Origin: a virus
Lineage: Duplodnaviria; Caudoviricetes
IMG/VR virus record: IMGVR_UViG_3300037067_009225
Coordinates: 1-64,000 of that record
Direction: 5' to 3' (one strand)
DNA length: 64,000 nucleotides
Under the pieces are notes generated by a model, which was not told the origin of the DNA, ran no database searches, and worked only from the letters and a program-made list of their open reading frames with translations. Within the stretch, counting starts at the first letter, position 1. Each line of letters starts with the position of its first letter. The position numbers and the translations under genes are program-made. Shown here one piece after another: positions 1-64,000 of this stretch.

Positions 1-101
1 ATAACATCAATACCTTCAAACGGTTGTGGCATCTCATTATATATGTTTTCATTCAAATACTCTCGTATTGTGGTTGCAATAAATTTTCTCAAATCTTTCA
101 T
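1..101 (-). CDS. 5' part of a putative virion-internal protein, truncated by window edge (MKDLRKFIATTIREYLNENIYNEMPQPF...)
   Basis: ATG at 101 on minus strand, open to window start; leader ends in LNE; TATTTATATATA just upstream. Confidence 0.6.
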   Translation of the reverse strand, partial: MKDLRKFIATTIREYLNENIYNEMPQPFEGIDV

Positions 102-200
102 TTGTTTTTCTTTATATATAAATATTCAATTTTAAAATTTCCACCATACATTTTTAAAAGTTTTTGTTCAGTGTTTCAATCGAGCATTTGTGGTAATTTC

Positions 201-312
201 CCGTACTGGTTATAACAAGGTGTATAAGAAAGTTTGTCATAAAGTTCAGTTGTAATTTGAAAGTTTGTACAAGCAAACCTTCTCATACACCCAACCGTTA
301 TAGCCAATAGGG
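201..312. repeat. attC-like imperfect palindrome 1
   Basis: TGGTTATAAC (207-216) ... GTTATAGCCA (297-306); inner stem 220-236/274-290, 15/17 complementary. Confidence 0.8.
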
Positions 313-326
313 GTGAAGTGCTTCGA

Positions 327-1082
327 TTAATCATTTTCGTTAGAAAAATTAAAAAAAGACCCACCGCACTCTTTAATACGAGTTTCAGCTATTTCATTAT
401 ATTTTTCAGAATTATCAATTCCGATAAAATTTCTTTTCATCTCATAAGCTACTTTGGTTGTTGTTCCAGTTCCGTTGTATGGGTCTAAAACCAAATTTCC
501 TTCATTGGTAAATGCTTCAACACATCTTTTTACAAGTTCTTCTGGAAATGTAGCATTATGTCCGTAAATATTTTTGTTTGGAACAATTCGCCAAATACTT
601 AAATACTTTGCAGCTTCTTTATTCCAAGTAAATCCCTTTGCTTCTTTTCCAAGTATATAAATATCTTCATCAACCCTATAAAATCTAACAGGATTATACG
701 CTTGCATACCACATCTATCCCATGTAATTCTCTGTCTGTATTTTGCATTTGTCTTTAAAATCCATTCCAAAGGTGATTTTACTTCAAATTCAAATATTCT
801 ATCTTTGTGGTTGTAGCAAATTGTTCCAGTTGGTTTTAGAACTCTTACCATCTCATTTATTATTTCTATTTGCCTTGCTTCATAGGTTTCATCATCTTCT
901 TTGTCGGTGCAATTATCATAAGTTATATTGGTTCGTTCCCAAAAATCTTTCCTACTTGCTTGTGTTCTTCTGTTTCTCCAATTATTATAATTTGGTGAGG
1001 TAACAATCAAATCAATAGTGTTATCAGGGAATGTTTTAAGCAATTCCAAATTATCTCCTGTGTATATTTTATTTATTTCCAT
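327..1082 (-). CDS. DNA methyltransferase, N4-C/N6-A beta class
   Basis: DLIVTSPNY catalytic motif N-terminal; HNATFP; VLDPYNGTGTT SAM-binding motif C-terminal. Confidence 0.9.
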   Translation of the reverse strand: MEINKIYTGDNLELLKTFPDNTIDLIVTSPNYNNWRNRRTQASRKDFWERTNITYDNCTDKEDDETYEARQIEIINEMVRVLKPTGTICYNHKDRIFEFEVKSPLEWILKTNAKYRQRITWDRCGMQAYNPVRFYRVDEDIYILGKEAKGFTWNKEAAKYLSIWRIVPNKNIYGHNATFPEELVKRCVEAFTNEGNLVLDPYNGTGTTTKVAYEMKRNFIGIDNSEKYNEIAETRIKECGGSFFNFSNEND

Positions 1083-1140
1083 CCCTTCTCTTTTTTTAAT
1101 TTTTCTTTTAGTGCTTCGATTAAACGTTTGTGCTAAAAAT

Positions 1141-1250
1141 CCCTACTGGCTATAACAACGTGTATAAAACATAGCCAATTAAGGTTAGTGGTTTAATATT
1201 AAGTTTCGTGCGTGGCTACGTTTCATACACTCGACCGTTAGCAGTAATAC
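1141..1250. repeat. attC-like imperfect palindrome 2
   Basis: TGGCTATAAC (1147-1156) ... GTTAGCAGTA (1237-1246); inner stem 1160-1177/1213-1230, 16/18. Confidence 0.8.
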
Positions 1251-2047
1251 TACATTCCATCTCCGAATAGAGTTTTCTGCGTTAAATCTTTTTCTTTTCT
1301 TTTTTCTTCCACCCTTTTTAAAGCAATTTCATAATGGTCTTTTACTAATTCACTACCAATATAATCACATTCATTTTCAATACAACTTAATTGTGTAGTT
1401 CCTATTCCAGTAAAAGGTTCATAAATCAAACTTCCTTTTGGAAAGTAAATGTTTATCAGTTGATTTACTAAATCTTGTGAAAATGATGCTTTTAATTTAC
1501 ATTGGTATCCATCATTATTTCTCGCTTCAATGTAATTCACATAGTTTTTGTAAAACTTCTGCCCTGTTTTTTCATTTACCTTACTTACTTCCTTGTTGGT
1601 TTTGAATGTGTGTAAATATTCTTTCTTCACAAAAACATAAATCAATTCAGTAATCCTACTCAATTTAGTTGGTGATGTTTGAAATGGTATTGCATTTGGT
1701 TTCTTCCAGCAAATAATGTCTGCAATAGTTAAATCCGTTTCATTGTGGATTTTCGCAACTAATAATGTTGGTAGTATTGGATTTTCTTTTGCATAAGATA
1801 TGTTGTAACAAATCACACCAGTGTCTTTCATTACTCTTGAAAATTCTTTAAATTCATTAGTTCTTACTTCGAGATAATCATTTTCACTTAACCCATCTAA
1901 TTCAGAATATCCATTATTGTAATAACAATCACTTCTTTCTGTATTGATGTTGTATGGTGGTGATGTGATTATTCCATCAATAGATTTATCTTGAAGTCTT
2001 TTCAAGGTAATCTTACAATCTTCGTTATAAATTATATTTCGTTCCAT
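1250..2047 (-). CDS. DNA methyltransferase, N4-C/N6-A beta class
   Basis: IITSPPYN and IYEPFTGIGTT motifs. Confidence 0.9.
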   Translation of the reverse strand: MERNIIYNEDCKITLKRLQDKSIDGIITSPPYNINTERSDCYYNNGYSELDGLSENDYLEVRTNEFKEFSRVMKDTGVICYNISYAKENPILPTLLVAKIHNETDLTIADIICWKKPNAIPFQTSPTKLSRITELIYVFVKKEYLHTFKTNKEVSKVNEKTGQKFYKNYVNYIEARNNDGYQCKLKASFSQDLVNQLINIYFPKGSLIYEPFTGIGTTQLSCIENECDYIGSELVKDHYEIALKRVEEKRKEKDLTQKTLFGDGM

Positions 2048-2128
2048 TATTTATTTTTTTATTTCCTACCGCACAAAAAAGAAAAGAAAAAGGTTCAGTT
2101 TTTCATTGAGCATTTGTGGTTTAAATCC

Positions 2129-2238
2129 GTACTACTGCTAACATCGTGTATAAAACATAGCCAATTAAGGTATGTGGTTTATATCAAGTGTTGTGCGTGG
2201 CTACGTTTTATATTTGCAATACATTATAAACAATAAAA
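2129..2238. repeat. attC-like imperfect palindrome 3 (variant right arm)
   Basis: TACTGCTAAC (2133-2142); stem 2149-2163/2198-2212, 14/15; body closely resembles palindrome 2; right end reads ATTATAAACA instead of GTTA. Confidence 0.7.
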
Positions 2239-2403
2239 CTATGAATATTTTTCTGTGTCTTTAACAAAAACTATAATAATAGCGAAAATGAATGACACAA
2301 TTTCAATAATTGTAAATATTATAAGTAATATATTAAATTTATATATTAAACTTACAATAATAATAATCAATGATATAGTTATTAAAAATATTAAATATTT
2401 CAT
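2239..2403 (-). CDS. small two-TM membrane peptide (54 aa, MKYLIFL...)
   Basis: ATG at 2403 directly downstream of a canonical promoter; two hydrophobic stretches. Confidence 0.6.
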   Translation of the reverse strand: MKYLIFLITISLIIIIVSLIYKFNILLIIFTIIEIVSFIFAIIIVFVKDTEKYS

Positions 2404-2423
2404 AATTTTACTGTTTATAATAA

Positions 2424-2454
2424 CAAATATAAGCAATTATTTCAGAATTCCAAA
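2424..2454 (-). promoter_or_regulatory. Bacteroidota primary-sigma promoter facing into the cassette array
   Basis: minus strand TTTG-N19-TATATTTG. Confidence 0.8.
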
Positions 2455-2487
2455 TTTTTTATTCTCTTGTATTATATAAAAAAATTA

Positions 2488-2679
2488 CTAAATACCCAAT
2501 TCAACGAATTTTTGAAAAACTTCTCCGTTTTCAATATATTCGCAAGTGCAAAATATTGTGTTTTCATCTTTCTCTTTATATGATACCAAAGTAAACTCTT
2601 TAATTTCATTATAAAAACCAAATTTAAGTTTTCCATCTTCAACCATCTGTTTTAGTTTTTCAAAAATTAGTTTTTTCAT
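2488..2679 (-). CDS. hypothetical protein
   Basis: ORF directly downstream of repeated promoter unit. Confidence 0.6.
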   Translation of the reverse strand: MKKLIFEKLKQMVEDGKLKFGFYNEIKEFTLVSYKEKDENTIFCTCEYIENGEVFQKFVELGI

Positions 2680-2764
2680 AAGTTTTTATTTTATATGTTT
2701 ATAATAATAAATATAGAACAATTATTTCAGTATTCTAAATTTTTTGTTATGTTTTTTATTTAAT

Positions 2765-2974
2765 TTATACTATCTTAAATTTTTCCAAAAAATCAAAAAA
2801 TGTTGAAAAAGTTAAATGTTGATAATTCTTTTCATCTTCAACATAAATAAAACTATCAAGTTTAGCATAAGTAATAACATTATAAACTTTTCCAACTTCA
2901 TGTATTCCAGTTTTAATTAAACATTCAGCTTTAAACTCTCTTTTTGTTTTTTGGTAATAATCTTCTATTATCAT
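2765..2974 (-). CDS. hypothetical protein
   Basis: ORF in co-oriented cluster. Confidence 0.55.
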   Translation of the reverse strand: MIIEDYYQKTKREFKAECLIKTGIHEVGKVYNVITYAKLDSFIYVEDEKNYQHLTFSTFFDFLEKFKIV

Positions 2975-3442
2975 TTTTCTATTTTATTTTTAAGTTAATT
3001 ATTATTTTTCTATACCTATTTTAATAAAACCATTTATAATCTTTTGGTATTTCATTTTCAAAATATTCTGCATCTTCGTATATAGTTTTTAATTCATCTA
3101 CTCTTTTTTCTGCAACAGCCTTAGTTCCGCAGGTTCTTTCATACATATTACAACCCATGTTTTTATAAAAAATATAATAATGTGTCATTTTGTTTTTATT
3201 AAAATATTTTAAATATTAACGATAATATTTACATATAACACAAAGACCTTTATGTTTTCTACATGCTTCAACCCTTTTAATATTTGTTGATTTTAATTTA
3301 CATTCTTTAATATTATCCATAGATATATTTAATTGCTGTTTTGGTGTTTCAATTCCATTTTTTGATGTTTTCATATGTTTCATCTTATTTTATTATATTT
3401 ATTAAAAAATTAAATATACATCTCTAACCGTTATTAATAAAG

Positions 3443-3988
3443 TTAAAAAGAATCTTCGAACAATGTCCAGTGTTTTTCCGATTTAAGTAAATTATAAGGA
3501 AGATAATTACCATCATCATCTATTTCTTCTGATTCCCAAGCACCACCATTAACCGAAGTTTGATTCCAAGCTATAGCTAATAATTCTGGATCATTTTTAA
3601 GTTCTTCCTCAATTACATCAGCTTGTTCTTTTAATGATGTTTCACCTTCAAAATTTCTAAAAGCATTTAATAATTCTGGTAAATCTTCTTTTAAAACAAC
3701 AACATTATCAAAAGTTGATCTAAGGCAAATTTTATCTATTTTTGAAACGCCATCTTTCAAACTTAAATCCCAAACTTCTTTTATTGCTTCGCCTCTAAAA
3801 TCTGCACTTCTAAAATATTCTTTGTCCGTTTCTCCAAGCATTTTTGCAAAATCAGGAATATATTTAGGTAAGTATTTTTTATCTAAAATATTCCATATAG
3901 CCATAGCACCAAGCCAAGCATTTTTTATTTCAGAAAAACATACAACATCACCATCTTTTTTGAACTTGTAAATTTCTGTGTAGCTCAT
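3443..3988 (-). CDS. hypothetical phage protein
   Basis: 181 aa ORF, typical composition. Confidence 0.7.
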   Translation of the reverse strand: MSYTEIYKFKKDGDVVCFSEIKNAWLGAMAIWNILDKKYLPKYIPDFAKMLGETDKEYFRSADFRGEAIKEVWDLSLKDGVSKIDKICLRSTFDNVVVLKEDLPELLNAFRNFEGETSLKEQADVIEEELKNDPELLAIAWNQTSVNGGAWESEEIDDDGNYLPYNLLKSEKHWTLFEDSF

Positions 3989-3994
3989 TTTATT

Positions 3995-4456
3995 TTAAAT
4001 TAAAATTAATAATTTTATTTGTCTATTAAATCTTTTTATATATGGATTTATCGTATCTCTTAATAATAAAACATGTAAACGAAAATCATTATCATTATTT
4101 GTAATATTTTTTGGATCACCAATATATTTTTCAAATAATTTATACATCTTAACTGGTGTTATTTTATTTGTTCTATTATTTTCATTTATTTCTAATAAAT
4201 ATGATAAAATATTTACAACTTTATTTTTTTCAGCATCATTATCAGATTCGTATACACCCCACCTACTTGTATAATTAATTAATAACATTTCAACTTTTGT
4301 ACTTGTTGGTTGAATTGTATCTTTAACATCAACATTAATAAATTTATTGAATTTTTCAATTATATAATCATAATTGGATGCAAATACACTATTATCACAG
4401 CTTTTATTAAAAAGTAGTGTGAATTCTATAAGATTTTCTATTTGTTTTAATTCCAT
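3995..4456 (-). CDS. hypothetical protein with C-terminal RxxK tag (RQIKLLIL)
   Basis: ORF; tail motif. Confidence 0.65.
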   Translation of the reverse strand: MELKQIENLIEFTLLFNKSCDNSVFASNYDYIIEKFNKFINVDVKDTIQPTSTKVEMLLINYTSRWGVYESDNDAEKNKVVNILSYLLEINENNRTNKITPVKMYKLFEKYIGDPKNITNNDNDFRLHVLLLRDTINPYIKRFNRQIKLLILI

Positions 4457-4489
4457 AATTAAAATATTATGGTAAATATAATATTAATT

Positions 4490-4714
4490 TCACAAATAAT
4501 CAAGTTTTACGTAATCAGAATAATCAATAATTACTTCTACCATTTTACCTAAATAATTTAAATCTGAAAATTCTTCAAAATCAGTAAAATAATGCAAACT
4601 TTTAATTTTCTCTTTTAGAGTTATTTTATCATCACCTTGAATATTGTCATAATTTTTAAAGAAATTATAAAAATGATGTAAATCTTCATCTTGAACATAT
4701 ATTTTAATTTTCAT
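4490..4714 (-). CDS. hypothetical protein
   Basis: ORF in operon. Confidence 0.55.
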   Translation of the reverse strand: MKIKIYVQDEDLHHFYNFFKNYDNIQGDDKITLKEKIKSLHYFTDFEEFSDLNYLGKMVEVIIDYSDYVKLDYL

Positions 4715-4736
4715 ATTTACTATTTACTTTTTTTAT

Positions 4737-4997
4737 TTAAATGTGAGATAACGATTCTTTAATAATAGAATTAATTTCGTTTTTAACAAAAATCAATTTA
4801 TCATTATATTTAAATCTTAAATAAAATACTGGAAAAAATATTAATATTATAGACCACATTAAAAATGCTCTGATAAACCAAAAAGGCTTTAATATAAATC
4901 TACCAGTTTTATTAACACAAGACCAATCTTGAAAAATGTATTGATTATATACAAAAATTAAAAAGTTAATTAATGTTAGTTTAATTGAATTATTCAT
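4737..4997 (-). CDS. hypothetical membrane protein
   Basis: hydrophobic segment. Confidence 0.55.
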   Translation of the reverse strand: MNNSIKLTLINFLIFVYNQYIFQDWSCVNKTGRFILKPFWFIRAFLMWSIILIFFPVFYLRFKYNDKLIFVKNEINSIIKESLSHI

Positions 4998-5244
4998 TGT
5001 TAATTAAATTATTTTTTTCTACCAATTTTATATCAAATTCATCTCTTAATGTTTCATAAGCAGATAATACATATATCCTATTAAAATTATTAAGTTTACT
5101 TAATCTTTCTTTTATTTTAATTTTTTTATCTTTATTTAAATTTTCAAAGAAATCTGACAAATCTAAATATTCAAATTCAAACTTATTAATTTCATTAACA
5201 TAATCTAATGTATCAAAATATTTATCTAAATTAATTTTAAACAT
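4990..5244 (-). CDS. hypothetical protein
   Basis: ORF overlapping next gene. Confidence 0.55.
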   Translation of the reverse strand: MFKINLDKYFDTLDYVNEINKFEFEYLDLSDFFENLNKDKKIKIKERLSKLNNFNRIYVLSAYETLRDEFDIKLVEKNNLINNE

Positions 5245-5341
5245 ATATAATTTTTTATTTTTATATATTATTTATTATAGGTTCAAATTGATTTTTAATT
5301 TAGATTATTGGTGGGATGTGAAAATGTTTAAGTTTTAAAAA

Positions 5342-5614
5342 TTATTCTTCAAAACCTTCTAAGTCTTCTAATTTAACACCAATTGGTCTTAATCCATATG
5401 GTGTGGCATCTAAATAATAATCAAACGTATAACCTATTGCTTCTACTTCTTTCAATAAATTTTCTAATACATCATAAGTATCATTTTCATTCTCATATTT
5501 AGATAAAATATCTTTCAATTCTTGTGGTTGCATTTCTGGATGCTCAAATAAATCATAATATTTTTCACCATGATTTTCATTTATGAATTGATTGAAATTT
5601 TTAATATTACTCAT
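5342..5614 (-). CDS. putative head-internal protein (leader MSNIKNFNQFINE)
   Basis: CTS-like leader; TAATATATA at 5635-5643. Confidence 0.6.
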   Translation of the reverse strand: MSNIKNFNQFINENHGEKYYDLFEHPEMQPQELKDILSKYENENDTYDVLENLLKEVEAIGYTFDYYLDATPYGLRPIGVKLEDLEGFEE

Positions 5615-5644
5615 TTTTAATATATTTTTTTATTTATATATTAA

Positions 5645-7042
5645 TTATTTAATTTCATTATTTATAACCCACAAGTTTACACCTAAAGAAATAACAAAAG
5701 CTAATATATAAATGAATATTAAAGAACCAGTTGATGGTTCAACAGTCAAATAACTAAATTCTTTAAATGGTCTTCTTTTAAATTTATCAAGATTATTATT
5801 AAGATAATTATATAATTCATCCCATGTTTTTTCAGTAAGTATAGGATAGGCTGATTTAACTTTAATAATAGAGTCTGCAATAACTTGTTGTGGTAATGGT
5901 AAAATATTTGGAAGTTTTTCTCCAGCTTTACCTAATACTTTATTTTTTATTTCTTTAGTTGTTGGTACAACTGCAGGTATATTTCTTTTTATAACGCTAT
6001 CTTTATATGTATAAAGATTTAAAACTTCATTCTGAACAGCAGCAGTTAATTCAGAAGAATGTGACCATGAAAATGCTTTTGACCATGTAATTTCATCACC
6101 TTTTTTACCAATACATAAAACTAATTCATTTTTATTACCTTTCACCCAATAATTTTCTTGATAATCCGCAATAGACATGGGTTTATTTTCAAAGATAAGA
6201 ACCCATAAACGAAGTTGATTAGTTGGGCCAAATTTACCATTTAATCTTTTAAATTTTTCTTGTGTTTCTTTACTTACATTACTACCTAATATAGTAGGAA
6301 AATAAAAAATATCATCAGAATTGAAATATGCAGTATCCTTTCTCGATGGATATTTAAACAAACCAAGTGTATCAGCTTGTTTATCATCAACAATTTTGAT
6401 ATTAAAAATTGATAAATCACTTGCTTTAACTTTATTAATATATGTGTGTTTACTTACATAAGGTTTTCTTGTTTCATCACTACCATTCCAATCAGTTTGA
6501 TATACATATGATATATTACCAACTCGTTTATCTTCAAATTTAGTTCCACGACTACTTGTTGCGTAATCACTTGGTGTATGGTTTTTGTGTGTGTTAATAA
6601 TGGTTTTATTTGTTTTAAATAGTTTTATAATTTCATCATGTTGTTTTTCTGAAATTCTAAAAGATTCACCTATATTTGTTTCTGCAGACCAAGAAGGGCC
6701 AACGTCATCTTGGTGAGAACAATCATACCATTCAGTGCAATAATCAGTTACTGTATTACCATTAGAATCTGTATGTGAACCACATGGAACAGTTTTACTA
6801 CACATTTCACTATGCCAATAGTTATAAGGTTCTTCTTCATAAACAGAGGTAACACTTGATCCCCACCATTCATCAAAACTAACAGTAGTGTGGTCAATTA
6901 TAGCTTTAGAAATAACAATAGCAATAAGAACACTACCAATAGGAATAAAAAACTCCCACCATGAGAATTCTGATTTTCTAAAGAAATAAAAAACACCTGT
7001 TACTATTATTGGTATAATTAAAGCTAAATAAACTGTTGGCAT
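5645..7042 (-). CDS. membrane protein with large extracytoplasmic domain (possible partner of LemA-like protein)
   Basis: two N-terminal TM helices, Cys-rich segment, one C-terminal TM helix. Confidence 0.65.
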   Translation of the reverse strand: MPTVYLALIIPIIVTGVFYFFRKSEFSWWEFFIPIGSVLIAIVISKAIIDHTTVSFDEWWGSSVTSVYEEEPYNYWHSEMCSKTVPCGSHTDSNGNTVTDYCTEWYDCSHQDDVGPSWSAETNIGESFRISEKQHDEIIKLFKTNKTIINTHKNHTPSDYATSSRGTKFEDKRVGNISYVYQTDWNGSDETRKPYVSKHTYINKVKASDLSIFNIKIVDDKQADTLGLFKYPSRKDTAYFNSDDIFYFPTILGSNVSKETQEKFKRLNGKFGPTNQLRLWVLIFENKPMSIADYQENYWVKGNKNELVLCIGKKGDEITWSKAFSWSHSSELTAAVQNEVLNLYTYKDSVIKRNIPAVVPTTKEIKNKVLGKAGEKLPNILPLPQQVIADSIIKVKSAYPILTEKTWDELYNYLNNNLDKFKRRPFKEFSYLTVEPSTGSLIFIYILAFVISLGVNLWVINNEIK

Positions 7043-7073
7043 ATTTTTAATTTTATAATGTTAATAAAAAGGA

Positions 7074-7105
7074 AAAATGTGGTAAAAATAAATTTACCAC
7101 ATTTT
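7074..7105 (-). terminator. intrinsic terminator-like hairpin
   Basis: AAAATGTGGTAAA/TTTACCACATTTT. Confidence 0.65.
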
Positions 7106-7116
7106 AAAAATAAATA

Positions 7117-7656
7117 TTACTGAAACAAATCAATATCATTTTCCTGACCTGTACTATACACTTCATCAGTTTTTGCTGATGTGACAAGTTTAATATTCAA
7201 ATCAGCCTTACCACTTAACAACAAACTATTGGGAAATTTAACCTTCATGGATTTAAGTTCTCTATCAATATCAATAAGTTTCTTCTGTTCCATAGTAAAT
7301 TCATTACGACTTCCTTCAATAGTATTCATAAGAGTCTTATAAAGACTTGCATCAAATGTCGGGTTACTTTCCTGAATCCACTTCATAAGTGTTTCCTGAC
7401 CAGCACCATCATCAGAATAACGAGCATCCATGATCTCTGTATAAATCTGACGAAAACTCTCTTTATATTCAGAAGTTACCTTTGCTTGCTGTTGAATTTT
7501 CTTCCATGTGTTATCAAAAACAACTTCGCAATTCTTCTGAAATGCTTGACCAGTTACAAATTTGGTGTTATATGCATTAATAACATTAATAACCCAAATG
7601 ATCAAAAAAGCAACACCCAAACCACTAAGACCTAAAACAATTTTTCCTGTTTTCAT
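7117..7656 (-). CDS. LemA-like membrane-anchored coiled-coil protein
   Basis: N-terminal TM; ESNP..LY..LMNTIEGSRNEF..KFPN pattern; TATTTTTG promoter at 7693-7700. Confidence 0.6.
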   Translation of the reverse strand: MKTGKIVLGLSGLGVAFLIIWVINVINAYNTKFVTGQAFQKNCEVVFDNTWKKIQQQAKVTSEYKESFRQIYTEIMDARYSDDGAGQETLMKWIQESNPTFDASLYKTLMNTIEGSRNEFTMEQKKLIDIDRELKSMKVKFPNSLLLSGKADLNIKLVTSAKTDEVYSTGQENDIDLFQ

Positions 7657-7725
7657 AATTTTAATTTTTAATTGTTAATAAAATAATTTATACAAAAATA
7701 GTAATTTTTTATTAGAATAAAAATA

Positions 7726-8046
7726 TTATTTTAAAATATTTAAAAATCTATCTTTTACTGATAAAATATTATTGATTTTCTTTTTTCTTAAAATTGAATT
7801 AAAATATTGATGTTGAATTTTAAAAAAACCATAATCATCTATTACACATTTACTTTTTGTATAAGTGGCATATGTTGTTGATGTTATAAGTGGTATATCA
7901 TCTGCAACAATGATATATCTAATATCTGTACTAAAAATTATCTCATAACCAAGTTCTTTGAAAAAATTTTTAATTAATTTAACATTCTTAGAATTAGTTA
8001 TTCGAATATAATACATGGAATATGGTGTAACTTTATTATATACCAT
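7726..8046 (-). CDS. hypothetical protein with RxxK tag (RKKKINNIL)
   Basis: ORF; tail motif. Confidence 0.6.
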   Translation of the reverse strand: MVYNKVTPYSMYYIRITNSKNVKLIKNFFKELGYEIIFSTDIRYIIVADDIPLITSTTYATYTKSKCVIDDYGFFKIQHQYFNSILRKKKINNILSVKDRFLNILK

Positions 8047-8049
8047 AAT

Positions 8050-9789
8050 TTAATATTTATACTTATTTATAAGTGTTTCTCTATTGCTAAATCCTCTACT
8101 TCTTGGAGAAATATTAACTTTTGGTGGTGCTTGTGCATTCTTATAAACTGAACGTGGCATACGTGAAATTGTTAAATCAATTTCAGAAGAAAATTCTTCA
8201 ACAGTTTTAGAATATACATGTTCTTGAAATGGAAACAAATCAAATGATAATGTTTTATTAACAAACATGTTTAATAATTCATCTTTTGATTTTTTGTATC
8301 TTATTATTTCAGCACAAATACCAGATTGAATTTTATAATCAAATGGGTCTTTATCAGAATCAGGCAGTTCTGCAGATGGTTCAAAAACATCATTAAGTAA
8401 ATCTTCTGGTATAGGATTATTATATCTTTCATTTAAATATTTTGCAAGCTTAAAAACTTCCATTTTAGTTAAATCACCAATTAAAGCATGAACACCAGTA
8501 CTCCCAATATCCATATAAGATGACCACCCCAATATATCCTCTGTGTGATTTCCAGTTGAAACTATTCCAGAACCAAATCTATGTGATGCCATTATACCTT
8601 GTACTGTTCTTAAAACTGCATGAGCAGTAGCTAAACCAGCATTAGGTATTTTTAAACCACTATCTTTAAAAGATTCTTCATCAGTTTTTATGATAAGATT
8701 TACAATATCTTCAATAGGATTAACCCAACACTTTACTCCTAATTTATCAGCAGTGTAATTAACATATTTTAAGCTATTACTATTTAAGTGTGAAGGGTTT
8801 GTTATAAAGATGGTGTTTTCAACACCCATAGATTTAGCAACAAGAACCGCAACAACTGAACTATCAACACCACCTGATAAATGAACTTGTGCTTTTTTAA
8901 TACCACATAAACGAAAAAATTCTTTTTGTTCAAATAATAAAGAATCTGTAATTTCTTCGTATTTTGATTTATTAAAAAATTTTATTTCTTTATTTGAAAA
9001 AGGATTAACATATGTAGTGTTTTCAGAAAATTGATTTAAAGATGAAATCATTTTTCCGTTTTTATTAAAACACATAGAACCACCATCAAAAATCAAAATA
9101 TTCTTAACAATATCACCAACACCAACAGAATTAACATATAATATAGGAACATTCAAATTATTAGATAAATTTGAAAGTAAATCGTATCTTTTTTGATTTT
9201 TACTATAATAAAAATATGATTGATTTATAGAAATTATAAGTTCTGCACCCATATCAACCATTTCTTGTGAAATATTTCTTGTGTGTTCATTATACCAAAT
9301 ATCTTCACAAATAGGAATACCAACTTTAATTGTAAAAAGATTTTTAATGTTTAATTCAAATATTTTTGTTTCATCACCTTCTGTAAAATATTTTTTATCT
9401 TCATGATGATCAGAATCAGCTAATAATTGCTTATGATAATATTCAATATTACCATTATTGATAACTGCAACAGAATTTTTCAATTTTAAATTACCATTTC
9501 TTCTTGTTCCATGATAAGAAACAAAACCTAATATAACTGCATGATTTGTTGGTGTATTTTGTACTATTATTTGTAATTTGTTTAACTGTTCTTTTATGAA
9601 ATTTAAATTTTCCCATAATGATCCACACATATATCCAGTAATAGCTGTTTCGGGAAAAACTGATATATGAACACTATTATCAAAATCATTCTTTATTTTT
9701 TTTATGATTTTATTTGTATTACCATCTAAATCACCAGTTATAGTGTTAATTTGATGTAATGATACAGATAACATATTTTTATTGAACAT
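8050..9789 (-). CDS. nadE: glutamine-dependent NAD+ synthetase
   Basis: nitrilase domain (FPE, K, ICEDIW) plus synthetase domain (LSGGVDSS, STGNHTE, PSAEL). Confidence 0.92.
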   Translation of the reverse strand: MFNKNMLSVSLHQINTITGDLDGNTNKIIKKIKNDFDNSVHISVFPETAITGYMCGSLWENLNFIKEQLNKLQIIVQNTPTNHAVILGFVSYHGTRRNGNLKLKNSVAVINNGNIEYYHKQLLADSDHHEDKKYFTEGDETKIFELNIKNLFTIKVGIPICEDIWYNEHTRNISQEMVDMGAELIISINQSYFYYSKNQKRYDLLSNLSNNLNVPILYVNSVGVGDIVKNILIFDGGSMCFNKNGKMISSLNQFSENTTYVNPFSNKEIKFFNKSKYEEITDSLLFEQKEFFRLCGIKKAQVHLSGGVDSSVVAVLVAKSMGVENTIFITNPSHLNSNSLKYVNYTADKLGVKCWVNPIEDIVNLIIKTDEESFKDSGLKIPNAGLATAHAVLRTVQGIMASHRFGSGIVSTGNHTEDILGWSSYMDIGSTGVHALIGDLTKMEVFKLAKYLNERYNNPIPEDLLNDVFEPSAELPDSDKDPFDYKIQSGICAEIIRYKKSKDELLNMFVNKTLSFDLFPFQEHVYSKTVEEFSSEIDLTISRMPRSVYKNAQAPPKVNISPRSRGFSNRETLINKYKY

Positions 9790-9793
9790 ATTT

Positions 9794-10186
9794 TTATAAA
9801 TTTATATTTTCTAATTTTCTTTTTCTTAAAATCTTTATATCAAAAACATTATCATAATATTCTTTTAAATCCAAAATATAATACATTTTATTTTTAATAT
9901 GTGTATGTGTTTGTTTTTGTTTTTCTTCTTTAACAAAATTCATTAATTCTGATAATCTTTCTGAATATTCATTTTCATTAAAAAGAATATGTATTATGTT
10001 ATGTAAAAAATAATCTTTTGTATTATAGTTTCTAATATTTTTGTATTTAATATCTTCACTATACAAACCAAAACCAAAAAAATAATATGAATTTTTTAAA
10101 TCAATACCTGGTATGGATGTGATAATGCAAATGTTATTATTTCTTAAATATAAAATAAAATCATCATATGTATTAAATTTCATCAT
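9794..10186 (-). CDS. paralog family A, RxxK tag
   Basis: MKFNTYDDF...LDLKEYYDNVFDIKILRKRKLENI. Confidence 0.7.
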   Translation of the reverse strand: MMKFNTYDDFILYLRNNNICIITSIPGIDLKNSYYFFGFGLYSEDIKYKNIRNYNTKDYFLHNIIHILFNENEYSERLSELMNFVKEEKQKQTHTHIKNKMYYILDLKEYYDNVFDIKILRKRKLENINL

Positions 10187-10554
10187 TCCAAACCAATTTT
10201 ATTTAATTTTTCTTTTCTTATTTTTTTAATATCAAGAACATTATCATAATAATTTTTTAAATCTAAATAAGATATAATAATATTACCTTTTTGTTTTTCA
10301 AAGATAAATTTATTCAGTTCTAATAATCTTTTTTTATCATCATTTTTATCGAAAAGAATATGAACAAAACTTAAAAAATATTTTTCTTTAAAAAATATAT
10401 TATTATTTTGACTATAATAAGGAACATATTTTGAATTATCTTCACCAGAATCATCTTCACCAGAATCATCTTCACCTAAATTATAATTACTTGTATGTAC
10501 ACCATTATATTCTAAAAAATTAAGAAAATCATCATATTTATTAAATTTCATCAT
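10183..10554 (-). CDS. paralog family A, RxxK tag
   Basis: MKFNKYDDF...LDLKNYYDNVLDIKKIRKEKLNKI; GEDDS tandem repeat. Confidence 0.7.
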   Translation of the reverse strand: MMKFNKYDDFLNFLEYNGVHTSNYNLGEDDSGEDDSGEDNSKYVPYYSQNNNIFFKEKYFLSFVHILFDKNDDKKRLLELNKFIFEKQKGNIIISYLDLKNYYDNVLDIKKIRKEKLNKIGLE

Positions 10555-10976
10555 TCCAAGCCAATTTTATTTAATTTATTTTTCCTTATTATTTTTATAT
10601 CCATAAATTTTTCATAAAACTCTTTTAAATCTAAATATAAATATTCATAATGTGACGAATTACCATAATATTCATAATTATCTCTACAATCAGAACGAAT
10701 AATAGTTAAAATATCTTCTTTTTTTAATTCTAATTCATCACCAGTATAAAATAATTCTAAAAACTGATAAAAAACATCATATGTTGGTGATGAATTTTCA
10801 TAATGTGTTGCTTCTCCACCCCAACAATTACCACCACTATATCCATAAACATTTTCTTCTATATAGATATAATCAGAGCCAGATATATTTATATCACTAA
10901 TACAATCATAATAAAAAACACCATTTTGATTTAAATATTCTAAAAATTCATTATATGTTTTAAAATTATTCTTCAA
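10551..10976 (-). CDS. paralog family A, RxxK tag
   Basis: EYYGN...LDLKEFY..DIKIIRKNKLNKIGLE. Confidence 0.7.
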   Translation of the reverse strand: MKNNFKTYNEFLEYLNQNGVFYYDCISDINISGSDYIYIEENVYGYSGGNCWGGEATHYENSSPTYDVFYQFLELFYTGDELELKKEDILTIIRSDCRDNYEYYGNSSHYEYLYLDLKEFYEKFMDIKIIRKNKLNKIGLE

Positions 10977-11418
10977 TGCCTATATTATTTAATTTTTTTA
11001 ACCTCATTTGTTTTAAACTCAATCTTGAATTGTAATATTCTTCAACTTTCAAAGTATTTACATTATAATTGTAATAATTACCATAATAATCAGAATTACC
11101 ATCATAATCATATTCAGATATGAAATGATTTAAAACATTATCAAATTCGTCATCAAATTCTTTATCTTCAAAAATTAAACTTAAAAATGATTTAATATTT
11201 TCAAAAGTTGCTACTTCAGCTTCAACATCGTGATAACCATCTTCACAATTTTCATCACAGCTATGAAAACAACAATATCCATGACTACCACCAATTATAT
11301 GTTCATCTTTAATAATGTATTCATTATCATCATTTTTTTCTAAAATGTCTGATATTTTAGAATTTTTAATAAAATCTATTAATTCATTGAATGATTTAAA
11401 GTTTTTCATATTTTTCAA
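10966..11418 (-). CDS. paralog family A, RxxK tag
   Basis: DYYGN...RLKKLNNIGIEE. Confidence 0.7.
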   Translation of the reverse strand: MKNMKNFKSFNELIDFIKNSKISDILEKNDDNEYIIKDEHIIGGSHGYCCFHSCDENCEDGYHDVEAEVATFENIKSFLSLIFEDKEFDDEFDNVLNHFISEYDYDGNSDYYGNYYNYNVNTLKVEEYYNSRLSLKQMRLKKLNNIGIEE

Positions 11419-11429
11419 TATTATTTATT

Positions 11430-11867
11430 TTATTCTTCATCATTTAATTGTTCATCAGTTGGTTGCCAAATTTCAATTACTGTTGTGTGTGTTGGTATTT
11501 TATATTTTTTAGAATACATCATTATAGAATTAGCAACTGTTCTTACATCACCCAACGATTTTCTGTATGTGTAATTAATAAAGCATTTTTCAGGTTTATT
11601 TTCAAAATAAAACCATTCAAAATAAATATCTCTATCTGTTGAATTTATAATCATTTCAACTGCTTTATCTCTAACATCTTCAAGACATAGATTAAGGTCA
11701 GTTATTATTATATTATCAACCTTATCTGTGTACTTACTAATTTCAGAAAAATCTTTAGGATCATCAACTAAAAGACTGTTCTCTCGTTCTTTTAGTAATT
11801 TCTTTCCTAAAAAAGTTTTACCAGAACAAGGTAAACCAGCAATCATAGTAAATGTTAATTTTGACAT
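11430..11867 (-). CDS. P-loop kinase (AAA_33/PNK-like)
   Basis: Walker A GLPCSGKT. Confidence 0.7.
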   Translation of the reverse strand: MSKLTFTMIAGLPCSGKTFLGKKLLKERENSLLVDDPKDFSEISKYTDKVDNIIITDLNLCLEDVRDKAVEMIINSTDRDIYFEWFYFENKPEKCFINYTYRKSLGDVRTVANSIMMYSKKYKIPTHTTVIEIWQPTDEQLNDEE

Positions 11868-12014
11868 AATATAATAATATATTATGCAAAAATAACAATA
11901 ATTATTGACAAAAAAAATTATAATGAGTTTTTTATTTATTCTTTCGTTGATACTAATATCATATTAAATTTTTTAATTAAAATAGCATTTTGAATTATAT
12001 TTCTCATAACATTT

Positions 12015-12422
12015 TTAAGTTTCTATTAATGTTTTTAGTTTTAATAATCTTTCTAATTTAAACATATTTTTGTAACTATCTTTTGAATAATTTTGATTTC
12101 TATCTTTATATGTATACCAAGTAAACATATCAAAAAGTTTTTCACCTTTTAACGAAACTGTTGTTACATACCTATAAAAATCATTAATTTTATTTTCAGA
12201 TTTTACTGTTTTACATTTAACATCATCATAAGTTTTTATTTTTTTAAAATATAAATTTTTTTCTTTTGGTGTAATAAATAAGCGAAAATCACATAAATAG
12301 TAATTTATATAAAAACCACCATTTAATTCTAAAATAATATCATCTTTTTTTAATTCTAATTCATATTCATAAAAAGATTGTATTTTACAATCAGTTAAAA
12401 CTTTATATAAAACTAATCTCAT
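12015..12422 (-). CDS. hypothetical protein with RxxK tag (RLLKLKTL)
   Basis: ORF; tail motif. Confidence 0.6.
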   Translation of the reverse strand: MRLVLYKVLTDCKIQSFYEYELELKKDDIILELNGGFYINYYLCDFRLFITPKEKNLYFKKIKTYDDVKCKTVKSENKINDFYRYVTTVSLKGEKLFDMFTWYTYKDRNQNYSKDSYKNMFKLERLLKLKTLIET

Positions 12423-12758
12423 TGTATATTTCTGTTAATTTATATTTTCTTAAACATTTTTTAAAAAAAGGATCATTTAAAACTTTTTTATCATATTTTT
12501 TGCAATATTCATATATATGTTTTATGTTATTTTCAAATGAATTTGTTTTACAAAAATTTTCAAAATAATTTGTCAATTCTATTATTTTTTCATTTGTTAT
12601 ATAAGAATCTAAATTTTCAATTCTATTATTCTTTTGTGATATAAGTATCTACAAAAAACTTCATCTACTAAAATTGTTTCTTTATCAATTATTTTTAATA
12701 TTAAACAAGGAAATTTATCACCAACCCAATCTCCAACTTTTAAATTTGAAGTATCCAT
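12403..12758 (-). pseudogene. frameshifted ORF (MDTSNLKVGDW... / ...RKYKLTEIYNE)
   Basis: two partial frames joined by a -1 shift near 12625-12648; 3' frame ends in the RxxK tag. Confidence 0.5.
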
Positions 12759-12760
12759 AA

Positions 12761-13069
12761 TTATTCGCTAAATTTATCAATAGTTTCAACTTCAAATTCT
12801 AATCCACCAAAAATTTTAGATACAAAATTATATAAAACACCAGAAACACAGCCACAAATAAAACCTATAATACCATATAATATAGGCATACCTACAGCCA
12901 TAGATAAAAACACAAATAAAGTTTTACCACCAGTTATTACTGAAAGTAATCCAAATGGAACAATAATTATTAATGCTAATAATGAATAGAAAATAGCCAA
13001 AAAGAAACCAATCTTTAGTACATTAATTTTCTTTAATTTAAAAAGTTTTTTTATGTTAGTATCGTTCAT
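12761..13069 (-). CDS. two-TM membrane protein (DUF3566-like)
   Basis: hydrophobic pair ending LYNFVSKIFGGLEFE. Confidence 0.6.
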   Translation of the reverse strand: MNDTNIKKLFKLKKINVLKIGFFLAIFYSLLALIIIVPFGLLSVITGGKTLFVFLSMAVGMPILYGIIGFICGCVSGVLYNFVSKIFGGLEFEVETIDKFSE

Positions 13070-13355
13070 GTTTAATTTTTTTAATTTTTATAGAACCCAA
13101 ATTGTTTTGTAATAATAAAATAGTATCACCATTTGCATACTTAATGGTATCATTAAATTTATAAATAAAATGTTGATATGGTACATTTGTTGCTGAATAT
13201 CTTATATGATTTTTCTCTTTTTTTTGATTTAATATAATTAAAGCTTTCGAATCATATAAAACATAATGACTATGTTCTATTTTATCAACAACTTTTTCAA
13301 CTGAATAACAACTGTTAAATATAATAAAAATAAATATAAATAAAAAGTATTTCAT
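13056..13355 (-). CDS. putative lipoprotein
   Basis: MKY + hydrophobic stretch + FNSC lipobox-like site. Confidence 0.5.
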   Translation of the reverse strand: MKYFLFIFIFIIFNSCYSVEKVVDKIEHSHYVLYDSKALIILNQKKEKNHIRYSATNVPYQHFIYKFNDTIKYANGDTILLLQNNLGSIKIKKIKHERY

Positions 13356-13670
13356 TTACTTTTTAAAATTTTTTCTTACTTTCATCATTGATTCAGCTAA
13401 TTCATAACTCATATTAGCAATACAATCATTAAGTGTTGTTTTTCCACCATATCTATTTATCATATCTTGAAGAATAAGTTCTCTATGTTCTTTACTCATT
13501 TCTGTATTCCATGAAATAACTTCTGATTTAACAATTTCCACTGCAAATCTATCAATAGTTGTTAATTCTTGATTATCATCAAAAAGTTCTTCTAATTTTG
13601 AATATAATTCTCCAGCTTTATTTTTATCAGAGATATATTCTTCAACTAAAGTTTTTATTTTATCTTTCAT
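13356..13670 (-). CDS. hypothetical protein
   Basis: ORF in operon. Confidence 0.6.
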   Translation of the reverse strand: MKDKIKTLVEEYISDKNKAGELYSKLEELFDDNQELTTIDRFAVEIVKSEVISWNTEMSKEHRELILQDMINRYGGKTTLNDCIANMSYELAESMMKVRKNFKK

Positions 13671-13684
13671 ATATTTATAAATTT

Positions 13685-16600
13685 TTAATATTCAAAAGTT
13701 AAACTTGATACACCATATTCATCTTTTTTAACATCAATTTTTGCATCATAATTGACTGTATGTATATGCTCAATTATAATTAATTTACCAATTTCTTTTG
13801 ATACATCATCCAAAAATTCAATGAATTCATCAACAGATTTATTTAACAATTTAATCATAATTTCATCAAGTAATAATAAATCGCATTTACTCTTTTTATT
13901 TATTTTTCTAAGTGCAACCTTTAAAGCTAAAGCTGAAAATGTTCTTTCTTTACCAGAACTTTCAATAACATTTTGATTAACATCTAACCTATTATCACTT
14001 GATAATTTTAAATTTAATTCATCATCAAAATATATTGAAAAATCCACATTAGATAACAAATTACTTAACTCTTGATTTATTAAATGAATTGATTTCTTCA
14101 ATAAATATGTAGGTAATCCATCCCTATGTATAGATTGCATATACACTTTTCTTATTTCATTACGATTTTCTTGTTTATTATAATCTTCTAAATTTTTATT
14201 TATTAATTCAATATCTTTATTTTTCAATAAAATACTATTATTAATTTCTTCTCTTTCTGTATTATGAGTTTCAATAGTAGTTGTTATTGTTTCAATATTT
14301 GCTTGAATTGTGTTTATTAAAAGTTGTGTTCTTTTATTTTCATCAACTTTATCAGATTGTGAGTTAATTTTTTCTTTTGTTAATTCATCATTTTTTATTT
14401 TTAAATCCAAATTATCATTTTCCAAAGTTAATTTTTCAACAGTATTATTATTTTCTTTTCTGTTTTCAAAATTTAACTTGTCAATTTCAAGATAATCCAA
14501 ACTTTCTTTTAATTTTTTATTCTTTTCTGCTAAAACATTATATTCACTTAATTTAGTTTCTCTGTTTTTTTTATCTTGCTCTAATGTTTTTTCAGTTTCT
14601 TTTTTAGTCTTAACAATATTATCAATTAATGATGTTACATCTGAAAATTTTTCATAATTTCCTTCTTCAAGAAGTTTTATATCATTTTCAGTTTCTGTTA
14701 TTACAGTTTGTGTATCTTTAATTTGTAAAACAGCTTCATCATATTTCTTTTTTAATTCAGGTTCATCTTCAAAATTTTTATTTTTAATTTTTTCAGATTT
14801 TTCTAAAATATTATTTATTTTTTCCTGATGTGGCTTTTTTTCTTCATCCAACTTTTTATAATCATCTTGTAAGTTACTTAATTTTGCTTTTATAGTTGCA
14901 ATATGTTCTCTTACATGAGAAACATTATCTGCTGTTAACACAGTACCACATAATGTACATGTTTTTGATTCTGATATATCACTTATCTGAGTTTTTAATT
15001 CAGTTGCATTTTCTTTAATACTTTCTTGTTTAGTTTTTAAATTTTCTAAAAAAGTTTTATTATTCTGAACCTCATCTTTTAATGCTGATAAATGATCTTT
15101 TATCAATTGAACAACATCTTTCTTTTTATTTTCACAATCATTATTCTTAATTGTTATAACATTTTTTAATGAATTAATTTTATTTGTTATAATATTCTTA
15201 CTTTTATCTGATGATTGCGATATTTCAGATTCTTTTTTTGATATAACACCATTTAATTCAGATATTTCAACTCTTAGATTATTAGCAGTTGTATTATCTG
15301 TATCATATGTTTTCTTGTTCAAATTAAATGTTTCATAATCAAAAGTTTCTGGTAAACTTTCATTTAATTTTTTTAATCTTTCTATTTCATCTTTATTAGA
15401 AACAATTTTTTCTTTATTATTTTTAATATTTTGTTCTAAATCAGAAATATTAATTTCAACTAAACTATCATCAATTTTATGTAATTTCTTAATTTCGTTT
15501 TCTTTTCTTTCTCTTTCTAATATTTCTTCTTCTTTTTTCTTTTCAATATTTTCTAAAATAGTATTCAAAGATTCATTTAATGTACGTATTTCTACATTTA
15601 ATTTAGTTATCTTTTCTTTTTCTTCTATTGGATTAATATTAATTCTTTCTTCATTTAATTCTTTAATATAATCTTTATATTCTTTTAATTTTATTTCAAA
15701 AATATCATAACCAGCATCCCTGATAATAGAATCAATAAAAACTGATCTATCCATTGATATTAAATCATTTAAATTATCTGCAGTTGTTAACACTAAACGA
15801 ACAAATGTTGTAAAATCACCAAGTGCATCTTCAATAATTGGCTGAGTTTTTTTCAAAGTTTCACCAACTAACTTATTTTCTTCTATTAATTCAGTACCAC
15901 TATAAAAAACTAAATCAGTTTTAACACCACTTATTTCTGATTTATCTCTATTCCATTTTCTAACAGATTTTCTTGTTATGGTATATAAATCACCATTAAT
16001 ATTTAAAACTGCACCACCACTACATTCATCCAAATCTCTTTTATTATTTATATATCTATTATCACCATTTTTTTCAGCTTTTAATGTTGATAATGTTTTA
16101 CCATAAAGAATGTAACAAATGGCATCTAAGATGGTTGTTTTTCCTTGCTGATTCTCACCATGTATTTGAATTATTCCATTAACACCATTCCAATCAATAA
16201 TATTACCATCTCCATATGATTTGAAATTGTCAAACCAAAATTTTTCAATTTTCCATTCAACACCATTTGTTACATCTTTTATTTGTAATCTTGAATTAAT
16301 AATATCATCTATTTTTAAAACTTCTTTGATGAATTCTTCATCATATTTATTCAACTTTAAATATTCTTCAAATATAGTTCTTTGTGTTTCTTGATTGTTA
16401 ATATCTATACCTTCATTAACAAATTTTATATCAGTAATATCAGTATAAATTGGATTTTTTTCTATTCTTATTTTATCAATCTTATACTTATCTTTAATAT
16501 ATTGTCTGATTTTAATTTCATTAGATTTATTAATTTGTGAACTGATGTCAGACCATTTAACCTTAATTTCTGGTTGTGATTTAATATAAGGTGATGTTAA

Positions 16601-17377
16601 ATTTAAATTTTCATAATCAGTATTTTCTTTTACTTCAAAATTAATAAAAACATGTTCATTAGGCATTTCAATAAATTCATGAGTACCATTTTTAATATCC
16701 CACATGATAAAACCATGTGAATGTGGTAACTCACCAAAATTTTGTTGAATTAAACTTGATGAATATGCAATATTTTTGTTTTTTCCAAAAGTTTGATAAA
16801 GGTGAATATCACCTAAAAAGGTGTATGCGCCTTTAAAAGAATCCAAAGAAACATAATTTCCTTTTGTCATAGGAAATCCATTATGACTTAAACAACTTTG
16901 TACTGGATCATGAAATAAATCAATATACGTTTTTCCTTTTATTTTTGAATGTGGTATTTCTATCCAAGGATTTTTATATTTCATATCTCTATGATTCCAA
17001 ACAGCCCATACTACATTATCATCTTCATAAAAACCTGTTTGATTATAATATGTGATGTTTGGATTATTAATCATTTTAGTGATTGTTTCAACAGTATCTA
17101 TGCGAGAAAGATTTTTTTTCATCAAATCGTGGTTTCCTCTTGTAATCACAACATGTGATATTCTTGCTAAATTGTTTAAAAATGAAGCCATTAATAATTG
17201 AGCTTCATTTGATAAATCAACAAAATCGTGATATAAATCACCAACTATAACTATTCTATCTGGTTTTTTTGATGAAAGAATCTTATATAAATCATTAAAT
17301 ATTTTTCTATATTCATCATGTCTTAATTGACTTCTGTGAATATGTAAATCACTTAAATGTGCAATTTTTTCGACCAT
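13685..17377 (-). CDS. fused SbcD/Mre11 nuclease - SbcC/Rad50 ATPase
   Basis: SDLH, GDL, GNHD, GDIH phosphoesterase motifs; GENQQGKT Walker A; coiled coil with CTLC zinc hook; SSGKE signature; LLLLDE Walker B. Confidence 0.92.
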   Translation of the reverse strand: MVEKIAHLSDLHIHRSQLRHDEYRKIFNDLYKILSSKKPDRIVIVGDLYHDFVDLSNEAQLLMASFLNNLARISHVVITRGNHDLMKKNLSRIDTVETITKMINNPNITYYNQTGFYEDDNVVWAVWNHRDMKYKNPWIEIPHSKIKGKTYIDLFHDPVQSCLSHNGFPMTKGNYVSLDSFKGAYTFLGDIHLYQTFGKNKNIAYSSSLIQQNFGELPHSHGFIMWDIKNGTHEFIEMPNEHVFINFEVKENTDYENLNLTSPYIKSQPEIKVKWSDISSQINKSNEIKIRQYIKDKYKIDKIRIEKNPIYTDITDIKFVNEGIDINNQETQRTIFEEYLKLNKYDEEFIKEVLKIDDIINSRLQIKDVTNGVEWKIEKFWFDNFKSYGDGNIIDWNGVNGIIQIHGENQQGKTTILDAICYILYGKTLSTLKAEKNGDNRYINNKRDLDECSGGAVLNINGDLYTITRKSVRKWNRDKSEISGVKTDLVFYSGTELIEENKLVGETLKKTQPIIEDALGDFTTFVRLVLTTADNLNDLISMDRSVFIDSIIRDAGYDIFEIKLKEYKDYIKELNEERININPIEEKEKITKLNVEIRTLNESLNTILENIEKKKEEEILERERKENEIKKLHKIDDSLVEINISDLEQNIKNNKEKIVSNKDEIERLKKLNESLPETFDYETFNLNKKTYDTDNTTANNLRVEISELNGVISKKESEISQSSDKSKNIITNKINSLKNVITIKNNDCENKKKDVVQLIKDHLSALKDEVQNNKTFLENLKTKQESIKENATELKTQISDISESKTCTLCGTVLTADNVSHVREHIATIKAKLSNLQDDYKKLDEEKKPHQEKINNILEKSEKIKNKNFEDEPELKKKYDEAVLQIKDTQTVITETENDIKLLEEGNYEKFSDVTSLIDNIVKTKKETEKTLEQDKKNRETKLSEYNVLAEKNKKLKESLDYLEIDKLNFENRKENNNTVEKLTLENDNLDLKIKNDELTKEKINSQSDKVDENKRTQLLINTIQANIETITTTIETHNTEREEINNSILLKNKDIELINKNLEDYNKQENRNEIRKVYMQSIHRDGLPTYLLKKSIHLINQELSNLLSNVDFSIYFDDELNLKLSSDNRLDVNQNVIESSGKERTFSALALKVALRKINKKSKCDLLLLDEIMIKLLNKSVDEFIEFLDDVSKEIGKLIIIEHIHTVNYDAKIDVKKDEYGVSSLTFEY

Positions 17378-17419
17378 AATTTATTAAACTTTTTTATTTT
17401 TTGTAATATATTATAGTAA

Positions 17420-17450
17420 CAAATATAGTATTTGTTTTAAAAAATACAAA
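17420..17450 (-). promoter_or_regulatory. Bacteroidota primary-sigma promoter
   Basis: TTTG-N19-TATATTTG upstream of the sbcDC fusion. Confidence 0.75.
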
Positions 17451-17523
17451 TATTATCATAAAATATTTTTAAAAAACATATATTTATTTTAATATATACA
17501 TATATAAAAAATAATATTTTATT

Positions 17524-17730
17524 ATGGAATTAAAAAATATAAAAAGTTTTGAATCTTTTGTTAATGAAGCTAAAGATGATGATATGGACAAATGGTTAAG
17601 TCCAAAACAAAGAAAATTACCAGAAGGTTTAAAGAAAGCTATTGCTGCTAAAAATAAAAAAGCTGGTAAAGTTGGTGGTAAAGCTAAAGAAGATTGTGAA
17701 ACTTGTAAAGACGATAAGAAAAAAGATTAA
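17524..17730 (+). CDS. small basic putative head protein (leader ...IKSFESFVNE)
   Basis: CTS-like leader; TAATATATA at 17490-17498. Confidence 0.65.
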   Translation: MELKNIKSFESFVNEAKDDDMDKWLSPKQRKLPEGLKKAIAAKNKKAGKVGGKAKEDCETCKDDKKKD

Positions 17731-17753
17731 TTTCTTTATTATAATAAAAACAT

Positions 17754-17783
17754 AGGATGTATAAACAAATATACATCCTTTTT
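17754..17783 (+). terminator. intrinsic terminator
   Basis: AGGATGTATA/TATACATCCT followed by T tract. Confidence 0.7.
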
Positions 17784-17838
17784 GTGTTTTGTGTAAAAAG
17801 AAGATGAATTAAAATTAAAAAAAAAATAAAATTGTGTA

Positions 17839-18717
17839 TTATTTACTTAATTTATCTAAATATCTTATAAAAGCAAAAACTGGTTTGTGAGTATTTGAAA
17901 TAATTTCACCTTTTATATAGGGTAATCTTTTAAAAATATACCTTCTTTTAAGTTCATCAATATATTTATCTAATATTAAATTATGTTCATATTCGGTTGC
18001 TGAATCTGGATAAGCATTTTTTATAAAAAGAAAAGATTTTTCTGGTATAATAAAAACCTCATTTTTAACTAAAACTTCTTTTTCTTTTTTAAATAAAGCA
18101 GCAAATGTTAAAATAATATATCTTAAAAATAAATCAATTATTTCTTTAGTGTAATTTTCATCTTTTGTGTTTATTATATTATATGTTTGTTCTAATAAAT
18201 CATTATAATCTTTAGCATATTTTATTTCATTTAAATCATGTGAATAATCTCTATCAAATTTATAAAATAAACTATAATATTTATTAACTTTTCTACTTAA
18301 TGTTGTTAAATAATTATCATTTTTAAATTCACCATATTTATAATATTCACATTTTCTTATACCTTGATAAAGTAAACTTCCATTATTATAATCATTTGGT
18401 ATTTGATATAATCTTTTTAATATTTTAAGGTTATCTTTAGATAAATATTCAATATCATCATATTTAATTGGTTCTAAATCGTTTAAAGATTCAACAGCTT
18501 CTTTTTTCATAACTAACAATATATCTCTGATATCAAAAAAATGATTTATAATATTTTCGCTATCTGATATACCTTTTAACCCTTCAAATTTACCTTTAAC
18601 TAAATTTTGTATAGTTTTTTCATCAAATCTTAAAACCAAATAATAATATTTACTATAATTTTCAGTTGATAACTGAAATTCGTATAATTTATCTTTATAT
18701 GATAAAATATGTTTCAT
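17839..18717 (-). CDS. hypothetical protein, CTS-like leader
   Basis: MKHILSYKDKLYE. Confidence 0.65.
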   Translation of the reverse strand: MKHILSYKDKLYEFQLSTENYSKYYYLVLRFDEKTIQNLVKGKFEGLKGISDSENIINHFFDIRDILLVMKKEAVESLNDLEPIKYDDIEYLSKDNLKILKRLYQIPNDYNNGSLLYQGIRKCEYYKYGEFKNDNYLTTLSRKVNKYYSLFYKFDRDYSHDLNEIKYAKDYNDLLEQTYNIINTKDENYTKEIIDLFLRYIILTFAALFKKEKEVLVKNEVFIIPEKSFLFIKNAYPDSATEYEHNLILDKYIDELKRRYIFKRLPYIKGEIISNTHKPVFAFIRYLDKLSK

Positions 18718-18728
18718 TATAAAAATTA

Positions 18729-19133
18729 TTATTCATTATTTTCTCCCTCTTCTTCAAGATGGATTGGACTTTCTGGATTACTATAATCTGTTGGATATAC
18801 ATATTCGTTATATATATCATTATATTCTTTTTCTGATACATTTTCTACTTTATATAAAACATCGTTTGTTATAAAATAAAGAATATTATTTTCTTTTTCA
18901 ATTATAGTTGAACCAACAGGTGGTGTTAATTCAATAGCAGCTTCACCTTCAGTAAAATTTGTTTCAATATATTCTAATTTTACTTCTGGTGTACCAAAAT
19001 ATGGCACATGTGGATAAACAAAATAATTATCTTCTAAAAAATTAATAAATTCTTCTTTAGTCATAACCACTGCTTCATTATAAGATTTACTCTCATTTAA
19101 TGAGAATTTGCTGAATGTTTTTATGTGTTTCAT
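18729..19133 (-). CDS. hypothetical protein, CTS-like leader
   Basis: MKHIKTFSKFSLNE. Confidence 0.65.
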   Translation of the reverse strand: MKHIKTFSKFSLNESKSYNEAVVMTKEEFINFLEDNYFVYPHVPYFGTPEVKLEYIETNFTEGEAAIELTPPVGSTIIEKENNILYFITNDVLYKVENVSEKEYNDIYNEYVYPTDYSNPESPIHLEEEGENNE

Positions 19134-19141
19134 TTATATAA

Positions 19142-19372
19142 TTATTTTTTATTAAAATCTAACCAAGTATTAACAGCTTTTAATTGTGCATCTTCCAAAT
19201 CCATTTTAGCTTCAATTGGTAAATCACCAGTTGAAATTTCTGGATAATATTCAGTTATTACACTCCAAAATGCAGCATCAGCTTCTTCTATTATATCATC
19301 AATATCTTTAATAAATTCTTTATCATCTTCGTTTAATTTATTAAATTTAGAAAATTTATTTACGTAATCCAT
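19142..19372 (-). CDS. hypothetical protein, CTS-like leader
   Basis: MDYVNKFSKFNKLNE; TAATATATA at 19395-19403. Confidence 0.65.
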   Translation of the reverse strand: MDYVNKFSKFNKLNEDDKEFIKDIDDIIEEADAAFWSVITEYYPEISTGDLPIEAKMDLEDAQLKAVNTWLDFNKK

Positions 19373-19441
19373 AATAATTATTATTGTTTTTTATTATATA
19401 TTAAAAAATTATATCAAGAATTTTAATATATAATTAAAATA

Positions 19442-20058
19442 ATGAAACATTATATCTACATATCCATAAATGATTTTTTAAATGAAAAAAGTGAATTTAA
19501 AGATTATTTTATTTTATATCATTCAACTGATAGTGATTTTTTAATACAATAAAATATGATAATGCTAAAAAAGGTGAAAGATATTTTAACCCATTAGGTA
19601 ATGGTTTATATTTTTCTACAAATTTGAATTTTTCAAAAACATTTGGAAAAAATACATATTATTATTTATTACCTAAAAATAGTAAAATAAAGAAAATTAC
19701 TTTTCGTTCTTGGAGAGAAACTAATTTTTTACATATTGTTAAATTAGTACTTAAAAAATATAATATAGATTATTGGAATGATACTAATCATATTCAAAAA
19801 GTTGAATTGAATAATTTAAGTAATGACACACCAATATCATCTTTAAATTCCTTAGAGTTTCTATTAAGAGAAGAATATAATCTAAATAATGTACAAGAAA
19901 CTATTGAAAATGTTGTTGATAAAATAAATTCTAAATATGATGCTATATGGTATAAAGACACTGACTACTATCAAAAAGCAGATGAAATACTTATACCTGA
20001 AAAATCATTTAGAAAAGATTTGTTTTTTGAAAAATTACCACAATTTAATTTATATTAA
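19442..20058 (+). CDS. ADP-ribosyltransferase-like protein interrupted by a -1 frameshift at a T6 run (19537-19542)
   Basis: MKHYIYISINDFLNE...LYHST in frame 1; LGNGLYFSTN..FG...YDAI..DEI continues into ORF 19624-20058. Confidence 0.6.
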
Positions 20059-20110
20059 ATCATTTAGACCCAACTAAATATAATATATAAATTAAAATAA
20101 ATATTTAATA

Positions 20111-21088
20111 ATGATTTTAGATAAAATTATAAAAATGAAATGGAATAGCTATAATAAAAAATATTATGAAAATAAAGGTTATATCTATACTAAAATGTTT
20201 GAAATGTTTGATTTAAAAATTGAAGATTTAAATAAAAATTCAAGTTATTATATTAAATGTAAATGTGAAAATTGTGAAACAGAATTAAATGTTAGGTATG
20301 TTGATTATATTAAATCAACTAAAAATTTATCAGAATCATATTATTGTACTCACTGTAAATATATAAAATATAAACAAACTTGTATAGAAAAATATGGAGT
20401 GGAAAATGTTAGTATGAATAAAGATATAAAACAAAAAAGGAGAGAAACTAATTTAAAAAGATATGGTGTTGAAAACTTATTTCAATCAAATGAAATTTTA
20501 CAAAAAATAAAAAACACAAATTTGGATAGATATGGTGTAGAATATCCATTTCAATCAAATATTATTCAAGAAAAGGCTAAAGAAACTTTTAAAAATAAAT
20601 ATAATGTAGATAATCCATCAAAAAATATTGATATAATAAATAAGATTAAATCAGTTTTTATGGAAAAATATGGTGTTGAAAATCCTATGTTCTTAGAAGA
20701 ATTTAGAGAAAAAATTATTCAAACTCAAATTGATAAATATGGAGAAATATATGCTTATTATATTCCTAAATATAATCCACTTTCTATAATTATATTTGAT
20801 GAAATTTCAGAAAAATTAAATATAAATATTCAACATGCATTAGATGGCGGTGAAAAGAAATTTCAACGTTATTGGGTAGATGGTTATATTGAATCAAAAA
20901 ATATAGTTATAGAATGGGATGAAAAATATCATAATAAAATAAAGGATAAAGATATAATAAGACAAAAATGGATAGAAGATAATTTTAAATGTAAATTTAT
21001 TCGTATTGTTCAAGAAGAATATTTACATAATAAAGATGTAGTAATTAATGATATTTTAGTTAAAATAAATAAATTAATTACATCTTAG
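20111..21088 (+). CDS. homing-type endonuclease (KYGVEN repeats plus PD-(D/E)xK-like domain)
   Basis: CxC..CxxC; repeated (E/K)(K/R)YGVEN; C-terminal VDGY..IEWDE..H. Confidence 0.7.
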   Translation: MILDKIIKMKWNSYNKKYYENKGYIYTKMFEMFDLKIEDLNKNSSYYIKCKCENCETELNVRYVDYIKSTKNLSESYYCTHCKYIKYKQTCIEKYGVENVSMNKDIKQKRRETNLKRYGVENLFQSNEILQKIKNTNLDRYGVEYPFQSNIIQEKAKETFKNKYNVDNPSKNIDIINKIKSVFMEKYGVENPMFLEEFREKIIQTQIDKYGEIYAYYIPKYNPLSIIIFDEISEKLNINIQHALDGGEKKFQRYWVDGYIESKNIVIEWDEKYHNKIKDKDIIRQKWIEDNFKCKFIRIVQEEYLHNKDVVINDILVKINKLITS

Positions 21089-21913
21089 ATTTTTCAACAT
21101 ATTAATTAATTCTGGTTGTGGATGACAATCACTTTTTCCATTTCCTCTGTAACTAACATGGGTATAAACCCCTGTTTTAGAAGATAATGCATTCATTGAA
21201 ACATCCCACATATCTGAATTATAAGTTAAATCTATTTTATATTTATCACCCCAATAAATTAATAATTTTCTTACGGCTTCTATTTGAGCATCTGTATATT
21301 TTTCATAAACATTATAACCCATAAAACCATTATTATATTCTACTATATCTTTTATAGGCATAACTTTAGTATAAGCAACATATTTCTTTTTGTTTTCATC
21401 CCATTTTGCTGGATACCAAAAATTACCATCTTTAATTAACCAACCCCAAGAATCAATTTCAATACCAATTGATTGTTTATTTAATAAAGTATTTCTTGTT
21501 GCATAATCACTAAAACCTTTTGCTTTTAAGAATTCTGATTTTATACCAAGGTGATGACCCCAATATAAACTACTAAAACACTGATATATTTTACCATCTC
21601 TACCTATAATCATAGCTGTACCAATTCTTTCTACTGTACTTCTCCACCAAGATATATCACCATCTACACCTTGCCCCGAAACTGTATGATGTAATACGAT
21701 TTGAGTTTTATTAGTTTGTTCTCTGAAATATTGATTATCTGGAAAATCAACTTGAATAATACTATTTAAATCTAATTTTTCTAATTCTTTTTTTTCAGTA
21801 TTAGTTGTTGCTTTAGCTTGACTTTTCGTATCTGGTAATAAACCATAACTTAATTTATTATTACTTTTAAAAATATTATCAAAATTAAATATGTTATTAT
21901 AAAATGTTTTCAT
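21074..21913 (-). CDS. N-acetylmuramoyl-L-alanine amidase (Amidase_2)
   Basis: IVLHHT, SIGIEI, YTDAQ, THVS..KSDCHP. Confidence 0.85.
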   Translation of the reverse strand: MKTFYNNIFNFDNIFKSNNKLSYGLLPDTKSQAKATTNTEKKELEKLDLNSIIQVDFPDNQYFREQTNKTQIVLHHTVSGQGVDGDISWWRSTVERIGTAMIIGRDGKIYQCFSSLYWGHHLGIKSEFLKAKGFSDYATRNTLLNKQSIGIEIDSWGWLIKDGNFWYPAKWDENKKKYVAYTKVMPIKDIVEYNNGFMGYNVYEKYTDAQIEAVRKLLIYWGDKYKIDLTYNSDMWDVSMNALSSKTGVYTHVSYRGNGKSDCHPQPELINMLKNLRCN

Positions 21914-21917
21914 GTTT

Positions 21918-22538
21918 TTATTTAATTATATTTTTACATTTGATTAACCATAACTTCCTGTCTTCCAATCCGTTAGTTCCACCATTAATCTTTTTAGTTA
22001 TAGTTAATATATTATCTTGGTCTGCATATTGATTTAAGCTACGACTATTCCAAAACCATCCAGCACTGATAGTTGAATATAGTTGTTGTTCTAAATATTC
22101 AGGATGATTTACAAAATCTATTTTAAAACTTTCTGTAAGTAATTGATAATTAGATTTTCCTGTAGTTTGAATATTTCCACGACCTCTATATTTCCAACCA
22201 TCACCTGAATTTTCATCTCCATTACCCATTCTATTTGCATATACTTTATTAGCAATTTTTTGGGGATTTTTAGCATATTGATTAGCTATTTCAAGTGTAG
22301 GAAAATATTTAGGAAAAGTTTTCATCAAACCTTGTGCTGAATAATTTAAATTTTCAGATGTATATTTAAAAGCTCCAGATTCATGTAATATTTGAGCTAA
22401 AAAATGACAAACTCTCAAAATATTATTAATATGATATTTATCAAAAGTTTCATTTAATGAATTTACAATTTGTGTTGTTTTATTATCATCGTAAATATTT
22501 CCGATTATACCTTTAAGTTGTTCATTTGTAATGTGCAT
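21918..22538 (-). CDS. glycoside hydrolase family 19 endolysin
   Basis: FLAQILHES, ENLNYS, YRGRGNIQTTG, INGGTNGLEDR. Confidence 0.92.
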   Translation of the reverse strand: MHITNEQLKGIIGNIYDDNKTTQIVNSLNETFDKYHINNILRVCHFLAQILHESGAFKYTSENLNYSAQGLMKTFPKYFPTLEIANQYAKNPQKIANKVYANRMGNGDENSGDGWKYRGRGNIQTTGKSNYQLLTESFKIDFVNHPEYLEQQLYSTISAGWFWNSRSLNQYADQDNILTITKKINGGTNGLEDRKLWLIKCKNIIK

Positions 22539-22580
22539 ATACTATTAATTATTTTTTAATTATATATTAATAATATGTAG

Positions 22581-22652
22581 TTATAAATTAATTAATTTAT
22601 AATGTAAAATATATTTTACAAAAACATCACATATTGTAAAATATATTTAACA
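22581..22652. promoter_or_regulatory. palindrome cluster upstream of lysin promoter
   Basis: 22 bp palindrome 22581-22602; TGTAAAATATATTTTACA 22603-22620; one-mismatch copy 22635-22652. Confidence 0.5.
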
Positions 22653-22706
22653 TTATTTTTAGACTTCTCGCCAAATTTTCCGATTTAGCACTAAAAAAAA
22701 GATAAA

Positions 22707-23087
22707 TTATTTCTTAATTAATTCATTACTTACTACATTAAAAACAACATAATGTTTATTTTGTGGGTTGTGTAATACTGAATAATTCACCTTTTTTATA
22801 TTTAAATTAATTAAGTTGCTATAATTAATAATTTCTTTTTCAAATACATGTTGAATATATCTATTTGTACTATTATTCCAATCTTTAGAAATAACAGTAA
22901 TATACCAACCATCTAAATGTTCAAAATATTCAAAACATAATTCTGTAATATCTGAACCAGTACCATTAAATTTTTTATTCGCCCAATTAATAAGATGTTC
23001 ATGTTTTTTGATTATAAAAGGTATAATTTTTTCTATTTTATTATAATCATTTTCTTTAAATTCTTCATATAATTTTAAATGTTTCAT
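22707..23087 (-). CDS. hypothetical protein, CTS-like leader
   Basis: likely start MKHLKLYEEFKE at 23087. Confidence 0.65.
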   Translation of the reverse strand: MKHLKLYEEFKENDYNKIEKIIPFIIKKHEHLINWANKKFNGTGSDITELCFEYFEHLDGWYITVISKDWNNSTNRYIQHVFEKEIINYSNLINLNIKKVNYSVLHNPQNKHYVVFNVVSNELIKK

Positions 23088-23719
23088 AGTAAATGTTTCC
23101 AATATATTAATGGTGAACCATGATAAAAAATTGTTTCACAATCATCTTCATCATAACCACCTTGTATAGTTTTTATTAATTCTTCATTTTGATATATATC
23201 AACTTTTATTATTTGGTTGAAATTTATTTCTTTAACGCATATTTCAGAATAACCACCATATTCTTCTTGTATCATACTCCATTCATAAGGTGATATAATA
23301 GATAAATTATCATTTTTTATATAATCTAATATAAAAATTAATTCTTTTTTTGTTGGTTCATCACTTAAACCACAACCATAAATAAATTCTTTTGTTAAAT
23401 TTTCTAAATTAGTTTCTGGATTAGAAATATATTCTTCAACATTACTTATTATATCATCTTTATAACCACTAATCCATATATCACCACCATAATGTTTAGT
23501 GTTTTCATTGAAACATATACTAAAAAGAACACCATTATTTATTGGAAATTTGTATGCATGTGCTGCAGTAGTTTGACCATTTGCGTAAGCTGATGCATAA
23601 CTTTTTGAAATAGATGTGTACACTAAACCACTACTAAATCCAGATGTTCTTGAAATGTTAGGTTTTATATCAAGGTTAATATTTTTTTCGTTTAAAAAAT
23701 CTAAAAAATTAATTTTCAT
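23084..23719 (-). CDS. ADP-ribosyltransferase-like protein, apparently circularly permuted; CTS-like leader
   Basis: GLVYTS..YA.AYA N-terminal, YSEI central, FYHGS at the extreme C-terminus. Confidence 0.5.
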   Translation of the reverse strand: MKINFLDFLNEKNINLDIKPNISRTSGFSSGLVYTSISKSYASAYANGQTTAAHAYKFPINNGVLFSICFNENTKHYGGDIWISGYKDDIISNVEEYISNPETNLENLTKEFIYGCGLSDEPTKKELIFILDYIKNDNLSIISPYEWSMIQEEYGGYSEICVKEINFNQIIKVDIYQNEELIKTIQGGYDEDDCETIFYHGSPLIYWKHLL

Positions 23720-23724
23720 ATCTT

Positions 23725-24165
23725 TTATAATATTTTAAATGTAACTTTCATTATATAACCATCATCAACACCATCTTCAAATGATTCAGTCCATATAAGA
23801 TCATAATTCACAAATAATAAACCTAAACTTTCCAAAGATGGTTTTAATCTTTCATCAATTAATTTTTTAACAGCCTTTTCTTTATTTAAACCTTTATATT
23901 CTTTTTTATTATATAAACTATTCCAACAATATTTACTCCAACCTTCCCAATAAACTATTTCATTGTTATTTTCATCATATTGAATATATGTTTGAAAATT
24001 ATAACCATCATGTGGGTCTAATAACATATCAGTATCAGGATCATCAATATAATTTTCGTAATCATTATTTTTAATCGCTGAAAGAACTTCATCAACACTA
24101 TCTATTCTTGATGCATCTGATAAATATTTACATGAATATTCTTCAAATAATTTTAAATGTTTCAT
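23725..24165 (-). CDS. hypothetical protein, CTS-like leader
   Basis: MKHLKLFEEY. Confidence 0.65.
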   Translation of the reverse strand: MKHLKLFEEYSCKYLSDASRIDSVDEVLSAIKNNDYENYIDDPDTDMLLDPHDGYNFQTYIQYDENNNEIVYWEGWSKYCWNSLYNKKEYKGLNKEKAVKKLIDERLKPSLESLGLLFVNYDLIWTESFEDGVDDGYIMKVTFKIL

Positions 24166-25064
24166 AATTTATATTTATTAAATTTATATGCTCTTACATA
24201 ATCTACTAAAAATTCTGAATAATAATTAGTATCTTTTTCTGTAATATATATTTCATTACTAAAATTTATAGAATGATTAACAACAATCCACATTTTTGCT
24301 ATATCTTTATTAAACCATTCTAATTCTTTTTTTCCAGTAAACCTCATTATTGTAACACCATCTGTTATAAATTTAATTTTAGTGGGTGTCCATTCAACAG
24401 CAAATTCATGAAATTTATTTTTATTAGAAATATCATCAATTTTTACTACCCATTTTGGTAAACTTTTTTTAGAACCTTCTTCAACAATACCCCAATGTAA
24501 ATCAGGTTTTTGAATACCTGCACGTTTTCCATCTTCGCCACCATTTAATTCAAAAACGTCTATTTCTGGAGGCCAAGTTGAACCCCAAAGCCAAAATGCT
24601 GGAAATGCACCTCTATCATAAGGTATTGTACATCTACACTCAAATCTACCATATTGTTGTTTAAAAGATATTGGTGTTGATATTAAACTAACTTTAAATG
24701 GTATTGTAATTGGTTTTCCTGTTTTAAAATCATCAGGAAAAGTTTTAGGTTTATATTCAACAGTAAATTTAGCTAATGATGTGTTTTTTATTAATTTTGG
24801 TTCACCATAATATACAGTTGGTTTATCTGGATGAAATGAACCCCAACCTTCTCCAAGTATCCAAGGTTGTTCTGTATCAGAATATCCCCAAGACACTTTA
24901 TCAAAATCATCATTAAATGTTAATATTTTATCTTTTTTATTTTTTGATGATGTGTTTTTTAATTTTTTTTTATAAAATTTTCTATAAAAACCAAATCTTA
25001 TTTTATAGAAAATATTTAAAAAATAATCTGTTATTGGAACATTTCTTACATATATTTGTTTCAT
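24162..25064 (-). CDS. glycoside hydrolase family 16
   Basis: YGRFE, FPAFWL, WPPEIDVFE catalytic ExDxxE, FH..AVEW, VDYVRAY. Confidence 0.88.
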   Translation of the reverse strand: MKQIYVRNVPITDYFLNIFYKIRFGFYRKFYKKKLKNTSSKNKKDKILTFNDDFDKVSWGYSDTEQPWILGEGWGSFHPDKPTVYYGEPKLIKNTSLAKFTVEYKPKTFPDDFKTGKPITIPFKVSLISTPISFKQQYGRFECRCTIPYDRGAFPAFWLWGSTWPPEIDVFELNGGEDGKRAGIQKPDLHWGIVEEGSKKSLPKWVVKIDDISNKNKFHEFAVEWTPTKIKFITDGVTIMRFTGKKELEWFNKDIAKMWIVVNHSINFSNEIYITEKDTNYYSEFLVDYVRAYKFNKYKL

Positions 25065-25081
25065 ATTTATTATTTTTATTT

Positions 25082-25591
25082 TTAAATACCTTTTTTCCAA
25101 ATATAAAAATCATTTTTAACACCATCATAAGCAAAACCTGTTATAACAGATATTATTTTAATAACAGATTCTTTTGTTAATTTAGTTTCAAATGTTTTTT
25201 TTAATTCTTCTTTATTTATTAAAGAAAGTGGTGATATTGTAACACCAAATGTTGTTATTTGTTGTGGTAATTCATTATAAAATGTAGTTATACAATAATT
25301 AATAATATTTTCTTTAATTTTATCTACTTCATAAGTGTGAAAACAATGAACTTCCATAACAACTCTATTATTGTTTAATAAATCACCAGTTATATCATTA
25401 ACTTTAAAAATATGTTTTTTCTTATCAACTATACTAATATATTGTTTATATGTTTTGTAGTGATCTTCAATTGCGATTACGTGTTTATCTGATGCAAATT
25501 CTACATTAGGTAAAAATTCATCAATTTTTACATTTGGAATGTAAAAATTTTCATTTATTTTGTAATCTTTAAATAATCTTATATTATCCAT
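25082..25591 (-). CDS. hypothetical protein, CTS-like leader
   Basis: MDNIRLFKDYKINE. Confidence 0.65.
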   Translation of the reverse strand: MDNIRLFKDYKINENFYIPNVKIDEFLPNVEFASDKHVIAIEDHYKTYKQYISIVDKKKHIFKVNDITGDLLNNNRVVMEVHCFHTYEVDKIKENIINYCITTFYNELPQQITTFGVTISPLSLINKEELKKTFETKLTKESVIKIISVITGFAYDGVKNDFYIWKKGI

Positions 25592-25592
25592 A

Positions 25593-25919
25593 TTATCTTA
25601 AATTATTTTGTAAAAAATTCGAAAAATTTTCAACTATTTTTTCTTTTTTCTTTTTTGAATTTTTATCTTTTTCTAAAGCTTCTCTATCTTCTAATATATC
25701 ATTTAATATTTCTCTAACTAATTTTCTATATTCATCCATTGATTCAAAATTTTCAGATTCTATTTCATTTATATCAGACACAAGTTCAGAAAATCTTTTT
25801 GGATTAGAAAAATATTTTTTTAAATATTTTATAGATAATGATTTATTAGCATAAGTATCAATAATAGAATCAAGCCTATTAAAAATATTTTTTTTTATTT
25901 TTTTATCTAAATGTAACAT
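25593..25919 (-). CDS. hypothetical late protein
   Basis: TAATATATA at 25948-25956. Confidence 0.65.
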   Translation of the reverse strand: MLHLDKKIKKNIFNRLDSIIDTYANKSLSIKYLKKYFSNPKRFSELVSDINEIESENFESMDEYRKLVREILNDILEDREALEKDKNSKKKKEKIVENFSNFLQNNLR

Positions 25920-26032
25920 TTATAGAAATCATTTATTTTTATTATATTATATATTAAAAAAAATAAAACTGTTTTTTAAAATATAAAAACTTGTTTTTTT
26001 ATTTTATATATACATAAAAAACAAACAAAACT

Positions 26033-26674
26033 ATGGCATCAGTAAGTGAATTTTTTCAAGATATTGAAATAAATCCAAAAAAATCTAAAAATATAATTAA
26101 ATGGATTGTTTATATATCATTATTTTTAATAATGGGTGCTTTTACTACTGGTCAGATATTAACAAATAAAATTAATAAATTAAATAAAATAGAAACACAA
26201 GTATCATCAATAGATAAAAAAATTACAATATTATCTATTAAAACAGATTCAGCATTTAAATCAGTTGATAAAAAATTTCAAGATGGATATTCTAATGGTT
26301 TAGATATTATGGATAATTATCAAGAGCATGTTCAAAGTCAATTAGAACTTTTAGTGGATTATGGTAGTGAAAATAAAGAATTATTAAAAAGTGCATTAAA
26401 ACTTAGAGAAAGTGATAATGAAAGATTAATAAATCAAACTGTTGAAGCTGCTATAAAAGATTTAAATAATGTAAAGAGTAATAATGATATTGATGATAAT
26501 AAAACACACAACCAAAGTGAAATAAAAGTAATATCAAAATCAGATTTAGATAAATCTTTAACTTTAGATAATGTTAGAATAGAACAATTAGACAGTATAT
26601 CAATAAATAATAAAATTTTATATATTGAATTATTACCTAATGGTAACTATTCTATAAAATATATTAAAAAATAA
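26033..26674 (+). CDS. single-TM coiled-coil protein (possible lysis/spanin-like)
   Basis: TM at about residues 20-40, then coiled coil. Confidence 0.5.
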   Translation: MASVSEFFQDIEINPKKSKNIIKWIVYISLFLIMGAFTTGQILTNKINKLNKIETQVSSIDKKITILSIKTDSAFKSVDKKFQDGYSNGLDIMDNYQEHVQSQLELLVDYGSENKELLKSALKLRESDNERLINQTVEAAIKDLNNVKSNNDIDDNKTHNQSEIKVISKSDLDKSLTLDNVRIEQLDSISINNKILYIELLPNGNYSIKYIKK

Positions 26675-26727
26675 TATAACTATTTTTCAACTTTTTACGT
26701 ATAACGTGAATATTTATTTAAAAAATA

Positions 26728-26759
26728 TTTGCATATAATAAAAATTTATATTACATTTG
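26728..26759 (+). promoter_or_regulatory. Bacteroidota primary-sigma promoter of the phage sigma gene
   Basis: TTTG-N20-TACATTTG. Confidence 0.75.
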
Positions 26760-26808
26760 CGAATTGCTTTTTTGAAAATTAGTTTCTAAACCTTTTAAAA
26801 AACTTTTA

Positions 26809-27666
26809 ATGAAGCCTTTTAGAATTAATAAAAGAATTTCCCAAAACGATGAGTCTAAATCTCTTGATTCTTATTTCAGAGATGTCCGTAAAATTGATTT
26901 GTTATCTGTTGATGATGAAGTTGCTTTGATACAACTTGCACAACAAGGTGATAAAAAAGCTAAAGAAAAAATAATCAATGCAAATTTAAGGTTTGTTATA
27001 TCTGTTGCAAAACAGTATCAAGACCAAGGTTTGTTGTTACCTGATTTAATTAATGAAGGTAACATTGGATTGATTGAATCTATTAACACCTTTGATTTGA
27101 CTTTTGGTTATAGGTTTATATCTTATGCTGTTCATAGAATAAGAATGCATATTATAAAGTCTATTTGTGATAATTCAAGAATTGTTAGATTACCTCACAA
27201 TAAACTTTCTGATATCAACAAATTGAAAAAAATTATCAGAAAGAAAACACAAGAGCTTCAAAGAGAACCTTATCCAGAAGATTTAGTTTCAGAAGAATTT
27301 CCTTTGGAATATGTAAACTATTTGCTTTTTATAAGCAAAGAAACATCAAATCTTGAATCACCAACATCTAATGATGAAGAAAATAAACTTATTGATACTA
27401 TTGAAGATTCTAATTCAATTAAACCTGATGAAAATTCTAATAATTTATCTTTAAAAACTGACATCAAAAGGTCTTTAAATGTATTAGAAGAAAAAAAAGA
27501 AAGACAAATTATTGAAATGCTTTTTGGGATAGATAGAATTGAAATGAATATTGATGATGTTGCTGAATATTTTGGTTTAACTAAAGAATGTATCAGACAA
27601 ATAAAAATAAAAGCTTTAAGAAAAATTAAAATGACTAATGAACATATCTTATCTACACATCTTTAA
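26809..27666 (+). CDS. RNA polymerase sigma70 factor, Bacteroidota RpoD-like (no region 1.1)
   Basis: ANLRFVISVAKQYQ, DLINEGNIGLI, FISYAV, region 4 LTKECIRQIK.KAL.K. Confidence 0.92.
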   Translation: MKPFRINKRISQNDESKSLDSYFRDVRKIDLLSVDDEVALIQLAQQGDKKAKEKIINANLRFVISVAKQYQDQGLLLPDLINEGNIGLIESINTFDLTFGYRFISYAVHRIRMHIIKSICDNSRIVRLPHNKLSDINKLKKIIRKKTQELQREPYPEDLVSEEFPLEYVNYLLFISKETSNLESPTSNDEENKLIDTIEDSNSIKPDENSNNLSLKTDIKRSLNVLEEKKERQIIEMLFGIDRIEMNIDDVAEYFGLTKECIRQIKIKALRKIKMTNEHILSTHL

Positions 27667-27690
27667 TATGAAACTAAGTTTAAAATTTAA

Positions 27691-27717
27691 AAGGTGCTAT
27701 ATTATAGCACCTTTTTT
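27691..27717. terminator. bidirectional terminator-like hairpin
   Basis: AAGGTGCTATA/TATAGCACCTT between convergent genes. Confidence 0.7.
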
Positions 27718-28625
27718 GTTTCTATATCTAATATATCATGTATATTTTTGTTTGATTTATAATTTATGGTAATTAATTTTAAGTTTTTTCTTAAACAATA
27801 TTCAACCTTAATATTATCTCTAATTTTTTGTTTTTCTAATGCTATATTTCCACCATACAAATTATTAGGCTTATAATGTTGTTCACCATTATATTCAATT
27901 AATAAATTATATTCAGGTAGATAAAAATCAAAATATAATTTTCTATATAATTTACAATCTTCAAAAGATTTTTCTTTTTCAAATAAAATATTATTGTTTT
28001 TTAAATATTCTTCTATTATAATAACACCTTTAGAAACTGGTTTGCAAAATTTACATCCAAATTTTTTGTTTAAATGGTTATCAACATATTGTTCAAATAT
28101 ATTTCCGCATTTTTTGCATTTTAATTTTATGATGCTATATTTACCTCTTTTCTTTAATTCTAAATATTTATATTTATTATTATGAATTTTATTACCAATA
28201 TCTTTTATTTCTTCTAAATTATATCTTAATCTTTTTTTACATTTTGGACATTCACATTTTTTATTTAAATGATTATCTATTAATTGTTTAAAAATATGTG
28301 AACATTCTTTACATTTTATTTTTAAATATCTTTTATTTTTAATATTGATTATATCAATATATTCATATTTATCATTATGAATTTTTTTACCTATTTCTTT
28401 TATTTCATCTAAACTGTATTTTTTGTTTCTTTTACATTTTGGACAGTCACATTTTAATTTAATATGTGAATATATAACCTGATTAAATTCATTATTACAA
28501 TTTTTACATTTTAAATGTATATGCTTTTTACCTTTGATATTAATAAAACCTAAATATTCATATTTATTGTTATGGATAATGTTACCCATTTCTTCTATTT
28601 CTTTTAAATTATATTTTTTTGGCAT
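27702..28625 (-). CDS. homing-type endonuclease with CxxC repeats (DUF559/Vsr-like C-terminus)
   Basis: three IHNNKY..CxxC..H..CPKC repeats; FDFYLP..LIEYNGEQH. Confidence 0.75.
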   Translation of the reverse strand: MPKKYNLKEIEEMGNIIHNNKYEYLGFINIKGKKHIHLKCKNCNNEFNQVIYSHIKLKCDCPKCKRNKKYSLDEIKEIGKKIHNDKYEYIDIINIKNKRYLKIKCKECSHIFKQLIDNHLNKKCECPKCKKRLRYNLEEIKDIGNKIHNNKYKYLELKKRGKYSIIKLKCKKCGNIFEQYVDNHLNKKFGCKFCKPVSKGVIIIEEYLKNNNILFEKEKSFEDCKLYRKLYFDFYLPEYNLLIEYNGEQHYKPNNLYGGNIALEKQKIRDNIKVEYCLRKNLKLITINYKSNKNIHDILDIETKKVL

Positions 28626-28685
28626 TATGTAAACAAATCTTTTATTTGTATATATAATATTATTAATGAATTGAAAATAAATAAA

Positions 28686-29819
28686 ATGATATTTAATAAA
28701 AATTTTATTGAATGGTTTAATAAAAACAAAAACATTTCTGAATATAAAAAGATTCAGAATATTATAGACCCAAATTATAAGAAATGTATTTATTGTGATG
28801 ATTCAATATATTATTATGATAGCACCTTTTCTATAAATAGAAGTGGGATTTTATATTATAAAAATAAATCATATAATACAATTAAAAAAGTTTATGATAC
28901 AACATATAATTTGTGTGTATGTGAAACATGGTTAATAAAAAAATATCCAGAATATAAAAATAAAAATAAATCAAGAGTTTTTAATATGATGAATGATATT
29001 ACAGCATATGCTTTTAATATACCTGATGAAATTAAGAAAAAATGGATGAGTCAAAAATATAAAAGAACATTAGATAATTATATATCTATTTTTGGAGAAG
29101 ATGTTGGTAAACAAAAATGGATAGAATATTGTAATAAGCAATCTAAATCAAATTGTTTTGAATATAAAAAATCTAAATATAATTGGGATGAAGAAAAATT
29201 TAATGAGTATAATAAGTCAAGAGCAATAACTAAAAACAATTTCATTAATAAACATGGAGAAATCGAAGGAATAAAAATGTGGGATAATTATATAAATAAA
29301 CAAAGTTATTCTTGTACTAAAGAATATTTTATTTGTAATTATGGTGAAATTAATGGAATAAAAAAATATAATAATTTTTGTGAAAAAAGAATATTTAAAA
29401 ACATAAGTTACAGTAATATATCTCAATTGTTATTTAAAAATGTAGATTCATGTTTAAATAATTACTCTACATATTATGCTACAAAAAATAATGAATATTG
29501 TTTAAAAACTGATAATATAATATATTATTTAGATTATTATATAGAAAAATTAAATATAGCTATTGAATTTAATGGTGATATTTGGCATGGTAATCCTACA
29601 ATATTTAATGAAAACGATAATCCAATACCATTTAATAAAGAGCTTAAATGTAAAGATATCTGGAAAAAAGATGAACAAAGAATAAAGTTAATAAAAAATA
29701 AATTTAATATTGATGTTATAATAATTTGGGAAAAATATTTAAATGAAAATGGTTTAGAAAAAACAATAAAATATATTTTAAGTGAAATTGATAAACTTTA
29801 TGTAGATTTTGTAATATAA
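28686..29819 (+). CDS. homing-type endonuclease (Vsr-like PD-(D/E)xK)
   Basis: (Y/H)GE..G repeats; LDYY..IEFNGDIWH..IIWE. Confidence 0.7.
   Translation: MIFNKNFIEWFNKNKNISEYKKIQNIIDPNYKKCIYCDDSIYYYDSTFSINRSGILYYKNKSYNTIKKVYDTTYNLCVCETWLIKKYPEYKNKNKSRVFNMMNDITAYAFNIPDEIKKKWMSQKYKRTLDNYISIFGEDVGKQKWIEYCNKQSKSNCFEYKKSKYNWDEEKFNEYNKSRAITKNNFINKHGEIEGIKMWDNYINKQSYSCTKEYFICNYGEINGIKKYNNFCEKRIFKNISYSNISQLLFKNVDSCLNNYSTYYATKNNEYCLKTDNIIYYLDYYIEKLNIAIEFNGDIWHGNPTIFNENDNPIPFNKELKCKDIWKKDEQRIKLIKNKFNIDVIIIWEKYLNENGLEKTIKYILSEIDKLYVDFVI
29793..29819 (+). promoter_or_regulatory. AAAC-N18-TATAA promoter (class also at 28631, 43103, 43413, 55709 and 57408-57434 minus)
   Basis: identical spacing at six gene starts. 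Confidence 0.6.
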
Positions 29820-29841
29820 TAAAAAAAATATATTATTTTTT

Positions 29842-31299
29842 ATGACCAACGAAGAACTTGTACAGAAAAAAGAAAGAATTAAAGAATTAAAGAAGATAAT
29901 AGAAGAAAAGAAAAAATCTTTTGATTATAATAAAGCTATGCAGTTAGCACTTAAATTACTTATCAATGGTACTTATGGTGCTTTTGCTAATAAACATTTT
30001 GTGTGTTCAAATGCTGATATAGCTAATGCTATCACTGCTCATGGAAGAGATGTTATTCAATATATGTTAAATAAAATAGAAAAATATTTTTATGATGATT
30101 GGCATAATGATAAAGAAACACATAAATTATTAGAATTAGAATATATTGGTGTAAAAGATAATAAATATTGTTTTTATGATATTAATTTTAATCAAGTTGG
30201 TTATCAATTTGAAAAACTTAAAGATTTATTAGATACAAGAAAAATAAACATTAAGAAAATTAAAAAAATTGATAATATTAAAAATGATAAAGATATTAAT
30301 ATAATGTATGAATATTATGTTCATGATTTTTCTGATGTTAAACCAATTGATCCAAAACCACAATATACAAAAGATGGTGATCCAGATTATGAAGGATTCG
30401 TTGCTTACAAAGGAAAAACACCTGTAGTTATATATGGCGATACAGATAGTCTTTATATTTCATATGCACCTATAATGAAATCTATTGATTATCATGGTGA
30501 TGAATTACAATTTATTCTTCATATGGATAATGTTTTTGTTAAAAAAATGTTTACTAAATTTTTAGAAGAATATGCGAGTTCTTATGGTGTTAAAAATTTA
30601 CATGATTTTGAACTTGAAACAATCAATAAATCAGCACTTTTCATTGAAAAGAAAAATTATTTAAATAATGTTGTTTGGGAAGATGGTGTTTTTCATGAAG
30701 ATTTGTCGTATTTTTATCCAAAGGGTATTGAAATTGTTAAATCATCTACACCAGCTTTTGTTAGAGAACGAATTTATGATGTTATAAATTATATGTTTGC
30801 AAATCCTGATAATATTACCCAACAAAAAATTCAGGGTATTCTTGAAAAATTAAAAAAAGATTTTGAATGGAAAGCTTATGATGATATTGATTCAATAGCT
30901 ATGACAACAAGTTGCAGTAATTATGATGATCGTGTTATAGATGATATTGGTGGGGTTGTGGTTAAAAGTGGAGCTCATTTTGGTGTTAAAGCTGCAGCTT
31001 TTCACAATTATATTTTGAATAAAAATTCAGAATATAAAACAAAATATGACACTATAAAATCTGGTAGAATAAAATATTATTATTGTAAGCACCACGTTAA
31101 TGATGTTTTTGGATATACAAGATCATTTCATCCAAAAGAATTAGTTGAAAAAGAAAATATAATTATGGATATTGATACACAATTTGAAAAAACTGTATTA
31201 ACTATTGTAAATAGATTTCTAAAACCACTTGGTTTATCACCAATCAAAAAAGATTTAGGGTTTTTTGTTTCGTTATTCACTTTTGATGATGATGAATAA
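29842..31299 (+). CDS. family B DNA polymerase, C-terminal (fingers/palm/thumb) subunit of a split gene
   Basis: QLALKLLINGTYG (motif B), YGDTDS (motif C), KKNY, KGIE; motif A and exonuclease domain absent. Confidence 0.88.
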   Translation: MTNEELVQKKERIKELKKIIEEKKKSFDYNKAMQLALKLLINGTYGAFANKHFVCSNADIANAITAHGRDVIQYMLNKIEKYFYDDWHNDKETHKLLELEYIGVKDNKYCFYDINFNQVGYQFEKLKDLLDTRKINIKKIKKIDNIKNDKDINIMYEYYVHDFSDVKPIDPKPQYTKDGDPDYEGFVAYKGKTPVVIYGDTDSLYISYAPIMKSIDYHGDELQFILHMDNVFVKKMFTKFLEEYASSYGVKNLHDFELETINKSALFIEKKNYLNNVVWEDGVFHEDLSYFYPKGIEIVKSSTPAFVRERIYDVINYMFANPDNITQQKIQGILEKLKKDFEWKAYDDIDSIAMTTSCSNYDDRVIDDIGGVVVKSGAHFGVKAAAFHNYILNKNSEYKTKYDTIKSGRIKYYYCKHHVNDVFGYTRSFHPKELVEKENIIMDIDTQFEKTVLTIVNRFLKPLGLSPIKKDLGFFVSLFTFDDDE

Positions 31300-31301
31300 T
31301 A

Positions 31302-31628
31302 TTAACTTTTTATTTTATTAATATATTCAGAAAAATTAAGAACTTTATTTTCTTCAACTTTTTCTGGTAAATCTTCATGTTTTGTTCTTGCAAAATCTTC
31401 TGCATCTTTTTTAGAAATACCTTTGGTTTTTTCTCCATCTTTATTTATAGAACCATCGGCTATGGATTTAATTTTATTGGGTAAACCTTCACCATACTTA
31501 TCTTCTAATTTTTTTAAATAATCTTCACCAGCTTTTTTATTTTTACTTTTTTCTTGCTTATATTTATAAACCATACCAAAAAGTCTTTGTTGTGATTTTG
31601 ATGTAGATTTTTCGTTAATATTTTCCAT
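31302..31628 (-). CDS. DUF3008-like small protein
   Basis: SKSQQRLFGM ... AEDFARTKHEDLPEK; TAATATATA at 31651-31659. Confidence 0.6.
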   Translation of the reverse strand: MENINEKSTSKSQQRLFGMVYKYKQEKSKNKKAGEDYLKKLEDKYGEGLPNKIKSIADGSINKDGEKTKGISKKDAEDFARTKHEDLPEKVEENKVLNFSEYINKIKS

Positions 31629-31693
31629 TTTTAAAAATATATTTTGATATTATATATTAAATTATTATATTTGCTCTTTGTAAATATTTTTAA

Positions 31694-32038
31694 ATGACAG
31701 AAAAATTAAAATATTATTTAAGAAAATATCCTGATGTTATAACACTATCTAATTTTAAAGGTGTTAAAATGTTGTTATTAAATGAACTAAATTTTAATAA
31801 TAATAATAATTATATTAAATATTTATTCAAAGAATGTTTTAAGAGTAACATTTTTTATGTTAAAGTTTATAATCGAAGTCGTTATTCTGGTATAGGTATG
31901 GATGTGTATCAAAAAATTTTACATAAAATACATAAAAATAAAGAATTTTATTATTTTCGAACATATTTATCTGAATCATCAATATGGTCGGATGTATTAA
32001 AAACAAGAAAAGAAAAAATAGAATCAATTTTCAATTAA
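31694..32038 (+). CDS. hypothetical protein, RxxK tag (RKEKIESIF)
   Basis: TATATTTG at 31666-31673; tail motif. Confidence 0.65.
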   Translation: MTEKLKYYLRKYPDVITLSNFKGVKMLLLNELNFNNNNNYIKYLFKECFKSNIFYVKVYNRSRYSGIGMDVYQKILHKIHKNKEFYYFRTYLSESSIWSDVLKTRKEKIESIFN

Positions 32039-32047
32039 AATTAAAAA

Positions 32048-32473
32048 ATGAGAAAAGTTTTAGAAAATATTAAAGATGATATAGTTTTTTATTTAAAAGA
32101 AAAAAAATTAAATATATCTGACAATGATTTAATTTCGGAACATTTTGGAAAATTATTATTCAAAAATAATTTAAATCACACTATAGAAATAGCTTTTCAT
32201 CCAGCAATAACTAAATATAACATAGAAGATATATTTAAAAAAATTGAAAATAAATATTTACATTACATATTAAAAATAAACATGATTAATAAAAACAACA
32301 ATAATTATTATAGTCTTATAAGAATTAAAATAACTTTAAGAACTAAACAAGAAATAAGGAAATCAAAAATAAAAGATATATTAAATATAGATGATAATTT
32401 AAATATAAGAAAAGAATATAATGATTCAGATTTAGAAAAAGTAATTAAATTCCAGCCAATAATATTAAAGTAA
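32048..32473 (+). CDS. hypothetical protein, near-terminal RxxK tag (RKSKIKDIL)
   Basis: ORF in operon. Confidence 0.6.
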   Translation: MRKVLENIKDDIVFYLKEKKLNISDNDLISEHFGKLLFKNNLNHTIEIAFHPAITKYNIEDIFKKIENKYLHYILKINMINKNNNNYYSLIRIKITLRTKQEIRKSKIKDILNIDDNLNIRKEYNDSDLEKVIKFQPIILK

Positions 32474-32476
32474 AAT

Positions 32477-32815
32477 ATGAGAAAAATAACAACAGGTATA
32501 GATTCAGAATTATTAGATGTAATAAAAAATTCTAACATAATTTATGTTTCAGATTTCTATGGTATTAGAATATTAGTTTTAAATAATGGAACAAATTCTA
32601 ATTATTTTCAACTAAATCTTAATTGTTCAGATAGATTATATGATTTGTGTTTAAAAAACAATATAAATATTATAGCAAGAGAAAATCGTGACAATAAAAA
32701 TACATATATGTTTTATCGTATATTAAACTCTAAATATAGTGAGTATATAAATTTTAATGATGAAAAAGTTTTAAAAAATTATATTAGAGAACAAAAAATA
32801 AAATCTATAATCTAA
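32477..32815 (+). CDS. hypothetical protein, RxxK tag (REQKIKSII)
   Basis: ORF in operon. Confidence 0.6.
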   Translation: MRKITTGIDSELLDVIKNSNIIYVSDFYGIRILVLNNGTNSNYFQLNLNCSDRLYDLCLKNNINIIARENRDNKNTYMFYRILNSKYSEYINFNDEKVLKNYIREQKIKSII

Positions 32816-33201
32816 TGAATGATGAATATAATGATTTAGATGAAGCTATAAATGATGCTATATTTGAAAAAGAAATTAACGAAAAAATAACATATAATGA
32901 AATTTATTTCTTAAAAATATCAAATATAACATTTTTAGTTTTTAATTATACTAGTATTTTTCATTATTATAAAAAAGAATTTTTAGAAAATTTTTTTATT
33001 TATTTATATAATAAGAAAAAAATTAATTACATATTAATTAAACAAACTTATGGTGATATAAGTGGTGTACACGAAAAATTTGATTTATGTACGATATCAT
33101 CATCAGGTAAATTTAATAAAATAAAAAGAAATTTAAATAATATTAATAATATTAATTCAATTATAAGAACTTACAAATTAAAAGAAATAGCTAATGAATA
33201 A
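32815..33201 (+). CDS. hypothetical protein, RxxK tag (RTYKLKEI)
   Basis: ORF in operon. Confidence 0.6.
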   Translation: MNDEYNDLDEAINDAIFEKEINEKITYNEIYFLKISNITFLVFNYTSIFHYYKKEFLENFFIYLYNKKKINYILIKQTYGDISGVHEKFDLCTISSSGKFNKIKRNLNNINNINSIIRTYKLKEIANE

Positions 33202-33529
33202 TTATGATGATTTATTAATAGAGTGTGGTTGTAATATAAGAAAATATAATGGTATTAAAATACTTTATATTAACAACAATGATGTAAAAATACCAAAAGA
33301 ACAATATGATAAATTTTATGCGAATGGGTTTCGTTTAATATGCCAAGAAACTTTTAATACAAAATATTTTGGATTTGAAATTAACACTGAAGTTTTAGGT
33401 CAACATGTTTTTCATTATATTAGACCTGATGGTATAGCAGAATTAGTAATTATTAAAAATGATTTAGATTTAAATAAATTTATTAGAAAATTAAAAATGG
33501 TAGATATATTAAAAATAAAAACCACTTGA
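33194..33529 (+). CDS. hypothetical protein, RxxK tag (RKLKMVDIL)
   Basis: ORF in operon. Confidence 0.6.
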   Translation: MNNYDDLLIECGCNIRKYNGIKILYINNNDVKIPKEQYDKFYANGFRLICQETFNTKYFGFEINTEVLGQHVFHYIRPDGIAELVIIKNDLDLNKFIRKLKMVDILKIKTT

Positions 33530-33548
33530 TTAGAATGGTTTTTTATTT

Positions 33549-33956
33549 TTATTCGATGTATAATTTACCATCATCACCAAGATAAACATATTTTTCTTTA
33601 AATTCATGACAAATTTTTGTTACAATTTCACCTATTTCTTCATCCAATTCTTTCATATCCCAAAAACCTGCACCATGATGATTTCTTGTTAACCAAAAAT
33701 TATGACCTATTAAATCATCTGATATATTATTTAAATATTGTCCAGCTTTTTCCATAAACATAATAATATCATTTTTTGATTCTTCAATAGATTTTTCAGA
33801 AAAATCAGTACTTGATAAATCTAAATCATCATTATTATCTTTTATTTGTTCTTCTTCTGTCCAAAATGCTGCATGTAAGTAACTATCAACAATATTGTCA
33901 ATATCATGTTCAATATTGTTATTTTCAAAATCTTCAAATAATTTTAAATATTTCAT
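33549..33956 (-). CDS. hypothetical phage protein (GHNFWLTRNHHGAGFWD), CTS-like leader
   Basis: MKYLKLFEDFE; TAATATATA at 33975-33983. Confidence 0.7.
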   Translation of the reverse strand: MKYLKLFEDFENNNIEHDIDNIVDSYLHAAFWTEEEQIKDNNDDLDLSSTDFSEKSIEESKNDIIMFMEKAGQYLNNISDDLIGHNFWLTRNHHGAGFWDMKELDEEIGEIVTKICHEFKEKYVYLGDDGKLYIE

Positions 33957-34014
33957 AATTAATATTTTTTTTATTATATATTAATATTTTGAACTCAATT
34001 TTTTAATATATAGA

Positions 34015-34116
34015 TATGTTTTCTGGTTTTGTTAGTTTTTAGTCTAAAAAAGGCTTAGTTGTTTTAAAAAGCAACATTAAAATTAGCAGAACATAAATAA
34101 AAAATAAAGAAAGGAG
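34015..34116 (+). promoter_or_regulatory. structured 5' leader plus rare Shine-Dalgarno (AAGGAG 34111-34116)
   Basis: multibranch pairing visible by eye; follows TAATATATA at 34004-34012. Confidence 0.5.
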
Positions 34117-34122
34117 ATTAAA

Positions 34123-34950
34123 ATGAATGCAATTAATGTAAAAGGTACGTTCGTACCAGAAATTTTCGTTTCAAAAAACAAAAGCCGTTTAAAAATTTAC
34201 AAAGATAAAAATGTTTATCTAAAAGATGGTGATAATTTTGAAATTGAAATTTACAACAATCAATTAGAAAAAGTCGGGTTTGAAATTTTAATAAATGGTA
34301 AACTTATATCCAATTCATTAATAATATTAAGACCAGCAGAAAGAGTTTTTTTGGATCGCTTTATTGATGAAAATAAAAAATTTTTATTTGAAACATATAA
34401 AGTGGAAAACAACCAGCAAAATAAGGATATTATAAAAAATAATGGTAGAGTAACTATAAGATGTTATAAAGAAAAAGAAATAGAATCATACAAACCATTT
34501 GTTGTTTATACACCTTATTATGTTCCATATTATAAACCATATAATCCATACAATCCACATTATCCTAATATTTGGTATGAATATAATTGGATGAATAATA
34601 GTTCAGAATCTGGTATAACATACACAACAAATAATATAGGTTCAAATAATATTATAGGAACATCATATAATTCAAGTTGTAGTAATATTTCAACAACTAA
34701 TTGTACTTTTACAACCAATAGTTTAGATATTGAAACTGGTAGGATAGAAAAAGGTGAAGAGTCACAACAAAATTTTGAATATACTAATTTTGATAAAAAA
34801 TCAACACATTTCCATGAGGTTGAATATTTCATTTTTCCAGTATCTATGCAAGAAAAAACAACAGAGAATATTAGATTAAGTTGTGATTGTGGATATAGAA
34901 TAAGAAAAAATAGTTGGAAATTTTGTCCAAAATGTGGCAAAGAACTTTAA
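34123..34950 (+). CDS. hypothetical phage protein with C-terminal zinc ribbon
   Basis: FEIEIYN..LRPAERVFLDR; PY-rich linker; CDCG..FCPKCG. Confidence 0.7.
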   Translation: MNAINVKGTFVPEIFVSKNKSRLKIYKDKNVYLKDGDNFEIEIYNNQLEKVGFEILINGKLISNSLIILRPAERVFLDRFIDENKKFLFETYKVENNQQNKDIIKNNGRVTIRCYKEKEIESYKPFVVYTPYYVPYYKPYNPYNPHYPNIWYEYNWMNNSSESGITYTTNNIGSNNIIGTSYNSSCSNISTTNCTFTTNSLDIETGRIEKGEESQQNFEYTNFDKKSTHFHEVEYFIFPVSMQEKTTENIRLSCDCGYRIRKNSWKFCPKCGKEL

Positions 34951-34953
34951 AAT

Positions 34954-34980
34954 AAAAGGTGGTTTAATAACCACCTTTTG
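34954..34980 (+). terminator. intrinsic terminator
   Basis: AAAAGGTGGTT/AACCACCTTTT. Confidence 0.75.
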
Positions 34981-35024
34981 TTTTTTAATAAAAAATTAAT
35001 TATATTTAAATATAAATTATCAGT

Positions 35025-35348
35025 ATGGATAATATTATAACCAAAAATATTAAAAAATTCACAGAGAATTATGTGAACACTATTCTATATAATAAAAAAG
35101 TGAAATATATTTTTTATAAAAATGATGAATGTATTGATGTCGAAATTAGTATATTACCTGAAAAATATAGGAAATATTTTATGGATTCTATTAAAACAAA
35201 ATTTAATAACTATATTAAAGATATGTATTATTCTGATTATGATAAATATGATCAATCATTATGTTTAACAATTTATTTAAAAGATAAAGTGGAATTAAGA
35301 AAAGAAATAAGAAAAGAAAAAATTAAAGATATTTTAGAAGAAAGTTAA
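35025..35348 (+). CDS. paralog pair B, RxxK tag (RKEKIKDIL)
   Basis: MDNIITKNI similar to 35389 ORF. Confidence 0.65.
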   Translation: MDNIITKNIKKFTENYVNTILYNKKVKYIFYKNDECIDVEISILPEKYRKYFMDSIKTKFNNYIKDMYYSDYDKYDQSLCLTIYLKDKVELRKEIRKEKIKDILEES

Positions 35349-35388
35349 AATAAATTAAACTATTTGTGTTTTTTAAGATATTAATGTT

Positions 35389-35712
35389 ATGGATGATATA
35401 ATAATTAAAAATATTGTAGATTTCGCAAATCAATGTATGAATAATGTTATAAAAAATAAAAATACATTTATCACTAATGTATGTAATATTATTGACAATA
35501 AAAAAATTGTTATTGATATACATCCAGAAGTACAAACAAAATATTTCAACCTTATTGTTAATGCTATAAAAAAAGAATTTAAAGAACATGTGGATAATGT
35601 ATATTTATCATATGATAGTAAATATGAATTTTTTATTAATATAACATTAAAAGAAATAAAAAAAACAAGACTTGAAAAAATTAATAAAATTTTTGATGAT
35701 GGGAACATATGA
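35389..35712 (+). CDS. paralog pair B, RxxK tag (RLEKINKIF)
   Basis: MDDIIIKNI. Confidence 0.65.
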   Translation: MDDIIIKNIVDFANQCMNNVIKNKNTFITNVCNIIDNKKIVIDIHPEVQTKYFNLIVNAIKKEFKEHVDNVYLSYDSKYEFFINITLKEIKKTRLEKINKIFDDGNI

Positions 35713-36151
35713 TGAATTAAATGGTGATTTGATATTTTTAGCTAAACTTGGTCAATTTGATGTTATAGCTCATGGTTGTAATTGTTTTTGTGCAATGGGA
35801 GCTGGTATAGCTAAACAAATAAAAAAAGAATTTGATGATGCTTATTTAATGGATTGTCAAACAAAAAAAGGAGATTATAATAAACTTGGTAATTATACTA
35901 AAGCATATCAACATGGTGTTTGGATATATAATTTATACATACAATATGAATATGGTACTGATAAAATTCAAATAGATTATGAATCTTTAACACTTTGTTT
36001 AAGAAAATTAAATAGAGAATGTAAAGGAAAAACAATTGGTCTACCTTTAATTGGTTGTGGTTATGCTGGTGGAGATTGGGAAAAAGTTAAACAAATAATT
36101 AAAAAAGAACTATATAACATGAATGTAAAAATAATTTTTTATAAAAAATGA
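35696..36151 (+). CDS. macrodomain (ADP-ribose binding/hydrolase) protein
   Basis: GDL..IAHGCNCFCAMGAGIA..PLIGCGYAGGDW. Confidence 0.88.
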   Translation: MMGTYDELNGDLIFLAKLGQFDVIAHGCNCFCAMGAGIAKQIKKEFDDAYLMDCQTKKGDYNKLGNYTKAYQHGVWIYNLYIQYEYGTDKIQIDYESLTLCLRKLNRECKGKTIGLPLIGCGYAGGDWEKVKQIIKKELYNMNVKIIFYKK

Positions 36152-36504
36152 ATAGAATTACAATAATATATGATAAATCTGAATATGAATTTGAACTTTT
36201 AGAATATCAAGTTAATAGAAATATGAGGGTATTTACAAATTTAATTGAATTAAATATTAAAATATATATTAATAATATTAATTTTTTTACGAATATTAGA
36301 AATTCATATTTAAAATTTTCTTGTAAAATCTTAGGTTCTGGTTTTCATGGGTGTTATATCAATGATATTGATGTCGATCATACTTCTTCTACTATGACAA
36401 TAAATATTAAACCAGATTATTTTGTTCTTAGAGAAGAATCAAAACCTGAAATTAGATTAAAAAAAATAAAAGAAATATTCAATGAAGGTTTTGATACACA
36501 CTAA
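36148..36504 (+). CDS. hypothetical protein, RxxK tag (RLKKIKEIF)
   Basis: ORF in operon. Confidence 0.6.
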   Translation: MNRITIIYDKSEYEFELLEYQVNRNMRVFTNLIELNIKIYINNINFFTNIRNSYLKFSCKILGSGFHGCYINDIDVDHTSSTMTINIKPDYFVLREESKPEIRLKKIKEIFNEGFDTH

Positions 36505-36874
36505 AAAATGGACATATCCATTTGAATTATATTCTGTATCAACACCAGTTGAAACTAATAATACATCTACACATAATAAACCAGAATATAAAATATATTT
36601 AGAAATAGAAAAAAATAATGTTAATTATACTTTATTAATTACTTTTCTAAAAGATATAAATCATAATATTTTTTCAGATACTTATTTATGTGATTTTATT
36701 ATGGATAATGGTAACAAAGTGTGTGTCAACAATTGTAAAATAGGTGTTAATAATTATTATGAAATAGATAAATATTATCAAGTGTTAATAATAACAACAC
36801 AGAAAGTTGAACTTTTTTCAATTAAAAAAATAAGATTCAAAAAATTAAAACAAATATTTAATATGATGACATAA
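36482..36874 (+). CDS. hypothetical protein, RxxK tag (RFKKLKQIF)
   Basis: ORF in operon. Confidence 0.6.
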   Translation: MKVLIHTKKWTYPFELYSVSTPVETNNTSTHNKPEYKIYLEIEKNNVNYTLLITFLKDINHNIFSDTYLCDFIMDNGNKVCVNNCKIGVNNYYEIDKYYQVLIITTQKVELFSIKKIRFKKLKQIFNMMT

Positions 36875-36955
36875 TGTCATGATTAAAAATTTGGTATAAT
36901 ATATGTATATAAATATGTAAATATATAAATATAAACAAAAATTAAATTAAAAATT

Positions 36956-37312
36956 ATGGAAAAATTAACAAAAGAAACATTTATTGAAAAAATTTTTGAT
37001 TTTGAAAATAACAAAGATTGGAAATTTAAAGGAAATAAACCAGCAATTATTGATTGTTTTGCCGATTGGTGTGGCCCTTGCAAATCACTTGAACCTATAT
37101 TTGAACAATTATCAAAAGAATATGAAGGTAAGATTGATTTTTATAAAATAGACACCGAAGAAGAAACAGAATTGGCACAATTATTTCAGATAAGAAGTAT
37201 ACCATCAATATTTTTTATACCATCAAATAATGATACACCTCAATTAGCAGTTGGTGCTATGTCAAAAGCTAAATTTGAAGAAATTATTAAGAGTGTATTA
37301 AACGTAGAATAA
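36956..37312 (+). CDS. trxA: thioredoxin
   Basis: WCGPC; Bacteroidales-style N-terminus (KIFDFE..WKFKG.KPAIID). Confidence 0.92.
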   Translation: MEKLTKETFIEKIFDFENNKDWKFKGNKPAIIDCFADWCGPCKSLEPIFEQLSKEYEGKIDFYKIDTEEETELAQLFQIRSIPSIFFIPSNNDTPQLAVGAMSKAKFEEIIKSVLNVE

Positions 37313-37333
37313 AAATATTATTATAAATTTTTT

Positions 37334-37363
37334 AAAGCACATATGAAAGTATGTGCTTTTTTT
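37334..37363 (+). terminator. intrinsic terminator
   Basis: AAAGCACATA-TGAAAG-TATGTGCTTT plus T tract. Confidence 0.75.
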
Positions 37364-37418
37364 ATTAATATATTTTTTTATACAAAAAATAATAGTATAT
37401 TTGTTAAAAATTTTTATT

Positions 37419-37940
37419 ATGGCAAAAAGTGTAAAAAATAATCAGGAAATTTCTAAATCAGAAGAAACTCTTATTACAAAAAGTAAAAATTACAATAAGA
37501 TGTTAAAAGACCTTGAATATTCTTGGAATTTTCCAGAAATGTCAGATGATGATCTTAAAAAAATTGCTAAAGATATTGTTGATAATAAAATATTTACTGA
37601 TAGGCATTGTAGTTCTAATGATATCATGAGTATTTTTATGCCTATGATGTTTATGGGGCATATTAGTTGGCCTACTGAAGATACAAGAGAAAACAAATTA
37701 ATAAAAATTTTTCTTAAAGAAAAAGAAAAAAGTTATAAAAAAAGATATAAAATTTGGCTTAACAATGTAGGTTTGGTTTATGAATATCTATCAAAAGCTG
37801 GCCCTATGGCAGTTAATGGTTGCCCGATATTTTATTCTTGTCGTTTTCTAAGTAAAGAATCAACTGAAAAAATGTTTACATATTATGATGAATATTTAAA
37901 GTTGAAAAAAGAGATTGATGAAAAGTTTAAAAACATATGA
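37419..37940 (+). CDS. hypothetical phage protein, internal RxxK motif (RENKLIKIF)
   Basis: TATATTTG at 37396-37403; EYLSKAGPMAVNGCP. Confidence 0.65.
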   Translation: MAKSVKNNQEISKSEETLITKSKNYNKMLKDLEYSWNFPEMSDDDLKKIAKDIVDNKIFTDRHCSSNDIMSIFMPMMFMGHISWPTEDTRENKLIKIFLKEKEKSYKKRYKIWLNNVGLVYEYLSKAGPMAVNGCPIFYSCRFLSKESTEKMFTYYDEYLKLKKEIDEKFKNI

Positions 37941-38470
37941 CACAAGAAGAAATAATATATCACAATAGAAAATTCACTTATTCTACTGGTTGGCATAGTT
38001 CAACTTCATATAAGTCTATTGGTCGTATATTAAATTGGTTAGAAGTTGTTGGTACATATGATTTAATGGAAAAATCAGTAATTGGTACTGGTTATATATC
38101 TTATTGTAAAGAAAAGATAGCTACATATGAAATGGATGAAGATTTAATGATACCAGTATTAACAATAATTTCTGATAAATATAAAATTGTCCAAGAAACA
38201 CAAGATATTTTTATTAAACAAATAAAATCTAAGAAATATGTTGTTTTAAAACATCTATTGTTACCTGATCGTGGTTTTCGTTTTTACACTGAAAATAAAC
38301 CAATGAATAAAAGAAACGAAAATGGTGAGTTTTATATACAACCTATTTTTTGGTCTGACAATTTACAAGAAATAAATATGGTAATTAATATGCAATCTGG
38401 AATAGCAAGTTTTAATGAATTGATAAATCATTTTGATAGAATTGTTAACAAAGACAAATATTTTATATGA
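37937..38470 (+). CDS. hypothetical protein
   Basis: ORF in operon. Confidence 0.6.
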   Translation: MTQEEIIYHNRKFTYSTGWHSSTSYKSIGRILNWLEVVGTYDLMEKSVIGTGYISYCKEKIATYEMDEDLMIPVLTIISDKYKIVQETQDIFIKQIKSKKYVVLKHLLLPDRGFRFYTENKPMNKRNENGEFYIQPIFWSDNLQEINMVINMQSGIASFNELINHFDRIVNKDKYFI

Positions 38471-38961
38471 AAAAAGATAGAAAAATATACTCAATAGAAA
38501 AAATAAGTGAAGAACAGTTAAATGTTATATCAAAAGCTTTAGATGTTTATACCAGATTAGGTTTACTTCAATTAAATAATGCAATAATAGAAGATTTAGT
38601 TTACGATAAAGATTTCAATTATCTTGAAGTAAGAGATGAAGTTGATTATCATTTAAATCAAATTAAAAAATTAATATCTAAATGTAGTGTTAAAGAGAAT
38701 ATTAGAAAATTGTCTGATTATGGTGATAATTGGTCTTTTGGTGTAACTATTGAATTTATTCCAGATAGTTGTAAAAGAGCTTATGAAATTCATAAAACCA
38801 TTTCACATAAAAAATGGAAAGATGATAATTTAGCAAAAGAAATAAAATCTTATTCTGTTCATTCAGATGAAGGTTTGAATTTATTAAATGAAAATAAAGT
38901 TGTTGTTAAATCAGAACAAGAAAGAATTATTAAAATAAAAGATATTTTATCTGATGAATAA
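38467..38961 (+). CDS. hypothetical protein, RxxK tag (RIIKIKDIL)
   Basis: ORF in operon. Confidence 0.65.
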   Translation: MKKDRKIYSIEKISEEQLNVISKALDVYTRLGLLQLNNAIIEDLVYDKDFNYLEVRDEVDYHLNQIKKLISKCSVKENIRKLSDYGDNWSFGVTIEFIPDSCKRAYEIHKTISHKKWKDDNLAKEIKSYSVHSDEGLNLLNENKVVVKSEQERIIKIKDILSDE

Positions 38962-39011
38962 TTTTTTTATTATAAATAATATTAATATATTTGCAAAATA
39001 AAATAAACAAT

Positions 39012-40703
39012 ATGGAAAACACTGAAATGAATAAGAATTTACCCGAAAAAGTTGATAACATCTCTGAAACTAATGTTCAACCTACTGTTGAAACTACAAA
39101 AGAAAAAAGAAATATAGTAGTAACTATAACTGGTGAAAGAGAAATTATTCAAAGAGAAGCTATTCACCAAAAATTTGTTGATGCTAACGTAGAAATGTTG
39201 GCAACAGGTAATTTACCTTATTATGGTGAATTTAACTTATTTTTGAACTTCCATGAAGCTAATATTGGAACTTGTGGTGTTAATGTTTCAAGTAAGGGTA
39301 TGAATTTTTATTGGGATCGTTCTTTTGTTGATTCACTTGAACAAAAAGAAGCAAATTTCATTCTTATTCATGAAGATTTCCATCTTTTGTTTGATCATAT
39401 CAAACGTACTATTGGTTATGAACAAAAATTATCCAATATTGCTCAAGATATGATTATTAATCAGATTATCTATGATGATGTAATGAAATCAAGTTCATTA
39501 AAGGGATTTCTTCAAATTCCTATTAGCCACGATGAATTTATTAAATTTCCTGATGGTAATTATTTGATGGATGAAAAAGGAAATAAGGTTAAGAACCCAC
39601 ATTATGGTAAAAACACTGCTATGTTTGTACCTAAAGAATATAAAGGTAATTTGATTTTTGAAGAATTATATGAATGGTTGTTGAAAAAATATAACGATTA
39701 TAAAAATCGGCAAGGCCAAGGCCAAGGTCAGAAACAACAAGGACAAGGCCAAGGTCAGAAACAACAAGGCCAAGGACAACAACAGAAAGGCCAAGGTCAA
39801 CCACAACAAGGTCAAGGCCAAGGTGAAGGTCAAGATGGTGAACAGGGTCAGAATAGTCAACAAGGCCAAGGACAAGGTGAAGGATCACAAGACAAGAATA
39901 ATAAAAGTAACCAGAAACAAAAAGGTGGTTGTGGTGAAAAAGGTGACGAACCTGATTATGGCGATTATGGACAAAATGGTACTGAAATGTCACACCTTGA
40001 TAAAATCTTTGAAAATCTTGAACAAAGTAAAGGTCAAACTTTAGATGTCCATCTTGGTGATGAAATTCCAGAAGAATTGAGAAAAGAGATTGTAAAGGAT
40101 ATTATTGAAAATCTTAAATCACGTGGTTTAGAAAGTGGTGAAATGCAAACCATTTTGAATAAATTAAGAAAATCTAAGAAAGATTATCTTAAAGAAATCA
40201 AAAGAGCAATTGCACAAGATATTTTTGGCACATCAAAATCCAAAACTATCACTAGGCCACATCGTAGGGGTGTTGATGGTCTTAAAGGTCATCGTAAATT
40301 TAAGAATAAGATCAATTGTCTTCTTGATACATCTGGTTCTATGGGTGGTGAATTTGAAAAAGTTCTTTCATATATTTTTCAGAATGATGTTGAAATTAAT
40401 CTTATTCAGGTTGACACAAAAATACAAAGTGTTAATATTATTAAAAACAAAAAAGACCTTGAAAAGATGAAAATTAATGGTCTTGGTGGTACTGAACTTC
40501 AACCTGGATTAGATATGATTAGTGACAAGAAAAATAAACTTGATGTTTATAATACTGTCATTTTAACTGATGGTTATACAGATTCATTGAATTTCTCTGG
40601 CATTAAAGGTAAAACTTTAATATTAACTACGGCAAATAAATGTCCTTTAACACATGATAATGGTCGTGTTAAGCAAATTATAATTGATAAAGAAAAGAAT
40701 TGA
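39012..40703 (+). CDS. DUF2201-type metallopeptidase-like plus vWA domain protein
   Basis: HEDFH; NIAQD..IN; GQ-rich linker; DTSGS MIDAS, GGGT-like, TDGY. Confidence 0.85.
   Translation: MENTEMNKNLPEKVDNISETNVQPTVETTKEKRNIVVTITGEREIIQREAIHQKFVDANVEMLATGNLPYYGEFNLFLNFHEANIGTCGVNVSSKGMNFYWDRSFVDSLEQKEANFILIHEDFHLLFDHIKRTIGYEQKLSNIAQDMIINQIIYDDVMKSSSLKGFLQIPISHDEFIKFPDGNYLMDEKGNKVKNPHYGKNTAMFVPKEYKGNLIFEELYEWLLKKYNDYKNRQGQGQGQKQQGQGQGQKQQGQGQQQKGQGQPQQGQGQGEGQDGEQGQNSQQGQGQGEGSQDKNNKSNQKQKGGCGEKGDEPDYGDYGQNGTEMSHLDKIFENLEQSKGQTLDVHLGDEIPEELRKEIVKDIIENLKSRGLESGEMQTILNKLRKSKKDYLKEIKRAIAQDIFGTSKSKTITRPHRRGVDGLKGHRKFKNKINCLLDTSGSMGGEFEKVLSYIFQNDVEINLIQVDTKIQSVNIIKNKKDLEKMKINGLGGTELQPGLDMISDKKNKLDVYNTVILTDGYTDSLNFSGIKGKTLILTTANKCPLTHDNGRVKQIIIDKEKN
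39711..39890 (+). repeat. Gly-Gln low-complexity coding repeat
   Basis: CAAGG(C/T/A) units encoding QGQGQG. Confidence 0.85.
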
Positions 40704-40708
40704 TATGA

Positions 40709-40735
40709 AAACCCACATGAAAGTGTGGGCTTTTT
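40709..40735 (+). terminator. intrinsic terminator
   Basis: CCCACAT-GAAA-GTGTGGG plus T tract. Confidence 0.7.
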
Positions 40736-40823
40736 AATTATTTTCCAAAAAAAACTTAAATAATTTTTTTATTCCAAAAATAAATGTTAATTTTGAATTA
40801 TAAATTAAAAAACAAATAAATAT

Positions 40824-42098
40824 ATGATGAAAAATGCACTATCAAGATTCACAGGAATCTCCGAAACTGAAATCAGAAAACGTCTTGAAAAACTCACCAT
40901 CAAGGAATTGAAGTATTTCAAGATTATGTTGGCAAAGTCTGGCGTGTTGTACATCACCAGTAAGCCAGGTATTGCTAAATCCGCTATCATCAAATCAATT
41001 GCTGATAAGTTGGGCTTTGCTTTTTACGACATTCGTTTGTCTATGGTTGATGAAACTGATGTTGGATTGTTCCCTAAAGTTGGTACTGTAACTGTTAATG
41101 GTGTTGAATGGGATATTCTTAAACACGTTCCACCTGAATGGGGCTTTCTTGCTAACGAAAAACCTTCTATCATCTTCTTTGAAGAGTTGAATCGTTCACA
41201 GCTTTCAGTTCGTAATGCTGCTCTGCAGATTCTTCTTGAACGTTCCATTGGTTTCAAGTTTCATTTCAACGATAACGTTCTTATGGTTGCCTCTGGTAAC
41301 TTGGGTGAAGAAGATGGTACAGATGTTGAAGAATTTGACTCGGCTCTTAACAATCGTCTTATTCATGTTAAGCACCTTTTGACTATTGAAGAATGGGTTG
41401 ATGGTTTTGCAAGAGAACATGTTCATCCGACTATCGTTTCTTTTGTCACTACAAATGGTGAACATTTCTATAAGAAAAGTGATAATGAAAAGGATAATTA
41501 CGCTTATGCAACACCACGTTCATGGACATTCTTATCCGATTACATTAACACCAATTTTCCTCCTGTTCAGGATACCGATAAGAATGGAAACCTTATTTTT
41601 GTCAACAGCAAGAACCAAATTGTTGATGAAAAAAACCCTGATGCTATGCCTAAAATGAAGTATGCTCCAATAAAGCAATGGCTTGGCGAAATTAAAGATA
41701 TTGGTGTATCATATGTTGGCCCATCAATAACAAGGTTCATTCGTTACTGTGAAGAATCTATGAGAATTTCCATCAAAGATGTTATTGATCGTTATCCTGA
41801 CATCAAGAATGACCTCAAATCATTCAACAGAGATAAGCATAGCGAACTTCTGAATTCTCTTAAAGAAATCGACATCATGTCGCTGAAAGATGTTCAGTTG
41901 GAAAACATCAAGGAATTCTTAACTTCAATGTCAGATGATGAAGTTGTTGGATATCTTCTCTATCTTCTTGATGACCAGTACAGCTTGAATGATGATACCA
42001 ACAACAAGAAAAACATGAAGGTTAAGGATTTCATCAAGGATAAGAGGTTTAAAAAGTTCTTCAAAACTATCCTTGACCATTGCTCAAAAGAAGATTAG
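40824..42098 (+). CDS. MoxR-like AAA+ ATPase
   Basis: SKPGIAKS Walker A variant, FFEELNR Walker B, ASGN, ALNNR, ATPRSW. Confidence 0.85.
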   Translation: MMKNALSRFTGISETEIRKRLEKLTIKELKYFKIMLAKSGVLYITSKPGIAKSAIIKSIADKLGFAFYDIRLSMVDETDVGLFPKVGTVTVNGVEWDILKHVPPEWGFLANEKPSIIFFEELNRSQLSVRNAALQILLERSIGFKFHFNDNVLMVASGNLGEEDGTDVEEFDSALNNRLIHVKHLLTIEEWVDGFAREHVHPTIVSFVTTNGEHFYKKSDNEKDNYAYATPRSWTFLSDYINTNFPPVQDTDKNGNLIFVNSKNQIVDEKNPDAMPKMKYAPIKQWLGEIKDIGVSYVGPSITRFIRYCEESMRISIKDVIDRYPDIKNDLKSFNRDKHSELLNSLKEIDIMSLKDVQLENIKEFLTSMSDDEVVGYLLYLLDDQYSLNDDTNNKKNMKVKDFIKDKRFKKFFKTILDHCSKED

Positions 42099-42137
42099 TG
42101 TGTTTTTATCATATAATTGTTTTGATTGTGTATTACG

Positions 42138-42165
42138 AAAGCCTGAGAAAAATTCTCAGGCTTTT
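42138..42165 (+). terminator. intrinsic terminator
   Basis: AAAGCCTGAGAA/TTCTCAGGCTTT. Confidence 0.8.
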
Positions 42166-42197
42166 GTTTTTTAATAAAATATTACTATATTTAATAA

Positions 42198-42539
42198 ATG
42201 ATCTCAAAAGAAAAAATATTAAAAGAAATTGATATTTTACATATTGATAATAGTATAAAAGAAAAATATAAAAATTTCTTTATTTCTCATATACAAAATC
42301 AACATAATGATAAAAATATGATAATAGATGTATGGTTTATATGTAAATATGTTATATTAAATTTTTCACCTTATTGTAATAATACTAATGATTTTAATTC
42401 TATTGGTGTAAGTGTAAAATTTACTTATATTAAAAATAATATAGAAAATAGTGGTAATTTATCAATAACCATAGATGATATATATGATTTTTTAAATAAA
42501 GAAAGAATTGATAAAATAAAAAATATAATCAATGAATAG
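42198..42539 (+). CDS. hypothetical protein, RxxK tag (RIDKIKNII)
   Basis: ORF; tail motif. Confidence 0.6.
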   Translation: MISKEKILKEIDILHIDNSIKEKYKNFFISHIQNQHNDKNMIIDVWFICKYVILNFSPYCNNTNDFNSIGVSVKFTYIKNNIENSGNLSITIDDIYDFLNKERIDKIKNIINE

Positions 42540-43104
42540 CGATTTTTTAGATAAAAAAAAGGAAGAATTAATAATACATATTAATAACAATTTCCCATAT
42601 TGTTTTTTCTGTGGTAGCTTATCTTTAAATATGCTGGAATTGATAAATAGACCTATACATGATGTTGATATTTGTGTACCTATAAAATATAAAAAACAGG
42701 CCATAGAATATTTTTACAAATTGAAAAATAAAGATAAACAATCTTTTATAAAAAAAATTATAAACTTTTTTGATTTTTTTTCAAAAAATATAGATTTAAC
42801 ATCAAAGTACATGAGATTAAATATACAAGGCATAGATATTTGTATATTTTTTGAAAATGAATATAGGTGTATATTACATAAATTAAACTATTCTAAAATT
42901 AGAATAAGTTTTCCAGAAAATATCATAAAAGCAAAAAAGATTTATGTGAAAACAGGGTATTCTCATTATGATAATGAAACTTTAAAAAACAATATGGAAA
43001 AACATCTTAATGATATAAAATCATATGAGAAAAATAAAGAAAAATATATTAAAAAATTAAAGTTAAAAGATATTTTGGGTGAAGTAAAAATAATAAATCT
43101 TTAA
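42532..43104 (+). CDS. nucleotidyltransferase-like protein
   Basis: CGSLSL..RPIHDVDI (GS..DxD), IDI, KH..D; tail KKLKLKDIL. Confidence 0.6.
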   Translation: MNSDFLDKKKEELIIHINNNFPYCFFCGSLSLNMLELINRPIHDVDICVPIKYKKQAIEYFYKLKNKDKQSFIKKIINFFDFFSKNIDLTSKYMRLNIQGIDICIFFENEYRCILHKLNYSKIRISFPENIIKAKKIYVKTGYSHYDNETLKNNMEKHLNDIKSYEKNKEKYIKKLKLKDILGEVKIINL

Positions 43105-43163
43105 ACAAAAAATAATTTTTTAAATATAATATATAAAATGATAAAAAATAAAAATTAATAATT

Positions 43164-43361
43164 ATGATTATAGTGAAAGTAGAAAATGGTGAAAACATCG
43201 AAAGAAGTTTAAAAAAATTCAAAAGAAAAATTGATAAAACTAAACTTGTAAAAGAACTCAGAGATAGACAAACTTTTGAAAAACCTTCTGTTAAGAAAAG
43301 AAGAATGTTTCAAAAAGCTAAATATGTAAGTGATAAGTTTTCAGACAATAATAACGAATAA
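43164..43361 (+). CDS. rpsU: 30S ribosomal protein bS21
   Basis: ENIERSLKKFKRK..ELRDRQTFEKPSVKKR. Confidence 0.92.
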   Translation: MIIVKVENGENIERSLKKFKRKIDKTKLVKELRDRQTFEKPSVKKRRMFQKAKYVSDKFSDNNNE

Positions 43362-43444
43362 AAACAATTATAAATTAATTTCCTAATTATAAAAATATTT
43401 TATTATCTTTATAAACAAATTTGTAAAATGATAATATAAATATC

Positions 43445-44137
43445 ATGGATAAACTAAATATAAGCAGATTTCTATATTTTGATATAGAAACAGTAGGTAA
43501 ATATAAAGATATAACAGAATTAAAAATAAATGAACCAAAACTTTATCAATTGTTAGAAAAAAAATTTTCTAATAAAGGTGATAGAGAACGTTGGGAAAGT
43601 GAAACTATTGAAACATTATACGAAAGAATATGTTCATTAATACCAGAATACGGTAAAATAGTTTGCATATCTTATGGAAGAGTAAATAAAAATGGTGAAT
43701 TCGTTGTAAAATCTTCCATTGGTGAAGAAAAAGATATATTATTAGAAGCTCAAAAAATATTTAATGATGCTTTAGATAAAAAAATTATTCCTTCTGGCTT
43801 TAATATTTTATTATTTGATTTACCTTATATAAATAAGAAAATGATGAAATATGGAATAAGAATTCCATATAATATTTTATTATCTGATAAAAAACCTTGG
43901 AATGTTGGTGTTTTAGATTTATCTGATACTTGGAGAGGTACAGGTAGATATTGGAGTTCATTAGATGAAGTAACATATGAATTAGGTGTTGAAAGTCCAA
44001 AAGGTGAATTATCTGGAGATAAAGTTCATCACGAATTCTGGTATAATAACAATATTCAAAAAATTAAAAAATATTGTGAAGGTGATGTTAAAGCTTTAAA
44101 AAATATACATGAAAAGATGATAATATCTTTAATATAA
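43445..44137 (+). CDS. PolB-related 3'-5' exonuclease (DEDDy)
   Basis: FDIET, GFNILLFDLPY, YCEGDV. Confidence 0.85.
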   Translation: MDKLNISRFLYFDIETVGKYKDITELKINEPKLYQLLEKKFSNKGDRERWESETIETLYERICSLIPEYGKIVCISYGRVNKNGEFVVKSSIGEEKDILLEAQKIFNDALDKKIIPSGFNILLFDLPYINKKMMKYGIRIPYNILLSDKKPWNVGVLDLSDTWRGTGRYWSSLDEVTYELGVESPKGELSGDKVHHEFWYNNNIQKIKKYCEGDVKALKNIHEKMIISLI

Positions 44138-44151
44138 AAATAAAAAATATT

Positions 44152-44330
44152 ATGAAATGTTTTTTTGGACATAAATTTGGTAAATGGAAAACTATTAAAA
44201 AATAGATAATTTAAATTATTTATTACATAGAAAATGTAAAAAATGTGGTTATATAGAAAAATATGAAGGAATGATACAAATTTGTATTCTTAATGGTGAT
44301 AAATCACCATACATTTATAAATGTGATTAA
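44152..44330 (+). pseudogene. small C-x-F-G-H...CxxC protein with -1 frameshift in an A6 run
   Basis: MKCFFGHKFGKWKTIKK* joins IDNLNYLLHRKCKKCG if one A is added. Confidence 0.5.
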
Positions 44331-44346
44331 AAATATAAATATAATA

Positions 44347-44904
44347 ATGGAATTTGAAAAAAAATATATTGAATTAGATAATTGGATTAATGAAAAAACA
44401 GCATCATCAAAAAGTGTTGTTGAATTAGGTGCAGGGTTTTTCAATAGATTATCAAATGTGAATAATAATTGCATTGTGAGAATTGGTATTGAAATTTATA
44501 AACCTTATATTGATAATGCCACTTACCATAATTGTATTAAAATAAATGGTGATGCTTTAAAATATAAAGAATTATTAAAAAATACAAGTTTAGACACCGT
44601 AATGATAATTGATGTTTTAGAACATTTTGAAAAAGATGTTGCATATAAACTCATTAGTAATTTAAAGAAAGATTTTAAAAAAATTATTTTAATGTTACCT
44701 TATGGTTTATTTGAACAACATGAAGATATAACTGGTTTTGGTGGTCATGAATATCAAACTCATAAGAGTTTTTGGTATAAAGAAGATGTTGAAAAATTAA
44801 AGTTTAATGAAAATGTTATTGATGAAACATTTCATTCTTATAAATATAGAGTTGAAAATAATTTGGATTTGGGTTGTTATTTTGGTGTTTGGAACAAAAA
44901 ATAA
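44347..44904 (+). CDS. class I SAM-dependent methyltransferase
   Basis: VVELGAG, GIEIY, GDA, IDVLEHF. Confidence 0.75.
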   Translation: MEFEKKYIELDNWINEKTASSKSVVELGAGFFNRLSNVNNNCIVRIGIEIYKPYIDNATYHNCIKINGDALKYKELLKNTSLDTVMIIDVLEHFEKDVAYKLISNLKKDFKKIILMLPYGLFEQHEDITGFGGHEYQTHKSFWYKEDVEKLKFNENVIDETFHSYKYRVENNLDLGCYFGVWNKK

Positions 44905-45290
44905 AAAATAATATGGAAAAACAATTAAAATTTATAAAAAAAGAATTGAAAGAAAACATTAAAATGTCTAAAAAAAGAATTGATGATCTTTATTCAGAAA
45001 AAAATCAAGCTGAAAAGCTTCCAAATGATTGTTTGGGTTATGTTGATGAAGATGGTATCAAATGTGAAAATCCAAATATGAAAATTGATTTATTAACTGG
45101 ATATGAACATCAAATAGGATATTTAGAATGTTTGCTTAATAATAGTATCAATATATTATCAATATTGGAAATGAATGATTCTGAATTTGAGAGTTTTATA
45201 AAAAGAGATAAAGAGATAGAAGAACAAAATAAAAAGACTTTAGCAGAACTAAAAAAGAAAATAAAATTCAATAGATATGAAAAAAAGTAA
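44874..45290 (+). CDS. hypothetical protein
   Basis: ORF; true start probably MEKQL. Confidence 0.55.
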   Translation: MLFWCLEQKIKNNMEKQLKFIKKELKENIKMSKKRIDDLYSEKNQAEKLPNDCLGYVDEDGIKCENPNMKIDLLTGYEHQIGYLECLLNNSINILSILEMNDSEFESFIKRDKEIEEQNKKTLAELKKKIKFNRYEKK

Positions 45291-45471
45291 TAATATTGAT
45301 ATTTTTGATATAGCATATCTTTTATATAAAACTGATAATTCATCAAATTATTATTTACCAATATTAACAAAAGGACAATTTATAAATAGACCAGATGTTA
45401 ATGAAGAATATATTATTAAAGCAAAAAAAGAAATAAGAAAAACTAAATTAGAAAGAATAAATGATAACTGA
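45277..45471 (+). CDS. small protein, RxxK tag (RKTKLERI)
   Basis: similar to 45461 and 47077 ORFs (A(Y/F).LY...YI.KA...R..K). Confidence 0.6.
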   Translation: MKKSNNIDIFDIAYLLYKTDNSSNYYLPILTKGQFINRPDVNEEYIIKAKKEIRKTKLERINDN

Positions 45472-45654
45472 AGATATTTATAATATTGCATATGATTTGT
45501 ATATAAATAATAAAAAAAATAATTATAAAGATGTTTATCAAACATCTACTTTTTTACTTATTCAGTTTTCAAAATTATTATAACAGAAGATGATATATAT
45601 ATTAAAAAAGCAATCAGAATTAAAAAAATAAAAAATATTAATATATACAAATAA
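45461..45654 (+). pseudogene. frameshifted small RxxK-tag protein (RIKKIKNI)
   Basis: -1 shift in T6 run near 45550 joins MITEDIYNIAYDLY to YIKKAIRIKKIKNI. Confidence 0.5.
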
Positions 45655-45665
45655 AAAATATAAAA

Positions 45666-46844
45666 GTGAAATATTTTATACCTTCTTTTGATGACTGCAA
45701 AGCTATAATAGAAAACAATTCTAAAAAATCTTTTTCCGAAAAAATAGAAATTATAGATGGATATAAAATACATAATTTTGATTATTTATATCCTAAAAAA
45801 AATTCCTTTTCTGAACCAATAAAAAATTCTCAAATAACTGCTAATGAGTTAAGAGGTATATCATTTGTATTTAATGAAGATGGTTCGTTATATAATAGAT
45901 ATTTGATGTTGAATAAATTCTGGAATATTAATGAAATAGAAGAAAATAAATTAGAAAATTTACGAAAATTAAAAATAAAAAATATCACCACAAAATATGA
46001 TGGTTCATTAATAAGATTTATAAAATTACCAAATAATAAAGTTATAGCAAAGACAATAGCTGGATTTAGTAATTTGCAAACATCATCATCTAATGAAATA
46101 TATAACAATAATCTTTATTTAAAAAATATTGTAGATAAATCTATTAATGATAATGTAGCATTACTATTTGAATATGTTTCATCAAATAATAAAATTGTTA
46201 TAGATTATAATATAAATAAATTAATTTTAATAAAAGCCAGAAATAATATAACTGGAGAATATTATAATTTAAAAGATATAATTCAAAAATATGATATCAA
46301 AGAAACCAATTATCTTAATATAACTAAAGAAAAAAATGTTGATAATATTGATAATTTAATCGAAATTGTTAAATTTTTAGAAAACGAAGAAGGTGTTGTT
46401 ATTCAATTTGAAGATGATAGATTAGTTAAATTAAAATCAGATTGGTATAATATTAGACATAGATTACTTGATAATGATGAACAAGAAAATGATGTTATAT
46501 CACTTATTTTAAATGATGTTAATAAAGATTATTTAAAATATATTAATAATTCAGAAAAAATTAAAAAAATTTCAGAAATAGAAACTATTATAAATAAATA
46601 TATAAAATTTGTAATTGATCAAGTTGATGAATCTTATATTATTTTTAAAAATAAATTTAATGGAGATAAGGATTTATTTGCTAAAGAATATAAAAAACAT
46701 CAACATTTTCATTTCTTCATGCTTAAAATAAAAGGTTTTAACATTGAAGAAGAATTAAAAAAATATATTCTTAAAAAAACATATTATTTAGATAGAGCAA
46801 AAGTATGGATAGAAGTAGCAAAAAGAACAATAAATCAGAAATAA
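45666..46844 (+). CDS. T4 Rnl1-like RNA ligase
   Basis: ELRG, KFWNINE, KYDGSLI (motif I), FEYVS..N.IV, EGVV, VKLKSDWY. Confidence 0.85.
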   Translation: MKYFIPSFDDCKAIIENNSKKSFSEKIEIIDGYKIHNFDYLYPKKNSFSEPIKNSQITANELRGISFVFNEDGSLYNRYLMLNKFWNINEIEENKLENLRKLKIKNITTKYDGSLIRFIKLPNNKVIAKTIAGFSNLQTSSSNEIYNNNLYLKNIVDKSINDNVALLFEYVSSNNKIVIDYNINKLILIKARNNITGEYYNLKDIIQKYDIKETNYLNITKEKNVDNIDNLIEIVKFLENEEGVVIQFEDDRLVKLKSDWYNIRHRLLDNDEQENDVISLILNDVNKDYLKYINNSEKIKKISEIETIINKYIKFVIDQVDESYIIFKNKFNGDKDLFAKEYKKHQHFHFFMLKIKGFNIEEELKKYILKKTYYLDRAKVWIEVAKRTINQK

Positions 46845-47077
46845 ACATAGGTTTAGAACCAGTTGGTGCTTACAATAGAAAAAAACTTGTTGATTATTAT
46901 AAACATATCTATGATGAAAAAAGAGAAAATATAAAAATAGAAGATTATGTTTTTTTAACAAAAAATATGAAACCACGAACAAGAGGTTTTGTTTTTTTAA
47001 AAGATGGTGAAGTTATCTATGAAACATCAAAAAGTAAAATTATAAAAGAATTAAATAAAATACTAAAAGAAACATAA
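46805..47077 (+). CDS. hypothetical protein
   Basis: ORF in operon. Confidence 0.5.
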   Translation: MDRSSKKNNKSEINIGLEPVGAYNRKKLVDYYKHIYDEKRENIKIEDYVFLTKNMKPRTRGFVFLKDGEVIYETSKSKIIKELNKILKET

Positions 47078-47259
47078 TGAATAAAGAATATTTAGAATAT
47101 GCATTTTATTTATACAGTATAGATGAAAAACGTAACAAATTCATACAAATATATAATTTAGAAGATATGTATAATAAACCTGTATTTAAAAAATATATAG
47201 ATAAAGCTATAAATAAAATAAGACAAGAAAAAATAAGAAGTATTTTACACAATGCTTGA
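47077..47259 (+). CDS. small protein, RxxK tag (RQEKIRSIL)
   Basis: ORF; tail motif. Confidence 0.6.
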   Translation: MNKEYLEYAFYLYSIDEKRNKFIQIYNLEDMYNKPVFKKYIDKAINKIRQEKIRSILHNA

Positions 47260-47467
47260 ATACATAAAAATAATAAACAAAATTAAAGAAAAATATCCAG
47301 AATTAAATATTCATATTTCATTAGATCGGTTATATGTTGGTGAAAAAAAATTTAAAATTTCAGGTATATTGTGTTCTAATATTAATATGAATTCCGAAAA
47401 TGATGTTAATTTTATTTTAACTGAAATAAAAAAACAATATTTGGATAAAAAAATGTATTATATGTAA
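47252..47467 (+). CDS. hypothetical protein
   Basis: ORF in operon. Confidence 0.5.
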   Translation: MLEYIKIINKIKEKYPELNIHISLDRLYVGEKKFKISGILCSNINMNSENDVNFILTEIKKQYLDKKMYYM

Positions 47468-47503
47468 AATATAATATATAGATATTAAAATATTATAAAT
47501 TAT

Positions 47504-47731
47504 ATGGAAATAACATCAATAGATAAATATCATATGAATCAAATGAAAAAATTTCAATCTGAAATTAAAGATGGATTTACGCCAAAATTAACAGATTATT
47601 TTTTTATTAATAGTCTTAAACAAATTAGAAAAAGTGGATATATATTTATTGATGATAATAATATAGCTAAATGGTTTCAATTAAAATCAGATGCTGTATC
47701 ATATATGAATAGTGTATTAAATGATAATTAA
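47504..47731 (+). CDS. hypothetical protein
   Basis: TAATATATA upstream. Confidence 0.55.
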   Translation: MEITSIDKYHMNQMKKFQSEIKDGFTPKLTDYFFINSLKQIRKSGYIFIDDNNIAKWFQLKSDAVSYMNSVLNDN

Positions 47732-47833
47732 ACAAGACTGAAATCTAACTAAACCAAAATATTTCAAATGTTTAATATATTTTTTAATAAAGGTATGTTT
47801 TTTGTTTGTATTTATAAAAATTAAAGTGTTAAA

Positions 47834-48199
47834 ATGATTAAATTATTATATGTAGAAGATGATCCAATATTCAGAAATTTAGTTGCTGAGATATTAAAAT
47901 ATAGTGTTGATTTTAAATTGGATTTAGCGAATGATGGTGAGAGTGGAGTTAAGAAAGCATTAAATAATGATTATGATATTATTATCATGGATATTATGAT
48001 GCCTGATATTGATGGTTGGGAAGCAACAAGAAGAATAAAAATGGTTAAACCTAATCTTCCTGTTATTTCTTTATCAGCTTTAAATATTAGAGATTTAGAT
48101 GCTAATGAAATGTTTGAAGAATATATAAGAAAACCTATTCGTGGTTATGAATTTAAAAAAACTTTAAAATCAGTAGCTGAAAAATATAATATTAAATAA
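47834..48199 (+). CDS. single-domain response regulator (CheY-like receiver)
   Basis: VEDD, IMDIMMPDIDG phosphoacceptor, SA, KP. Confidence 0.9.
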   Translation: MIKLLYVEDDPIFRNLVAEILKYSVDFKLDLANDGESGVKKALNNDYDIIIMDIMMPDIDGWEATRRIKMVKPNLPVISLSALNIRDLDANEMFEEYIRKPIRGYEFKKTLKSVAEKYNIK

Positions 48200-48229
48200 T
48201 TTAATATATAATAAAAAAATATATTTAAA

Positions 48230-48553
48230 ATGAAAAATATTTTAGATTTTAATATTTTTGTTAATGAAGAATATAAAAGAAACACAAAATTTGATGTCAA
48301 ATTATCAAAACTAATAGATAATGATGGTAATGTTTTAGATAAAACAGGTTGGGCTGTTGAATATCTTGGTATTGTTGATGAAGATGGTAATGCTTATTAT
48401 ATGGCTGGTGTTTCAGAACTTGATAATACATTTTATGTAAACATATCAGTAACAGAAAAAGGTGTTGAAGGTTGTTTAAATGTAGATAATAAATTCTACC
48501 CAATTGAAGCTGGTGCAAAATATAATGGTGAAGAAAAAATTGATGCACAATAA
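48230..48553 (+). CDS. hypothetical protein, CTS-like leader
   Basis: MKNILDFNIFVNEE; TAATATATA at 48202-48210. Confidence 0.65.
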   Translation: MKNILDFNIFVNEEYKRNTKFDVKLSKLIDNDGNVLDKTGWAVEYLGIVDEDGNAYYMAGVSELDNTFYVNISVTEKGVEGCLNVDNKFYPIEAGAKYNGEEKIDAQ

Positions 48554-49065
48554 TGATAACTAAATTAAATACTTTTATTAACGAAAGTAAAATTTCATTT
48601 GAGAAAATATTTAATAATCCAATTTTTATTAAAGCGTTTAATGGAAGTAAAGTAGTAGATAACAATAATAATCCATTATTAATGCATCATGGCGGTTCAT
48701 TTTCGGGTGGCGAATTTAAAGGTAATGGTTGGTTTACTATATCAAAAAAAGATGCAAAATATTACGCTAAACAAAATAATGGGTTTGTAACTTCTGCTTT
48801 TTTAATTATTAAAAATCCTTTATATTCAGGTGATATTAAACATTTAAATATAAAAATAACACCAGAAATTTTAAAAACTTGTAAAAAAATAAATTATAAT
48901 ATTAAAACAAAAAATGATATTATTCAATTTATAGAAGCAAATTCTGCTGTAATAATAGCACAAAATAATGGTTATGATGGTGTTATTGATATACATGAAA
49001 AAGAAATATTAGATGCTGTTATATTTGATAATAATCAATTACTATTACCAGAAAATTTTATTTAA
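48553..49065 (+). CDS. ART-PolyVal-like ADP-ribosyltransferase, CTS-like leader
   Basis: SKVVD..PLLMHHG, GWFT..AKYYA, FL.IKNP, GYDGVI, VIFD.NQ. Confidence 0.7.
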   Translation: MITKLNTFINESKISFEKIFNNPIFIKAFNGSKVVDNNNNPLLMHHGGSFSGGEFKGNGWFTISKKDAKYYAKQNNGFVTSAFLIIKNPLYSGDIKHLNIKITPEILKTCKKINYNIKTKNDIIQFIEANSAVIIAQNNGYDGVIDIHEKEILDAVIFDNNQLLLPENFI

Positions 49066-49502
49066 ATTTCTTTTAAATATATAAAATCTATTTCATCTGT
49101 TGTGTCTAATTGGTATTCTGCAACAGAACCAAGCCAATATAAATAATCACCTTGTTGTTCTGTTCCTTTAGCTCTTTTTGTTATACCACTATCATTAGAA
49201 AAATAACACATATCATTTACACCATTACCAACATCTACAATTAAACCATTAATATAAACATTAACAATAGATGTTGGAGAATCTATAATAGCAGTATTAC
49301 AAGCTAAATCACCATCTGATGTAGTAACTAACCCTGCCATATTTAAATTAGAATCCGAATAAACTGCAGTTACACCACTCACTTGTTTAACATATTCAAC
49401 AGTAGCAACTAAAGATGTTTGTGCAGATAATGGTGTTTCTAAATTGAATTTATCTTGTGTTACACTATAATCTTTTATTTGTTTATTTTTAACTCTTTTC
49501 AT
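49062..49502 (-). CDS. paralog family C, putative virion structural protein
   Basis: DGDLAC..VY.NG..CYFS.D.G..GD.LYW shared with 50250 and 50766 ORFs. Confidence 0.7.
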   Translation of the reverse strand: MKRVKNKQIKDYSVTQDKFNLETPLSAQTSLVATVEYVKQVSGVTAVYSDSNLNMAGLVTTSDGDLACNTAIIDSPTSIVNVYINGLIVDVGNGVNDMCYFSNDSGITKRAKGTEQQGDYLYWLGSVAEYQLDTTDEIDFIYLKEI

Positions 49503-49747
49503 TTATTCAGTTTTTTATATTCTTTTAATGTTAATAAACCTAATTCTTTTATTTTATCTTCGATATCTTGTTTTGTTTCACCAATAAAAACTTTTTGTGT
49601 TGTTCCAATACTACCATTATCTATAAATTTATTCATTTTTATAATTTTAGTATCTTCTTCCCATACTAACACCCAAACATCATATACTATTATATTTTTT
49701 ATTTTTGCCATATTATTATATATTTTTAATTTGTAGTCACAGTCCAA
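49499..49747 (-). CDS. hypothetical protein
   Basis: ORF in operon. Confidence 0.5.
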   Translation of the reverse strand: MDCDYKLKIYNNMAKIKNIIVYDVWVLVWEEDTKIIKMNKFIDNGSIGTTQKVFIGETKQDIEDKIKELGLLTLKEYKKLNK

Positions 49748-50247
49748 CCATTTGAAATTAATGTTGCTTTATCAGTTAAACCTTGTCCACTTGGAGCTCC
49801 CATATTTGTACCATTAAGTAATAATGTACCACTTGGTACAGTTGTGTTGACAAATTTTGCTAAAATAGCATTAACTTCTGTTGTGGATAAATTATTATTT
49901 GCTAAATCACAAAAACTTATTTGATTTATATCAAAAGTGACAGCAGAAATTTGATTATCACTAAAATCTAAATATGTTATTTTATTATTTATATTTGGCA
50001 TGTTGGTTAATAAATTAGAACTCAAATCTAATAAATCTATATTCAATCTACTATCTGATAAATCTGGTGCTATTGTTATACTTGAACCACTCAATATCAA
50101 CTCATCAATGGTATCTACATCACCACTTATATTTATTATATAATCTTTATTTACTGAATATATTTTTGTTACAGTATAATAATCATTATTATTTAATGTT
50201 ACACCTGTATTACCACCATCACCCCATTTAATAATTATATTTGACAT
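49726..50247 (-). CDS. leucine-rich repeat protein
   Basis: LDLSSNLLT, LDFSDNQIS, CDLANNNLS; C-terminal NGWTVTTN. Confidence 0.7.
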   Translation of the reverse strand: MSNIIIKWGDGGNTGVTLNNNDYYTVTKIYSVNKDYIINISGDVDTIDELILSGSSITIAPDLSDSRLNIDLLDLSSNLLTNMPNINNKITYLDFSDNQISAVTFDINQISFCDLANNNLSTTEVNAILAKFVNTTVPSGTLLLNGTNMGAPSGQGLTDKATLISNGWTVTTN

Positions 50248-50249
50248 GT

Positions 50250-50759
50250 TTACTTTATTCTTATTTTTACTGTATTAAAAGATGCTTGTGATGTTACAAA
50301 ATTTAAATTTAATATTTCTTGTTGATTAATTTTAACCATATAATTAAAATCTAAAATATCATCTATATCTAAATTATATCCAGCAACAGATGTGTTCCAA
50401 TATAATTTATCACCTTGTTGTTCTTGTCCACTATCTCTTGCTGTTGTTCCACTATCACCAGAAAAATAACAATCATATGGTGATGTTTTACCACCAGCAT
50501 TTAATTCTAAACCATTTAAAAAAACCCTAACAAAAGATTCTGGAACATCATATATTTCATATATACAAGCTAAATCTCCATCAGTTGTTGTAGATAATGC
50601 TGGCATATTTAAATTATTTTTAGATAATTCTAATTTAGTACCACCACTTAAATTAACATATTCAACTGTCGCAATAGATGATAAAGACTGTGATGTAGTT
50701 AAATTTAATTTTTTTTGTGATATAGCTGAATTTTCTAATTGTTTTCCTTTTACTTTCAT
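50250..50759 (-). CDS. paralog family C
   Basis: same motifs as 49062 ORF. Confidence 0.7.
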   Translation of the reverse strand: MKVKGKQLENSAISQKKLNLTTSQSLSSIATVEYVNLSGGTKLELSKNNLNMPALSTTTDGDLACIYEIYDVPESFVRVFLNGLELNAGGKTSPYDCYFSGDSGTTARDSGQEQQGDKLYWNTSVAGYNLDIDDILDFNYMVKINQQEILNLNFVTSQASFNTVKIRIK

Positions 50760-50765
50760 TAATTA

Positions 50766-51206
50766 TTATTTATTTTTTAAATATATAAAATCAATTATAT
50801 CACCATCAACTGAACTTAATTGATATCCAGATATACTACCATTCCAATATAAATAATCACCTATTGTTTCTTCTCCAATATCTTTTGCTGTTACACCATT
50901 ATCATTAGAAAAATAACATGATTCACCATTACCAATAGTAACTTCAATACCATTTACGTAAACTCTAACAAGACTTTTTGGTATATCTAATATAGCAACA
51001 CTACAAGCTAAATCACCATCTGATGATGTTGTAGATGCAGACATTGAAAGATTACTATTTGAATATGTTAAATTGTTACCACTACCATATAAATTTACAT
51101 AATCAACAGTAGCACCAGATAATGTATCTCCACTATTTGGTGTTGTTAAACTAACTTTTTCTTGTGTTATTGTACTTTCTAATATTTGTTTACCAGAAAC
51201 TTTCAT
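50766..51206 (-). CDS. paralog family C
   Basis: same motifs as 49062 ORF. Confidence 0.7.
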   Translation of the reverse strand: MKVSGKQILESTITQEKVSLTTPNSGDTLSGATVDYVNLYGSGNNLTYSNSNLSMSASTTSSDGDLACSVAILDIPKSLVRVYVNGIEVTIGNGESCYFSNDNGVTAKDIGEETIGDYLYWNGSISGYQLSSVDGDIIDFIYLKNK

Positions 51207-51268
51207 AAATAAAATCCAAAAATATTTTTATTTATATATAAAAAATTTGGATTTTAAATATAAAATAT

Positions 51269-51616
51269 TTAACTTTTATTAAGTAAGTTGTGAATTTTTA
51301 TCTTTCTAAGAACATTATTTACCATATTTTTAAAATATGATATAGATTTATGATTTTTATTTTTAATTATTATATCTTTTGTTATTTCTTCAAATTCAAT
51401 TAAATCTTCATTCTTTGCTCCATTTGGATATAATAATTTTATCTCTGTTGGTCTATCATTAACTGTAACCAATATAAATTCAATATTATATTTATCATTA
51501 ACATTATTTATATTTTTAAATTGTTCTTGGATGTGTGATACACTTTGTTCAACATAATATCTTCTTAATCCACTAACATTGTAATAAAAAGCTAATATAA
51601 TAAGTTGCTTATCCAT
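51269..51616 (-). CDS. hypothetical protein, RxxK tag (RKIKIHNLL)
   Basis: ORF; tail motif. Confidence 0.6.
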   Translation of the reverse strand: MDKQLIILAFYYNVSGLRRYYVEQSVSHIQEQFKNINNVNDKYNIEFILVTVNDRPTEIKLLYPNGAKNEDLIEFEEITKDIIIKNKNHKSISYFKNMVNNVLRKIKIHNLLNKS

Positions 51617-51617
51617 T

Positions 51618-51818
51618 TTAAAAAAACTTCTTTAAAAATTTAATAAATTTACTATCTGTATTTCTTTTTAAAAGTTCAACAGTTTTTTCTAACATATTTA
51701 TTGTCCTACCTTGCAATTCAACAGATTCTTTAAGTAATTTAATTCTTTCTTCTTTATATTCTATTATTTTTTCTAAATCTTTTATAATTTCATTATATTT
51801 TTTTATCATGTTCTGCAT
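51618..51818 (-). CDS. small coiled-coil protein
   Basis: heptad pattern. Confidence 0.5.
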   Translation of the reverse strand: MQNMIKKYNEIIKDLEKIIEYKEERIKLLKESVELQGRTINMLEKTVELLKRNTDSKFIKFLKKFF

Positions 51819-51824
51819 ATTTTT

Positions 51825-52142
51825 CTAAATTATAAAATACAATATTTCTTGACATTTATGAAAAATTTCGACTGCCAATTTAGATTCCATTTCTAATTTT
51901 TTATCATCAACATGTATAAAAACACCCCTTTCTTCTACTTCTACTACTTTAATTATTTTAATCCCAATTTTAAATGTATAAATTAATTCACTATCATAAG
52001 TTGATGGTTTTTTTTCAAGATTCATATCACTAAAAAATTTATTTTTTAAAGCATCTAATATAAAATTTCCTAATTTATCATCTCCTGAAATTTCTTTTTT
52101 ATTTAAAGAAATGAAACTTTCAAACGTTTTAATGTCTTTCAT
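51825..52142 (-). CDS. hypothetical protein, CTS-like leader
   Basis: MKDIKTFESFIS. Confidence 0.6.
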   Translation of the reverse strand: MKDIKTFESFISLNKKEISGDDKLGNFILDALKNKFFSDMNLEKKPSTYDSELIYTFKIGIKIIKVVEVEERGVFIHVDDKKLEMESKLAVEIFHKCQEILYFII

Positions 52143-52195
52143 ATAATATATTTATTTTTTAACAAGTTGATATCAACAATGTTTTTTAATTTGTT

Positions 52196-52672
52196 TTAAA
52201 AATTTTTTCCTAATTTTTCATCATCTTGAACTTCTTGTTCTTCTTCTTTATCATCTTTCTTTGCTTTCTTAATCATTTCAGGTGTTACATCTTTTAATTC
52301 TACATCAAATTCAAGAAATAATTTTTTTGTTTCTTCATCTTCCCATTTATCTTTAAATTTCAATTCAACATCTTTCTTTCTTTTACTAAGAACACCTGAT
52401 GTATATTCATTATTTAACACATCTGTATAACTTATTTTATAATCTTGTTCAGTTACTTCAAATCTAACAGCAGTTGGCGTTTTTTGTTTTTTTAAAAAAT
52501 CATCTAAACTTAAAAATTCAGAATCAACTTTATATTCTGGTTTCTTTGCCTTATCAAACATAGTATCTAAAATATTATCAATATCTTCTACTATATTTTG
52601 AAAATCAGTATTTTCTTTTTTAGATTCTAAAATTTTTTTAAATTCATCAAATCCTAATATATTGTTTCTCAT
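52196..52672 (-). CDS. hypothetical protein, CTS-like leader
   Basis: MRNNILGFDEFKKILE; TAATATATA at 52695-52703. Confidence 0.65.
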   Translation of the reverse strand: MRNNILGFDEFKKILESKKENTDFQNIVEDIDNILDTMFDKAKKPEYKVDSEFLSLDDFLKKQKTPTAVRFEVTEQDYKISYTDVLNNEYTSGVLSKRKKDVELKFKDKWEDEETKKLFLEFDVELKDVTPEMIKKAKKDDKEEEQEVQDDEKLGKNF

Positions 52673-52725
52673 TTTTAAAAAATATTTTTCTTTTTATATA
52701 TTAAAAATGAAAAACCCATTTTTAA

Positions 52726-53199
52726 TCAACCTAATATATTAAAATTATTATTATATAAAATTTTTATAATATCTGAACTATTTTCAAAATCTTCTTCTAT
52801 TTTTAATTTAGCATCAAATAACATATCATGATATAATATGTCATATTTTATTATTTCTACGTCTGGATTATCTTTATCAACAAATTTTATTTTATTAATA
52901 TATTTATTTTCTTTCACCTTAAACTCATATTTGAATGGTTCAAATATAACTTGTTCTTCTTTTATTGTTGTTTTTTTATTTTTATTTAATAGATTGGATT
53001 CTTTTTGCTCTATTTTAAATCTCGTTTCAAATGGAACTTTTGGATATATTTTAATTATTAAATTTATCGGTTTAAATTTTTCGGTTTTTAATATTTTATT
53101 TGTTTTTTTACAAATCCATTTATTAATAAAATTAAAATTCCTATCATCCTCTACCCAATAATTATGGACAATGTAATTGTTCAAATCTATCTTCATCAT
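52726..53199 (-). CDS. hypothetical protein
   Basis: ORF in operon. Confidence 0.55.
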   Translation of the reverse strand: MMKIDLNNYIVHNYWVEDDRNFNFINKWICKKTNKILKTEKFKPINLIIKIYPKVPFETRFKIEQKESNLLNKNKKTTIKEEQVIFEPFKYEFKVKENKYINKIKFVDKDNPDVEIIKYDILYHDMLFDAKLKIEEDFENSSDIIKILYNNNFNILG

Positions 53200-53201
53200 A
53201 T

Positions 53202-53492
53202 TTATCTTTTTTTAAACATTGTTAAAATTTTTTTAATTGTTTTAGTTAAAAAATTATTGTTTATTTCTTCAATTTTTATCTTTCTATTATGTTGTGTTAT
53301 TAGTTTATCTAATTCTTTAATGAATGTTTTATTATCATGTTTTATTATTTCTTCTTGTATCTTCGCATTTATATGAATATAAAAAAAACTTTTATAATAA
53401 TAATTCTCCGATTTATCTAACCAATCAAGATTATTTATTTTATTAGTTACATTATAATATCTATTATTAAAAGTAGAAGACATATTATTCAA
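53202..53492 (-). CDS. small protein, RxxK motif (RKIKIEEI)
   Basis: ORF in operon. Confidence 0.55.
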   Translation of the reverse strand: MNNMSSTFNNRYYNVTNKINNLDWLDKSENYYYKSFFYIHINAKIQEEIIKHDNKTFIKELDKLITQHNRKIKIEEINNNFLTKTIKKILTMFKKR

Positions 53493-53667
53493 TTATACTA
53501 TTAATTTTTAAAATTCTATCATGTTTAAGTTTTCTTTTTTCTATCATTTCTACAAACTTTTCACTATTTAAATATATCATAATAGATTTTTCTTTTGTAG
53601 TAAAATTTTTTTCAAAAAAATCTGTTAATTCTTGTATTTTTATATATTGATAATTCTTAATCTTCAT
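53485..53667 (-). CDS. small protein, RxxK tag (RILKINSII)
   Basis: ORF in operon. Confidence 0.55.
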   Translation of the reverse strand: MKIKNYQYIKIQELTDFFEKNFTTKEKSIMIYLNSEKFVEMIEKRKLKHDRILKINSIIE

Positions 53668-53896
53668 TTCTAATAATTTTTTCTATCTTCTGCTTTCTTT
53701 CCCATTTTAGATATTCACTTTTTATTCTTTTAACGAAAATAGAATTCTCAATTCTTGAATCTATTTTATCTTTATTATTGGAATAAAAATCATAAAATTT
53801 TTCATTACCATTTTTAGTTAACCAATCTTTATTAATGAAAAAATTTCTATAAATTTCAGTATCAACATTATTTACATGTTTTTTAAATTTCATCAT
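53657..53896 (-). CDS. small protein, RxxK tag (RKQKIEKII)
   Basis: TATATTTG at 53915-53922. Confidence 0.6.
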   Translation of the reverse strand: MMKFKKHVNNVDTEIYRNFFINKDWLTKNGNEKFYDFYSNNKDKIDSRIENSIFVKRIKSEYLKWERKQKIEKIIRNED

Positions 53897-53965
53897 ATTT
53901 TAATTTTTATAATACAAATATAATAGTTTTTTTTGATATAATGTTATATTATGTAGATATTTTAA

Positions 53966-54220
53966 TTACAAAATATAACCTTTTAATTTTTCTAATTTAA
54001 ATTTTCTCGATAATTTATGCGCCTTATCATACCACCTATTTATAAATTCAGTAGAAGTATTTTCAAACATAATATATTCAAGTAATGTTGCATATCTTGA
54101 AGAATGAAATATTTGATAAACTTCTTCCATAAATTTTACTTTATCATCAGATTTTATTTTATTTGATGTGTAAACTGAAATTATTTCATTATATTTTTTA
54201 TATAATTCGTTTTTATTCAT
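53966..54220 (-). CDS. small protein, RxxK tag (RKFKLEKL)
   Basis: ORF; tail motif. Confidence 0.6.
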   Translation of the reverse strand: MNKNELYKKYNEIISVYTSNKIKSDDKVKFMEEVYQIFHSSRYATLLEYIMFENTSTEFINRWYDKAHKLSRKFKLEKLKGYIL

Positions 54221-54271
54221 TTTACATTTTTTATTAAATATAATATTTTTTATAAAATAAAAAGAGGTTTT

Positions 54272-55651
54272 TTAACCTCTTTTCATTTTTCTTTCTGCTT
54301 GCCTATCTTTATCTCTTTTCTTAGCAGCAGCTTTTCTTTCTTTCCATGAAACTGATTTACCAGTATCTTTTATATTAAGAATAGGTTTTATTCTATCTAA
54401 AATTACTGCAGTAGGTTCAATAGCTTTTTCTATTATATCACTTCTTTTGTAAGCAAAAGGTGATTCATCAAGTGTTTCTTTACAAACAGATGTTGAATAA
54501 ACACCTTTCATAGTTTCTTTAAACTTTTTCATATCAATAGAAACTTTTGCCTTTGATCTACTGAGCAATCTCCCCGAACCATGTGGGGCTGAAAAGTTCC
54601 AATCTGGATTAGATTTACCTTCACAAAGCAAAATACCATCTCGCATATTAAAAGGTATAATCATCTTTTCTCCTTTATATGATGGAATAGCACCTTTTCT
54701 TATAATGAAATCATTAAAATCAATATAATTATGAATGGTATGAATTACTTCATCATAATCAGATATTTCAATTATGGTTTTAAAAATATCTAACATAGTC
54801 ATTCTATTCCATAAAGCATATTGTTGTGCAAATATCATATCAAACAAATAACCCATCATATTATCACCAGTTAAATATTCTTTATTAATACCAAGACTAT
54901 ATTTATTTTTTAATTCTTCTAATTTTGATGGTATTAAATTCTTAGGAAAAGTATTCATTATAATTTCATCCCTTTCTTTATTATATTCATCGGATGCAAC
55001 TACAACCTTTCCTCTTGCCACATTAGTCCAATAATCAGCAATCTTTAAACCAAAATTTCTTGAACCTGAATGAATAGTAACCCAATATTTTTTGTAATTA
55101 TCTGATCTACCGACTTCTACAAAATGATTACCCGATCCAAGCGTACCAATGGCGTTCCAGAATTTATTGTCATCCATTTTTATTTGCTTCAACTTATTCT
55201 TTAACCATTTTTCATCATAAGTTGGAACAACATAAGATGTACCAAATTTATCATTATATTTTTTTATGAAAATATCAGCAATTTTTTGAACTTCATCAAA
55301 TGGTATGTTTTTTAATCTTTTTCTTTCTTGTAAATTGAAACCCATAGGTATTCTTTCACGAATGAGTGTATCAACCTTTTCAAGATCAATTTTTACATCT
55401 TTTGAAAATGATGCTGATGCCATTCCACATCCAATATCTACGCCAATGTGCATCGGATTTAAATAAACTCCAAGTTCCATAGAAAATCCAATGCAAATCG
55501 AATTTCCTTGGTGGGTATCGGGCATTATTCTTACTTTCAAACCATTAGATGTAGAAGAATTTATTATATCATAAACCTGTTCAAAAACACCTTCTTCAAC
55601 ATCATCAATCATAATGACTGCATCTGTATATTTACCTTTTAATTCTATCAT
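54272..55651 (-). CDS. rtcB: RtcB RNA ligase
   Basis: MPDTH, GVDIGCG, GTLGSGNHF.E, HSGSR, HN, RKGA, SAPHGSGR, DESP.AYK. Confidence 0.93.
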   Translation of the reverse strand: MIELKGKYTDAVIMIDDVEEGVFEQVYDIINSSTSNGLKVRIMPDTHQGNSICIGFSMELGVYLNPMHIGVDIGCGMASASFSKDVKIDLEKVDTLIRERIPMGFNLQERKRLKNIPFDEVQKIADIFIKKYNDKFGTSYVVPTYDEKWLKNKLKQIKMDDNKFWNAIGTLGSGNHFVEVGRSDNYKKYWVTIHSGSRNFGLKIADYWTNVARGKVVVASDEYNKERDEIIMNTFPKNLIPSKLEELKNKYSLGINKEYLTGDNMMGYLFDMIFAQQYALWNRMTMLDIFKTIIEISDYDEVIHTIHNYIDFNDFIIRKGAIPSYKGEKMIIPFNMRDGILLCEGKSNPDWNFSAPHGSGRLLSRSKAKVSIDMKKFKETMKGVYSTSVCKETLDESPFAYKRSDIIEKAIEPTAVILDRIKPILNIKDTGKSVSWKERKAAAKKRDKDRQAERKMKRG

Positions 55652-55754
55652 ATCATTAATTTTGTACAAAAATAAGAAAAAATATTTAATAATAAAATAA
55701 ATTTGTATAAACTTTTATAATATTTATGTATATAATTATAAAAGAAATAATTAT

Positions 55755-56543
55755 ATGGAAATTAATAAAGATGTATCATATATGATTGGTTTGTTCCAAA
55801 CTGATGGTAGTATGTATGAAAATACAAGGAATAGGGGTAGATTTAGTTTAGAATTGGCTATTAGAGATAAAGATATAATATATAAATTGAAAGATATAAT
55901 ACCTTATCACAGTGGAATTAAAATAAAAAGAAAATATTCCCATATTAATAACCATGAATATAATAATGAGTTTATTAGTTTAAAAATTTATAATATAACA
56001 TTTAGAGATTTTTTAATTAAAAGTGGGGTTCCATATGGCAAAAAATCTAATATTATAAAACCTCCATTATATCTAAAAAATTTATCAATAAATGATTATA
56101 TAAGAGGTTTATATGATGGTGATGGTTCTCTTGGTATAACAGCACAAAAGTTTCCATATGTTTCATTTACAACAAAAAGTGATGATATTGCTACATTTTT
56201 ATGTGAAAACATAAGTAGAATAACCAGTAAATCTTTAAAAAATATCAAACGAAATAAAAGAGATGATATATATAATATTGTAATTACTAAAGAAGATGCT
56301 CAATATTTTTGTAATGAAATTTATTATGATGGTTGTCTTTCTATGAATAGGAAAATTGAAAAATCAAATGAAGTTAAATCGTGGATAAGATCAAATGATA
56401 TGATACGTATTGAAAATAAAAAATATTGGACACCAAAAGAAGATGAATATATTTTATCACATACAATAGAAGAATCTATGAATTATTTAGATAGGACAGA
56501 AAAAAGTGTTAAAATTAGATTGTGGAGATTAAAAAATAAATAA
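55755..56543 (+). CDS. LAGLIDADG homing endonuclease (free-standing)
   Basis: YMIGLFQTDGS and YIRGLYDGDGS. Confidence 0.85.
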   Translation: MEINKDVSYMIGLFQTDGSMYENTRNRGRFSLELAIRDKDIIYKLKDIIPYHSGIKIKRKYSHINNHEYNNEFISLKIYNITFRDFLIKSGVPYGKKSNIIKPPLYLKNLSINDYIRGLYDGDGSLGITAQKFPYVSFTTKSDDIATFLCENISRITSKSLKNIKRNKRDDIYNIVITKEDAQYFCNEIYYDGCLSMNRKIEKSNEVKSWIRSNDMIRIENKKYWTPKEDEYILSHTIEESMNYLDRTEKSVKIRLWRLKNK

Positions 56544-56594
56544 ATATTATGAAATATATTTTTTTATTAATCTAAATATCGGAATACGTTAAAT

Positions 56595-57389
56595 TTAATA
56601 ATTCTTCCACAGCGTTTCAATTTTTATTTTCGGCTTCTTATCACCACTTACAGTATTTACTTCAAATTGTATTTTCTGGAAACCATTCTCAGTTAAAATA
56701 TCATACAATTCACAATCATAACCACTAATTAAAATCTTAGCTTTATTATTCAAACAAGCATTAACAAGTTCAACATGACTTTCATTATTCATATCAACTT
56801 TATAACGTGTTGTTGTTCTTTTACTTTGATGATATGGTGGGTCAAGATATAAAAACACATTTTCTGTATTATATTTTTTTATAAGTTCTATACCATTTGT
56901 GTTCATTACAATAACTTTTGATAATCTTTGATGTAATTCTGGTAATCTATCAATTGCACTTAAATAATCAGAAATTGATTTACTCATATTTCTTCTTATA
57001 TAAGTATTTACTGAATATCCACCTATACCATTATGTGACGTTCTATTAACATAGAAAAAATAAAATGCTCTATCCACAATTGATAAATTATCAGTTTTTA
57101 ATAATTCCTTAAACTCTTCTCTTAAATCTTGGTTATAATATGCTAAATCGCATTTATCCTTAAAATTTTGAAACAATTCTTTATCGGATAACACTTTGTA
57201 TAACGAATAAACATTTTGTTCTAAATCGTTGTAAATTTCAACTGGTGCTATATTATTTTTTAACGCTATTGAAAATGAACCACCGAATGGTTCAATATAT
57301 GTATCGTAAGTGTTATATTTTGGAAAATGTTTAACTATATCAGAAAACATATTTGATTTTCCACCAAAATATTTTATTGGACTAACCAT
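56595..57389 (-). CDS. DNA adenine methyltransferase, D12/Dam class
   Basis: KYFGGK, IEPFGGS, YND, YLDPPY. Confidence 0.9.
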   Translation of the reverse strand: MVSPIKYFGGKSNMFSDIVKHFPKYNTYDTYIEPFGGSFSIALKNNIAPVEIYNDLEQNVYSLYKVLSDKELFQNFKDKCDLAYYNQDLREEFKELLKTDNLSIVDRAFYFFYVNRTSHNGIGGYSVNTYIRRNMSKSISDYLSAIDRLPELHQRLSKVIVMNTNGIELIKKYNTENVFLYLDPPYHQSKRTTTRYKVDMNNESHVELVNACLNNKAKILISGYDCELYDILTENGFQKIQFEVNTVSGDKKPKIKIETLWKNY

Positions 57390-57450
57390 TAATAAAATTT
57401 TTATTTTTTATAGTATAGAAAAGTATTTTAGTTTGAATTTTTTTCATAAA

Positions 57451-57479
57451 AAAACCCACAATTTTTAGGTTGTGGGTTT
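57451..57479 (-). terminator. intrinsic terminator after clpP
   Basis: AAACCCACAA/TTGTGGGTTT with A tract on plus strand. Confidence 0.7.
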
Positions 57480-57503
57480 AACAATAACATGAAATTTAAA
57501 TTA

Positions 57504-58190
57504 TTAAGAAATTTTTTCTTTTTTTCTTTCAACAATTTCATCAACAGCACCGTATTCCTTCGCTTCTTGTGCTGTCATCCAAAAATCTCTATCACCATCT
57601 TTTTCAACTTTTTCAAATGGTTGACCAGTTTTATCTACAACAATATTATAAAGTTCTTTCTTCGAAAGATTAACTTCATTAGCTACGATTGTAATATCGC
57701 TTGCTTGACCTTCGACACCACTCATTGGCTGGTGTAAGAGAAATCTTGAATGTTTCAAAGCTGAACGGTAATCACCACAAATTGAAATAATAAAACCCAT
57801 TGATGCAGCAAGTCCACAAACGAGTGTATTAACTTTATTTGGAATATAATTCATAGTATCAACGATACTAAGTCCTGAATACACCCCACCACCAGGAGAG
57901 TTAACATACAGATTTACAGAGTTTTGATCTTTTGAAGCTAAAAATAACAACTGAGCATTAATGATATTGGCAACTGTATCATCAATTCCTGTTCCCAAAA
58001 ATATAATATTATCCATCATCAAACGAGAAAAAACATCCATTTGAGTCACATTCATTTGTCTTTCTTCCAGAATTGTGGGGGAAATGTAACTGGCGTGAAT
58101 ACTATTCATTTTATTCACATAAGAATCAATAGAACTACCACTAACTCCAAGATTACAAGTTGAAAATCTGTAAAAATCATTTCTTTTCAT
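57504..58190 (-). CDS. clpP: ATP-dependent Clp protease proteolytic subunit
   Basis: DVFSRL, NSPGG, GLAASMG (Ser), LHQP (His), DRDFW (Asp); TATATTTG at 58235-58242. Confidence 0.95.
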   Translation of the reverse strand: MKRNDFYRFSTCNLGVSGSSIDSYVNKMNSIHASYISPTILEERQMNVTQMDVFSRLMMDNIIFLGTGIDDTVANIINAQLLFLASKDQNSVNLYVNSPGGGVYSGLSIVDTMNYIPNKVNTLVCGLAASMGFIISICGDYRSALKHSRFLLHQPMSGVEGQASDITIVANEVNLSKKELYNIVVDKTGQPFEKVEKDGDRDFWMTAQEAKEYGAVDEIVERKKEKIS

Positions 58191-58286
58191 AGTTTAAATT
58201 TTTAATTGTTTATAAAAAATATTATTTAGAGTTACAAATATAAAGGAAATAATTTAAATATCATAATTAAATATAAAAAATATTTT

Positions 58287-58583
58287 TTATTCATTAAATA
58301 TATTATTTAGTTTATTTTGTCTTAAAATTTTAGTAAAATTATTTTTTAGATGATATTCAATAATATTAACAATAGATGAATTATCCATTTTTAATTTTCC
58401 AACAATATTATCATAATCATTTTTTGTAAAATCAAAAGATAATTTAAATTTTTCTGATGTTTGTTTATTTTTTAATAATACATTAATGTGTGTTACTGAC
58501 ACACCATAACTAATGAACCGATATTCATCAACACCAGTTTTTGCTTCATAATCTAATAATTCATAATCATTAAAACTGATCAT
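58287..58583 (-). CDS. hypothetical protein, RxxK tag (RQNKLNNIF)
   Basis: ORF; tail motif. Confidence 0.6.
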   Translation of the reverse strand: MISFNDYELLDYEAKTGVDEYRFISYGVSVTHINVLLKNKQTSEKFKLSFDFTKNDYDNIVGKLKMDNSSIVNIIEYHLKNNFTKILRQNKLNNIFNE

Positions 58584-58969
58584 AATATTGATTTTATTTT
58601 CTTAACTCTATAAAAATTTTTAATATCATTTTCGTCAGAACTATTAGGGTATTTCATTTTTAATAAAAGAACAGTAATTCTAATTAATAAATATATTGGC
58701 ATTAAAAAAGGAAAAAATACTATTATTGTTTTAAAATTACTATTAAAATTAGCCTTATATAAACAAAAAAAAGAAATTATATACCACGAAGCCCAAAACA
58801 GTTGAAATAATGATATAAATAAATCTTTTTCTCCATAAAAGAAAAGAATAATTATTGGAGAAAATGAAATAATAACAGATGATATTATTAAAGTTGGTAA
58901 AATTGCTGATAATTTTTTTTGAACTTTACCACCTATTTCAACAGTTTTTATTAAAAAAATATTTTTCAT
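58580..58969 (-). CDS. membrane protein, paralog pair D, RxxK tag
   Basis: FFPFL.PIY..KYPNS.DE..KNF.R.KKIK shared with 59423 ORF. Confidence 0.65.
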   Translation of the reverse strand: MKNIFLIKTVEIGGKVQKKLSAILPTLIISSVIISFSPIIILFFYGEKDLFISLFQLFWASWYIISFFCLYKANFNSNFKTIIVFFPFLMPIYLLIRITVLLLKMKYPNSSDENDIKNFYRVKKIKSIL

Positions 58970-59469
58970 ATAATTGATATATTATTTATAATTTTTTGCA
59001 TTTTTAGAAATCGTTTAATATTATTATCATATTTTATAAACATATTTGAGTTTAAATAATTAGAATATGTATAATAACCATAATAATGTTTATGAGGTAA
59101 TTCAACTTTTATTTTTAAATCTATATTTTGACTTTTTGTAAATGATTCAAAATCTTCAATGATATAAACCTCACCTATAATTAGTCTATTATCGCCATAA
59201 TTATCAACACATAAAACTTTATCACCAGCTTCAATATTTCTTCTATTTAATATTAATTTATTATTATATGTATTTTCATCAATATTTGTTTCATCTTCTT
59301 TAACAAAAACAGTTTTAGAATATTTTTTTGAATATCCTATTAAATATAAATTATCATTATTAATTTTTGAAACAATATATTTATTGTTTAAAACTAATTC
59401 TTTATAGTTATATATGTTATCTTTATATATGACTATCATATAATTTTTTAATTTTTTTAATTCTTTCAA
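58966..59469 (-). CDS. hypothetical protein, RxxK tag (RFLKMQKII)
   Basis: ORF; GDKVLCVD SH3-like segment. Confidence 0.55.
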   Translation of the reverse strand: MKELKKLKNYMIVIYKDNIYNYKELVLNNKYIVSKINNDNLYLIGYSKKYSKTVFVKEDETNIDENTYNNKLILNRRNIEAGDKVLCVDNYGDNRLIIGEVYIIEDFESFTKSQNIDLKIKVELPHKHYYGYYTYSNYLNSNMFIKYDNNIKRFLKMQKIINNISII

Positions 59470-59833
59470 AATTTTTTAAATACTCTTCATCGTCACTATT
59501 TGGATATTTACTTTTTAAATATTTAACTAATAATTTTGTTGATACATATATAGGAAATAAAAATGGGAAAAAACACACTATAATTAAAAAATTATATTTA
59601 AAATGTCTTTTAAAACTATAAAGTATAAATATAGAAAGGTATACCCATAAATAAATAAATAAATAAAAATATTTAATTATATCATTATCAATTTGTATAA
59701 TATTATTCGGGGTGCTGAACAAAAAAATAACATAAATAACCATAAATATATAAATAAATTTACGATATTTATAAAATTTTCTTTCAACTTCACCACTAAT
59801 ATTCAAATTTGGTATATTAAAAGGATCAAACAT
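59423..59833 (-). CDS. membrane protein, paralog pair D, RxxK tag
   Basis: same motifs as 58580 ORF. Confidence 0.65.
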   Translation of the reverse strand: MFDPFNIPNLNISGEVERKFYKYRKFIYIFMVIYVIFLFSTPNNIIQIDNDIIKYFYLFIYLWVYLSIFILYSFKRHFKYNFLIIVCFFPFLFPIYVSTKLLVKYLKSKYPNSDDEEYLKNFERIKKIKKLYDSHI

Positions 59834-60168
59834 TATAGTATATTTTTAATTTTTTTAATTCTAATATATTTATTATATTCTTCTTTTGAAAATATTTTAT
59901 CACATTTTTTACATATATATGAATGATAAATTTTATCGTAATATATTTTATGATTAAAAATTTTACATCCTATGATTTTATTATATGGTTTTATAAAATT
60001 ATCAATAATGAAATAATATCTAACATCTTTATAAAAAAATATATTTTTCAATAAAGATAATACAGATATTAATTTAATTAAAGTCAAATTATTATAAAAT
60101 AAAGACAACTTATTATATGTTATTCTTGGATCACACCACCAATCATATATTGAAAAATTTTCTCTCAA
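59833..60168 (-). CDS. paralog family E (C..H...CxxC zinc motif), RxxK tag
   Basis: MRENFSI..WW; CKIFNH..CKKC; RIKKIKNIL. Confidence 0.65.
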   Translation of the reverse strand: MRENFSIYDWWCDPRITYNKLSLFYNNLTLIKLISVLSLLKNIFFYKDVRYYFIIDNFIKPYNKIIGCKIFNHKIYYDKIYHSYICKKCDKIFSKEEYNKYIRIKKIKNIL

Positions 60169-60512
60169 AATAAACTTTTAATTTTTTTAATTCTAATATA
60201 TTTATTATAATTTTCTATTGTAATTTCTTTACCACATCTAAAACACTTATATGTGTAACTTATTTCATTAAATGTATATTTATGATTAAAAATTTTACAT
60301 TTAAAATTTAAAAAAGGTTGTTTAAAATTATCATATATAAATAATTCTCTTTCATAATTATATCTAATGACTTTTTTTAATAATTTTAAAACAGATGATA
60401 GTCTAATAAAAAACACTTTTAATTTTATATTAGATTTATATTGTGTATGATCAATTGTATATAAGTATCTTGGGTGTTTCCACCAATTTAATATAGAAAA
60501 ACTTTCTCTCAA
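60165..60512 (-). CDS. paralog family E, RxxK tag
   Basis: MRESFSILNWW; CKIFNH..CFRC. Confidence 0.65.
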   Translation of the reverse strand: MRESFSILNWWKHPRYLYTIDHTQYKSNIKLKVFFIRLSSVLKLLKKVIRYNYERELFIYDNFKQPFLNFKCKIFNHKYTFNEISYTYKCFRCGKEITIENYNKYIRIKKIKSLF

Positions 60513-60850
60513 AATATACTTTTAATTTTTTTAATTCTAATGTAATTATTATAGGTTTCTCTTGATATTTCTTTATTACATCTAAAACATGTACACGTAT
60601 TTGTATCATCAAATATATATTCATGATGAGATAAATAACATCTTAATTTTTTAATAGGATAAATAAAATTATCTGTTATAAAATATTTTCTTTCATAATT
60701 ACTTATAATAACCTTTTTAAATAAATATAAAATTGATAATATTTTAATAAGATATTTATTTCGATATTTATATTTTCCTTCTTTTTTATTGAAATACATA
60801 ATACATTTTGGGTATCTCCACCAGTTTAATATAGAAAAACTTTCTCTCAT
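60509..60850 (-). CDS. paralog family E, RxxK tag
   Basis: MRESFSILNWW; CYLSHH..CFRC. Confidence 0.65.
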   Translation of the reverse strand: MRESFSILNWWRYPKCIMYFNKKEGKYKYRNKYLIKILSILYLFKKVIISNYERKYFITDNFIYPIKKLRCYLSHHEYIFDDTNTCTCFRCNKEISRETYNNYIRIKKIKSIF

Positions 60851-61053
60851 AATATGTTTTTAATTTTTCTTTTTCTTATGTAAGATTTATATTCATCTTT
60901 TGTTATTTTTTTATAACATTTGAAACATAAATAAAAAGGTTTTTCTAAATTTCCAACATTTTTATAATCATGTCCAAAAAAATAACATAAAATTTTATTA
61001 AGTTTTTTCCTTATTATAAAAATAATATTCAATCTGAAATTATTCATCATCAT
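60847..61053 (-). CDS. paralog family E (DUF1660-like), RxxK tag
   Basis: LCYFFGHDY..CFKC; RKRKIKNIL. Confidence 0.6.
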   Translation of the reverse strand: MMMNNFRLNIIFIIRKKLNKILCYFFGHDYKNVGNLEKPFYLCFKCYKKITKDEYKSYIRKRKIKNIL

Positions 61054-62002
61054 CTTCTGTCACATCATCTTCGGTTAAATAATGTATTAATGCTTCTCTC
61101 ATGGTTTTTTTCCATTTATCTTTTGATATAAATAAAGTCATATTCATATCAATTGGATCATCTTGAAAAGATACATCTTGAAATGCATCAGCAGTTACAG
61201 CAAAGAAACCATTATCATCATATAAAATATTAGGTGCTTCACCAAGTTGTGTTAAACTCTCAATAATAAAATCAATAGGTAACATTTCTTTATTTTTAAG
61301 AATTATATTTCTAACTTCATTACCTAATGAATCTATTTCTTTTGGTTCTTCCATTTTATATTTATATGTATTTTCATCATATGATTCCTGATATAAATCA
61401 TAAAATTCTTTTCTTTTTTTAATTATAATATTTATTTCATTCATTACTAATGAAATATTATGAGCATCAATGAAATTAACTAAACCATCAAGTTCATTCC
61501 ACATATCTTTAAACCAATCTTTCTTTTTTAAGAAAAATCTGAATATTTGATATTCACTAACATACATATCATATTTATTTGAAGAAAGATTTTTATTTTT
61601 TTCTTGCAATGAAAATGTTATGTTAGCTAATCTATCACAAAGTTTAACAAAAATAGATTCATAAGTGGATGCAGTTTTAGGTAAAGTTTTAAGCATTTTT
61701 TCTTTTCTACTTTTACCAAATTCATCAGTAACATTAGCTACTATATCTGCAGATTTTAAACCAATTAATTTAACAACATCATTATATGAATGATGACCTT
61801 CTTCCATTATATCATGAAACCATATGGCTTTTTCTACTTCTTCAATATTTTCTTTTTTAATATAGTGTTTATATTTTTCAAAAAAACTATGAACCATATT
61901 TAAATGTACAGAATAATCCATAGTTTCTGTTTCATTACCATAAACACTACCACATTCTTTGTGGATTTTAAATGCTAATAATCTTACTTCTTCTGTATTC
62001 AT
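61040..62002 (-). CDS. HD-domain hydrolase (RelA/SpoT hydrolase, Mesh1-like) with extra C-terminal domain
   Basis: YSVHL, WFHDIMEE, VTD, VKLCDRLAN. Confidence 0.75.
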   Translation of the reverse strand: MNTEEVRLLAFKIHKECGSVYGNETETMDYSVHLNMVHSFFEKYKHYIKKENIEEVEKAIWFHDIMEEGHHSYNDVVKLIGLKSADIVANVTDEFGKSRKEKMLKTLPKTASTYESIFVKLCDRLANITFSLQEKNKNLSSNKYDMYVSEYQIFRFFLKKKDWFKDMWNELDGLVNFIDAHNISLVMNEINIIIKKRKEFYDLYQESYDENTYKYKMEEPKEIDSLGNEVRNIILKNKEMLPIDFIIESLTQLGEAPNILYDDNGFFAVTADAFQDVSFQDDPIDMNMTLFISKDKWKKTMREALIHYLTEDDVTEDDDE

Positions 62003-62094
62003 ATAATATTTTATTTAATATTTTAAATATAGCAAAAATATTTTAAAAACCAATAAATAAAAGAAAAAACCACTAAATATTTAGTGGTAGTTCA

Positions 62095-62325
62095 TTATCT
62101 ATATTTTTTAATTAATTTGAATATTTCTTTTAAGTCTGTAAAAACTAATTCTTGATTTTCTCTTATTGGATAAAAAGCTATGGTAAAACCATGTTCAGAT
62201 TTAAATTTTTCTGTAATTTTTTTATCATTAATATAATCAATATAAATCCAAGGAAAATTACTTGATAATTTTATATCTATATTGATTTTTTTTAATCTAT
62301 TAACAAAAATATCTAATTTTTCCAT
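62095..62325 (-). CDS. hypothetical phage protein
   Basis: NFPWIYID..EKF..HGFTIAF. Confidence 0.6.
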   Translation of the reverse strand: MEKLDIFVNRLKKINIDIKLSSNFPWIYIDYINDKKITEKFKSEHGFTIAFYPIRENQELVFTDLKEIFKLIKKYR

Positions 62326-62330
62326 AAATA

Positions 62331-63458
62331 TTATTTATTAAATTCATCTTTATCTGTACTTTTATACCAATTTGTAAAATATTTTTTATAAACTTCTTTC
62401 AAATCTTCTAATGTAATAGATTCAATATTATATTCTAAATTCCATTCATTTGGTGATATAAAATCTGACACATTACGATATCTATTTATTTCTCTTTTTT
62501 TAAATTTTGTTAAATACATATCTTTTATAAGATCAAAACGCTCTTTTGTTAAAAAAGTTTCTGGTTTATTTAAAAGATTATCAAGAGTTTCTTTAAACAA
62601 ATTAACATTATTATTTGATGTTAATGATGATATATTAATAAAACCAGATGCATCACTTTTCTTATCAAGATAACAATGAACATAATAAACTAAACCACGT
62701 TTTTCTCTTAATTCAATATATAATGGGGATTTTAAACCAAGACCTAACATATCAGTTATAAAACTAACTGAAACAAAATCATTAGTAACAACATTTGATA
62801 AATATATAATTGATGTTTTATCTTTAAATTCATTAGATTTTTGAAGTGTATAATCATTATCTTTTAAATAACGATATATTTTATTTAATTTTTCTGTTGG
62901 TTTTGAAAAATTAAGAACTTTTTCGTATTTAAAATCTTTTGATACATTTATAATCATAGTTGGATTTTTATATTGTATCTCAAAATAATCTAAACAATCT
63001 TGATATGTTAATTTTTTCAAGTCACCTAATTCACCAATTGGGCCATATGTATTAAAAAGTTTTCTAAAAAGATTTTCACTATGACATTCTGTTTGTTCGT
63101 TGAATGAATTTTCATATTCTTCTATAACAATTTGTTTTTCATTTTTAAATTGTTCTTCTGTAACATTAAATTTACTCATTAAATCAACAACAACATCTCT
63201 ATATTTAGAAAGTTTTTCTTCCAAACCTTGGAAATAAAAAACTACAACATCATCTGCTGTATAAGCGTTCCAATCTATACCATTCTGGTCAAATTCTTCT
63301 AATAAATGATCAAAGTTCTTGCAGCAAAGATGTTCCATCAAATGGGAGATGCCCCTTATGCCAACTTTTTCATTTAAAACACTACCTTTATAAACTAAAT
63401 AGAATCCAGATAATTCAGTTGGATTTTTTAAATTTAAAATTTTTTGATAATTATTCAT
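62331..63458 (-). CDS. M16 (insulinase-family) zinc peptidase
   Basis: GISHLMEH (HxxEH), NAYT, ELREKRGLVY. Confidence 0.88.
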   Translation of the reverse strand: MNNYQKILNLKNPTELSGFYLVYKGSVLNEKVGIRGISHLMEHLCCKNFDHLLEEFDQNGIDWNAYTADDVVVFYFQGLEEKLSKYRDVVVDLMSKFNVTEEQFKNEKQIVIEEYENSFNEQTECHSENLFRKLFNTYGPIGELGDLKKLTYQDCLDYFEIQYKNPTMIINVSKDFKYEKVLNFSKPTEKLNKIYRYLKDNDYTLQKSNEFKDKTSIIYLSNVVTNDFVSVSFITDMLGLGLKSPLYIELREKRGLVYYVHCYLDKKSDASGFINISSLTSNNNVNLFKETLDNLLNKPETFLTKERFDLIKDMYLTKFKKREINRYRNVSDFISPNEWNLEYNIESITLEDLKEVYKKYFTNWYKSTDKDEFNK

Positions 63459-63505
63459 CTTTTTAATTATTTTTTGATATATATTATAAATATAGGTTAT
63501 ATATT

Positions 63506-64000
63506 ATGGAAAATCAAAAAAGTTTAATAATTTATTTTTCAATAGGTAATAATAGTGGTAAAAAATCAAGAGAATATTGGTTAAAAGAAAATAATTTTAT
63601 TTTATATTCAAAAATAATAAATTTTTGTTTAGAAAATAATTTAGATAATATATCATTTAAGCAAAAAATATATCATTTTGTTTATAATTTAAAAACAATA
63701 CCAGTTTGTTTAACTTGCGGAAAAGAAGTTAAATATTTAAGATTTAAATCAGGTTATCAAAAACACTGTTGTGAATTTTGTGCTAATAACAGTAAAATAA
63801 GTAAAGAAAAATGGAAAAAATCTTATAATGAAAATAAACAAAACCATAATATTAAAAATAAAAGAGATGCTACGGTAATTAAAAAATATGGTGATGTTGA
63901 AACATATCAAAAAATATTAAATGAAAAAAGAATTTCAAAAACATTAGAAAAATATAATTGTCAATATTATTTTCAAACTGATGAATTTAAAAAGAATAGG
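63506..64000 (+). CDS. homing-type endonuclease, 5' part (truncated)
   Basis: ATG 63506; PVCLTCG..YQKHCCEFC; KKYG and EKY repeats like ORF 20111. Confidence 0.6.
   Translation, partial: MENQKSLIIYFSIGNNSGKKSREYWLKENNFILYSKIINFCLENNLDNISFKQKIYHFVYNLKTIPVCLTCGKEVKYLRFKSGYQKHCCEFCANNSKISKEKWKKSYNENKQNHNIKNKRDATVIKKYGDVETYQKILNEKRISKTLEKYNCQYYFQTDEFKKNR

Follow-up and report, generated by a model that had tools for sequence, protein, structure and literature searches.

Three related hairpins separate single genes at the beginning of a large genome contig from a Bacteroidota phage. Their organization raises the question of whether they are recombination sites bounding exchangeable gene cassettes, in the manner of integron attC sites, or whether they act in some other way, for example as RNA signals or as targets of small transposons. 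The window examined here is a stretch of 64,000 nt from a parent record of 113.9 kb that is approximately 16% complete. Because the record begins at window position 1, inside the array, the array is cut and no recombinase is visible. No tyrosine recombinase (PF00589) gene was detected in the whole 113.9-kb record, and thus the absence of an integrase from the window, which had been pointed out in an initial sequence-only reading, extends to the entire record. An attempt at leftward extension was unsuccessful, as a 29-mer covering window positions 17-45 has no exact match among the viral contigs searched. Rfam, tRNA, and tmRNA scans gave no match, and a scan of the whole record for the TAAC-hairpin-GTTA pattern returned only the known sites and weak chance matches. 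Considering the evidence described below, window positions 1-2454 represent, with high probability, the cut end of a phage-borne integron-type gene-cassette array.

A probable cassette array at the start of the record

The features assigned to this region are given below. Sites were defined with a covariance model (R1) built from such sites, not with IntegronFinder, and cassettes were delimited by a G|TTA rule that was inferred from breakpoints in relatives.

1..200, minus strand: truncated next cassette, comprising a conserved leader (~102-200) and an ORF (101..3) cut by the record start after 33 codons
201..312, minus strand: attC-like site 1, built of one 12-nt arm and TAAC, then an imperfect ~80-nt inner hairpin, then GTTA and a second 12-nt arm; R1 score 54 bits
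298..1237, minus strand: cassette 1, with G|TTA boundaries (plus strand), consisting of an arm, a methyltransferase gene, an arm, and the inner hairpin of site 2; arms paired at 15/16 positions
327..1082, minus strand: DNA methyltransferase 1, 251 aa, N6_N4_Mtase (PF01555, E 5.8e-38; phrog_67 DNA methyltransferase)
342..359 with 1089..1106, no strand assigned: cassette 1 inner inverted repeat, 18/18, from the last codons to the 5′ leader of methyltransferase 1
1141..1252, minus strand: attC-like site 2, R1 score 59 bits; chimeric, with each arm belonging to a different neighbouring cassette; own arms 7/16
1238..2223, minus strand: cassette 2, delimited by the G|TTA rule, far core mutated; arms 13/14
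1250..2047, minus strand: DNA methyltransferase 2, 265 aa, N6_N4_Mtase (PF01555, E 3e-28)
1285..1305 with 2075..2095, no strand assigned: cassette 2 inner inverted repeat, 20/21, with its partner in the 5′ leader of methyltransferase 2
2127..2238, minus strand: attC-like site 3, partly decayed, R1 score 37 bits; ATTA in place of GTTA at 2223-2226; inner stem shortened on one side
2239..2403, minus strand: small ORF encoding a peptide of 54 aa, very hydrophobic (membrane-type) and of no known family
2406..2454, minus strand: remnant half-site, with an arm (2406-2421) ending in TAAT and an overlapping promoter-like motif (2424-2454)

The three sites (201-312, 1141-1252, and 2127-2238) are each about 112 nt long, strand-specific, and arranged around the two N6/N4 methyltransferase genes. 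As originally perceived, these hairpins at gene borders are related: they are homologous by alignment, and a scan of the 113.9-kb record with R1 recovers exactly these three, all on the minus strand, at 59, 54, and 37 bits. TAAC...GTTA ends had been ascribed to all three, which holds for sites 1 and 2 and fails for site 3, where the core has mutated. Site 1 has a predicted folding energy of -44.8 kcal/mol (z = -7.3), and its 3′ arm is also found in many jumbo-phage contigs.

The gene contents agree only in part with those first proposed. Both methyltransferases, which share 27% identity, and the hydrophobic peptide are present, together with a truncated ORF that belongs to no known family; there is no support for a 'virion-type gene'. 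A complete homologue of this ORF in the jumbo phage G007 (L185:4169-4705) encodes 178 aa, likewise without a known family, and the G007 cassette is closed by a complementary arm followed by another site. This bears on a prediction that a partner sequence, GTTATAACCAATAC... with A at position 11, should close the first cassette. The partner could not be sought upstream because the record starts there; it does occur in the homologous cassette of G007, a related jumbo phage with a complete genome, and 9 of 12 related contigs also have it. Searched by itself, the predicted 16-mer has 52 viral matches, which is near the chance expectation, and it became informative only after filtering for site context. 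At its ends, cassette 2 shares ~88% identity with the gp007 cassette of Flavobacterium phage mymlan6-1, from which it differs in the interior, and the 1285-1305/2075-2095 repeat pair is also kept in that phage.

At the other end of the region, the fourth boundary that had been placed at 2406-2421 is real insofar as the arm pairs at 15/16 positions. Only a half-site remnant exists there, however, and it overlaps a Bacteroidota-type promoter-like motif (TTTG-N19-TAnnTTTG). This motif is the only copy within positions 1-6000 and lies upstream of the small ORF and both methyltransferase cassettes. In megaphage LR756500, a complete site occupies the homologous location (L002:4009-4156). Given the mutated core of site 3 and the remnant at site 4, part of the window array may be a fossil.

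Arms that pair across genes

Each outer arm pairs with the arm on the far side of the adjacent gene. Specifically, 297-312 pairs with 1141-1156 (15/16), 1237-1250 with 2129-2142 (13/14), and 2223-2238 with 2406-2421 (15/16). The sole mismatch always falls at position 11, where a T.G wobble is present on the gene strand (C.A on the opposite strand). The pairing counts and the mismatch position were first reported from the letters alone and were confirmed when recomputed. Pairing between the two arms of the same site is much weaker, at 13/16, 7/16, and 7/16 for the three sites.

The same pattern is observed in a larger sample. Among 82 neighbouring site pairs from 10 arrays, 12-nt arms facing each other across a gene are paired at a mean of 10.3/12 positions, versus 6.3/12 for arms of the same site and 6.5/12 for arms of non-neighbouring sites. 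Cross-gene arm pairing is not due to chance. The fixed T.G position is kept in 75 of these 82 pairs, nearly all of 92 sites carry TAAC/GTTA (or CAAC/GTTG) cores, and the inner stems covary. Moreover, junctions reconstituted by joining the arms are predicted to fold better than sites in their array form in 43 of 45 cases (mean -23.4 versus -16.5 kcal/mol); for cassette 1, the corresponding values are -24.6 and -14.6 kcal/mol.

By these measures, the window sites possess the attributes of attC elements, namely imperfect inverted repeats that fold as hairpins, with an AAC triplet conserved in the R'' box and a GTT triplet in the R' box. They have integron-type cassette boundaries at G|TT, with a cassette start complementary to the end R'' box. 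They also belong to the R1 family as judged by a match to the model in uniform orientation, the fixed T.G, and cross-gene arm pairing. With three R1 matches within 2.1 kb, the locus fits the definition of a CALIN (at least two attC sites close together with no integrase nearby), here an array cut by the contig end. The definition of a complete integron, which calls for an adjacent IntI with its additional domain, is not met in the record, nor is it met by the recombinase of relatives.

Cassette variation among relatives

Scanning related phages and Bacteroidota chromosomes with a covariance model, as had been advised, revealed arrays in both. Each Baltic Flavobacterium phage examined carries 10-15 R1 sites. 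The recommended comparison of cassette order was also fruitful: Flavobacterium phages that are 93-99% identical nevertheless differ in the number and order of their cassettes, with breaks at the GTTA core. A single inner hairpin occurs with six different arms downstream of it, and homology stops exactly at AAC|GTTA. In this best-sampled case, all six junctions break inside the same 4 bp, and the arms beside them are unrelated to one another. Not every break in relatives falls there: some are observed at the TAAC side or within an arm, and a single crossover point does not explain these.

Such variation might arise without a dedicated recombinase, through homologous recombination or template switching at the repeated hairpins, much as envisaged for the PeSL cassettes considered below. 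The conserved inner stems of neighbouring sites could provide the homology, and the breakpoints located away from the GTTA core are consistent with such a process. Furthermore, no tyrosine recombinase is encoded in the complete genomes of Muminvirus or Polaribacter phage P12002L, both of which have variable arrays, and these phages would therefore have to rely on an enzyme of the host or on some other mechanism. Homology-driven exchange does not, however, account for six junctions within the same 4 bp between unrelated arms, and it does not require arms that covary across genes with a fixed irregular pair. Hosts of the genus Flavobacterium also have a recombinase beside their own sites. We therefore regard an exchange process that lacks a dedicated enzyme as improbable.

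A recombinase adjoins the arrays of relatives

In complete related jumbo phages, one end of the array is observed 0.7-1 kb from a tyrosine recombinase of 268-286 aa (3 of 3 phages, one recombinase each); in G007 its gene is located at L204:1471-2283. This is the array end that is missing from the window record. When a chromosomal recombinase was used as a single-protein query against viral contigs, only one locus was retrieved, with no R1 match beside it; it was the direct search of complete jumbo-phage records that revealed the adjacent recombinases. On Bacteroidota chromosomes, arrays of tens to at least 146 same-strand sites adjoin a recombinase in all five genomes checked, and Flavobacterium sp. 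LMO8 provides one further case. In Flavobacterium enshiense, the array-adjacent recombinase gene is located at L142:1240-2310. The recombinase gene is directed towards the array in four of the five chromosomes.

The jumbo-phage enzyme and the chromosomal array-adjacent enzyme share 42% identity (E 2e-64). The best solved relative of the recombinase is the Vibrio integron integrase VchIntIA (2A3V, E 7.6e-42), and the alignment skips VchIntIA residues 211-244, so that the integron-specific insertion is lacking. TIGR02249 scores are 211 bits for the chromosomal and 152-158 bits for the phage enzymes, compared with a cut-off of 265. Judged by these protein alignments, the array-adjacent recombinase is not a canonical IntI and is classified as an Xer-like tyrosine recombinase. 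The IntI-specific insertion contacts extrahelical bases, and its absence means that the mechanism may differ from that of integrons.

Which strand carries the conserved structure

Relative to site polarity, the cassette genes of phages lie on the strand opposite to those of chromosomal arrays, and they are predicted to be read from the distal array end by a phage promoter. Another possibility is that the hairpins act as RNA. Within a polycistronic early transcript they might direct processing, stability, or termination, with cross-gene stems forming around cistrons. The sites are inside the transcription unit, and the fixed irregularity is compatible with a G.U pair on the gene-sense strand of the phages. 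Both methyltransferase cassettes additionally carry a second inner repeat of 18-21 nt extending from the 5′ leader to the last codons, a feature present in 11 of 49 phage cassettes versus 0 of 24 chromosomal ones. Of 36 intervals in chromosomal arrays, however, 35 have the site orientation antisense to the ORFs, and thus the conserved strand there is not the mRNA strand. An RNA function also leaves unexplained the gain, loss, and reordering of whole cassettes at a 4-bp core and the constant linkage to a tyrosine recombinase, and the sites match no Rfam family. As the sole explanation it is very unlikely, although an RNA role could exist alongside DNA recombination.

Least credible, and only marginally tenable, is a small-transposon proposal, in which a gene and its two arms form one element with terminal inverted repeats and the inner hairpins are preferred targets. 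Inverted repeats of 14-16 bp do surround the genes, and in both the window and mymlan6-1 the same arms are combined with different inner hairpins on the two sides. Yet neither target-site duplications nor a transposase is present, inner hairpins keep one of their neighbouring arms far more frequently than the other, orientation is uniform over arrays of at least 100 sites beside a tyrosine recombinase, and no arm-bounded units flanked by duplications were seen at hairpin-free places. Xer/dif duplex sites, IS200/IS605 or REP-type hairpins, and invertons were also considered and rejected, given the uniform orientation, the cross-gene covariation of arms, the lack of an HUH transposase, and the gain or loss of units as opposed to inversion.

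A model for cassette mobility and its significance

The integron-like interpretation initially given to this locus was upheld on every point that could be tested, with the qualifications that the associated enzyme is not a canonical IntI, that the phage genes are inverted, and that units 3 and 4 are decayed. In the model we favour, each site would be a strand-specific imperfect DNA hairpin equivalent to attC, with R boxes of unusual length. Each cassette would extend from the TTA of one GTTA core (plus strand) to the G of the next. Because a unit of this kind spans core to core, the two arms that flank its gene are halves of one stem. Circular excision or single-strand folding would bring these arms together to create a complete hairpin with one fixed T.G irregularity (C.A on the other strand). 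A tyrosine recombinase that is Xer-like and related to integron integrases is inferred to recombine the sites at the core, and recombination at this position would permit cassettes to be excised, inserted, and reordered. The cargo in the window would be two orphan DNA methyltransferases, most likely directed against host restriction. They are predicted to be transcribed from the Bacteroidota-type promoter at ~2424-2454, on the strand opposite to that used by chromosomal cassette genes. The site anatomy, the membership in a site family, and, in relatives, the breakpoints and the linkage to a recombinase are all established by the data. Catalysis by the array-adjacent recombinase, circular intermediates, and present activity in the window phage are all inferences. 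Likewise, mobility or excision in this phage is inferred without direct observation or read-level evidence, and the sole experimental evidence is indirect, coming from one P12002L site that IntI1 recombined (PMC9892861).

Integrons are the textbook device for gene capture and shuffling, and few are believed to occur in Bacteroidota, a phylum for which IntegronFinder 2.0 reports only one complete integron, in Salinibacter (PMC9024848). The site family described here contradicts this picture of rarity, as its arrays are located beside an IntI-like recombinase lacking the signature domain in 5/5 Bacteroidota genomes checked. In jumbo phages and in cultured Flavobacterium phages, sites of the R1 type likewise organize the variable early regions. 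We consider it fairly likely that Bacteroidota and their phages share a distinct and very widespread integron-like system that has been largely missed by surveys, characterized by long attC-like hairpins, covarying R boxes of 16 bp, and an Xer-like recombinase that lacks the IntI insertion. A mirror-image form of this system would serve phages, among them jumbo phages with a recombinase gene of their own, as an exchangeable store of anti-restriction methyltransferases and small early genes.

If active, the system would explain how these phages swap methyltransferases, whose genes correlate with plating efficiency on different hosts among Baltic isolates (PMC7077304). It would also let genes pass directly between viruses and the cassette arrays of hosts, and it would provide a natural test of the need for the IntI insertion in folded-single-strand recombination. 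Cultured pairs, consisting of Flavobacterium LMO strains and Muminvirus phages, make the system testable at the bench.

Relationship to previously described elements

The closest published work is the description of phage CALINs by Qi et al. (2023, Front Microbiol, PMC9892861), who identified 17 CALINs, each with 2-4 sites, among 10,705 phage genomes. As in our arrays, these are attC clusters in virulent phages carrying orphan DNA methyltransferases. One of them, the array of P12002L, matches the methyltransferase array of mymlan6-1, and its attC1 has the TAAC/GTTA anatomy and cross-gene pairing seen in the window. In that study, IntI1 recombined the attC predicted at one end of the P12002L methyltransferase array, at G|TT, and the other site, which has the TAAC/GTTA anatomy, was not recombined in the IntI1 assay (PMC9892861). 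The report includes no Flavobacterium phage, no link to Bacteroidota chromosomal arrays, and no phage-encoded recombinase, and it does not mention long arms, a fixed wobble, or mirrored gene orientation. We found no description of the Bacteroidota hairpin-cassette system in the literature searched.

The family shares with integrons its imperfect hairpins that conserve only AAC...GTT, single-gene units in uniform orientation, complementary core halves at cassette start and end, and breaks at G|TT, as well as arrays adjoining a tyrosine recombinase for which VchIntIA is the best solved relative. Unlike those of integrons, the complementary R boxes of the Bacteroidota family are ~16 bp long with one fixed T.G / C.A position, and the sites range from 85 to 154 nt with a conserved asymmetric bulge beside one core. 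In addition, the recombinase lacks the IntI-specific insertion and scores under the integron-integrase cut-off, its gene faces the array in four of the five chromosomes, no attI has been identified, and the cassette genes of phages are opposite in strand relative to site polarity.

Two other systems bear some resemblance to these arrays. In the PeSL (promoter-early stem-loop) cassettes of T4-type phages, repeated stem-loops between small accessory genes in hyperplastic regions mediate shuffling; PeSLs carry promoters and are thought to work through homology. Both systems thus comprise small phage accessory genes separated by repeated stem-loops, and the arrays described here differ in having breakpoints in a 4-bp core, arms that covary across genes, and a dedicated recombinase family linked to the arrays. 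The pdif modules of Acinetobacter plasmids depend on XerC/XerD and on 28-bp duplex Xer sites that alternate in orientation, with no long intervening hairpin. They are similar in that serial gene modules are bounded by inverted recombination sites and the Xer-type recombinase is possibly encoded elsewhere. In contrast to pdif sites, however, those of the Bacteroidota family are long hairpins in uniform orientation.

Anatomy of the attC-like elements

All genes within the first 6000 positions of the window lie on the minus strand. At the start of the window they are separated by three homologous elements of ~112 nt, which the sequence-only reading had taken for the boundaries of integron-like single-gene cassettes. 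The source record is a linear viral sequence of 113,906 bases with an estimated completeness of 16%, and the window is its first 64 kb. No sequence exists upstream of position 1, and the array is therefore cut by the contig end.

Features of the array at positions 1-2454
start at 101, past the record start, minus strand: truncated ORF, last in transcription order
201-312: attC-like site 1
1082..327, minus strand: methyltransferase 1 (PF01555 N6/N4 DNA methyltransferase), third in transcription order
342-359 with 1089-1106: inner inverted repeat, methyltransferase 1 unit, 18/18 pairing
1141-1252: attC-like site 2
2047..1250, minus strand: methyltransferase 2 (PF01555 N6/N4 DNA methyltransferase), second in transcription order
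1285-1305 with 2075-2095: inner inverted repeat, methyltransferase 2 unit, 20/21 pairing
2127-2238: attC-like site 3
2403..2239, minus strand: 54-aa hydrophobic ORF, first in transcription order
2406-2421: half-site forming a fourth boundary
2424-2454, minus strand: Bacteroidota-type promoter-like motif (TTTG-N19-TAnnTTTG), upstream of the whole gene set

Each site consists of a 12-nt arm followed by TAAC, an imperfect inner hairpin of ~80 nt, and GTTA followed by a second 12-nt arm, with ATTA in place of GTTA in the core of site 3 (2223-2226). The two methyltransferases share only 27% identity. Rfam and tRNA scans of the record gave no match, and no further copies of the attC-like element were found in it beyond the three sites.

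Of the site at the fourth boundary only one half remains; the related megaphage LR756500 has it in full. In that 462-kb uncultured phage, the 3' half of the complete site (4009-4156) contains a promoter-like TTTG...TAnnTTTG motif, and window positions 2406-2454, located upstream of the small membrane ORF, retain just this motif-bearing half. The motif at 2424-2454 is the sole instance in the first 6000 positions. A second copy of the surrounding promoter-like intergenic region (2376-2479) is present at 2653-2763 with 77% identity, upstream of the next small gene.

The second, inner inverted repeats (15-21 nt, A/T-rich) connect the 5' leader with the last codons of the gene. Phage units have them in 11 of 49 cases, chromosomal units in none of 24, and a role at the RNA level is possible. 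Such repeats are also present in part of jumbo phage G007, in locus L169 and in Flavobacterium phage mymlan6-1.

Arms pair across genes

On recount, the complementarity between arms facing each other across a gene proved exactly as previously described (15/16, 13/14 and 15/16, with the mismatch always at position 11), whereas arm-to-arm pairing inside sites 1, 2 and 3 reaches only 13/16, 7/16 and 7/16. The mismatched bases form a T.G wobble on the gene strand and are C.A on the opposite strand. Across 82 junctions from ten arrays, arms facing across a gene pair at a mean of 10.3 of 12 positions, compared to 6.3 for arms within the same site and 6.5 for arms from non-neighbouring sites, and the T.G position is kept in 75 of the 82. 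Circle junctions were modelled by joining the end arm of each unit to its starting site and folding with DNA parameters; the junction hairpin was more stable than the array form in 43 of 45 cases (mean -23.4 versus -16.5 kcal/mol).

The partner predicted to close the first unit upstream could not be sought in the record itself, but 12 other viral contigs share the site end containing arm 201-216. The expected complement is present in nine of these, 316-705 nt downstream, and reads ...GTATTGGTTATAAC on the gene strand (GTTATAACCAATAC... on the plus strand of the window), with A at position 11. The complete jumbo phage G007 (287,855 bp) has a homologous unit with the same gene start and a leader ~95% identical to that of the window; this unit is closed by the predicted complementary arm, after which another site follows. 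Three complete jumbo phages have site arms in common with the window and a large protein ~40% identical to its counterpart there.

Cassette variation among relatives

The flanks of methyltransferase 2 (1233-1320 and 2060-2143) are ~88% identical to those of mymlan6-1 gp007 (2818-2905 and 3640-3722), including the arms, the leader and the last ~20 codons. Alignment of the proteins is confined to the last 74 residues, where identity is 45%. By this sequence comparison, the two are putative cassettes with conserved ends and a replaced interior.

In Baltic Flavobacterium phages (Muminvirus and allies), whose flanking DNA is 93-99% identical, the entire leftward early operon is made of hairpin-bounded units. 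The number of sites ranges from 10 to 15 in the genomes examined, and that of methyltransferases from one to five. Near relatives differ by single units, and one three-gene unit occupies differing positions in different phages. Moreover, a single inner hairpin is linked to six different following arms, with homology stopping exactly at AAC|GTTA; a few breaks fall on the TAAC side or inside an arm. Judging from these relatives, elements of the window type bound units whose mobility is inferred, not observed.

In mymlan6-1, the annotated start of the gp014 methyltransferase extends into the adjoining site (6130-6242; arm and TAAC at ~6158-6173). The tiny annotated 'hypothetical proteins' gp006, gp008, gp013 and gp015/016 overlap sites; they are unlikely to be genes.

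Chromosomal arrays and their recombinases

Bacterial genomes were searched with covariance model R1, built from 27 attC-like sites, and a strict DNA pattern. The pattern alone matched more than 120 stretches, nearly all in Bacteroidota, within which R1 revealed same-strand arrays with sites spaced 0.5-1.3 kb apart. In all five bacterial genomes examined, an array adjoins a tyrosine recombinase. For Flavobacterium enshiense, the gene is at C28:262468-263274 and sites begin at 263945. The chromosome of Bacteroidota bacterium SSA2 (CP058707) carries at least 146 R1 matches on one strand over ~0.5 Mb (3,486,421 to 3,982,509), stopping ~3.3 kb from an IntI-like recombinase (3,985,825-3,986,625). 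If continuous, this run would be an exceptionally large cassette array.

Among solved structures, the F. enshiense recombinase (356 aa) is closest to the Vibrio integron integrase (2A3V, E 7.6e-42), but the alignment skips residues 211-244, which form the integron-specific insertion. This insertion has been described as 'not fully conserved' in the integron-like subgroup of a tyrosine recombinase (YR) classification (Smyshlyaev et al., PMC8138268). The scores of the F. enshiense protein fall below both cut-offs: 211 bits versus 265 for integron integrases, and 219.3 versus 220 for the XerA/integron-integrase model.

Each of the three complete jumbo phages encodes one such recombinase (268-286 aa), 0.7-1 kb from the array end; that of G007 is 42% identical to the chromosomal enzyme (E 2e-64). 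No tyrosine recombinase was found in the 113,906-base record. By site polarity, the recombinase-proximal end in the jumbo phages is the end absent from the window, and the gene, if present in this phage, should lie a few kb left of position 1. None was found in the 38-kb Flavobacterium phages or in Polaribacter phage P12002L either, but Flavobacterium LMO8, from the same phage-host collection, has one ~970 nt from a site, making supply in trans by the host plausible.

Phage cassettes are mirror-oriented

In chromosomal arrays, ORFs lie on the strand opposite the model orientation (35/36 intervals), whereas in phage arrays, including that of the window, they lie on the model strand (54/54 intervals). 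Taking the chromosomal polarity (gene, then site) as canonical, the inferred phage crossover (AAC|GTTA, plus strand of the loci) corresponds to the canonical G|TT of R'. Phage genes, by contrast, are carried backwards, so that a hairpin precedes each gene rather than following it. One bacterial array, in Flavobacterium caseinilyticum contig2 (3560-7924), has the phage-type orientation (7/7 intervals) with short spacers of 198-738 nt, and may be a prophage or phage-derived array.

Relation to known systems

Qi et al. reported 17 CALINs (clusters of attC sites lacking integrase) among 10,705 phage genomes, one of them in P12002L with two methyltransferases; the integron integrase IntI1 acted on attC2 of this cluster, recombining it at G|TT, whereas attC1 was not recombined (PMC9892861). 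On checking, attC1 has the same anatomy as the window sites. The Flavobacterium phages are absent from that list (PMC9892861), and the paper on the Baltic phages links variable methyltransferases with plating efficiency without mentioning repeats or cassettes (PMC7077304). IntegronFinder 2.0 recovered only one complete integron in Bacteroidetes (PMC9024848). We found no description of a Bacteroidota hairpin-cassette system in the literature searched, although this absence is not proof.

The observation of hairpin-separated units is confirmed, and their integron-like interpretation is supported. The window array shares the anatomy of integron cassettes and, having no integrase, qualifies as a CALIN, but it falls outside the classical, IntI-defined integron family. 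The copy in the window is cut short and has decayed in part; that it is mobile is likewise inferred, not observed. The array is most aptly described as phage-borne, mirror-oriented and made up of Bacteroidota-type attC-like cassettes with anti-restriction methyltransferases.

Follow-up and report, generated by a model that had tools for sequence, protein, structure and literature searches.

Each DNA-methyltransferase gene studied here is the cargo of an integron-like mobile cassette, the two ends of which can pair twice, in a short stem at the recombination core and again at an inner 18-base stem lying about 50 bases further inward. The cassettes occupy the beginning of an IMG/VR record of 113,906 bp (a giant phage; the record is 16% complete), and the window analysed is its first 64,000 nucleotides. 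Well over a hundred contigs of related phages show this second stem, conserved and with co-varying arms.

Anatomy of the array and reality of the inner repeats

Read on the gene-sense strand, a cassette opens with a GTT core and its short extension, from which a spacer of about 38 nt leads to the first arm; a G-rich motif (P) and an A-rich leader then precede the gene. Behind the gene come a P-like motif, the arm complementary to the first, a second spacer of much the same length and, finally, the extension with the AAC core. P-like motifs also lie directly inside both arms of other cassettes. The array opens with the 5' part (MKDLRKFIATTIREYLNE...) of a minus-strand gene truncated by the contig start (1–101), the N-terminus of which is similar, by eye, to cassette genes of contigs L017 and L157. 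Its head carries a P motif (CCACCATAC, 141–149) and a head arm (ATTTTTAAAAGTTTTT, 150–165), with the partner arm past the contig start, and these are followed at 182–216 by a conserved head spacer, GAGCATTTGTGGT..CCGTACT, and an outer core repeat ending in AAC (GGTTATAAC, 208–216). The spacer motif is present in 34 viral contigs. The head arm has a 14/16 complement in L033, and the copy of AAAAACTTTTAAAAAT that a sequence-only reading of this DNA had predicted for the lost 3' end is matched at 16/16 positions in the tail of the homologous L157 cassette, whose head is nearly identical, by eye, to the first head of the window.

An attC-like hairpin interior (217–296), different from the interiors beside the same cassette in contig L074, separates the first cassette from cassette A. 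The latter begins with the GTT side of its outer repeat (GTTATAGCCAATAG, 297–310), continues with the tail copy of a spacer direct repeat (AGTGCTTCGATTAA, 317–330) that overlaps the stop codon, and reaches the tail inner arm (AGAAAAATTAAAAAAAGA, 342–359), the minus-strand reading of which encodes part of the C-terminus (..SFFNFS..); a P motif (CCCACCGCAC, 360–369) lies directly inside this arm. Gene A (327–1082, minus strand) encodes an N6_N4 DNA methyltransferase of 251 aa (PF01555, E 5.8e-38). Its head inner arm (1089–1106) is placed 6 nt upstream of the ATG and is followed by the head copy of AGTGCTTCGATTAA (1110–1123) and the AAC side of the outer repeat (CTACTGGCTATAAC, 1143–1156). The interior between cassettes A and B (1157–1236) is predicted to fold, on the gene-sense strand, into a core helix of 18 bp that includes G:T pairs. 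Cassette B then presents its GTT side (GTTAGCAGTAATAC, 1237–1250), a tail inner arm (CTTTTTCTTTTCTTTTTT, 1288–1305) encoding on the minus strand most of EEKRKEK (K249–K253 and parts of the flanking codons), a P-like motif directly inside it (CTTCCACCC, 1306–1314), and gene B (1250–2047, minus strand; N6_N4 DNA methyltransferase, 265 aa, PF01555, E 3e-28). Upstream of this gene lie a P motif (CCTACCGCAC, 2065–2074) directly inside the head inner arm (AAAAAAGAAAAGAAAAAG, 2075–2092), and a head spacer region (2093–2142) with the conserved GAGCATTTGTGGT..CCGTACT (2108–2120) and the AAC side of the outer repeat (2129–2142). The last attC-like hairpin (2143–2212) is related to 1157–1236 and lacks a GTT side, so the array ends there. 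The related P motifs at 141–149, 360–369 and 2065–2074, the related inner–outer spacers (AGTGCTTCGATTAA at 317–330 and 1110–1123; GAGCATTTGTGGT at 182–194 and 2108–2120) and the position of both left arms within the 3' ends of the open reading frames are all as the sequence-only reading had described them. So are the equivalent distances to the outer repeats, which by hand count are 45 nt (A) and 51 nt (B) from the GTT core to the left arm, and 50 nt in both from the right arm to the AAC core. No known RNA was detected in the window (Rfam at the gathering cut-off, and tRNAs), and a promoter and terminator scan of 1–2800 returned no terminator and was otherwise uninformative.

The inner repeats are perfect over 18 bp: 342–359 is the exact reverse complement of 1089–1106, and 1288–1305 that of 2075–2092, the repeat of cassette B being extendable to 21 nt with one mismatch. 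Across the whole record, no perfect inverted repeat other than these two reaches 18 nt with arms separated by 50–1500 nt. Markov simulations of order 1, 3 and 5, addressing the concern that low-complexity repeats might arise by chance, gave 0.23–0.35 such repeats per genome, and 3 of 120 runs produced two or more; a pair of such repeats around neighbouring genes within 2.1 kb therefore lies far beyond chance. That the repeats are real also follows from the comparative data, in which an inner repeat of at least 13 nt occurs in 58 of 69 long-leader cassettes, as against 3 of about 361 unmatched head and tail pairs taken as control, the two longest of which (18 and 51 nt) we attribute to pairs of the same family. 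Cassettes without inner repeats, which the earlier reading had considered damaging if homologous, do exist in the same arrays, among them the short-leader class.

Recurrence and co-variation of the arms

The arms of cassette B recur unchanged in about 100 viral contigs; they are also present in two cultured Flavobacteriia phages, mymlan6-1 and P12002L. They enclose methyltransferases sharing only 24–30% identity as well as a Dam-family enzyme, and they are combined with at least five different self-complementary outer core repeats. The arm pair of cassette A was found in one further contig, L074; since an exact search with its 18-mer gave more than 119 chance single matches in AT-rich contigs and a single true second copy, arm A is of a rare type, and a match to the 18-mer is not by itself diagnostic. 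The repeats had been called private to their cassettes, a description that fails for B, whose pair is common to many other cassettes, and that for A is limited by the one other contig. Because the loci were gathered with patterns taken from this window, B-type frames are over-represented among them and some contigs are near-duplicates. A search for the frame in bacterial genomes returned only seven contigs, all of them short and from metagenome bins whose labels are implausibly diverse; these are probably phage DNA.

About ten different arm sequences were found, each complementary to its own partner: B, A, AAAAACTTTT(T)AAAAAT, AAAATTTTAAAAGAAAAAT, GAAAAACAAAAAGAAAAAA, AAAGAAAAAGAAAAAA, CAACTTTTAATAAATTTTT, ATAATTTTTAAAA and others. 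Compensated relatives of B occur in L017 (CTTTTTGTTTTATTTTT / AAAAATAAAACAAAAAG) and in gp38 of Polaribacter phage P12002L, where the pair is shortened (CTTTTTCTTCTTTTTT / AAAAAAGAAGAAAAAG). The conserved property of these sequences is complementarity, and not any single arm sequence. The head arm is A-rich in some cassettes and T-rich in others, and the tail arm is coding in A, B, L031 and L179 and follows the stop codon in L157, L182, L214 and L219; such variability in base bias and placement speaks against arms that serve as coding sequence or as the binding site of one protein.

The geometry is more constant, each arm lying about 45–53 nt from the core on its own side, GTT or AAC. Among B-armed cassettes, the distance from GTT to arm and that from arm to AAC are 51/51 in 31 cassettes, 52/52 in 13 and 52/51 in 8, the two spacers being equal in length to within 1 nt; P12002L gp38 has 53/53 by hand count. 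The arms are the most conserved part of the frame: of 21 cassettes with nucleotide identities of 39% in gene bodies, 80% in heads and 85% in tails, 20 keep the tail arm unchanged. Where loci were found by the tail alone, a head arm with at most one mismatch lay 560–1080 nt away in 62 of 78. Many cassettes of the same arrays have no inner repeat (the short-leader class, mymlan6-1 gp009, and P12002L gp35 and gp36), and chimeras with mismatched arms occur in L012, L238 and L005.

Integron features, mobility and likeness to known systems

Integron-like cassettes are a route by which many bacteria shuffle small adaptive genes, and many marine phages evidently use such cassettes too, the cargo here being anti-restriction methyltransferases. 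Core sites of the form RYYYAAC / GTTRRRY bound the hairpins (GGTTATAAC...GTTATAG, GGCTATAAC...GTTAGCA and CTGCTAAC), and 150 open reading frames in related loci are bracketed by GTTA.../...TAAC repeats that match at 10 or more of 11 positions. Cassette A is about 99.6% identical in L074, and the identity ends at GTTATAGCC and GGCTATAACGG, that is, at the cores, which marks the cassettes as mobile units bounded by these sites. In B-type cassettes, too, the sequence differs directly outside GTTAGC and GCTAAC. A cassette does not carry a complete attC of its own: both interiors flanking cassette A differ between the window and L074, and the same type of interior is found beside unrelated genes (for example, L035 and the window). 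The record contains no match to PF00589 or PF00239, the tyrosine and serine recombinase families, in the 114 kb (16% complete) at hand. In G001, a relative that also carries cassette A, at least 12 cassettes are spread along about 26 kb, and a methyltransferase cassette is adjoined by the gene, at 1183–2079 of L245, for a 298-aa Xer/IntI-like tyrosine recombinase, which scores below the family cut-offs (206 against 220 bits for XerA/integron integrase; 155 against 265 bits for TIGR02249).

In classical cassettes, the complementarity between the ends is not known to reach beyond the 7-bp core, whereas here it extends over about 14 bp and is followed, beyond a length-matched bubble of about 38 nt, by a stem of 16–20 bp. 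The present cassettes differ from those of integrons also in that the hairpin interiors do not travel with the gene and in that the G:T pairs of the hairpins lie on the coding strand. In T4-type phages, the promoter and stem-loop modules termed PeSLs provide highly conserved short flanks around very diverse small genes in hyperplastic regions, possibly as homology for gene exchange; the flanks described here instead have cores of the integron type, complement each other and have their break points at exact positions in the core. The features that the family shares with integron cassettes and their attC sites, above all with the integrase-less attC clusters (CALINs) of virulent phages such as Polaribacter phage P12002L (Qi et al. 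2023, PMC9892861), are single-gene units between imperfect hairpins with ..AAC and GTT.. cores, a cassette start complementary to the core at the opposite end and a cargo of phage DNA methyltransferases. The cassette system itself is already published, as integrase-less attC clusters, and IntI1 recombines attC2 of P12002L with attI1 when the site is supplied in single-stranded form (PMC9892861). P12002L gp38 has the same inner stem as the cassettes of the window. The searched passages of PMC9892861 do not mention inner repeats, the term 'inverted repeat' occurring in them twice in unrelated senses, and the inner stem is a real and apparently undescribed cassette part. What the family adds to the known architecture is a second stem, conserved, co-varying and set at a constant distance from the cores, together with symmetric spacers containing direct repeats as mutable parts. 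The stem is present in the cultured phages mymlan6-1 and P12002L, for the second of which a recombination assay is described in that source (PMC9892861).

Where the cassette ends may pair, and the origin of the frame

Under DNA parameters, the arms are predicted to pair with a probability of 0.90–0.98 on both strands, and the minimum-energy fold of the gene-sense strand combines a 14-bp outer helix, the 18-bp inner helix and two attC core hairpins with helices of 15 and 18 bp including G:T pairs. The two-tier stem with the gene as its loop, proposed from the sequence, is therefore reproduced by the folding model on both strands, and its complementarity is kept across relatives. While the anatomy, recurrence, maintained complementarity, mobility with break points at the cores and predicted fold are established, we infer that the arms pair in single-stranded DNA and that this would help recombination. 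Integron attC sites recombine in the single-stranded state, and our leading reading, held at somewhat less than even confidence, is that the inner repeats form a second tier of cassette-end pairing in the folded single-stranded DNA of an integron-like system, clamping the two core half-sites and looping out the gene. They would be the distal half of a two-part terminal inverted repeat in one integron-like cassette family of Flavobacteriia phages. In single-stranded DNA, the two ends of a cassette would anneal over about 14 bp of core extension and a second time over the 16–20 bp of the arms (about −17 kcal/mol), so that the gene would be looped out and both core half-sites of that cassette would stay in register. 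Annealing within an excised circle would lengthen and stabilise the attC stem; in an array, it would set the two flanking attC hairpins side by side. The enzyme would be a tyrosine recombinase of Xer/IntI-like type, for instance the one encoded next to the array of the related phage. The second stem may bear on the reliable folding of single-stranded recombination sites as well as on the origin of cassettes.

Perfect Watson–Crick arms fit DNA or RNA, and either strand, alike, and the wobble pairs in imperfect arms, which could serve as a strand test, are few and point both ways. It is conceivable, though fairly unlikely, that the pairing acts in RNA, the 5' leader and 3' end of each cistron annealing at the outer and inner stems of a polycistronic transcript to close a cistron loop. 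Such a loop could be a processing stem (as the RNase III stems flanking 16S rRNA or lying between T7 early messages), protect message ends, or make access to the A-rich leader depend on translation of the 3' end. In 16S and 23S rRNA processing stems and T7 RNase III sites, the 5' and 3' flanks of a unit do pair over long range inside a polycistronic transcript; here, one arm often lies inside coding sequence. The cassette genes all point in one direction with no terminator-like sites between them, and G:T (G:U) pairs enter the fold of the attC core hairpins only when it is the gene-sense strand that folds. The latter also counts against a single-stranded DNA clamp, as this is the transcript strand, which is not known to be the folding one in classical integrons. 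The head arm spans −24 to −6 before the ATG in A and L031, and in B it adjoins an A-rich leader, with which it could also pair. Every B-type gene is translated through the tail arm in one frame, a regularity that a pure DNA clamp does not account for, and the tail arm of variant L027 is changed to a G:U-compatible base on the sense strand, whereas other single mismatches (L019, L219, L242) are wobble-compatible on the opposite strand. The predicted effects on translation are, however, opposite, the leader of A being masked by the tail arm and that of B freed; the tail arm follows the stop codon in several cassettes; both arms of L025 abut the core repeats, far from the ATG; and the geometry follows the GTT and AAC cores, not the open reading frame. 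A further point against the clamp is that pairing is not obligatory, given the short-leader cassettes of the same arrays without a separate inner stem and the chimeras with mismatched arms.

The sequence-only reading had seen in the inner repeats the footprint of gene capture, a proposal that our data do not establish and that we retain as an improbable rival. Under it, an empty hairpin module (core, spacer, arm, P, arm, spacer, core) would have received genes inserted or swapped in its loop at P motifs, which now flank the leader and gene as direct repeats, and the arms would be a split stem kept mainly through copying of the frame between cassettes. Consistent with this are the single frame around methyltransferases of 24–30% identity and a Dam-family enzyme, the end of homology to non-cassette enzymes at a P-like motif and arm, the G-rich P-like motifs of the same orientation inside both arms in B, A (tail), L017, L157, L214 and L219, and head and tail spacers that are mutual direct repeats co-varying between frame subtypes. 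Yet no empty hairpin (T-arm N(1–31) A-arm) exists among the 2.9 million viral contigs of IMG/VR, the junction of the head with gene-specific sequence lies at the ATG and not at P in many cassettes, and no enzyme for such a step is visible; we know of none that inserts or swaps genes at P motifs. Moreover, the arms are more conserved than the adjoining spacers and carry compensated changes, which points to present selection on pairing and to a current function, not a scar. A related possibility, to which we give little credence, is that the frame of core, spacer, arm and P motif is a reusable 'socket' in which a second recombination step, at the P motifs, installs or swaps unrelated genes. If so, phage cassettes would preserve an otherwise unknown route from ordinary genes to integron-type cassettes, with half-sites, leader and a short tail at the C-terminus all supplied by the frame. 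Methyltransferase systems that undergo phase variation are known, and 18-bp inverted repeats bracketing whole genes might be crossover sites at which an invertase flips each gene on or off. This is very improbable and largely refuted, since the post-inversion junction occurs in 0 viral contigs and the normal one in 99. About ten unrelated arm sequences could not serve one invertase, the 114-kb record (16% complete) encodes no tyrosine or serine recombinase, and gene orientation relative to head and tail is constant in every example. An element of the IS or MITE type, with terminal inverted repeats and target duplication, was likewise rejected: the direct repeats are not flush with the arms, lying 3–18 nt from them, and are homologous parts of the head and tail spacers. 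No Y1 transposase was found.

The frame also accounts for the ends of the encoded proteins. The suggestion that the C-termini derive from the element is borne out, since similarity to the closest non-cassette methyltransferases ends at residues 246–247 of B (tail from 247) and at 228–245 of A (tail from 239), and since unrelated enzymes share the 19-residue tail of B. Residues 239–251 of gene A and 247–265 of gene B are thus derived from the cassette frame, which explains an odd C-terminal peptide common to unrelated phage methyltransferases; for annotation, this tail is not part of the enzyme. A function of the EEKRKEKD..FGDGM tail as a protein tag was set aside as a general explanation, as the other arm types encode tails of unrelated sequence, or no tail at all. 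The DNA motif is also retained in L016 and L020, where a stop codon precedes the last residues of the tail.

Inner inverted repeats in the cassette array

The window (GC ~20%) makes up the first 64 kb of the viral record, and its left end carries three minus-strand genes with attC-like hairpins of 80-170 nt between them, each bounded by ..AAC and GTT.. cores. The first cassette gene, at the left end of the window, is cut by the contig start, and genes A (327-1082, minus strand) and B (1250-2047, minus strand) each encode an N6_N4 DNA methyltransferase. The 18-nt inverted repeats proposed around these two genes by the sequence-only reading are exact, with no mismatch in either, and every accompanying motif and direct repeat that it listed was found in the window. 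No other perfect inverted repeat of 18 nt or longer (gap 50-1500 nt) occurs in the entire record, and the two exceed chance, since Markov simulations expect 0.23-0.35 per genome against the two found. When the whole cassette is folded in a model with DNA parameters, the repeat halves (arms) have a pairing probability of 0.90-0.98 whichever strand is used, with predicted arm duplex energies of -16.7 and -17.5 kcal/mol. In the predicted minimum-energy fold of the sense strand, the cassette's own cores form a 14-bp outer helix and the arms the 18-bp inner helix, alongside the two attC core hairpins.

Recurrence of the frame and retention of pairing

The inner repeats had been thought private to each cassette, a view that was not borne out: they are common to a family, and the B arms recur in other contigs. 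Among loci collected with patterns taken from the window, in which B frames (the cores, spacers, arms and P motif flanking the gene) are consequently over-represented and some contigs are near-duplicates, the motif of the cassette B head (5' flank), GAGCATTTGTGGT N6 CCGTACT, is carried by 34 IMG/VR contigs as well as by Flavobacterium phage mymlan6-1. In most contigs with this motif, an identical T-rich arm is separated by 38 nt from the stop codon of the neighbouring ORF, with the A-rich arm in the head, and the ORFs within these cassettes span 239-302 aa. A second scan, ascertained by the tail (3' flank) alone, yielded 99 contigs, and a head arm with at most one mismatch lay 560-1080 nt away in 62 of the 78 with sufficient flank. 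The enclosed proteins are methyltransferases, with 24-30% identity between groups, and a Dam-family enzyme (L027), all sharing the C-terminus ..EEKRKEKD..FGDGM. B-type cassettes share a nucleotide identity of 0.80 across heads and 0.85 across tails, against 0.39 across gene bodies; the tail arm is unchanged in 20 of 21 cassettes and the neighbouring spacer is variable. The outer core repeats are of at least five kinds, each complementary to its own partner, and the GTT-to-tail-arm distance matches that from head arm to AAC (51/51, n=31; 52/52, n=13; 52/51, n=8).

Pairing is also kept where the arm sequence is not. Related loci contain 150 ORFs bracketed by GTTA../..TAAC repeats; among the 69 whose leader is 55 nt or longer, 58 contain an inner repeat of 13 nt or more, a length reached by ~1% of unmatched head/tail pairs used as a control. 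There are about ten arm types, with the head arm either A-rich or T-rich. A relative of the B arm in L017 (CTTTTTGTTTTATTTTT / AAAAATAAAACAAAAAG) has changed on both sides with pairing retained, as has a shortened relative at gp38 of the cultured Polaribacter phage P12002L, with 53 nt between arm and core on each side (hand count). Not every cassette conforms: L012 and L238 are chimeric, with arms that do not match, L005 joins a B head to a foreign tail, and short-leader cassettes either lack a separate inner stem or have a single long continuous terminal repeat.

The head motif is also present on short contigs (L156-L162) in metagenome bins of Methanolobus, Saccharibacteria, Verrucomicrobiota, Bacteroidales and Chitinophagaceae, which are most likely mis-binned phage contigs. 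In mymlan6-1, GenBank 'hypothetical protein' CDSs at 2394-2528 and 3303-3419 overlie cassette heads, tails and attC-like hairpins, and these small CDSs are probably not genes.

Protein tails and the role of the arms

As anticipated, similarity of the methyltransferases to their best non-cassette relatives ends near the frame: it stops at residues 246-247 of B, with the frame-derived tail from 247, and at 228-245 of A, with the tail from 239. A copy of AAAAACTTTTAAAAAT was predicted for the 3' end of the first gene, which is truncated so that this end falls outside the window; the homologous L157 cassette, whose head is by eye nearly identical to the window's first head, has that sequence in its tail (16/16). 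The P motif, G-rich and roughly GYGCGKTGG on the sense strand, lies directly inside both arms in one orientation, and the head spacer is a direct repeat of the tail spacer, the two co-varying between frame subtypes. In the L016 and L020 tails, a TGA within the conserved spacer motif stops the ORF four residues early with the DNA motif kept; at the end of the shared tail it is thus the DNA that is conserved, not the protein.

Ten arm sequences that are different and mutually exclusive, yet sit at a constant spacing from the cores, can be accounted for by pairing alone, and arms that act by pairing require a single-stranded state. Integron-type sites recombine as folded single strands; for this reason, and because arm geometry follows the cores, we favour single-stranded DNA, and our tentative preference is that the arms are a clamp in such DNA at the cassette ends. 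A clamp would keep the cassette's own half-sites together; alternatively, it might make the attC stem longer once the cassette is excised as a circle, or draw neighbouring hairpins together within the array. The main rival, in which the arms pair in RNA, draws on G:T pairs found on the sense strand and on translation of the B arm by read-through, but we consider it unlikely given that arm position relative to the ORF varies: the tail arm is part of the coding sequence in A, B, L031 and L179, and 3' of the stop codon in L157, L182, L214 and L219. That the arms are the scar of gene capture, as initially suggested, appears quite improbable, since no empty hairpins were found in IMG/VR and the compensated arm changes do not fit, even though shared frames are consistent with it. 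Inversion of the gene between the repeats is excluded as far as the assemblies show.

Cassette exchange and the end of the array

Virulent phages, P12002L among them, are already known from a published account (PMC9892861) to carry attC-site clusters with methyltransferase cassettes; no description of the second stem, matched spacers or frame-derived protein tails was found in the literature accessible to search. Cassette A is ~99.6% identical in a 169.7-kb relative (G001; locus L074), with identity stopping at both cores, and the hairpin interiors on either side of it (window 217-296 and 1157-1236) differ from those at L074. Since different interiors surround the same cassette in two phages, crossovers seem to have taken place at both cores; unlike in classical integron cassettes, the gene here moves without its hairpin interiors. 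Searches of the window's own record (113.9 kb, estimated completeness 16%) found no tyrosine or serine recombinase and no Y1 transposase. G001 holds at least 12 core-bounded cassettes at 86-112 kb (~26 kb; L247, L248). One of its methyltransferase cassettes is directly followed, in the same direction, by a 298-aa Xer/IntI-like tyrosine recombinase (L245:1183-2079) that scores under the NCBIfam cut-offs of both the XerA/integron-integrase and IntI models.

The last hairpin of the array (2143-2240) resembles that at 1157-1236 as far as ~2212, beyond which the GTT side is missing; the array stops there, immediately ahead of a block of small AT-rich ORFs. Two direct repeats of ~30-35 nt (2403-2468 and 2687-2753) lie upstream of a pair of consecutive small ORFs on the minus strand and may represent regulatory regions that were duplicated.

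Follow-up and report, generated by a model that had tools for sequence, protein, structure and literature searches.

We found that roughly one gene in four on a piece of DNA from a huge, uncultured phage encodes a small, otherwise unrelated orphan protein ending in the same short tag, which is predicted to be a portable C-terminal α-helix of about three turns. We infer, with roughly even confidence, that this helix is a handle for docking or addressing, carried by small, fast-evolving early orphan proteins and read in trans. One trans-acting partner would then recognise the whole early repertoire via the tag.

The motif is enriched at C-termini and selected as protein

The window is a 64,000-nt stretch with 109 ORFs, and the whole contig (114 kb) has 172. 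The strict pattern R..K[ILM]..[ILM] gives 38 matches in the window, of which 33 lie within 12-15 residues of the C-terminus. One of these, in ORF 26809..27666 (+), was rejected as a tag because its product is a sigma-70 family factor and RQIKIKAL is that factor's own region 4.2 motif, so the true tags in the window number 32, not 33. On the whole contig, 42 strict matches fall in the last 20 residues, compared with 0.35 expected from full shuffling and 1.2 from shuffling of the tails only (maximum 5 in 500), an enrichment of about 35-fold over tails of equal composition. Internal strict matches amount to 10 (4.4-8.5 expected), the reversed motif gives 5 matches, and the first 20 residues of the ORFs give 1. 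The C-terminal matches thus lie far above the shuffled null, an excess on which the original prediction of a shared C-terminal tag depended. All 13 tails quoted there were found at the named ORFs, and the core enzymes NadE, SbcDC, PolB, RtcB and ClpP indeed lack the tag. For + strand genes, the coordinates quoted there mark gene starts, and the tails are found at the opposite ends. The tagged ORFs are listed in Table 1.

Table 1. Tagged ORFs of the window, with the phage ClpP and AAA/vWA genes
Position	Strand	Feature	Tail or remark
3995..4456	-	Tagged ORF, 153 aa	NRQIKLLILI, tag 4001-4024; weak homologue in LR756502, likewise tagged
7726..8046	-	Tagged ORF, 106 aa	LRKKKINNI then 12 aa, tag 7765-7788
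9794..11418	-	4 tandem paralogues (130, 123, 141, 150 aa)	LRKRKLENINL, IRKEKLNKIGLE, IRKNKLNKIGLE, MRLKKLNNIGIEE; also an N-terminal leader of MKFNxYDDF type
12015..12576	-	2 tagged ORFs (135, 57 aa)	ERLLKLKTLIET, LRKYKLTEIYNEISFI
31694..33529	+	Array with 4 tagged ORFs behind TAnnTTTG motif	TRKEKIESIFN (31694), IREQKIKSII (32477), IRTYKLKEIANE (32815), IRKLKMVDILKIKTT (33194); in ORF 32048, motif 30 aa before C-terminus
35025..36874	+	4 tagged ORFs	IRKEKIKDILEES (35025), TRLEKINKIFDDGNI (35389), IRLKKIKEIFNEGFDTH (36148), IRFKKLKQIFNMMT (36482)
38467..38961	+	Tagged ORF, 164 aa	ERIIKIKDILSDE
38991..42098	+	DUF2201 metallopeptidase/vWA protein and AAA ATPase	Both untagged
42198..43104	+	Tagged ORF 42198; ORF 42532 with looser variant	ERIDKIKNIINE (42198); KKLKLKDIL then 8 aa (42532)
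45277..45471	+	Tagged ORF, 64 aa	IRKTKLERINDN
47077..47259	+	Tagged ORF, 60 aa	IRQEKIRSILHNA
51269..51616	-	Tagged ORF, 115 aa	LRKIKIHNLLNKS
53485..54220	-	3 tagged ORFs	DRILKINSIIE (53485), ERKQKIEKIIRNED (53657), SRKFKLEKLKGYIL (53966); in nearby ORF 53202, motif 19 aa before C-terminus
57504..58190	-	Phage ClpP behind TAnnTTTG motif, candidate partner	Untagged
58287..61053	-	Array of 8 tagged ORFs directly upstream of ClpP	58287; 58966; 60847; membrane paralogues 58580 and 59423; zinc-ribbon paralogues 59833, 60165, 60509, ending YIRIKKIK[NS][IL][LF]

Selection on the tag acts at the protein level. A signal in the nucleotides, serving the next gene as translation-initiation region or as recombination site, or an artefact of AT-rich composition would be in keeping with the 22% G+C of the genome and with the tight coupling to the next ORF in 27/42 tagged genes versus 26/68 other small genes. 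However, besides the low count from matched shuffles, the tag is near-absent from unrelated AT-rich phage control loci (1 match in 598 ORFs), and the motif also occurs at 31% G+C, with codons CGT, CGA, AGG, CTA, TTG and CTT. Codon choice at the conserved residues is as variable as elsewhere in the genome, and the tag lies at no fixed distance from the stop codon (0-12 residues). The tag is not fixed relative to the next start codon either, since gaps from tagged gene to next start range from -47 to +593 nt; 15 tagged genes are without tight downstream coupling, several having gaps of about 80-590 nt. Both points had been singled out in the original prediction as able to overturn it. These tests refute the nucleotide and composition readings, whose probability we put close to nil.

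The tag is a predicted helix with one conserved face

In the present phage, 0-8 variable, often acidic, residues come after the consensus [IL]-R-x-x-K-[IL]-x-x-I-[LIF]; in the relatives the consensus is [LIW]-R-[DE]-x-[KQR]-L-x-x-L-G-I-COOH. Because the conserved residues (R, K/Q, L, L) are spaced i, i+3, i+4, i+7, they form one helix face, while the opposite face varies freely and even its charge differs between phages. One fixed face with a freely varying opposite face is the signature of a docking surface. In the relatives, 59/80 tags end exactly two residues past L7, in non-polar L-G-I-COOH, and the 63 ORFs of the relatives that end in [LIMV]-G-[ILVM] have R at -10 in 58, K/R at -7 in 52 and L/I at -6 in 62. 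Mimicry of the ClpP-docking [LIV]-G-[FL] loop was rejected: the relatives end in L-G-I or L-G-L, the two endings exchange inside one protein family, and only 3/42 tags of the present phage have G at that position. A PIP-box or clamp-binding motif (Q-x-x-[LIM]-x-x-[FY]-[FY] or QL[SD]LF) was also rejected, the logo having R at 0, no Q and no aromatic pair.

The tag had been described as an amphipathic helix, of which the helix stands, while "amphipathic" is imprecise, since the hydrophobic moment is low and the conserved R and K fall within the hydrophobic stripe. These properties bear on a basic helix that binds membranes or nucleic acid, as in MinD/FtsA-type membrane targeting. Such a helix would fit the C-terminal, basic and hydrophobic character of the tags, 40% of which in the present phage are lipid-binding by a HeliQuest-type discriminant, but 69% of the relatives' tags, whose net charge is near 0 to +1, do not reach the lipid-binding threshold. 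Hydrophobic moments average 0.30 in the present phage and 0.21 in the relatives, compared with 0.41-0.61 for the MinD and FtsA helices, and the basic residues sit within the hydrophobic stripe and not at its edges. A MinD/FtsA-type helix was rejected on these grounds, and membrane or nucleic-acid binding is improbable.

The tag is carried by unrelated bodies

At the BLAST level, the 43 tagged proteins fall into 34 clusters, in agreement with their description as mostly unrelated; a few clusters are paralogue sets, among them 9794-11418, 59833-60850, 35025/35389 and 58580/59423. A set of 122 tagged proteins gives 109 BLAST clusters, and a Pfam family was found in 1/80 and about 1/33 tagged proteins. 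One tagged protein is an ankyrin repeat protein (Pfam E = 2e-35), another body is a zinc ribbon followed by a predicted helix at 99-114, and some tagged proteins have membrane segments. A further body, in relatives, is an SH3-like barrel (VIA Z 6-7 over residues 1-62), whose AF2 model, at pLDDT 82, adds a helix at residues 61-72. The number of clusters and the diversity of bodies led us to reject, at the level of homology that BLAST detects, common descent of whole proteins as a single paralogous family, and the predicted portability on unrelated bodies is borne out. The motif is missing from tandem-repeat relatives of the SH3-like family, and the two-domain form has it at its C-terminal end only. 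By these comparisons, the tag is separable from the body.

The SH3-like family also provides an argument for an intrinsic element with no common reader, in which small domains would be stabilised by the helix as a generic C-terminal cap or by oligomerisation. Its helix block has a pLDDT of 91 and its R0 is as invariant as core residues, so the helix may pack on its own body there; co-variation within the tag (-1 with 3, and 4/7 with 8/9) points the same way. However, the same residues occur on all four kinds of body and on >100 BLAST-unrelated proteins, tandem SH3-like bodies exist without the helix, co-variation between tag and body is weak, and the mean net charge of about +2.7 in the present phage argues against self-association. 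We regard an intrinsic element as unlikely.

The tag occurs in related huge phages and unrelated small phages

The tag is lineage-wide and, among the sequences searched, confined to viruses. Related huge phages carry it as ...R-D-x-K-L-x-x-L-G-I-COOH in dozens of genes each, and it was not found in the cellular genomes searched. Four unrelated small phages (25 to 37 kb, complete) are tagged as well, with 10 strict tags, 4 of them found by construction of the search. These four share no detectable common protein with the present contig; they have no ClpP, no Clp-type ATPase and no AAA_2 match, and a search of them for an AAA/vWA homologue turned up none. Being present both in further huge phages and in small phages unrelated to them, the tag behaves like an address label. 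It is not described in the literature searched, and its occurrence in unrelated small phages without Clp genes is added here.

Tagged genes lie mainly behind early-type motifs

The proposed link to TAnnTTTG holds, the motif being upstream of 30/40 tagged genes versus 31/93 others; with genes as the unit of counting, the odds ratio is 6 (p = 1e-5), the promoter classes being based on crude regular expressions and on some ten operons rather than independent genes. TAnnTTTG is not enriched over the whole contig, and it is at chance level in the upstream regions of the small phages. The location of tagged genes mostly in operons behind host-type TAnnTTTG motifs suggests that they are early genes.

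This timing argues against a capsid-targeting or cargo-loading signal that packs tagged proteins into the virion, as does a separate T4-CTS-like N-terminal leader, which marks proteins behind the late-type TAATATATA motif. The tag is also found across groups of phages whose terminase and structural genes are unrelated. A packing signal would agree with the rise of tagged-gene number with genome size and would have analogues in encapsulin cargo-loading peptides, which are C-terminal, and in the C-terminal helix of the P22 scaffold, which uses R293/K296; we consider it highly improbable. The T4 capsid targeting sequence (CTS) of IPI-III and Alt is a short conserved signal on polymorphic, unrelated proteins, and in this the tag resembles it, but the CTS is N-terminal, late and cleaved, whereas the tag is C-terminal, on early-type genes, in a phage with its own CTS-like leader; the tag was thus rejected as a CTS. 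An encapsulin cargo-loading peptide was rejected too. Like the tag, these peptides are C-terminal, of about 10 residues, and address unrelated cargo, but they are extended, G-S-L-rich and bind the shell interior, whereas the tag is predicted helical, has no G-S-L core and has the wrong timing, and we noticed no encapsulin in this phage.

A Clp-type protease is a candidate reader

The original prediction sought the reader among the machines encoded here, ClpP or AAA/vWA. This was not sustained, since the small tagged phages lack ClpP, a Clp-type ATPase, any detected AAA/vWA homologue and any detectable common protein, and these phage machines therefore cannot be the sole reader. AAA/vWA is further disfavoured by LR756501, which carries AAA and vWA genes and no tags. 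A machine of the host, or one for which the host has an equivalent, is a likelier partner than a protein peculiar to the present phage. The most concrete candidate, which we put forward tentatively, is a Clp-type protease: the reader would be a phage ClpC-like unfoldase with ClpP in huge phages and the Clp of the host in small ones.

The tag could accordingly be a C-terminal degron for timed removal of early proteins by a Clp-type AAA+ protease or, in a variant, mark adaptors that are tethered and deliver host targets. The ssrA-type and MuA-type ClpX signals are C-terminal, as are the relatives' tags, anchored at the free C-terminus. The present ClpP gene lies behind an early-type motif and adjoins a tagged array, as ClpP also does in a 476-kb relative; ClpP is present in every near-complete, tag-rich huge relative, and the two relatives without it have no tags (LR756501) or few (G002). 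A ClpC-like unfoldase was found in 6/6 huge relatives tested (LR756502, LR756501, G002, G007, G009, G012), and that of LR756502, the sole copy examined in detail, carries a VGF loop for ClpP docking but no N-domain of the usual kind. However, this co-occurrence is based on few, related genomes; LR756501 retains the unfoldase and has no tags, G017, a ClpP-bearing 270-kb phage, has none, and both ClpP and an AAA_2 unfoldase are missing from the small tagged phages. To our knowledge, known degrons are unstructured, whereas the tag is a capped helix, predicted with confidence and conserved on one face, and the variable residues that follow it in the present phage suggest that the signal there does not include the free carboxylate. 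A degron is thus possible but doubtful.

Comparison with known systems and implications

The AAA+ protease and adaptor signals (the ssrA tag, the MuA C-terminus and the SspB XB tail) are likewise short C-terminal peptides on unrelated proteins that one machine reads, and the non-polar free C-terminus of the relatives' tags and the Clp genes of huge phages add to the likeness. The tag differs from them in being a capped helix with a conserved face and not an unstructured tail, in having no sequence match to them and in occurring also in phages without Clp genes. The PRANC/F-box-like C-terminal motif of poxvirus ankyrin proteins links variable bodies to the eukaryotic SCF degradation machine. 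By functional analogy only, the tag may be compared with it as a short C-terminal helical handle on variable viral binding bodies (one ankyrin here); the SCF system is eukaryotic. A more far-reaching proposal, which we offer as a long shot, is that the tag is a virus-encoded address code that labels all the fast-evolving early effectors throughout a huge-phage clade and has also reached small, unrelated phages, with each variable body bringing its own host target to a Clp-type machine to be unfolded or destroyed. If true, this would be the bacterial-virus counterpart of F-box/PRANC adaptors.

Huge phages have hundreds of orphan genes that defy annotation, and a single tagged family already numbers 2216 cluster representatives. 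Should between a tenth and a quarter of the orphans share a handle, one reader would place thousands of unknown proteins in a common pathway. In metagenomic phage genomes, the tag would also allow early or host-directed genes to be picked out by a simple sequence rule, and short, transferable tags are useful as tools. Among PDB sequences, the tail profile is best matched by the R-SNARE zero-layer (VAMP2 ...ERDQKLSEL...), at chance-level E-values of 0.4-1; it has R, L and L at i, i+4 and i+7, as in coiled-coil core layers, but this segment lies inside a 60-residue helix, whereas the tag is a three-turn terminal helix.

A C-terminal tag on mostly unrelated proteins

Among the 172 ORFs of the contig, 42 strict matches to R-x-x-K-[ILM]-x-x-[ILM] lie within the last 20 residues, whereas 0.35 are expected from whole-protein shuffles and 1.2 from tail-only shuffles; these ORFs show no excess of the reversed motif and none at their N-termini. 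All of the tails quoted in the original prediction are present in ORFs. Its count of about 35 tagged proteins is revised to true tags in 32 window ORFs, while its statement that the bodies are mostly unrelated holds: BLAST comparison without the tails gives 34 clusters for 43 tagged proteins, and 109 clusters for 122 once relatives are added. One match was discarded as a tag because it is part of a sigma-70 factor's own region 4.2. On the contig the consensus extends to [IL]-R-x-x-K-[IL]-x-x-I-[LIF], with 0-8 residues after it.

Almost no tagged protein matches a Pfam or PHROGs family. In one tagged family a zinc ribbon precedes a helix, several tagged proteins contain membrane segments, and another, read through one in-frame TAG, consists of ankyrin repeats (Ank_2, E = 2e-35). 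Because TAG is a normal stop elsewhere in the contig, this gene would be a pseudogene, a sequencing error or a case of local read-through; TAG recoding of the contig was rejected, since further stops follow the TAG in almost all cases. A homologue search with the zinc-ribbon ORF returned only itself and one paralogue, a related-loci search with ORF 61040 returned no relatives, an ESM Atlas search returned unnamed viral clusters only, and a PDB profile search with the tails gave matches at chance level only. A literature search found no description of such a tag, and the term 'C-terminal' is absent from the main text of the huge-phage paper (PMC7162821).

Selection acts on the peptide

At the four conserved positions, codon choice follows genome-wide usage (AGA 88% versus 81% overall; ATA about equal to ATT), and in LR756502, a huge phage with 31% G+C, the same residues are encoded by AGA, AGG, CGT and CGA and by TTA, CTA, TTG and CTT. 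The gap from a tagged gene to the next start codon ranges from -47 to +593 nt, rather than lying at a fixed distance, and 15 of 42 tagged genes have no tightly following ORF. These results therefore indicate selection on the peptide and not on a nucleotide signal. A termination-reinitiation signal was dropped because of the 15 uncoupled genes and several gaps of ~80-590 nt, and the end of an integron-like cassette was set aside in view of the variable codons and the overlap of many tagged genes with the gene that follows.

Distribution in huge and small phages

The viral contig is 113.9 kb long (22% G+C; CheckV completeness ~16%), and the window covers its first 64 kb. The closest matches of the contig's UvsX and DUF2201 proteins are in uncultured phages of 634-735 kb (LR756501-4 and LR745206); these huge relatives belong to the 'Mahaphage' clade, whose hosts are predicted to be Bacteroidetes (PMC7162821). 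In a 41-kb stretch of LR756502, 17 of 73 ORFs are tagged. The DNA pattern for R-D-x-K-L-x-x-L-G-I plus stop matched 24 viral stretches; 21 proved to be genuine tags whose neighbours are tagged too, in up to 15 of 34 ORFs. Across prokaryotic genomes totalling 596 Gb it gave 21 matches at chance level, none of them at an ORF end, and in 400 Bacteroidota genomes none. The corresponding pattern for the G-less form was too noisy in AT-rich DNA until isoleucine at -1, before the arginine, was included. Whole-record counts reach 22-32 tags per huge phage, with reversed-pattern controls at ~0; no tags were found in LR756501 or in six ClpP-bearing control contigs, and the flanks of ClpP relatives (L002-L033) hold 1 tag in 598 ORFs.

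The tag also occurs in four small phages (25-37 kb), of which two are complete and have terminal repeats. Each of the four carries 2-3 strict tags and looser variants. Together they have 10 strict tags in 195 ORFs versus 0.65 expected, 4 of the 10 having been found by construction of the search. They encode a Terminase_3-type large terminase, and TAnnTTTG occurs upstream of their genes at chance level. An end ORF of one, the provirus G015, has no match in 61 Bacteroidota genomes.

The tag as a terminal module

One tagged family in the relatives (2216 cluster representatives) has a predicted SH3-like barrel at residues 1-62 and an extra helix at 61-72 (pLDDT 82; VIA Z 6-7). The tag arginine is invariant (145/145 members), position 3 holds K, Q or R, and two endings co-vary, K-L-x-x-L-G-I-COOH and K-I-x-x-I-L-x, the latter being the form used in the window. 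Tandem-repeat relatives have the body and lack the motif, and a two-domain form carries it at the C-terminal end only. The tag is a terminal module. The tandem proteins P0014, P0031 and P0068 (289-1217 aa) contain 3-10 copies of the body.

Candidate readers of the tag

The conserved residues, at i, i+3, i+4 and i+7, form one helix face; the opposite face is lysine-rich in this phage and acidic in relatives. The hydrophobic moment is low, which favours docking to a protein over binding to a membrane. The original prediction proposed a docking motif for a phage hub or compartment, or a degron for the ClpP or AAA/vWA machinery encoded here. LR756501 carries both the AAA and the vWA gene yet shows no tags, which argues against that pair. 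ClpP and an AAA_2 unfoldase were not found in the small tagged phages, and tblastn detected no protein that these share with this contig or the huge-phage loci; hence a reader confined to the huge phages cannot account for the tag.

Clp machinery is the most concrete candidate reader. ClpP lies behind an early-type motif (TAnnTTTG) here, beside tagged arrays both here and in a 476-kb relative, and is present in all tag-rich near-complete relatives; the two relatives without it have no or few tags. Every huge relative tested encodes a ClpC-like two-ring AAA+ unfoldase (707-752 aa). However, the tag is predicted to be a structured helix, which counts against Clp, as do the absence of Clp genes from the small tagged phages and one ClpP-bearing phage without tags.

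Upstream motifs and N-terminal leaders

Two upstream motif types were found. The sigma factor, ClpP, SbcDC, the AAA gene and tagged arrays have TAnnTTTG upstream, whereas TAATATATA lies ahead of the terminase, of structural genes and of proteins whose N-terminal leader resembles the T4 capsid targeting sequence (CTS). In line with the original prediction, tagged genes tend to sit behind TAnnTTTG, which is the nearest motif for 30 of 40 (late type, 10), versus 31 of 93 other genes (late type, 62). The odds ratio of 6 (p = 1e-5) is only suggestive, because genes were counted singly over ~10 operons with crude patterns.

The late-type motif, which reads TTAATATATA(A/T), is similar to the T4 late promoter and also lies upstream of an M16 peptidase, which might process the N-terminal leaders. 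The leader of the leader-bearing proteins behind this motif is MK-x-[IL]-K-x-F-x-x-F. The CTS-like leader, whose bearers mostly lack the C-terminal tag, is conserved in both this phage and LR756502.

Coordinates of features in the window, the contig and related phages
Feature	Position (strand)	Remark
Four paralogues	window 9794-11418	both N-terminal leader and C-terminal tag
CTS-like leaders (MKHLKLFEEY and similar)	window 17524, 18729, 23725, 33549, 48230, 51825, 52196; L034 22907-33330
Sigma-70 factor	window 26809-27666	discarded match
Late-type motif, examples	window 33957-34122, 52143-52195, 62003-62094; contig 86-89 kb
AAA/vWA pair	window 38991-42098 (+)	untagged
LAGLIDADG endonuclease gene	window 55755-56543 (+)	free-standing, flanked by RtcB and a 264-aa ORF of unknown function
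ClpP	window 57504-58190 (-)
M16 (insulinase/MPP-like) peptidase	window 62331-63458 (-)
NUDIX and nucleotidyltransferase genes	contig 66265-67517 (-)	untagged, inside a tagged array; a homologue of the nucleotidyltransferase (44% identity) lies near ClpP in a 476-kb relative (L048)
Tagged ankyrin gene	contig 73898-74296 (-); L061:9898-10296	TAG at consensus ankyrin position (...GHTALI*AAIQG...); beyond the window
Intein with LAGLIDADG domain	contig 97367-101215 (-)	inside ribonucleotide reductase gene
ClpC-like unfoldase, the one copy examined	LR756502 440544-442667; L096:1045-3168	UVR motif and VGF ClpP-docking loop; no Clp_N domain, instead an acidic low-complexity N-terminal extension of ~65 aa
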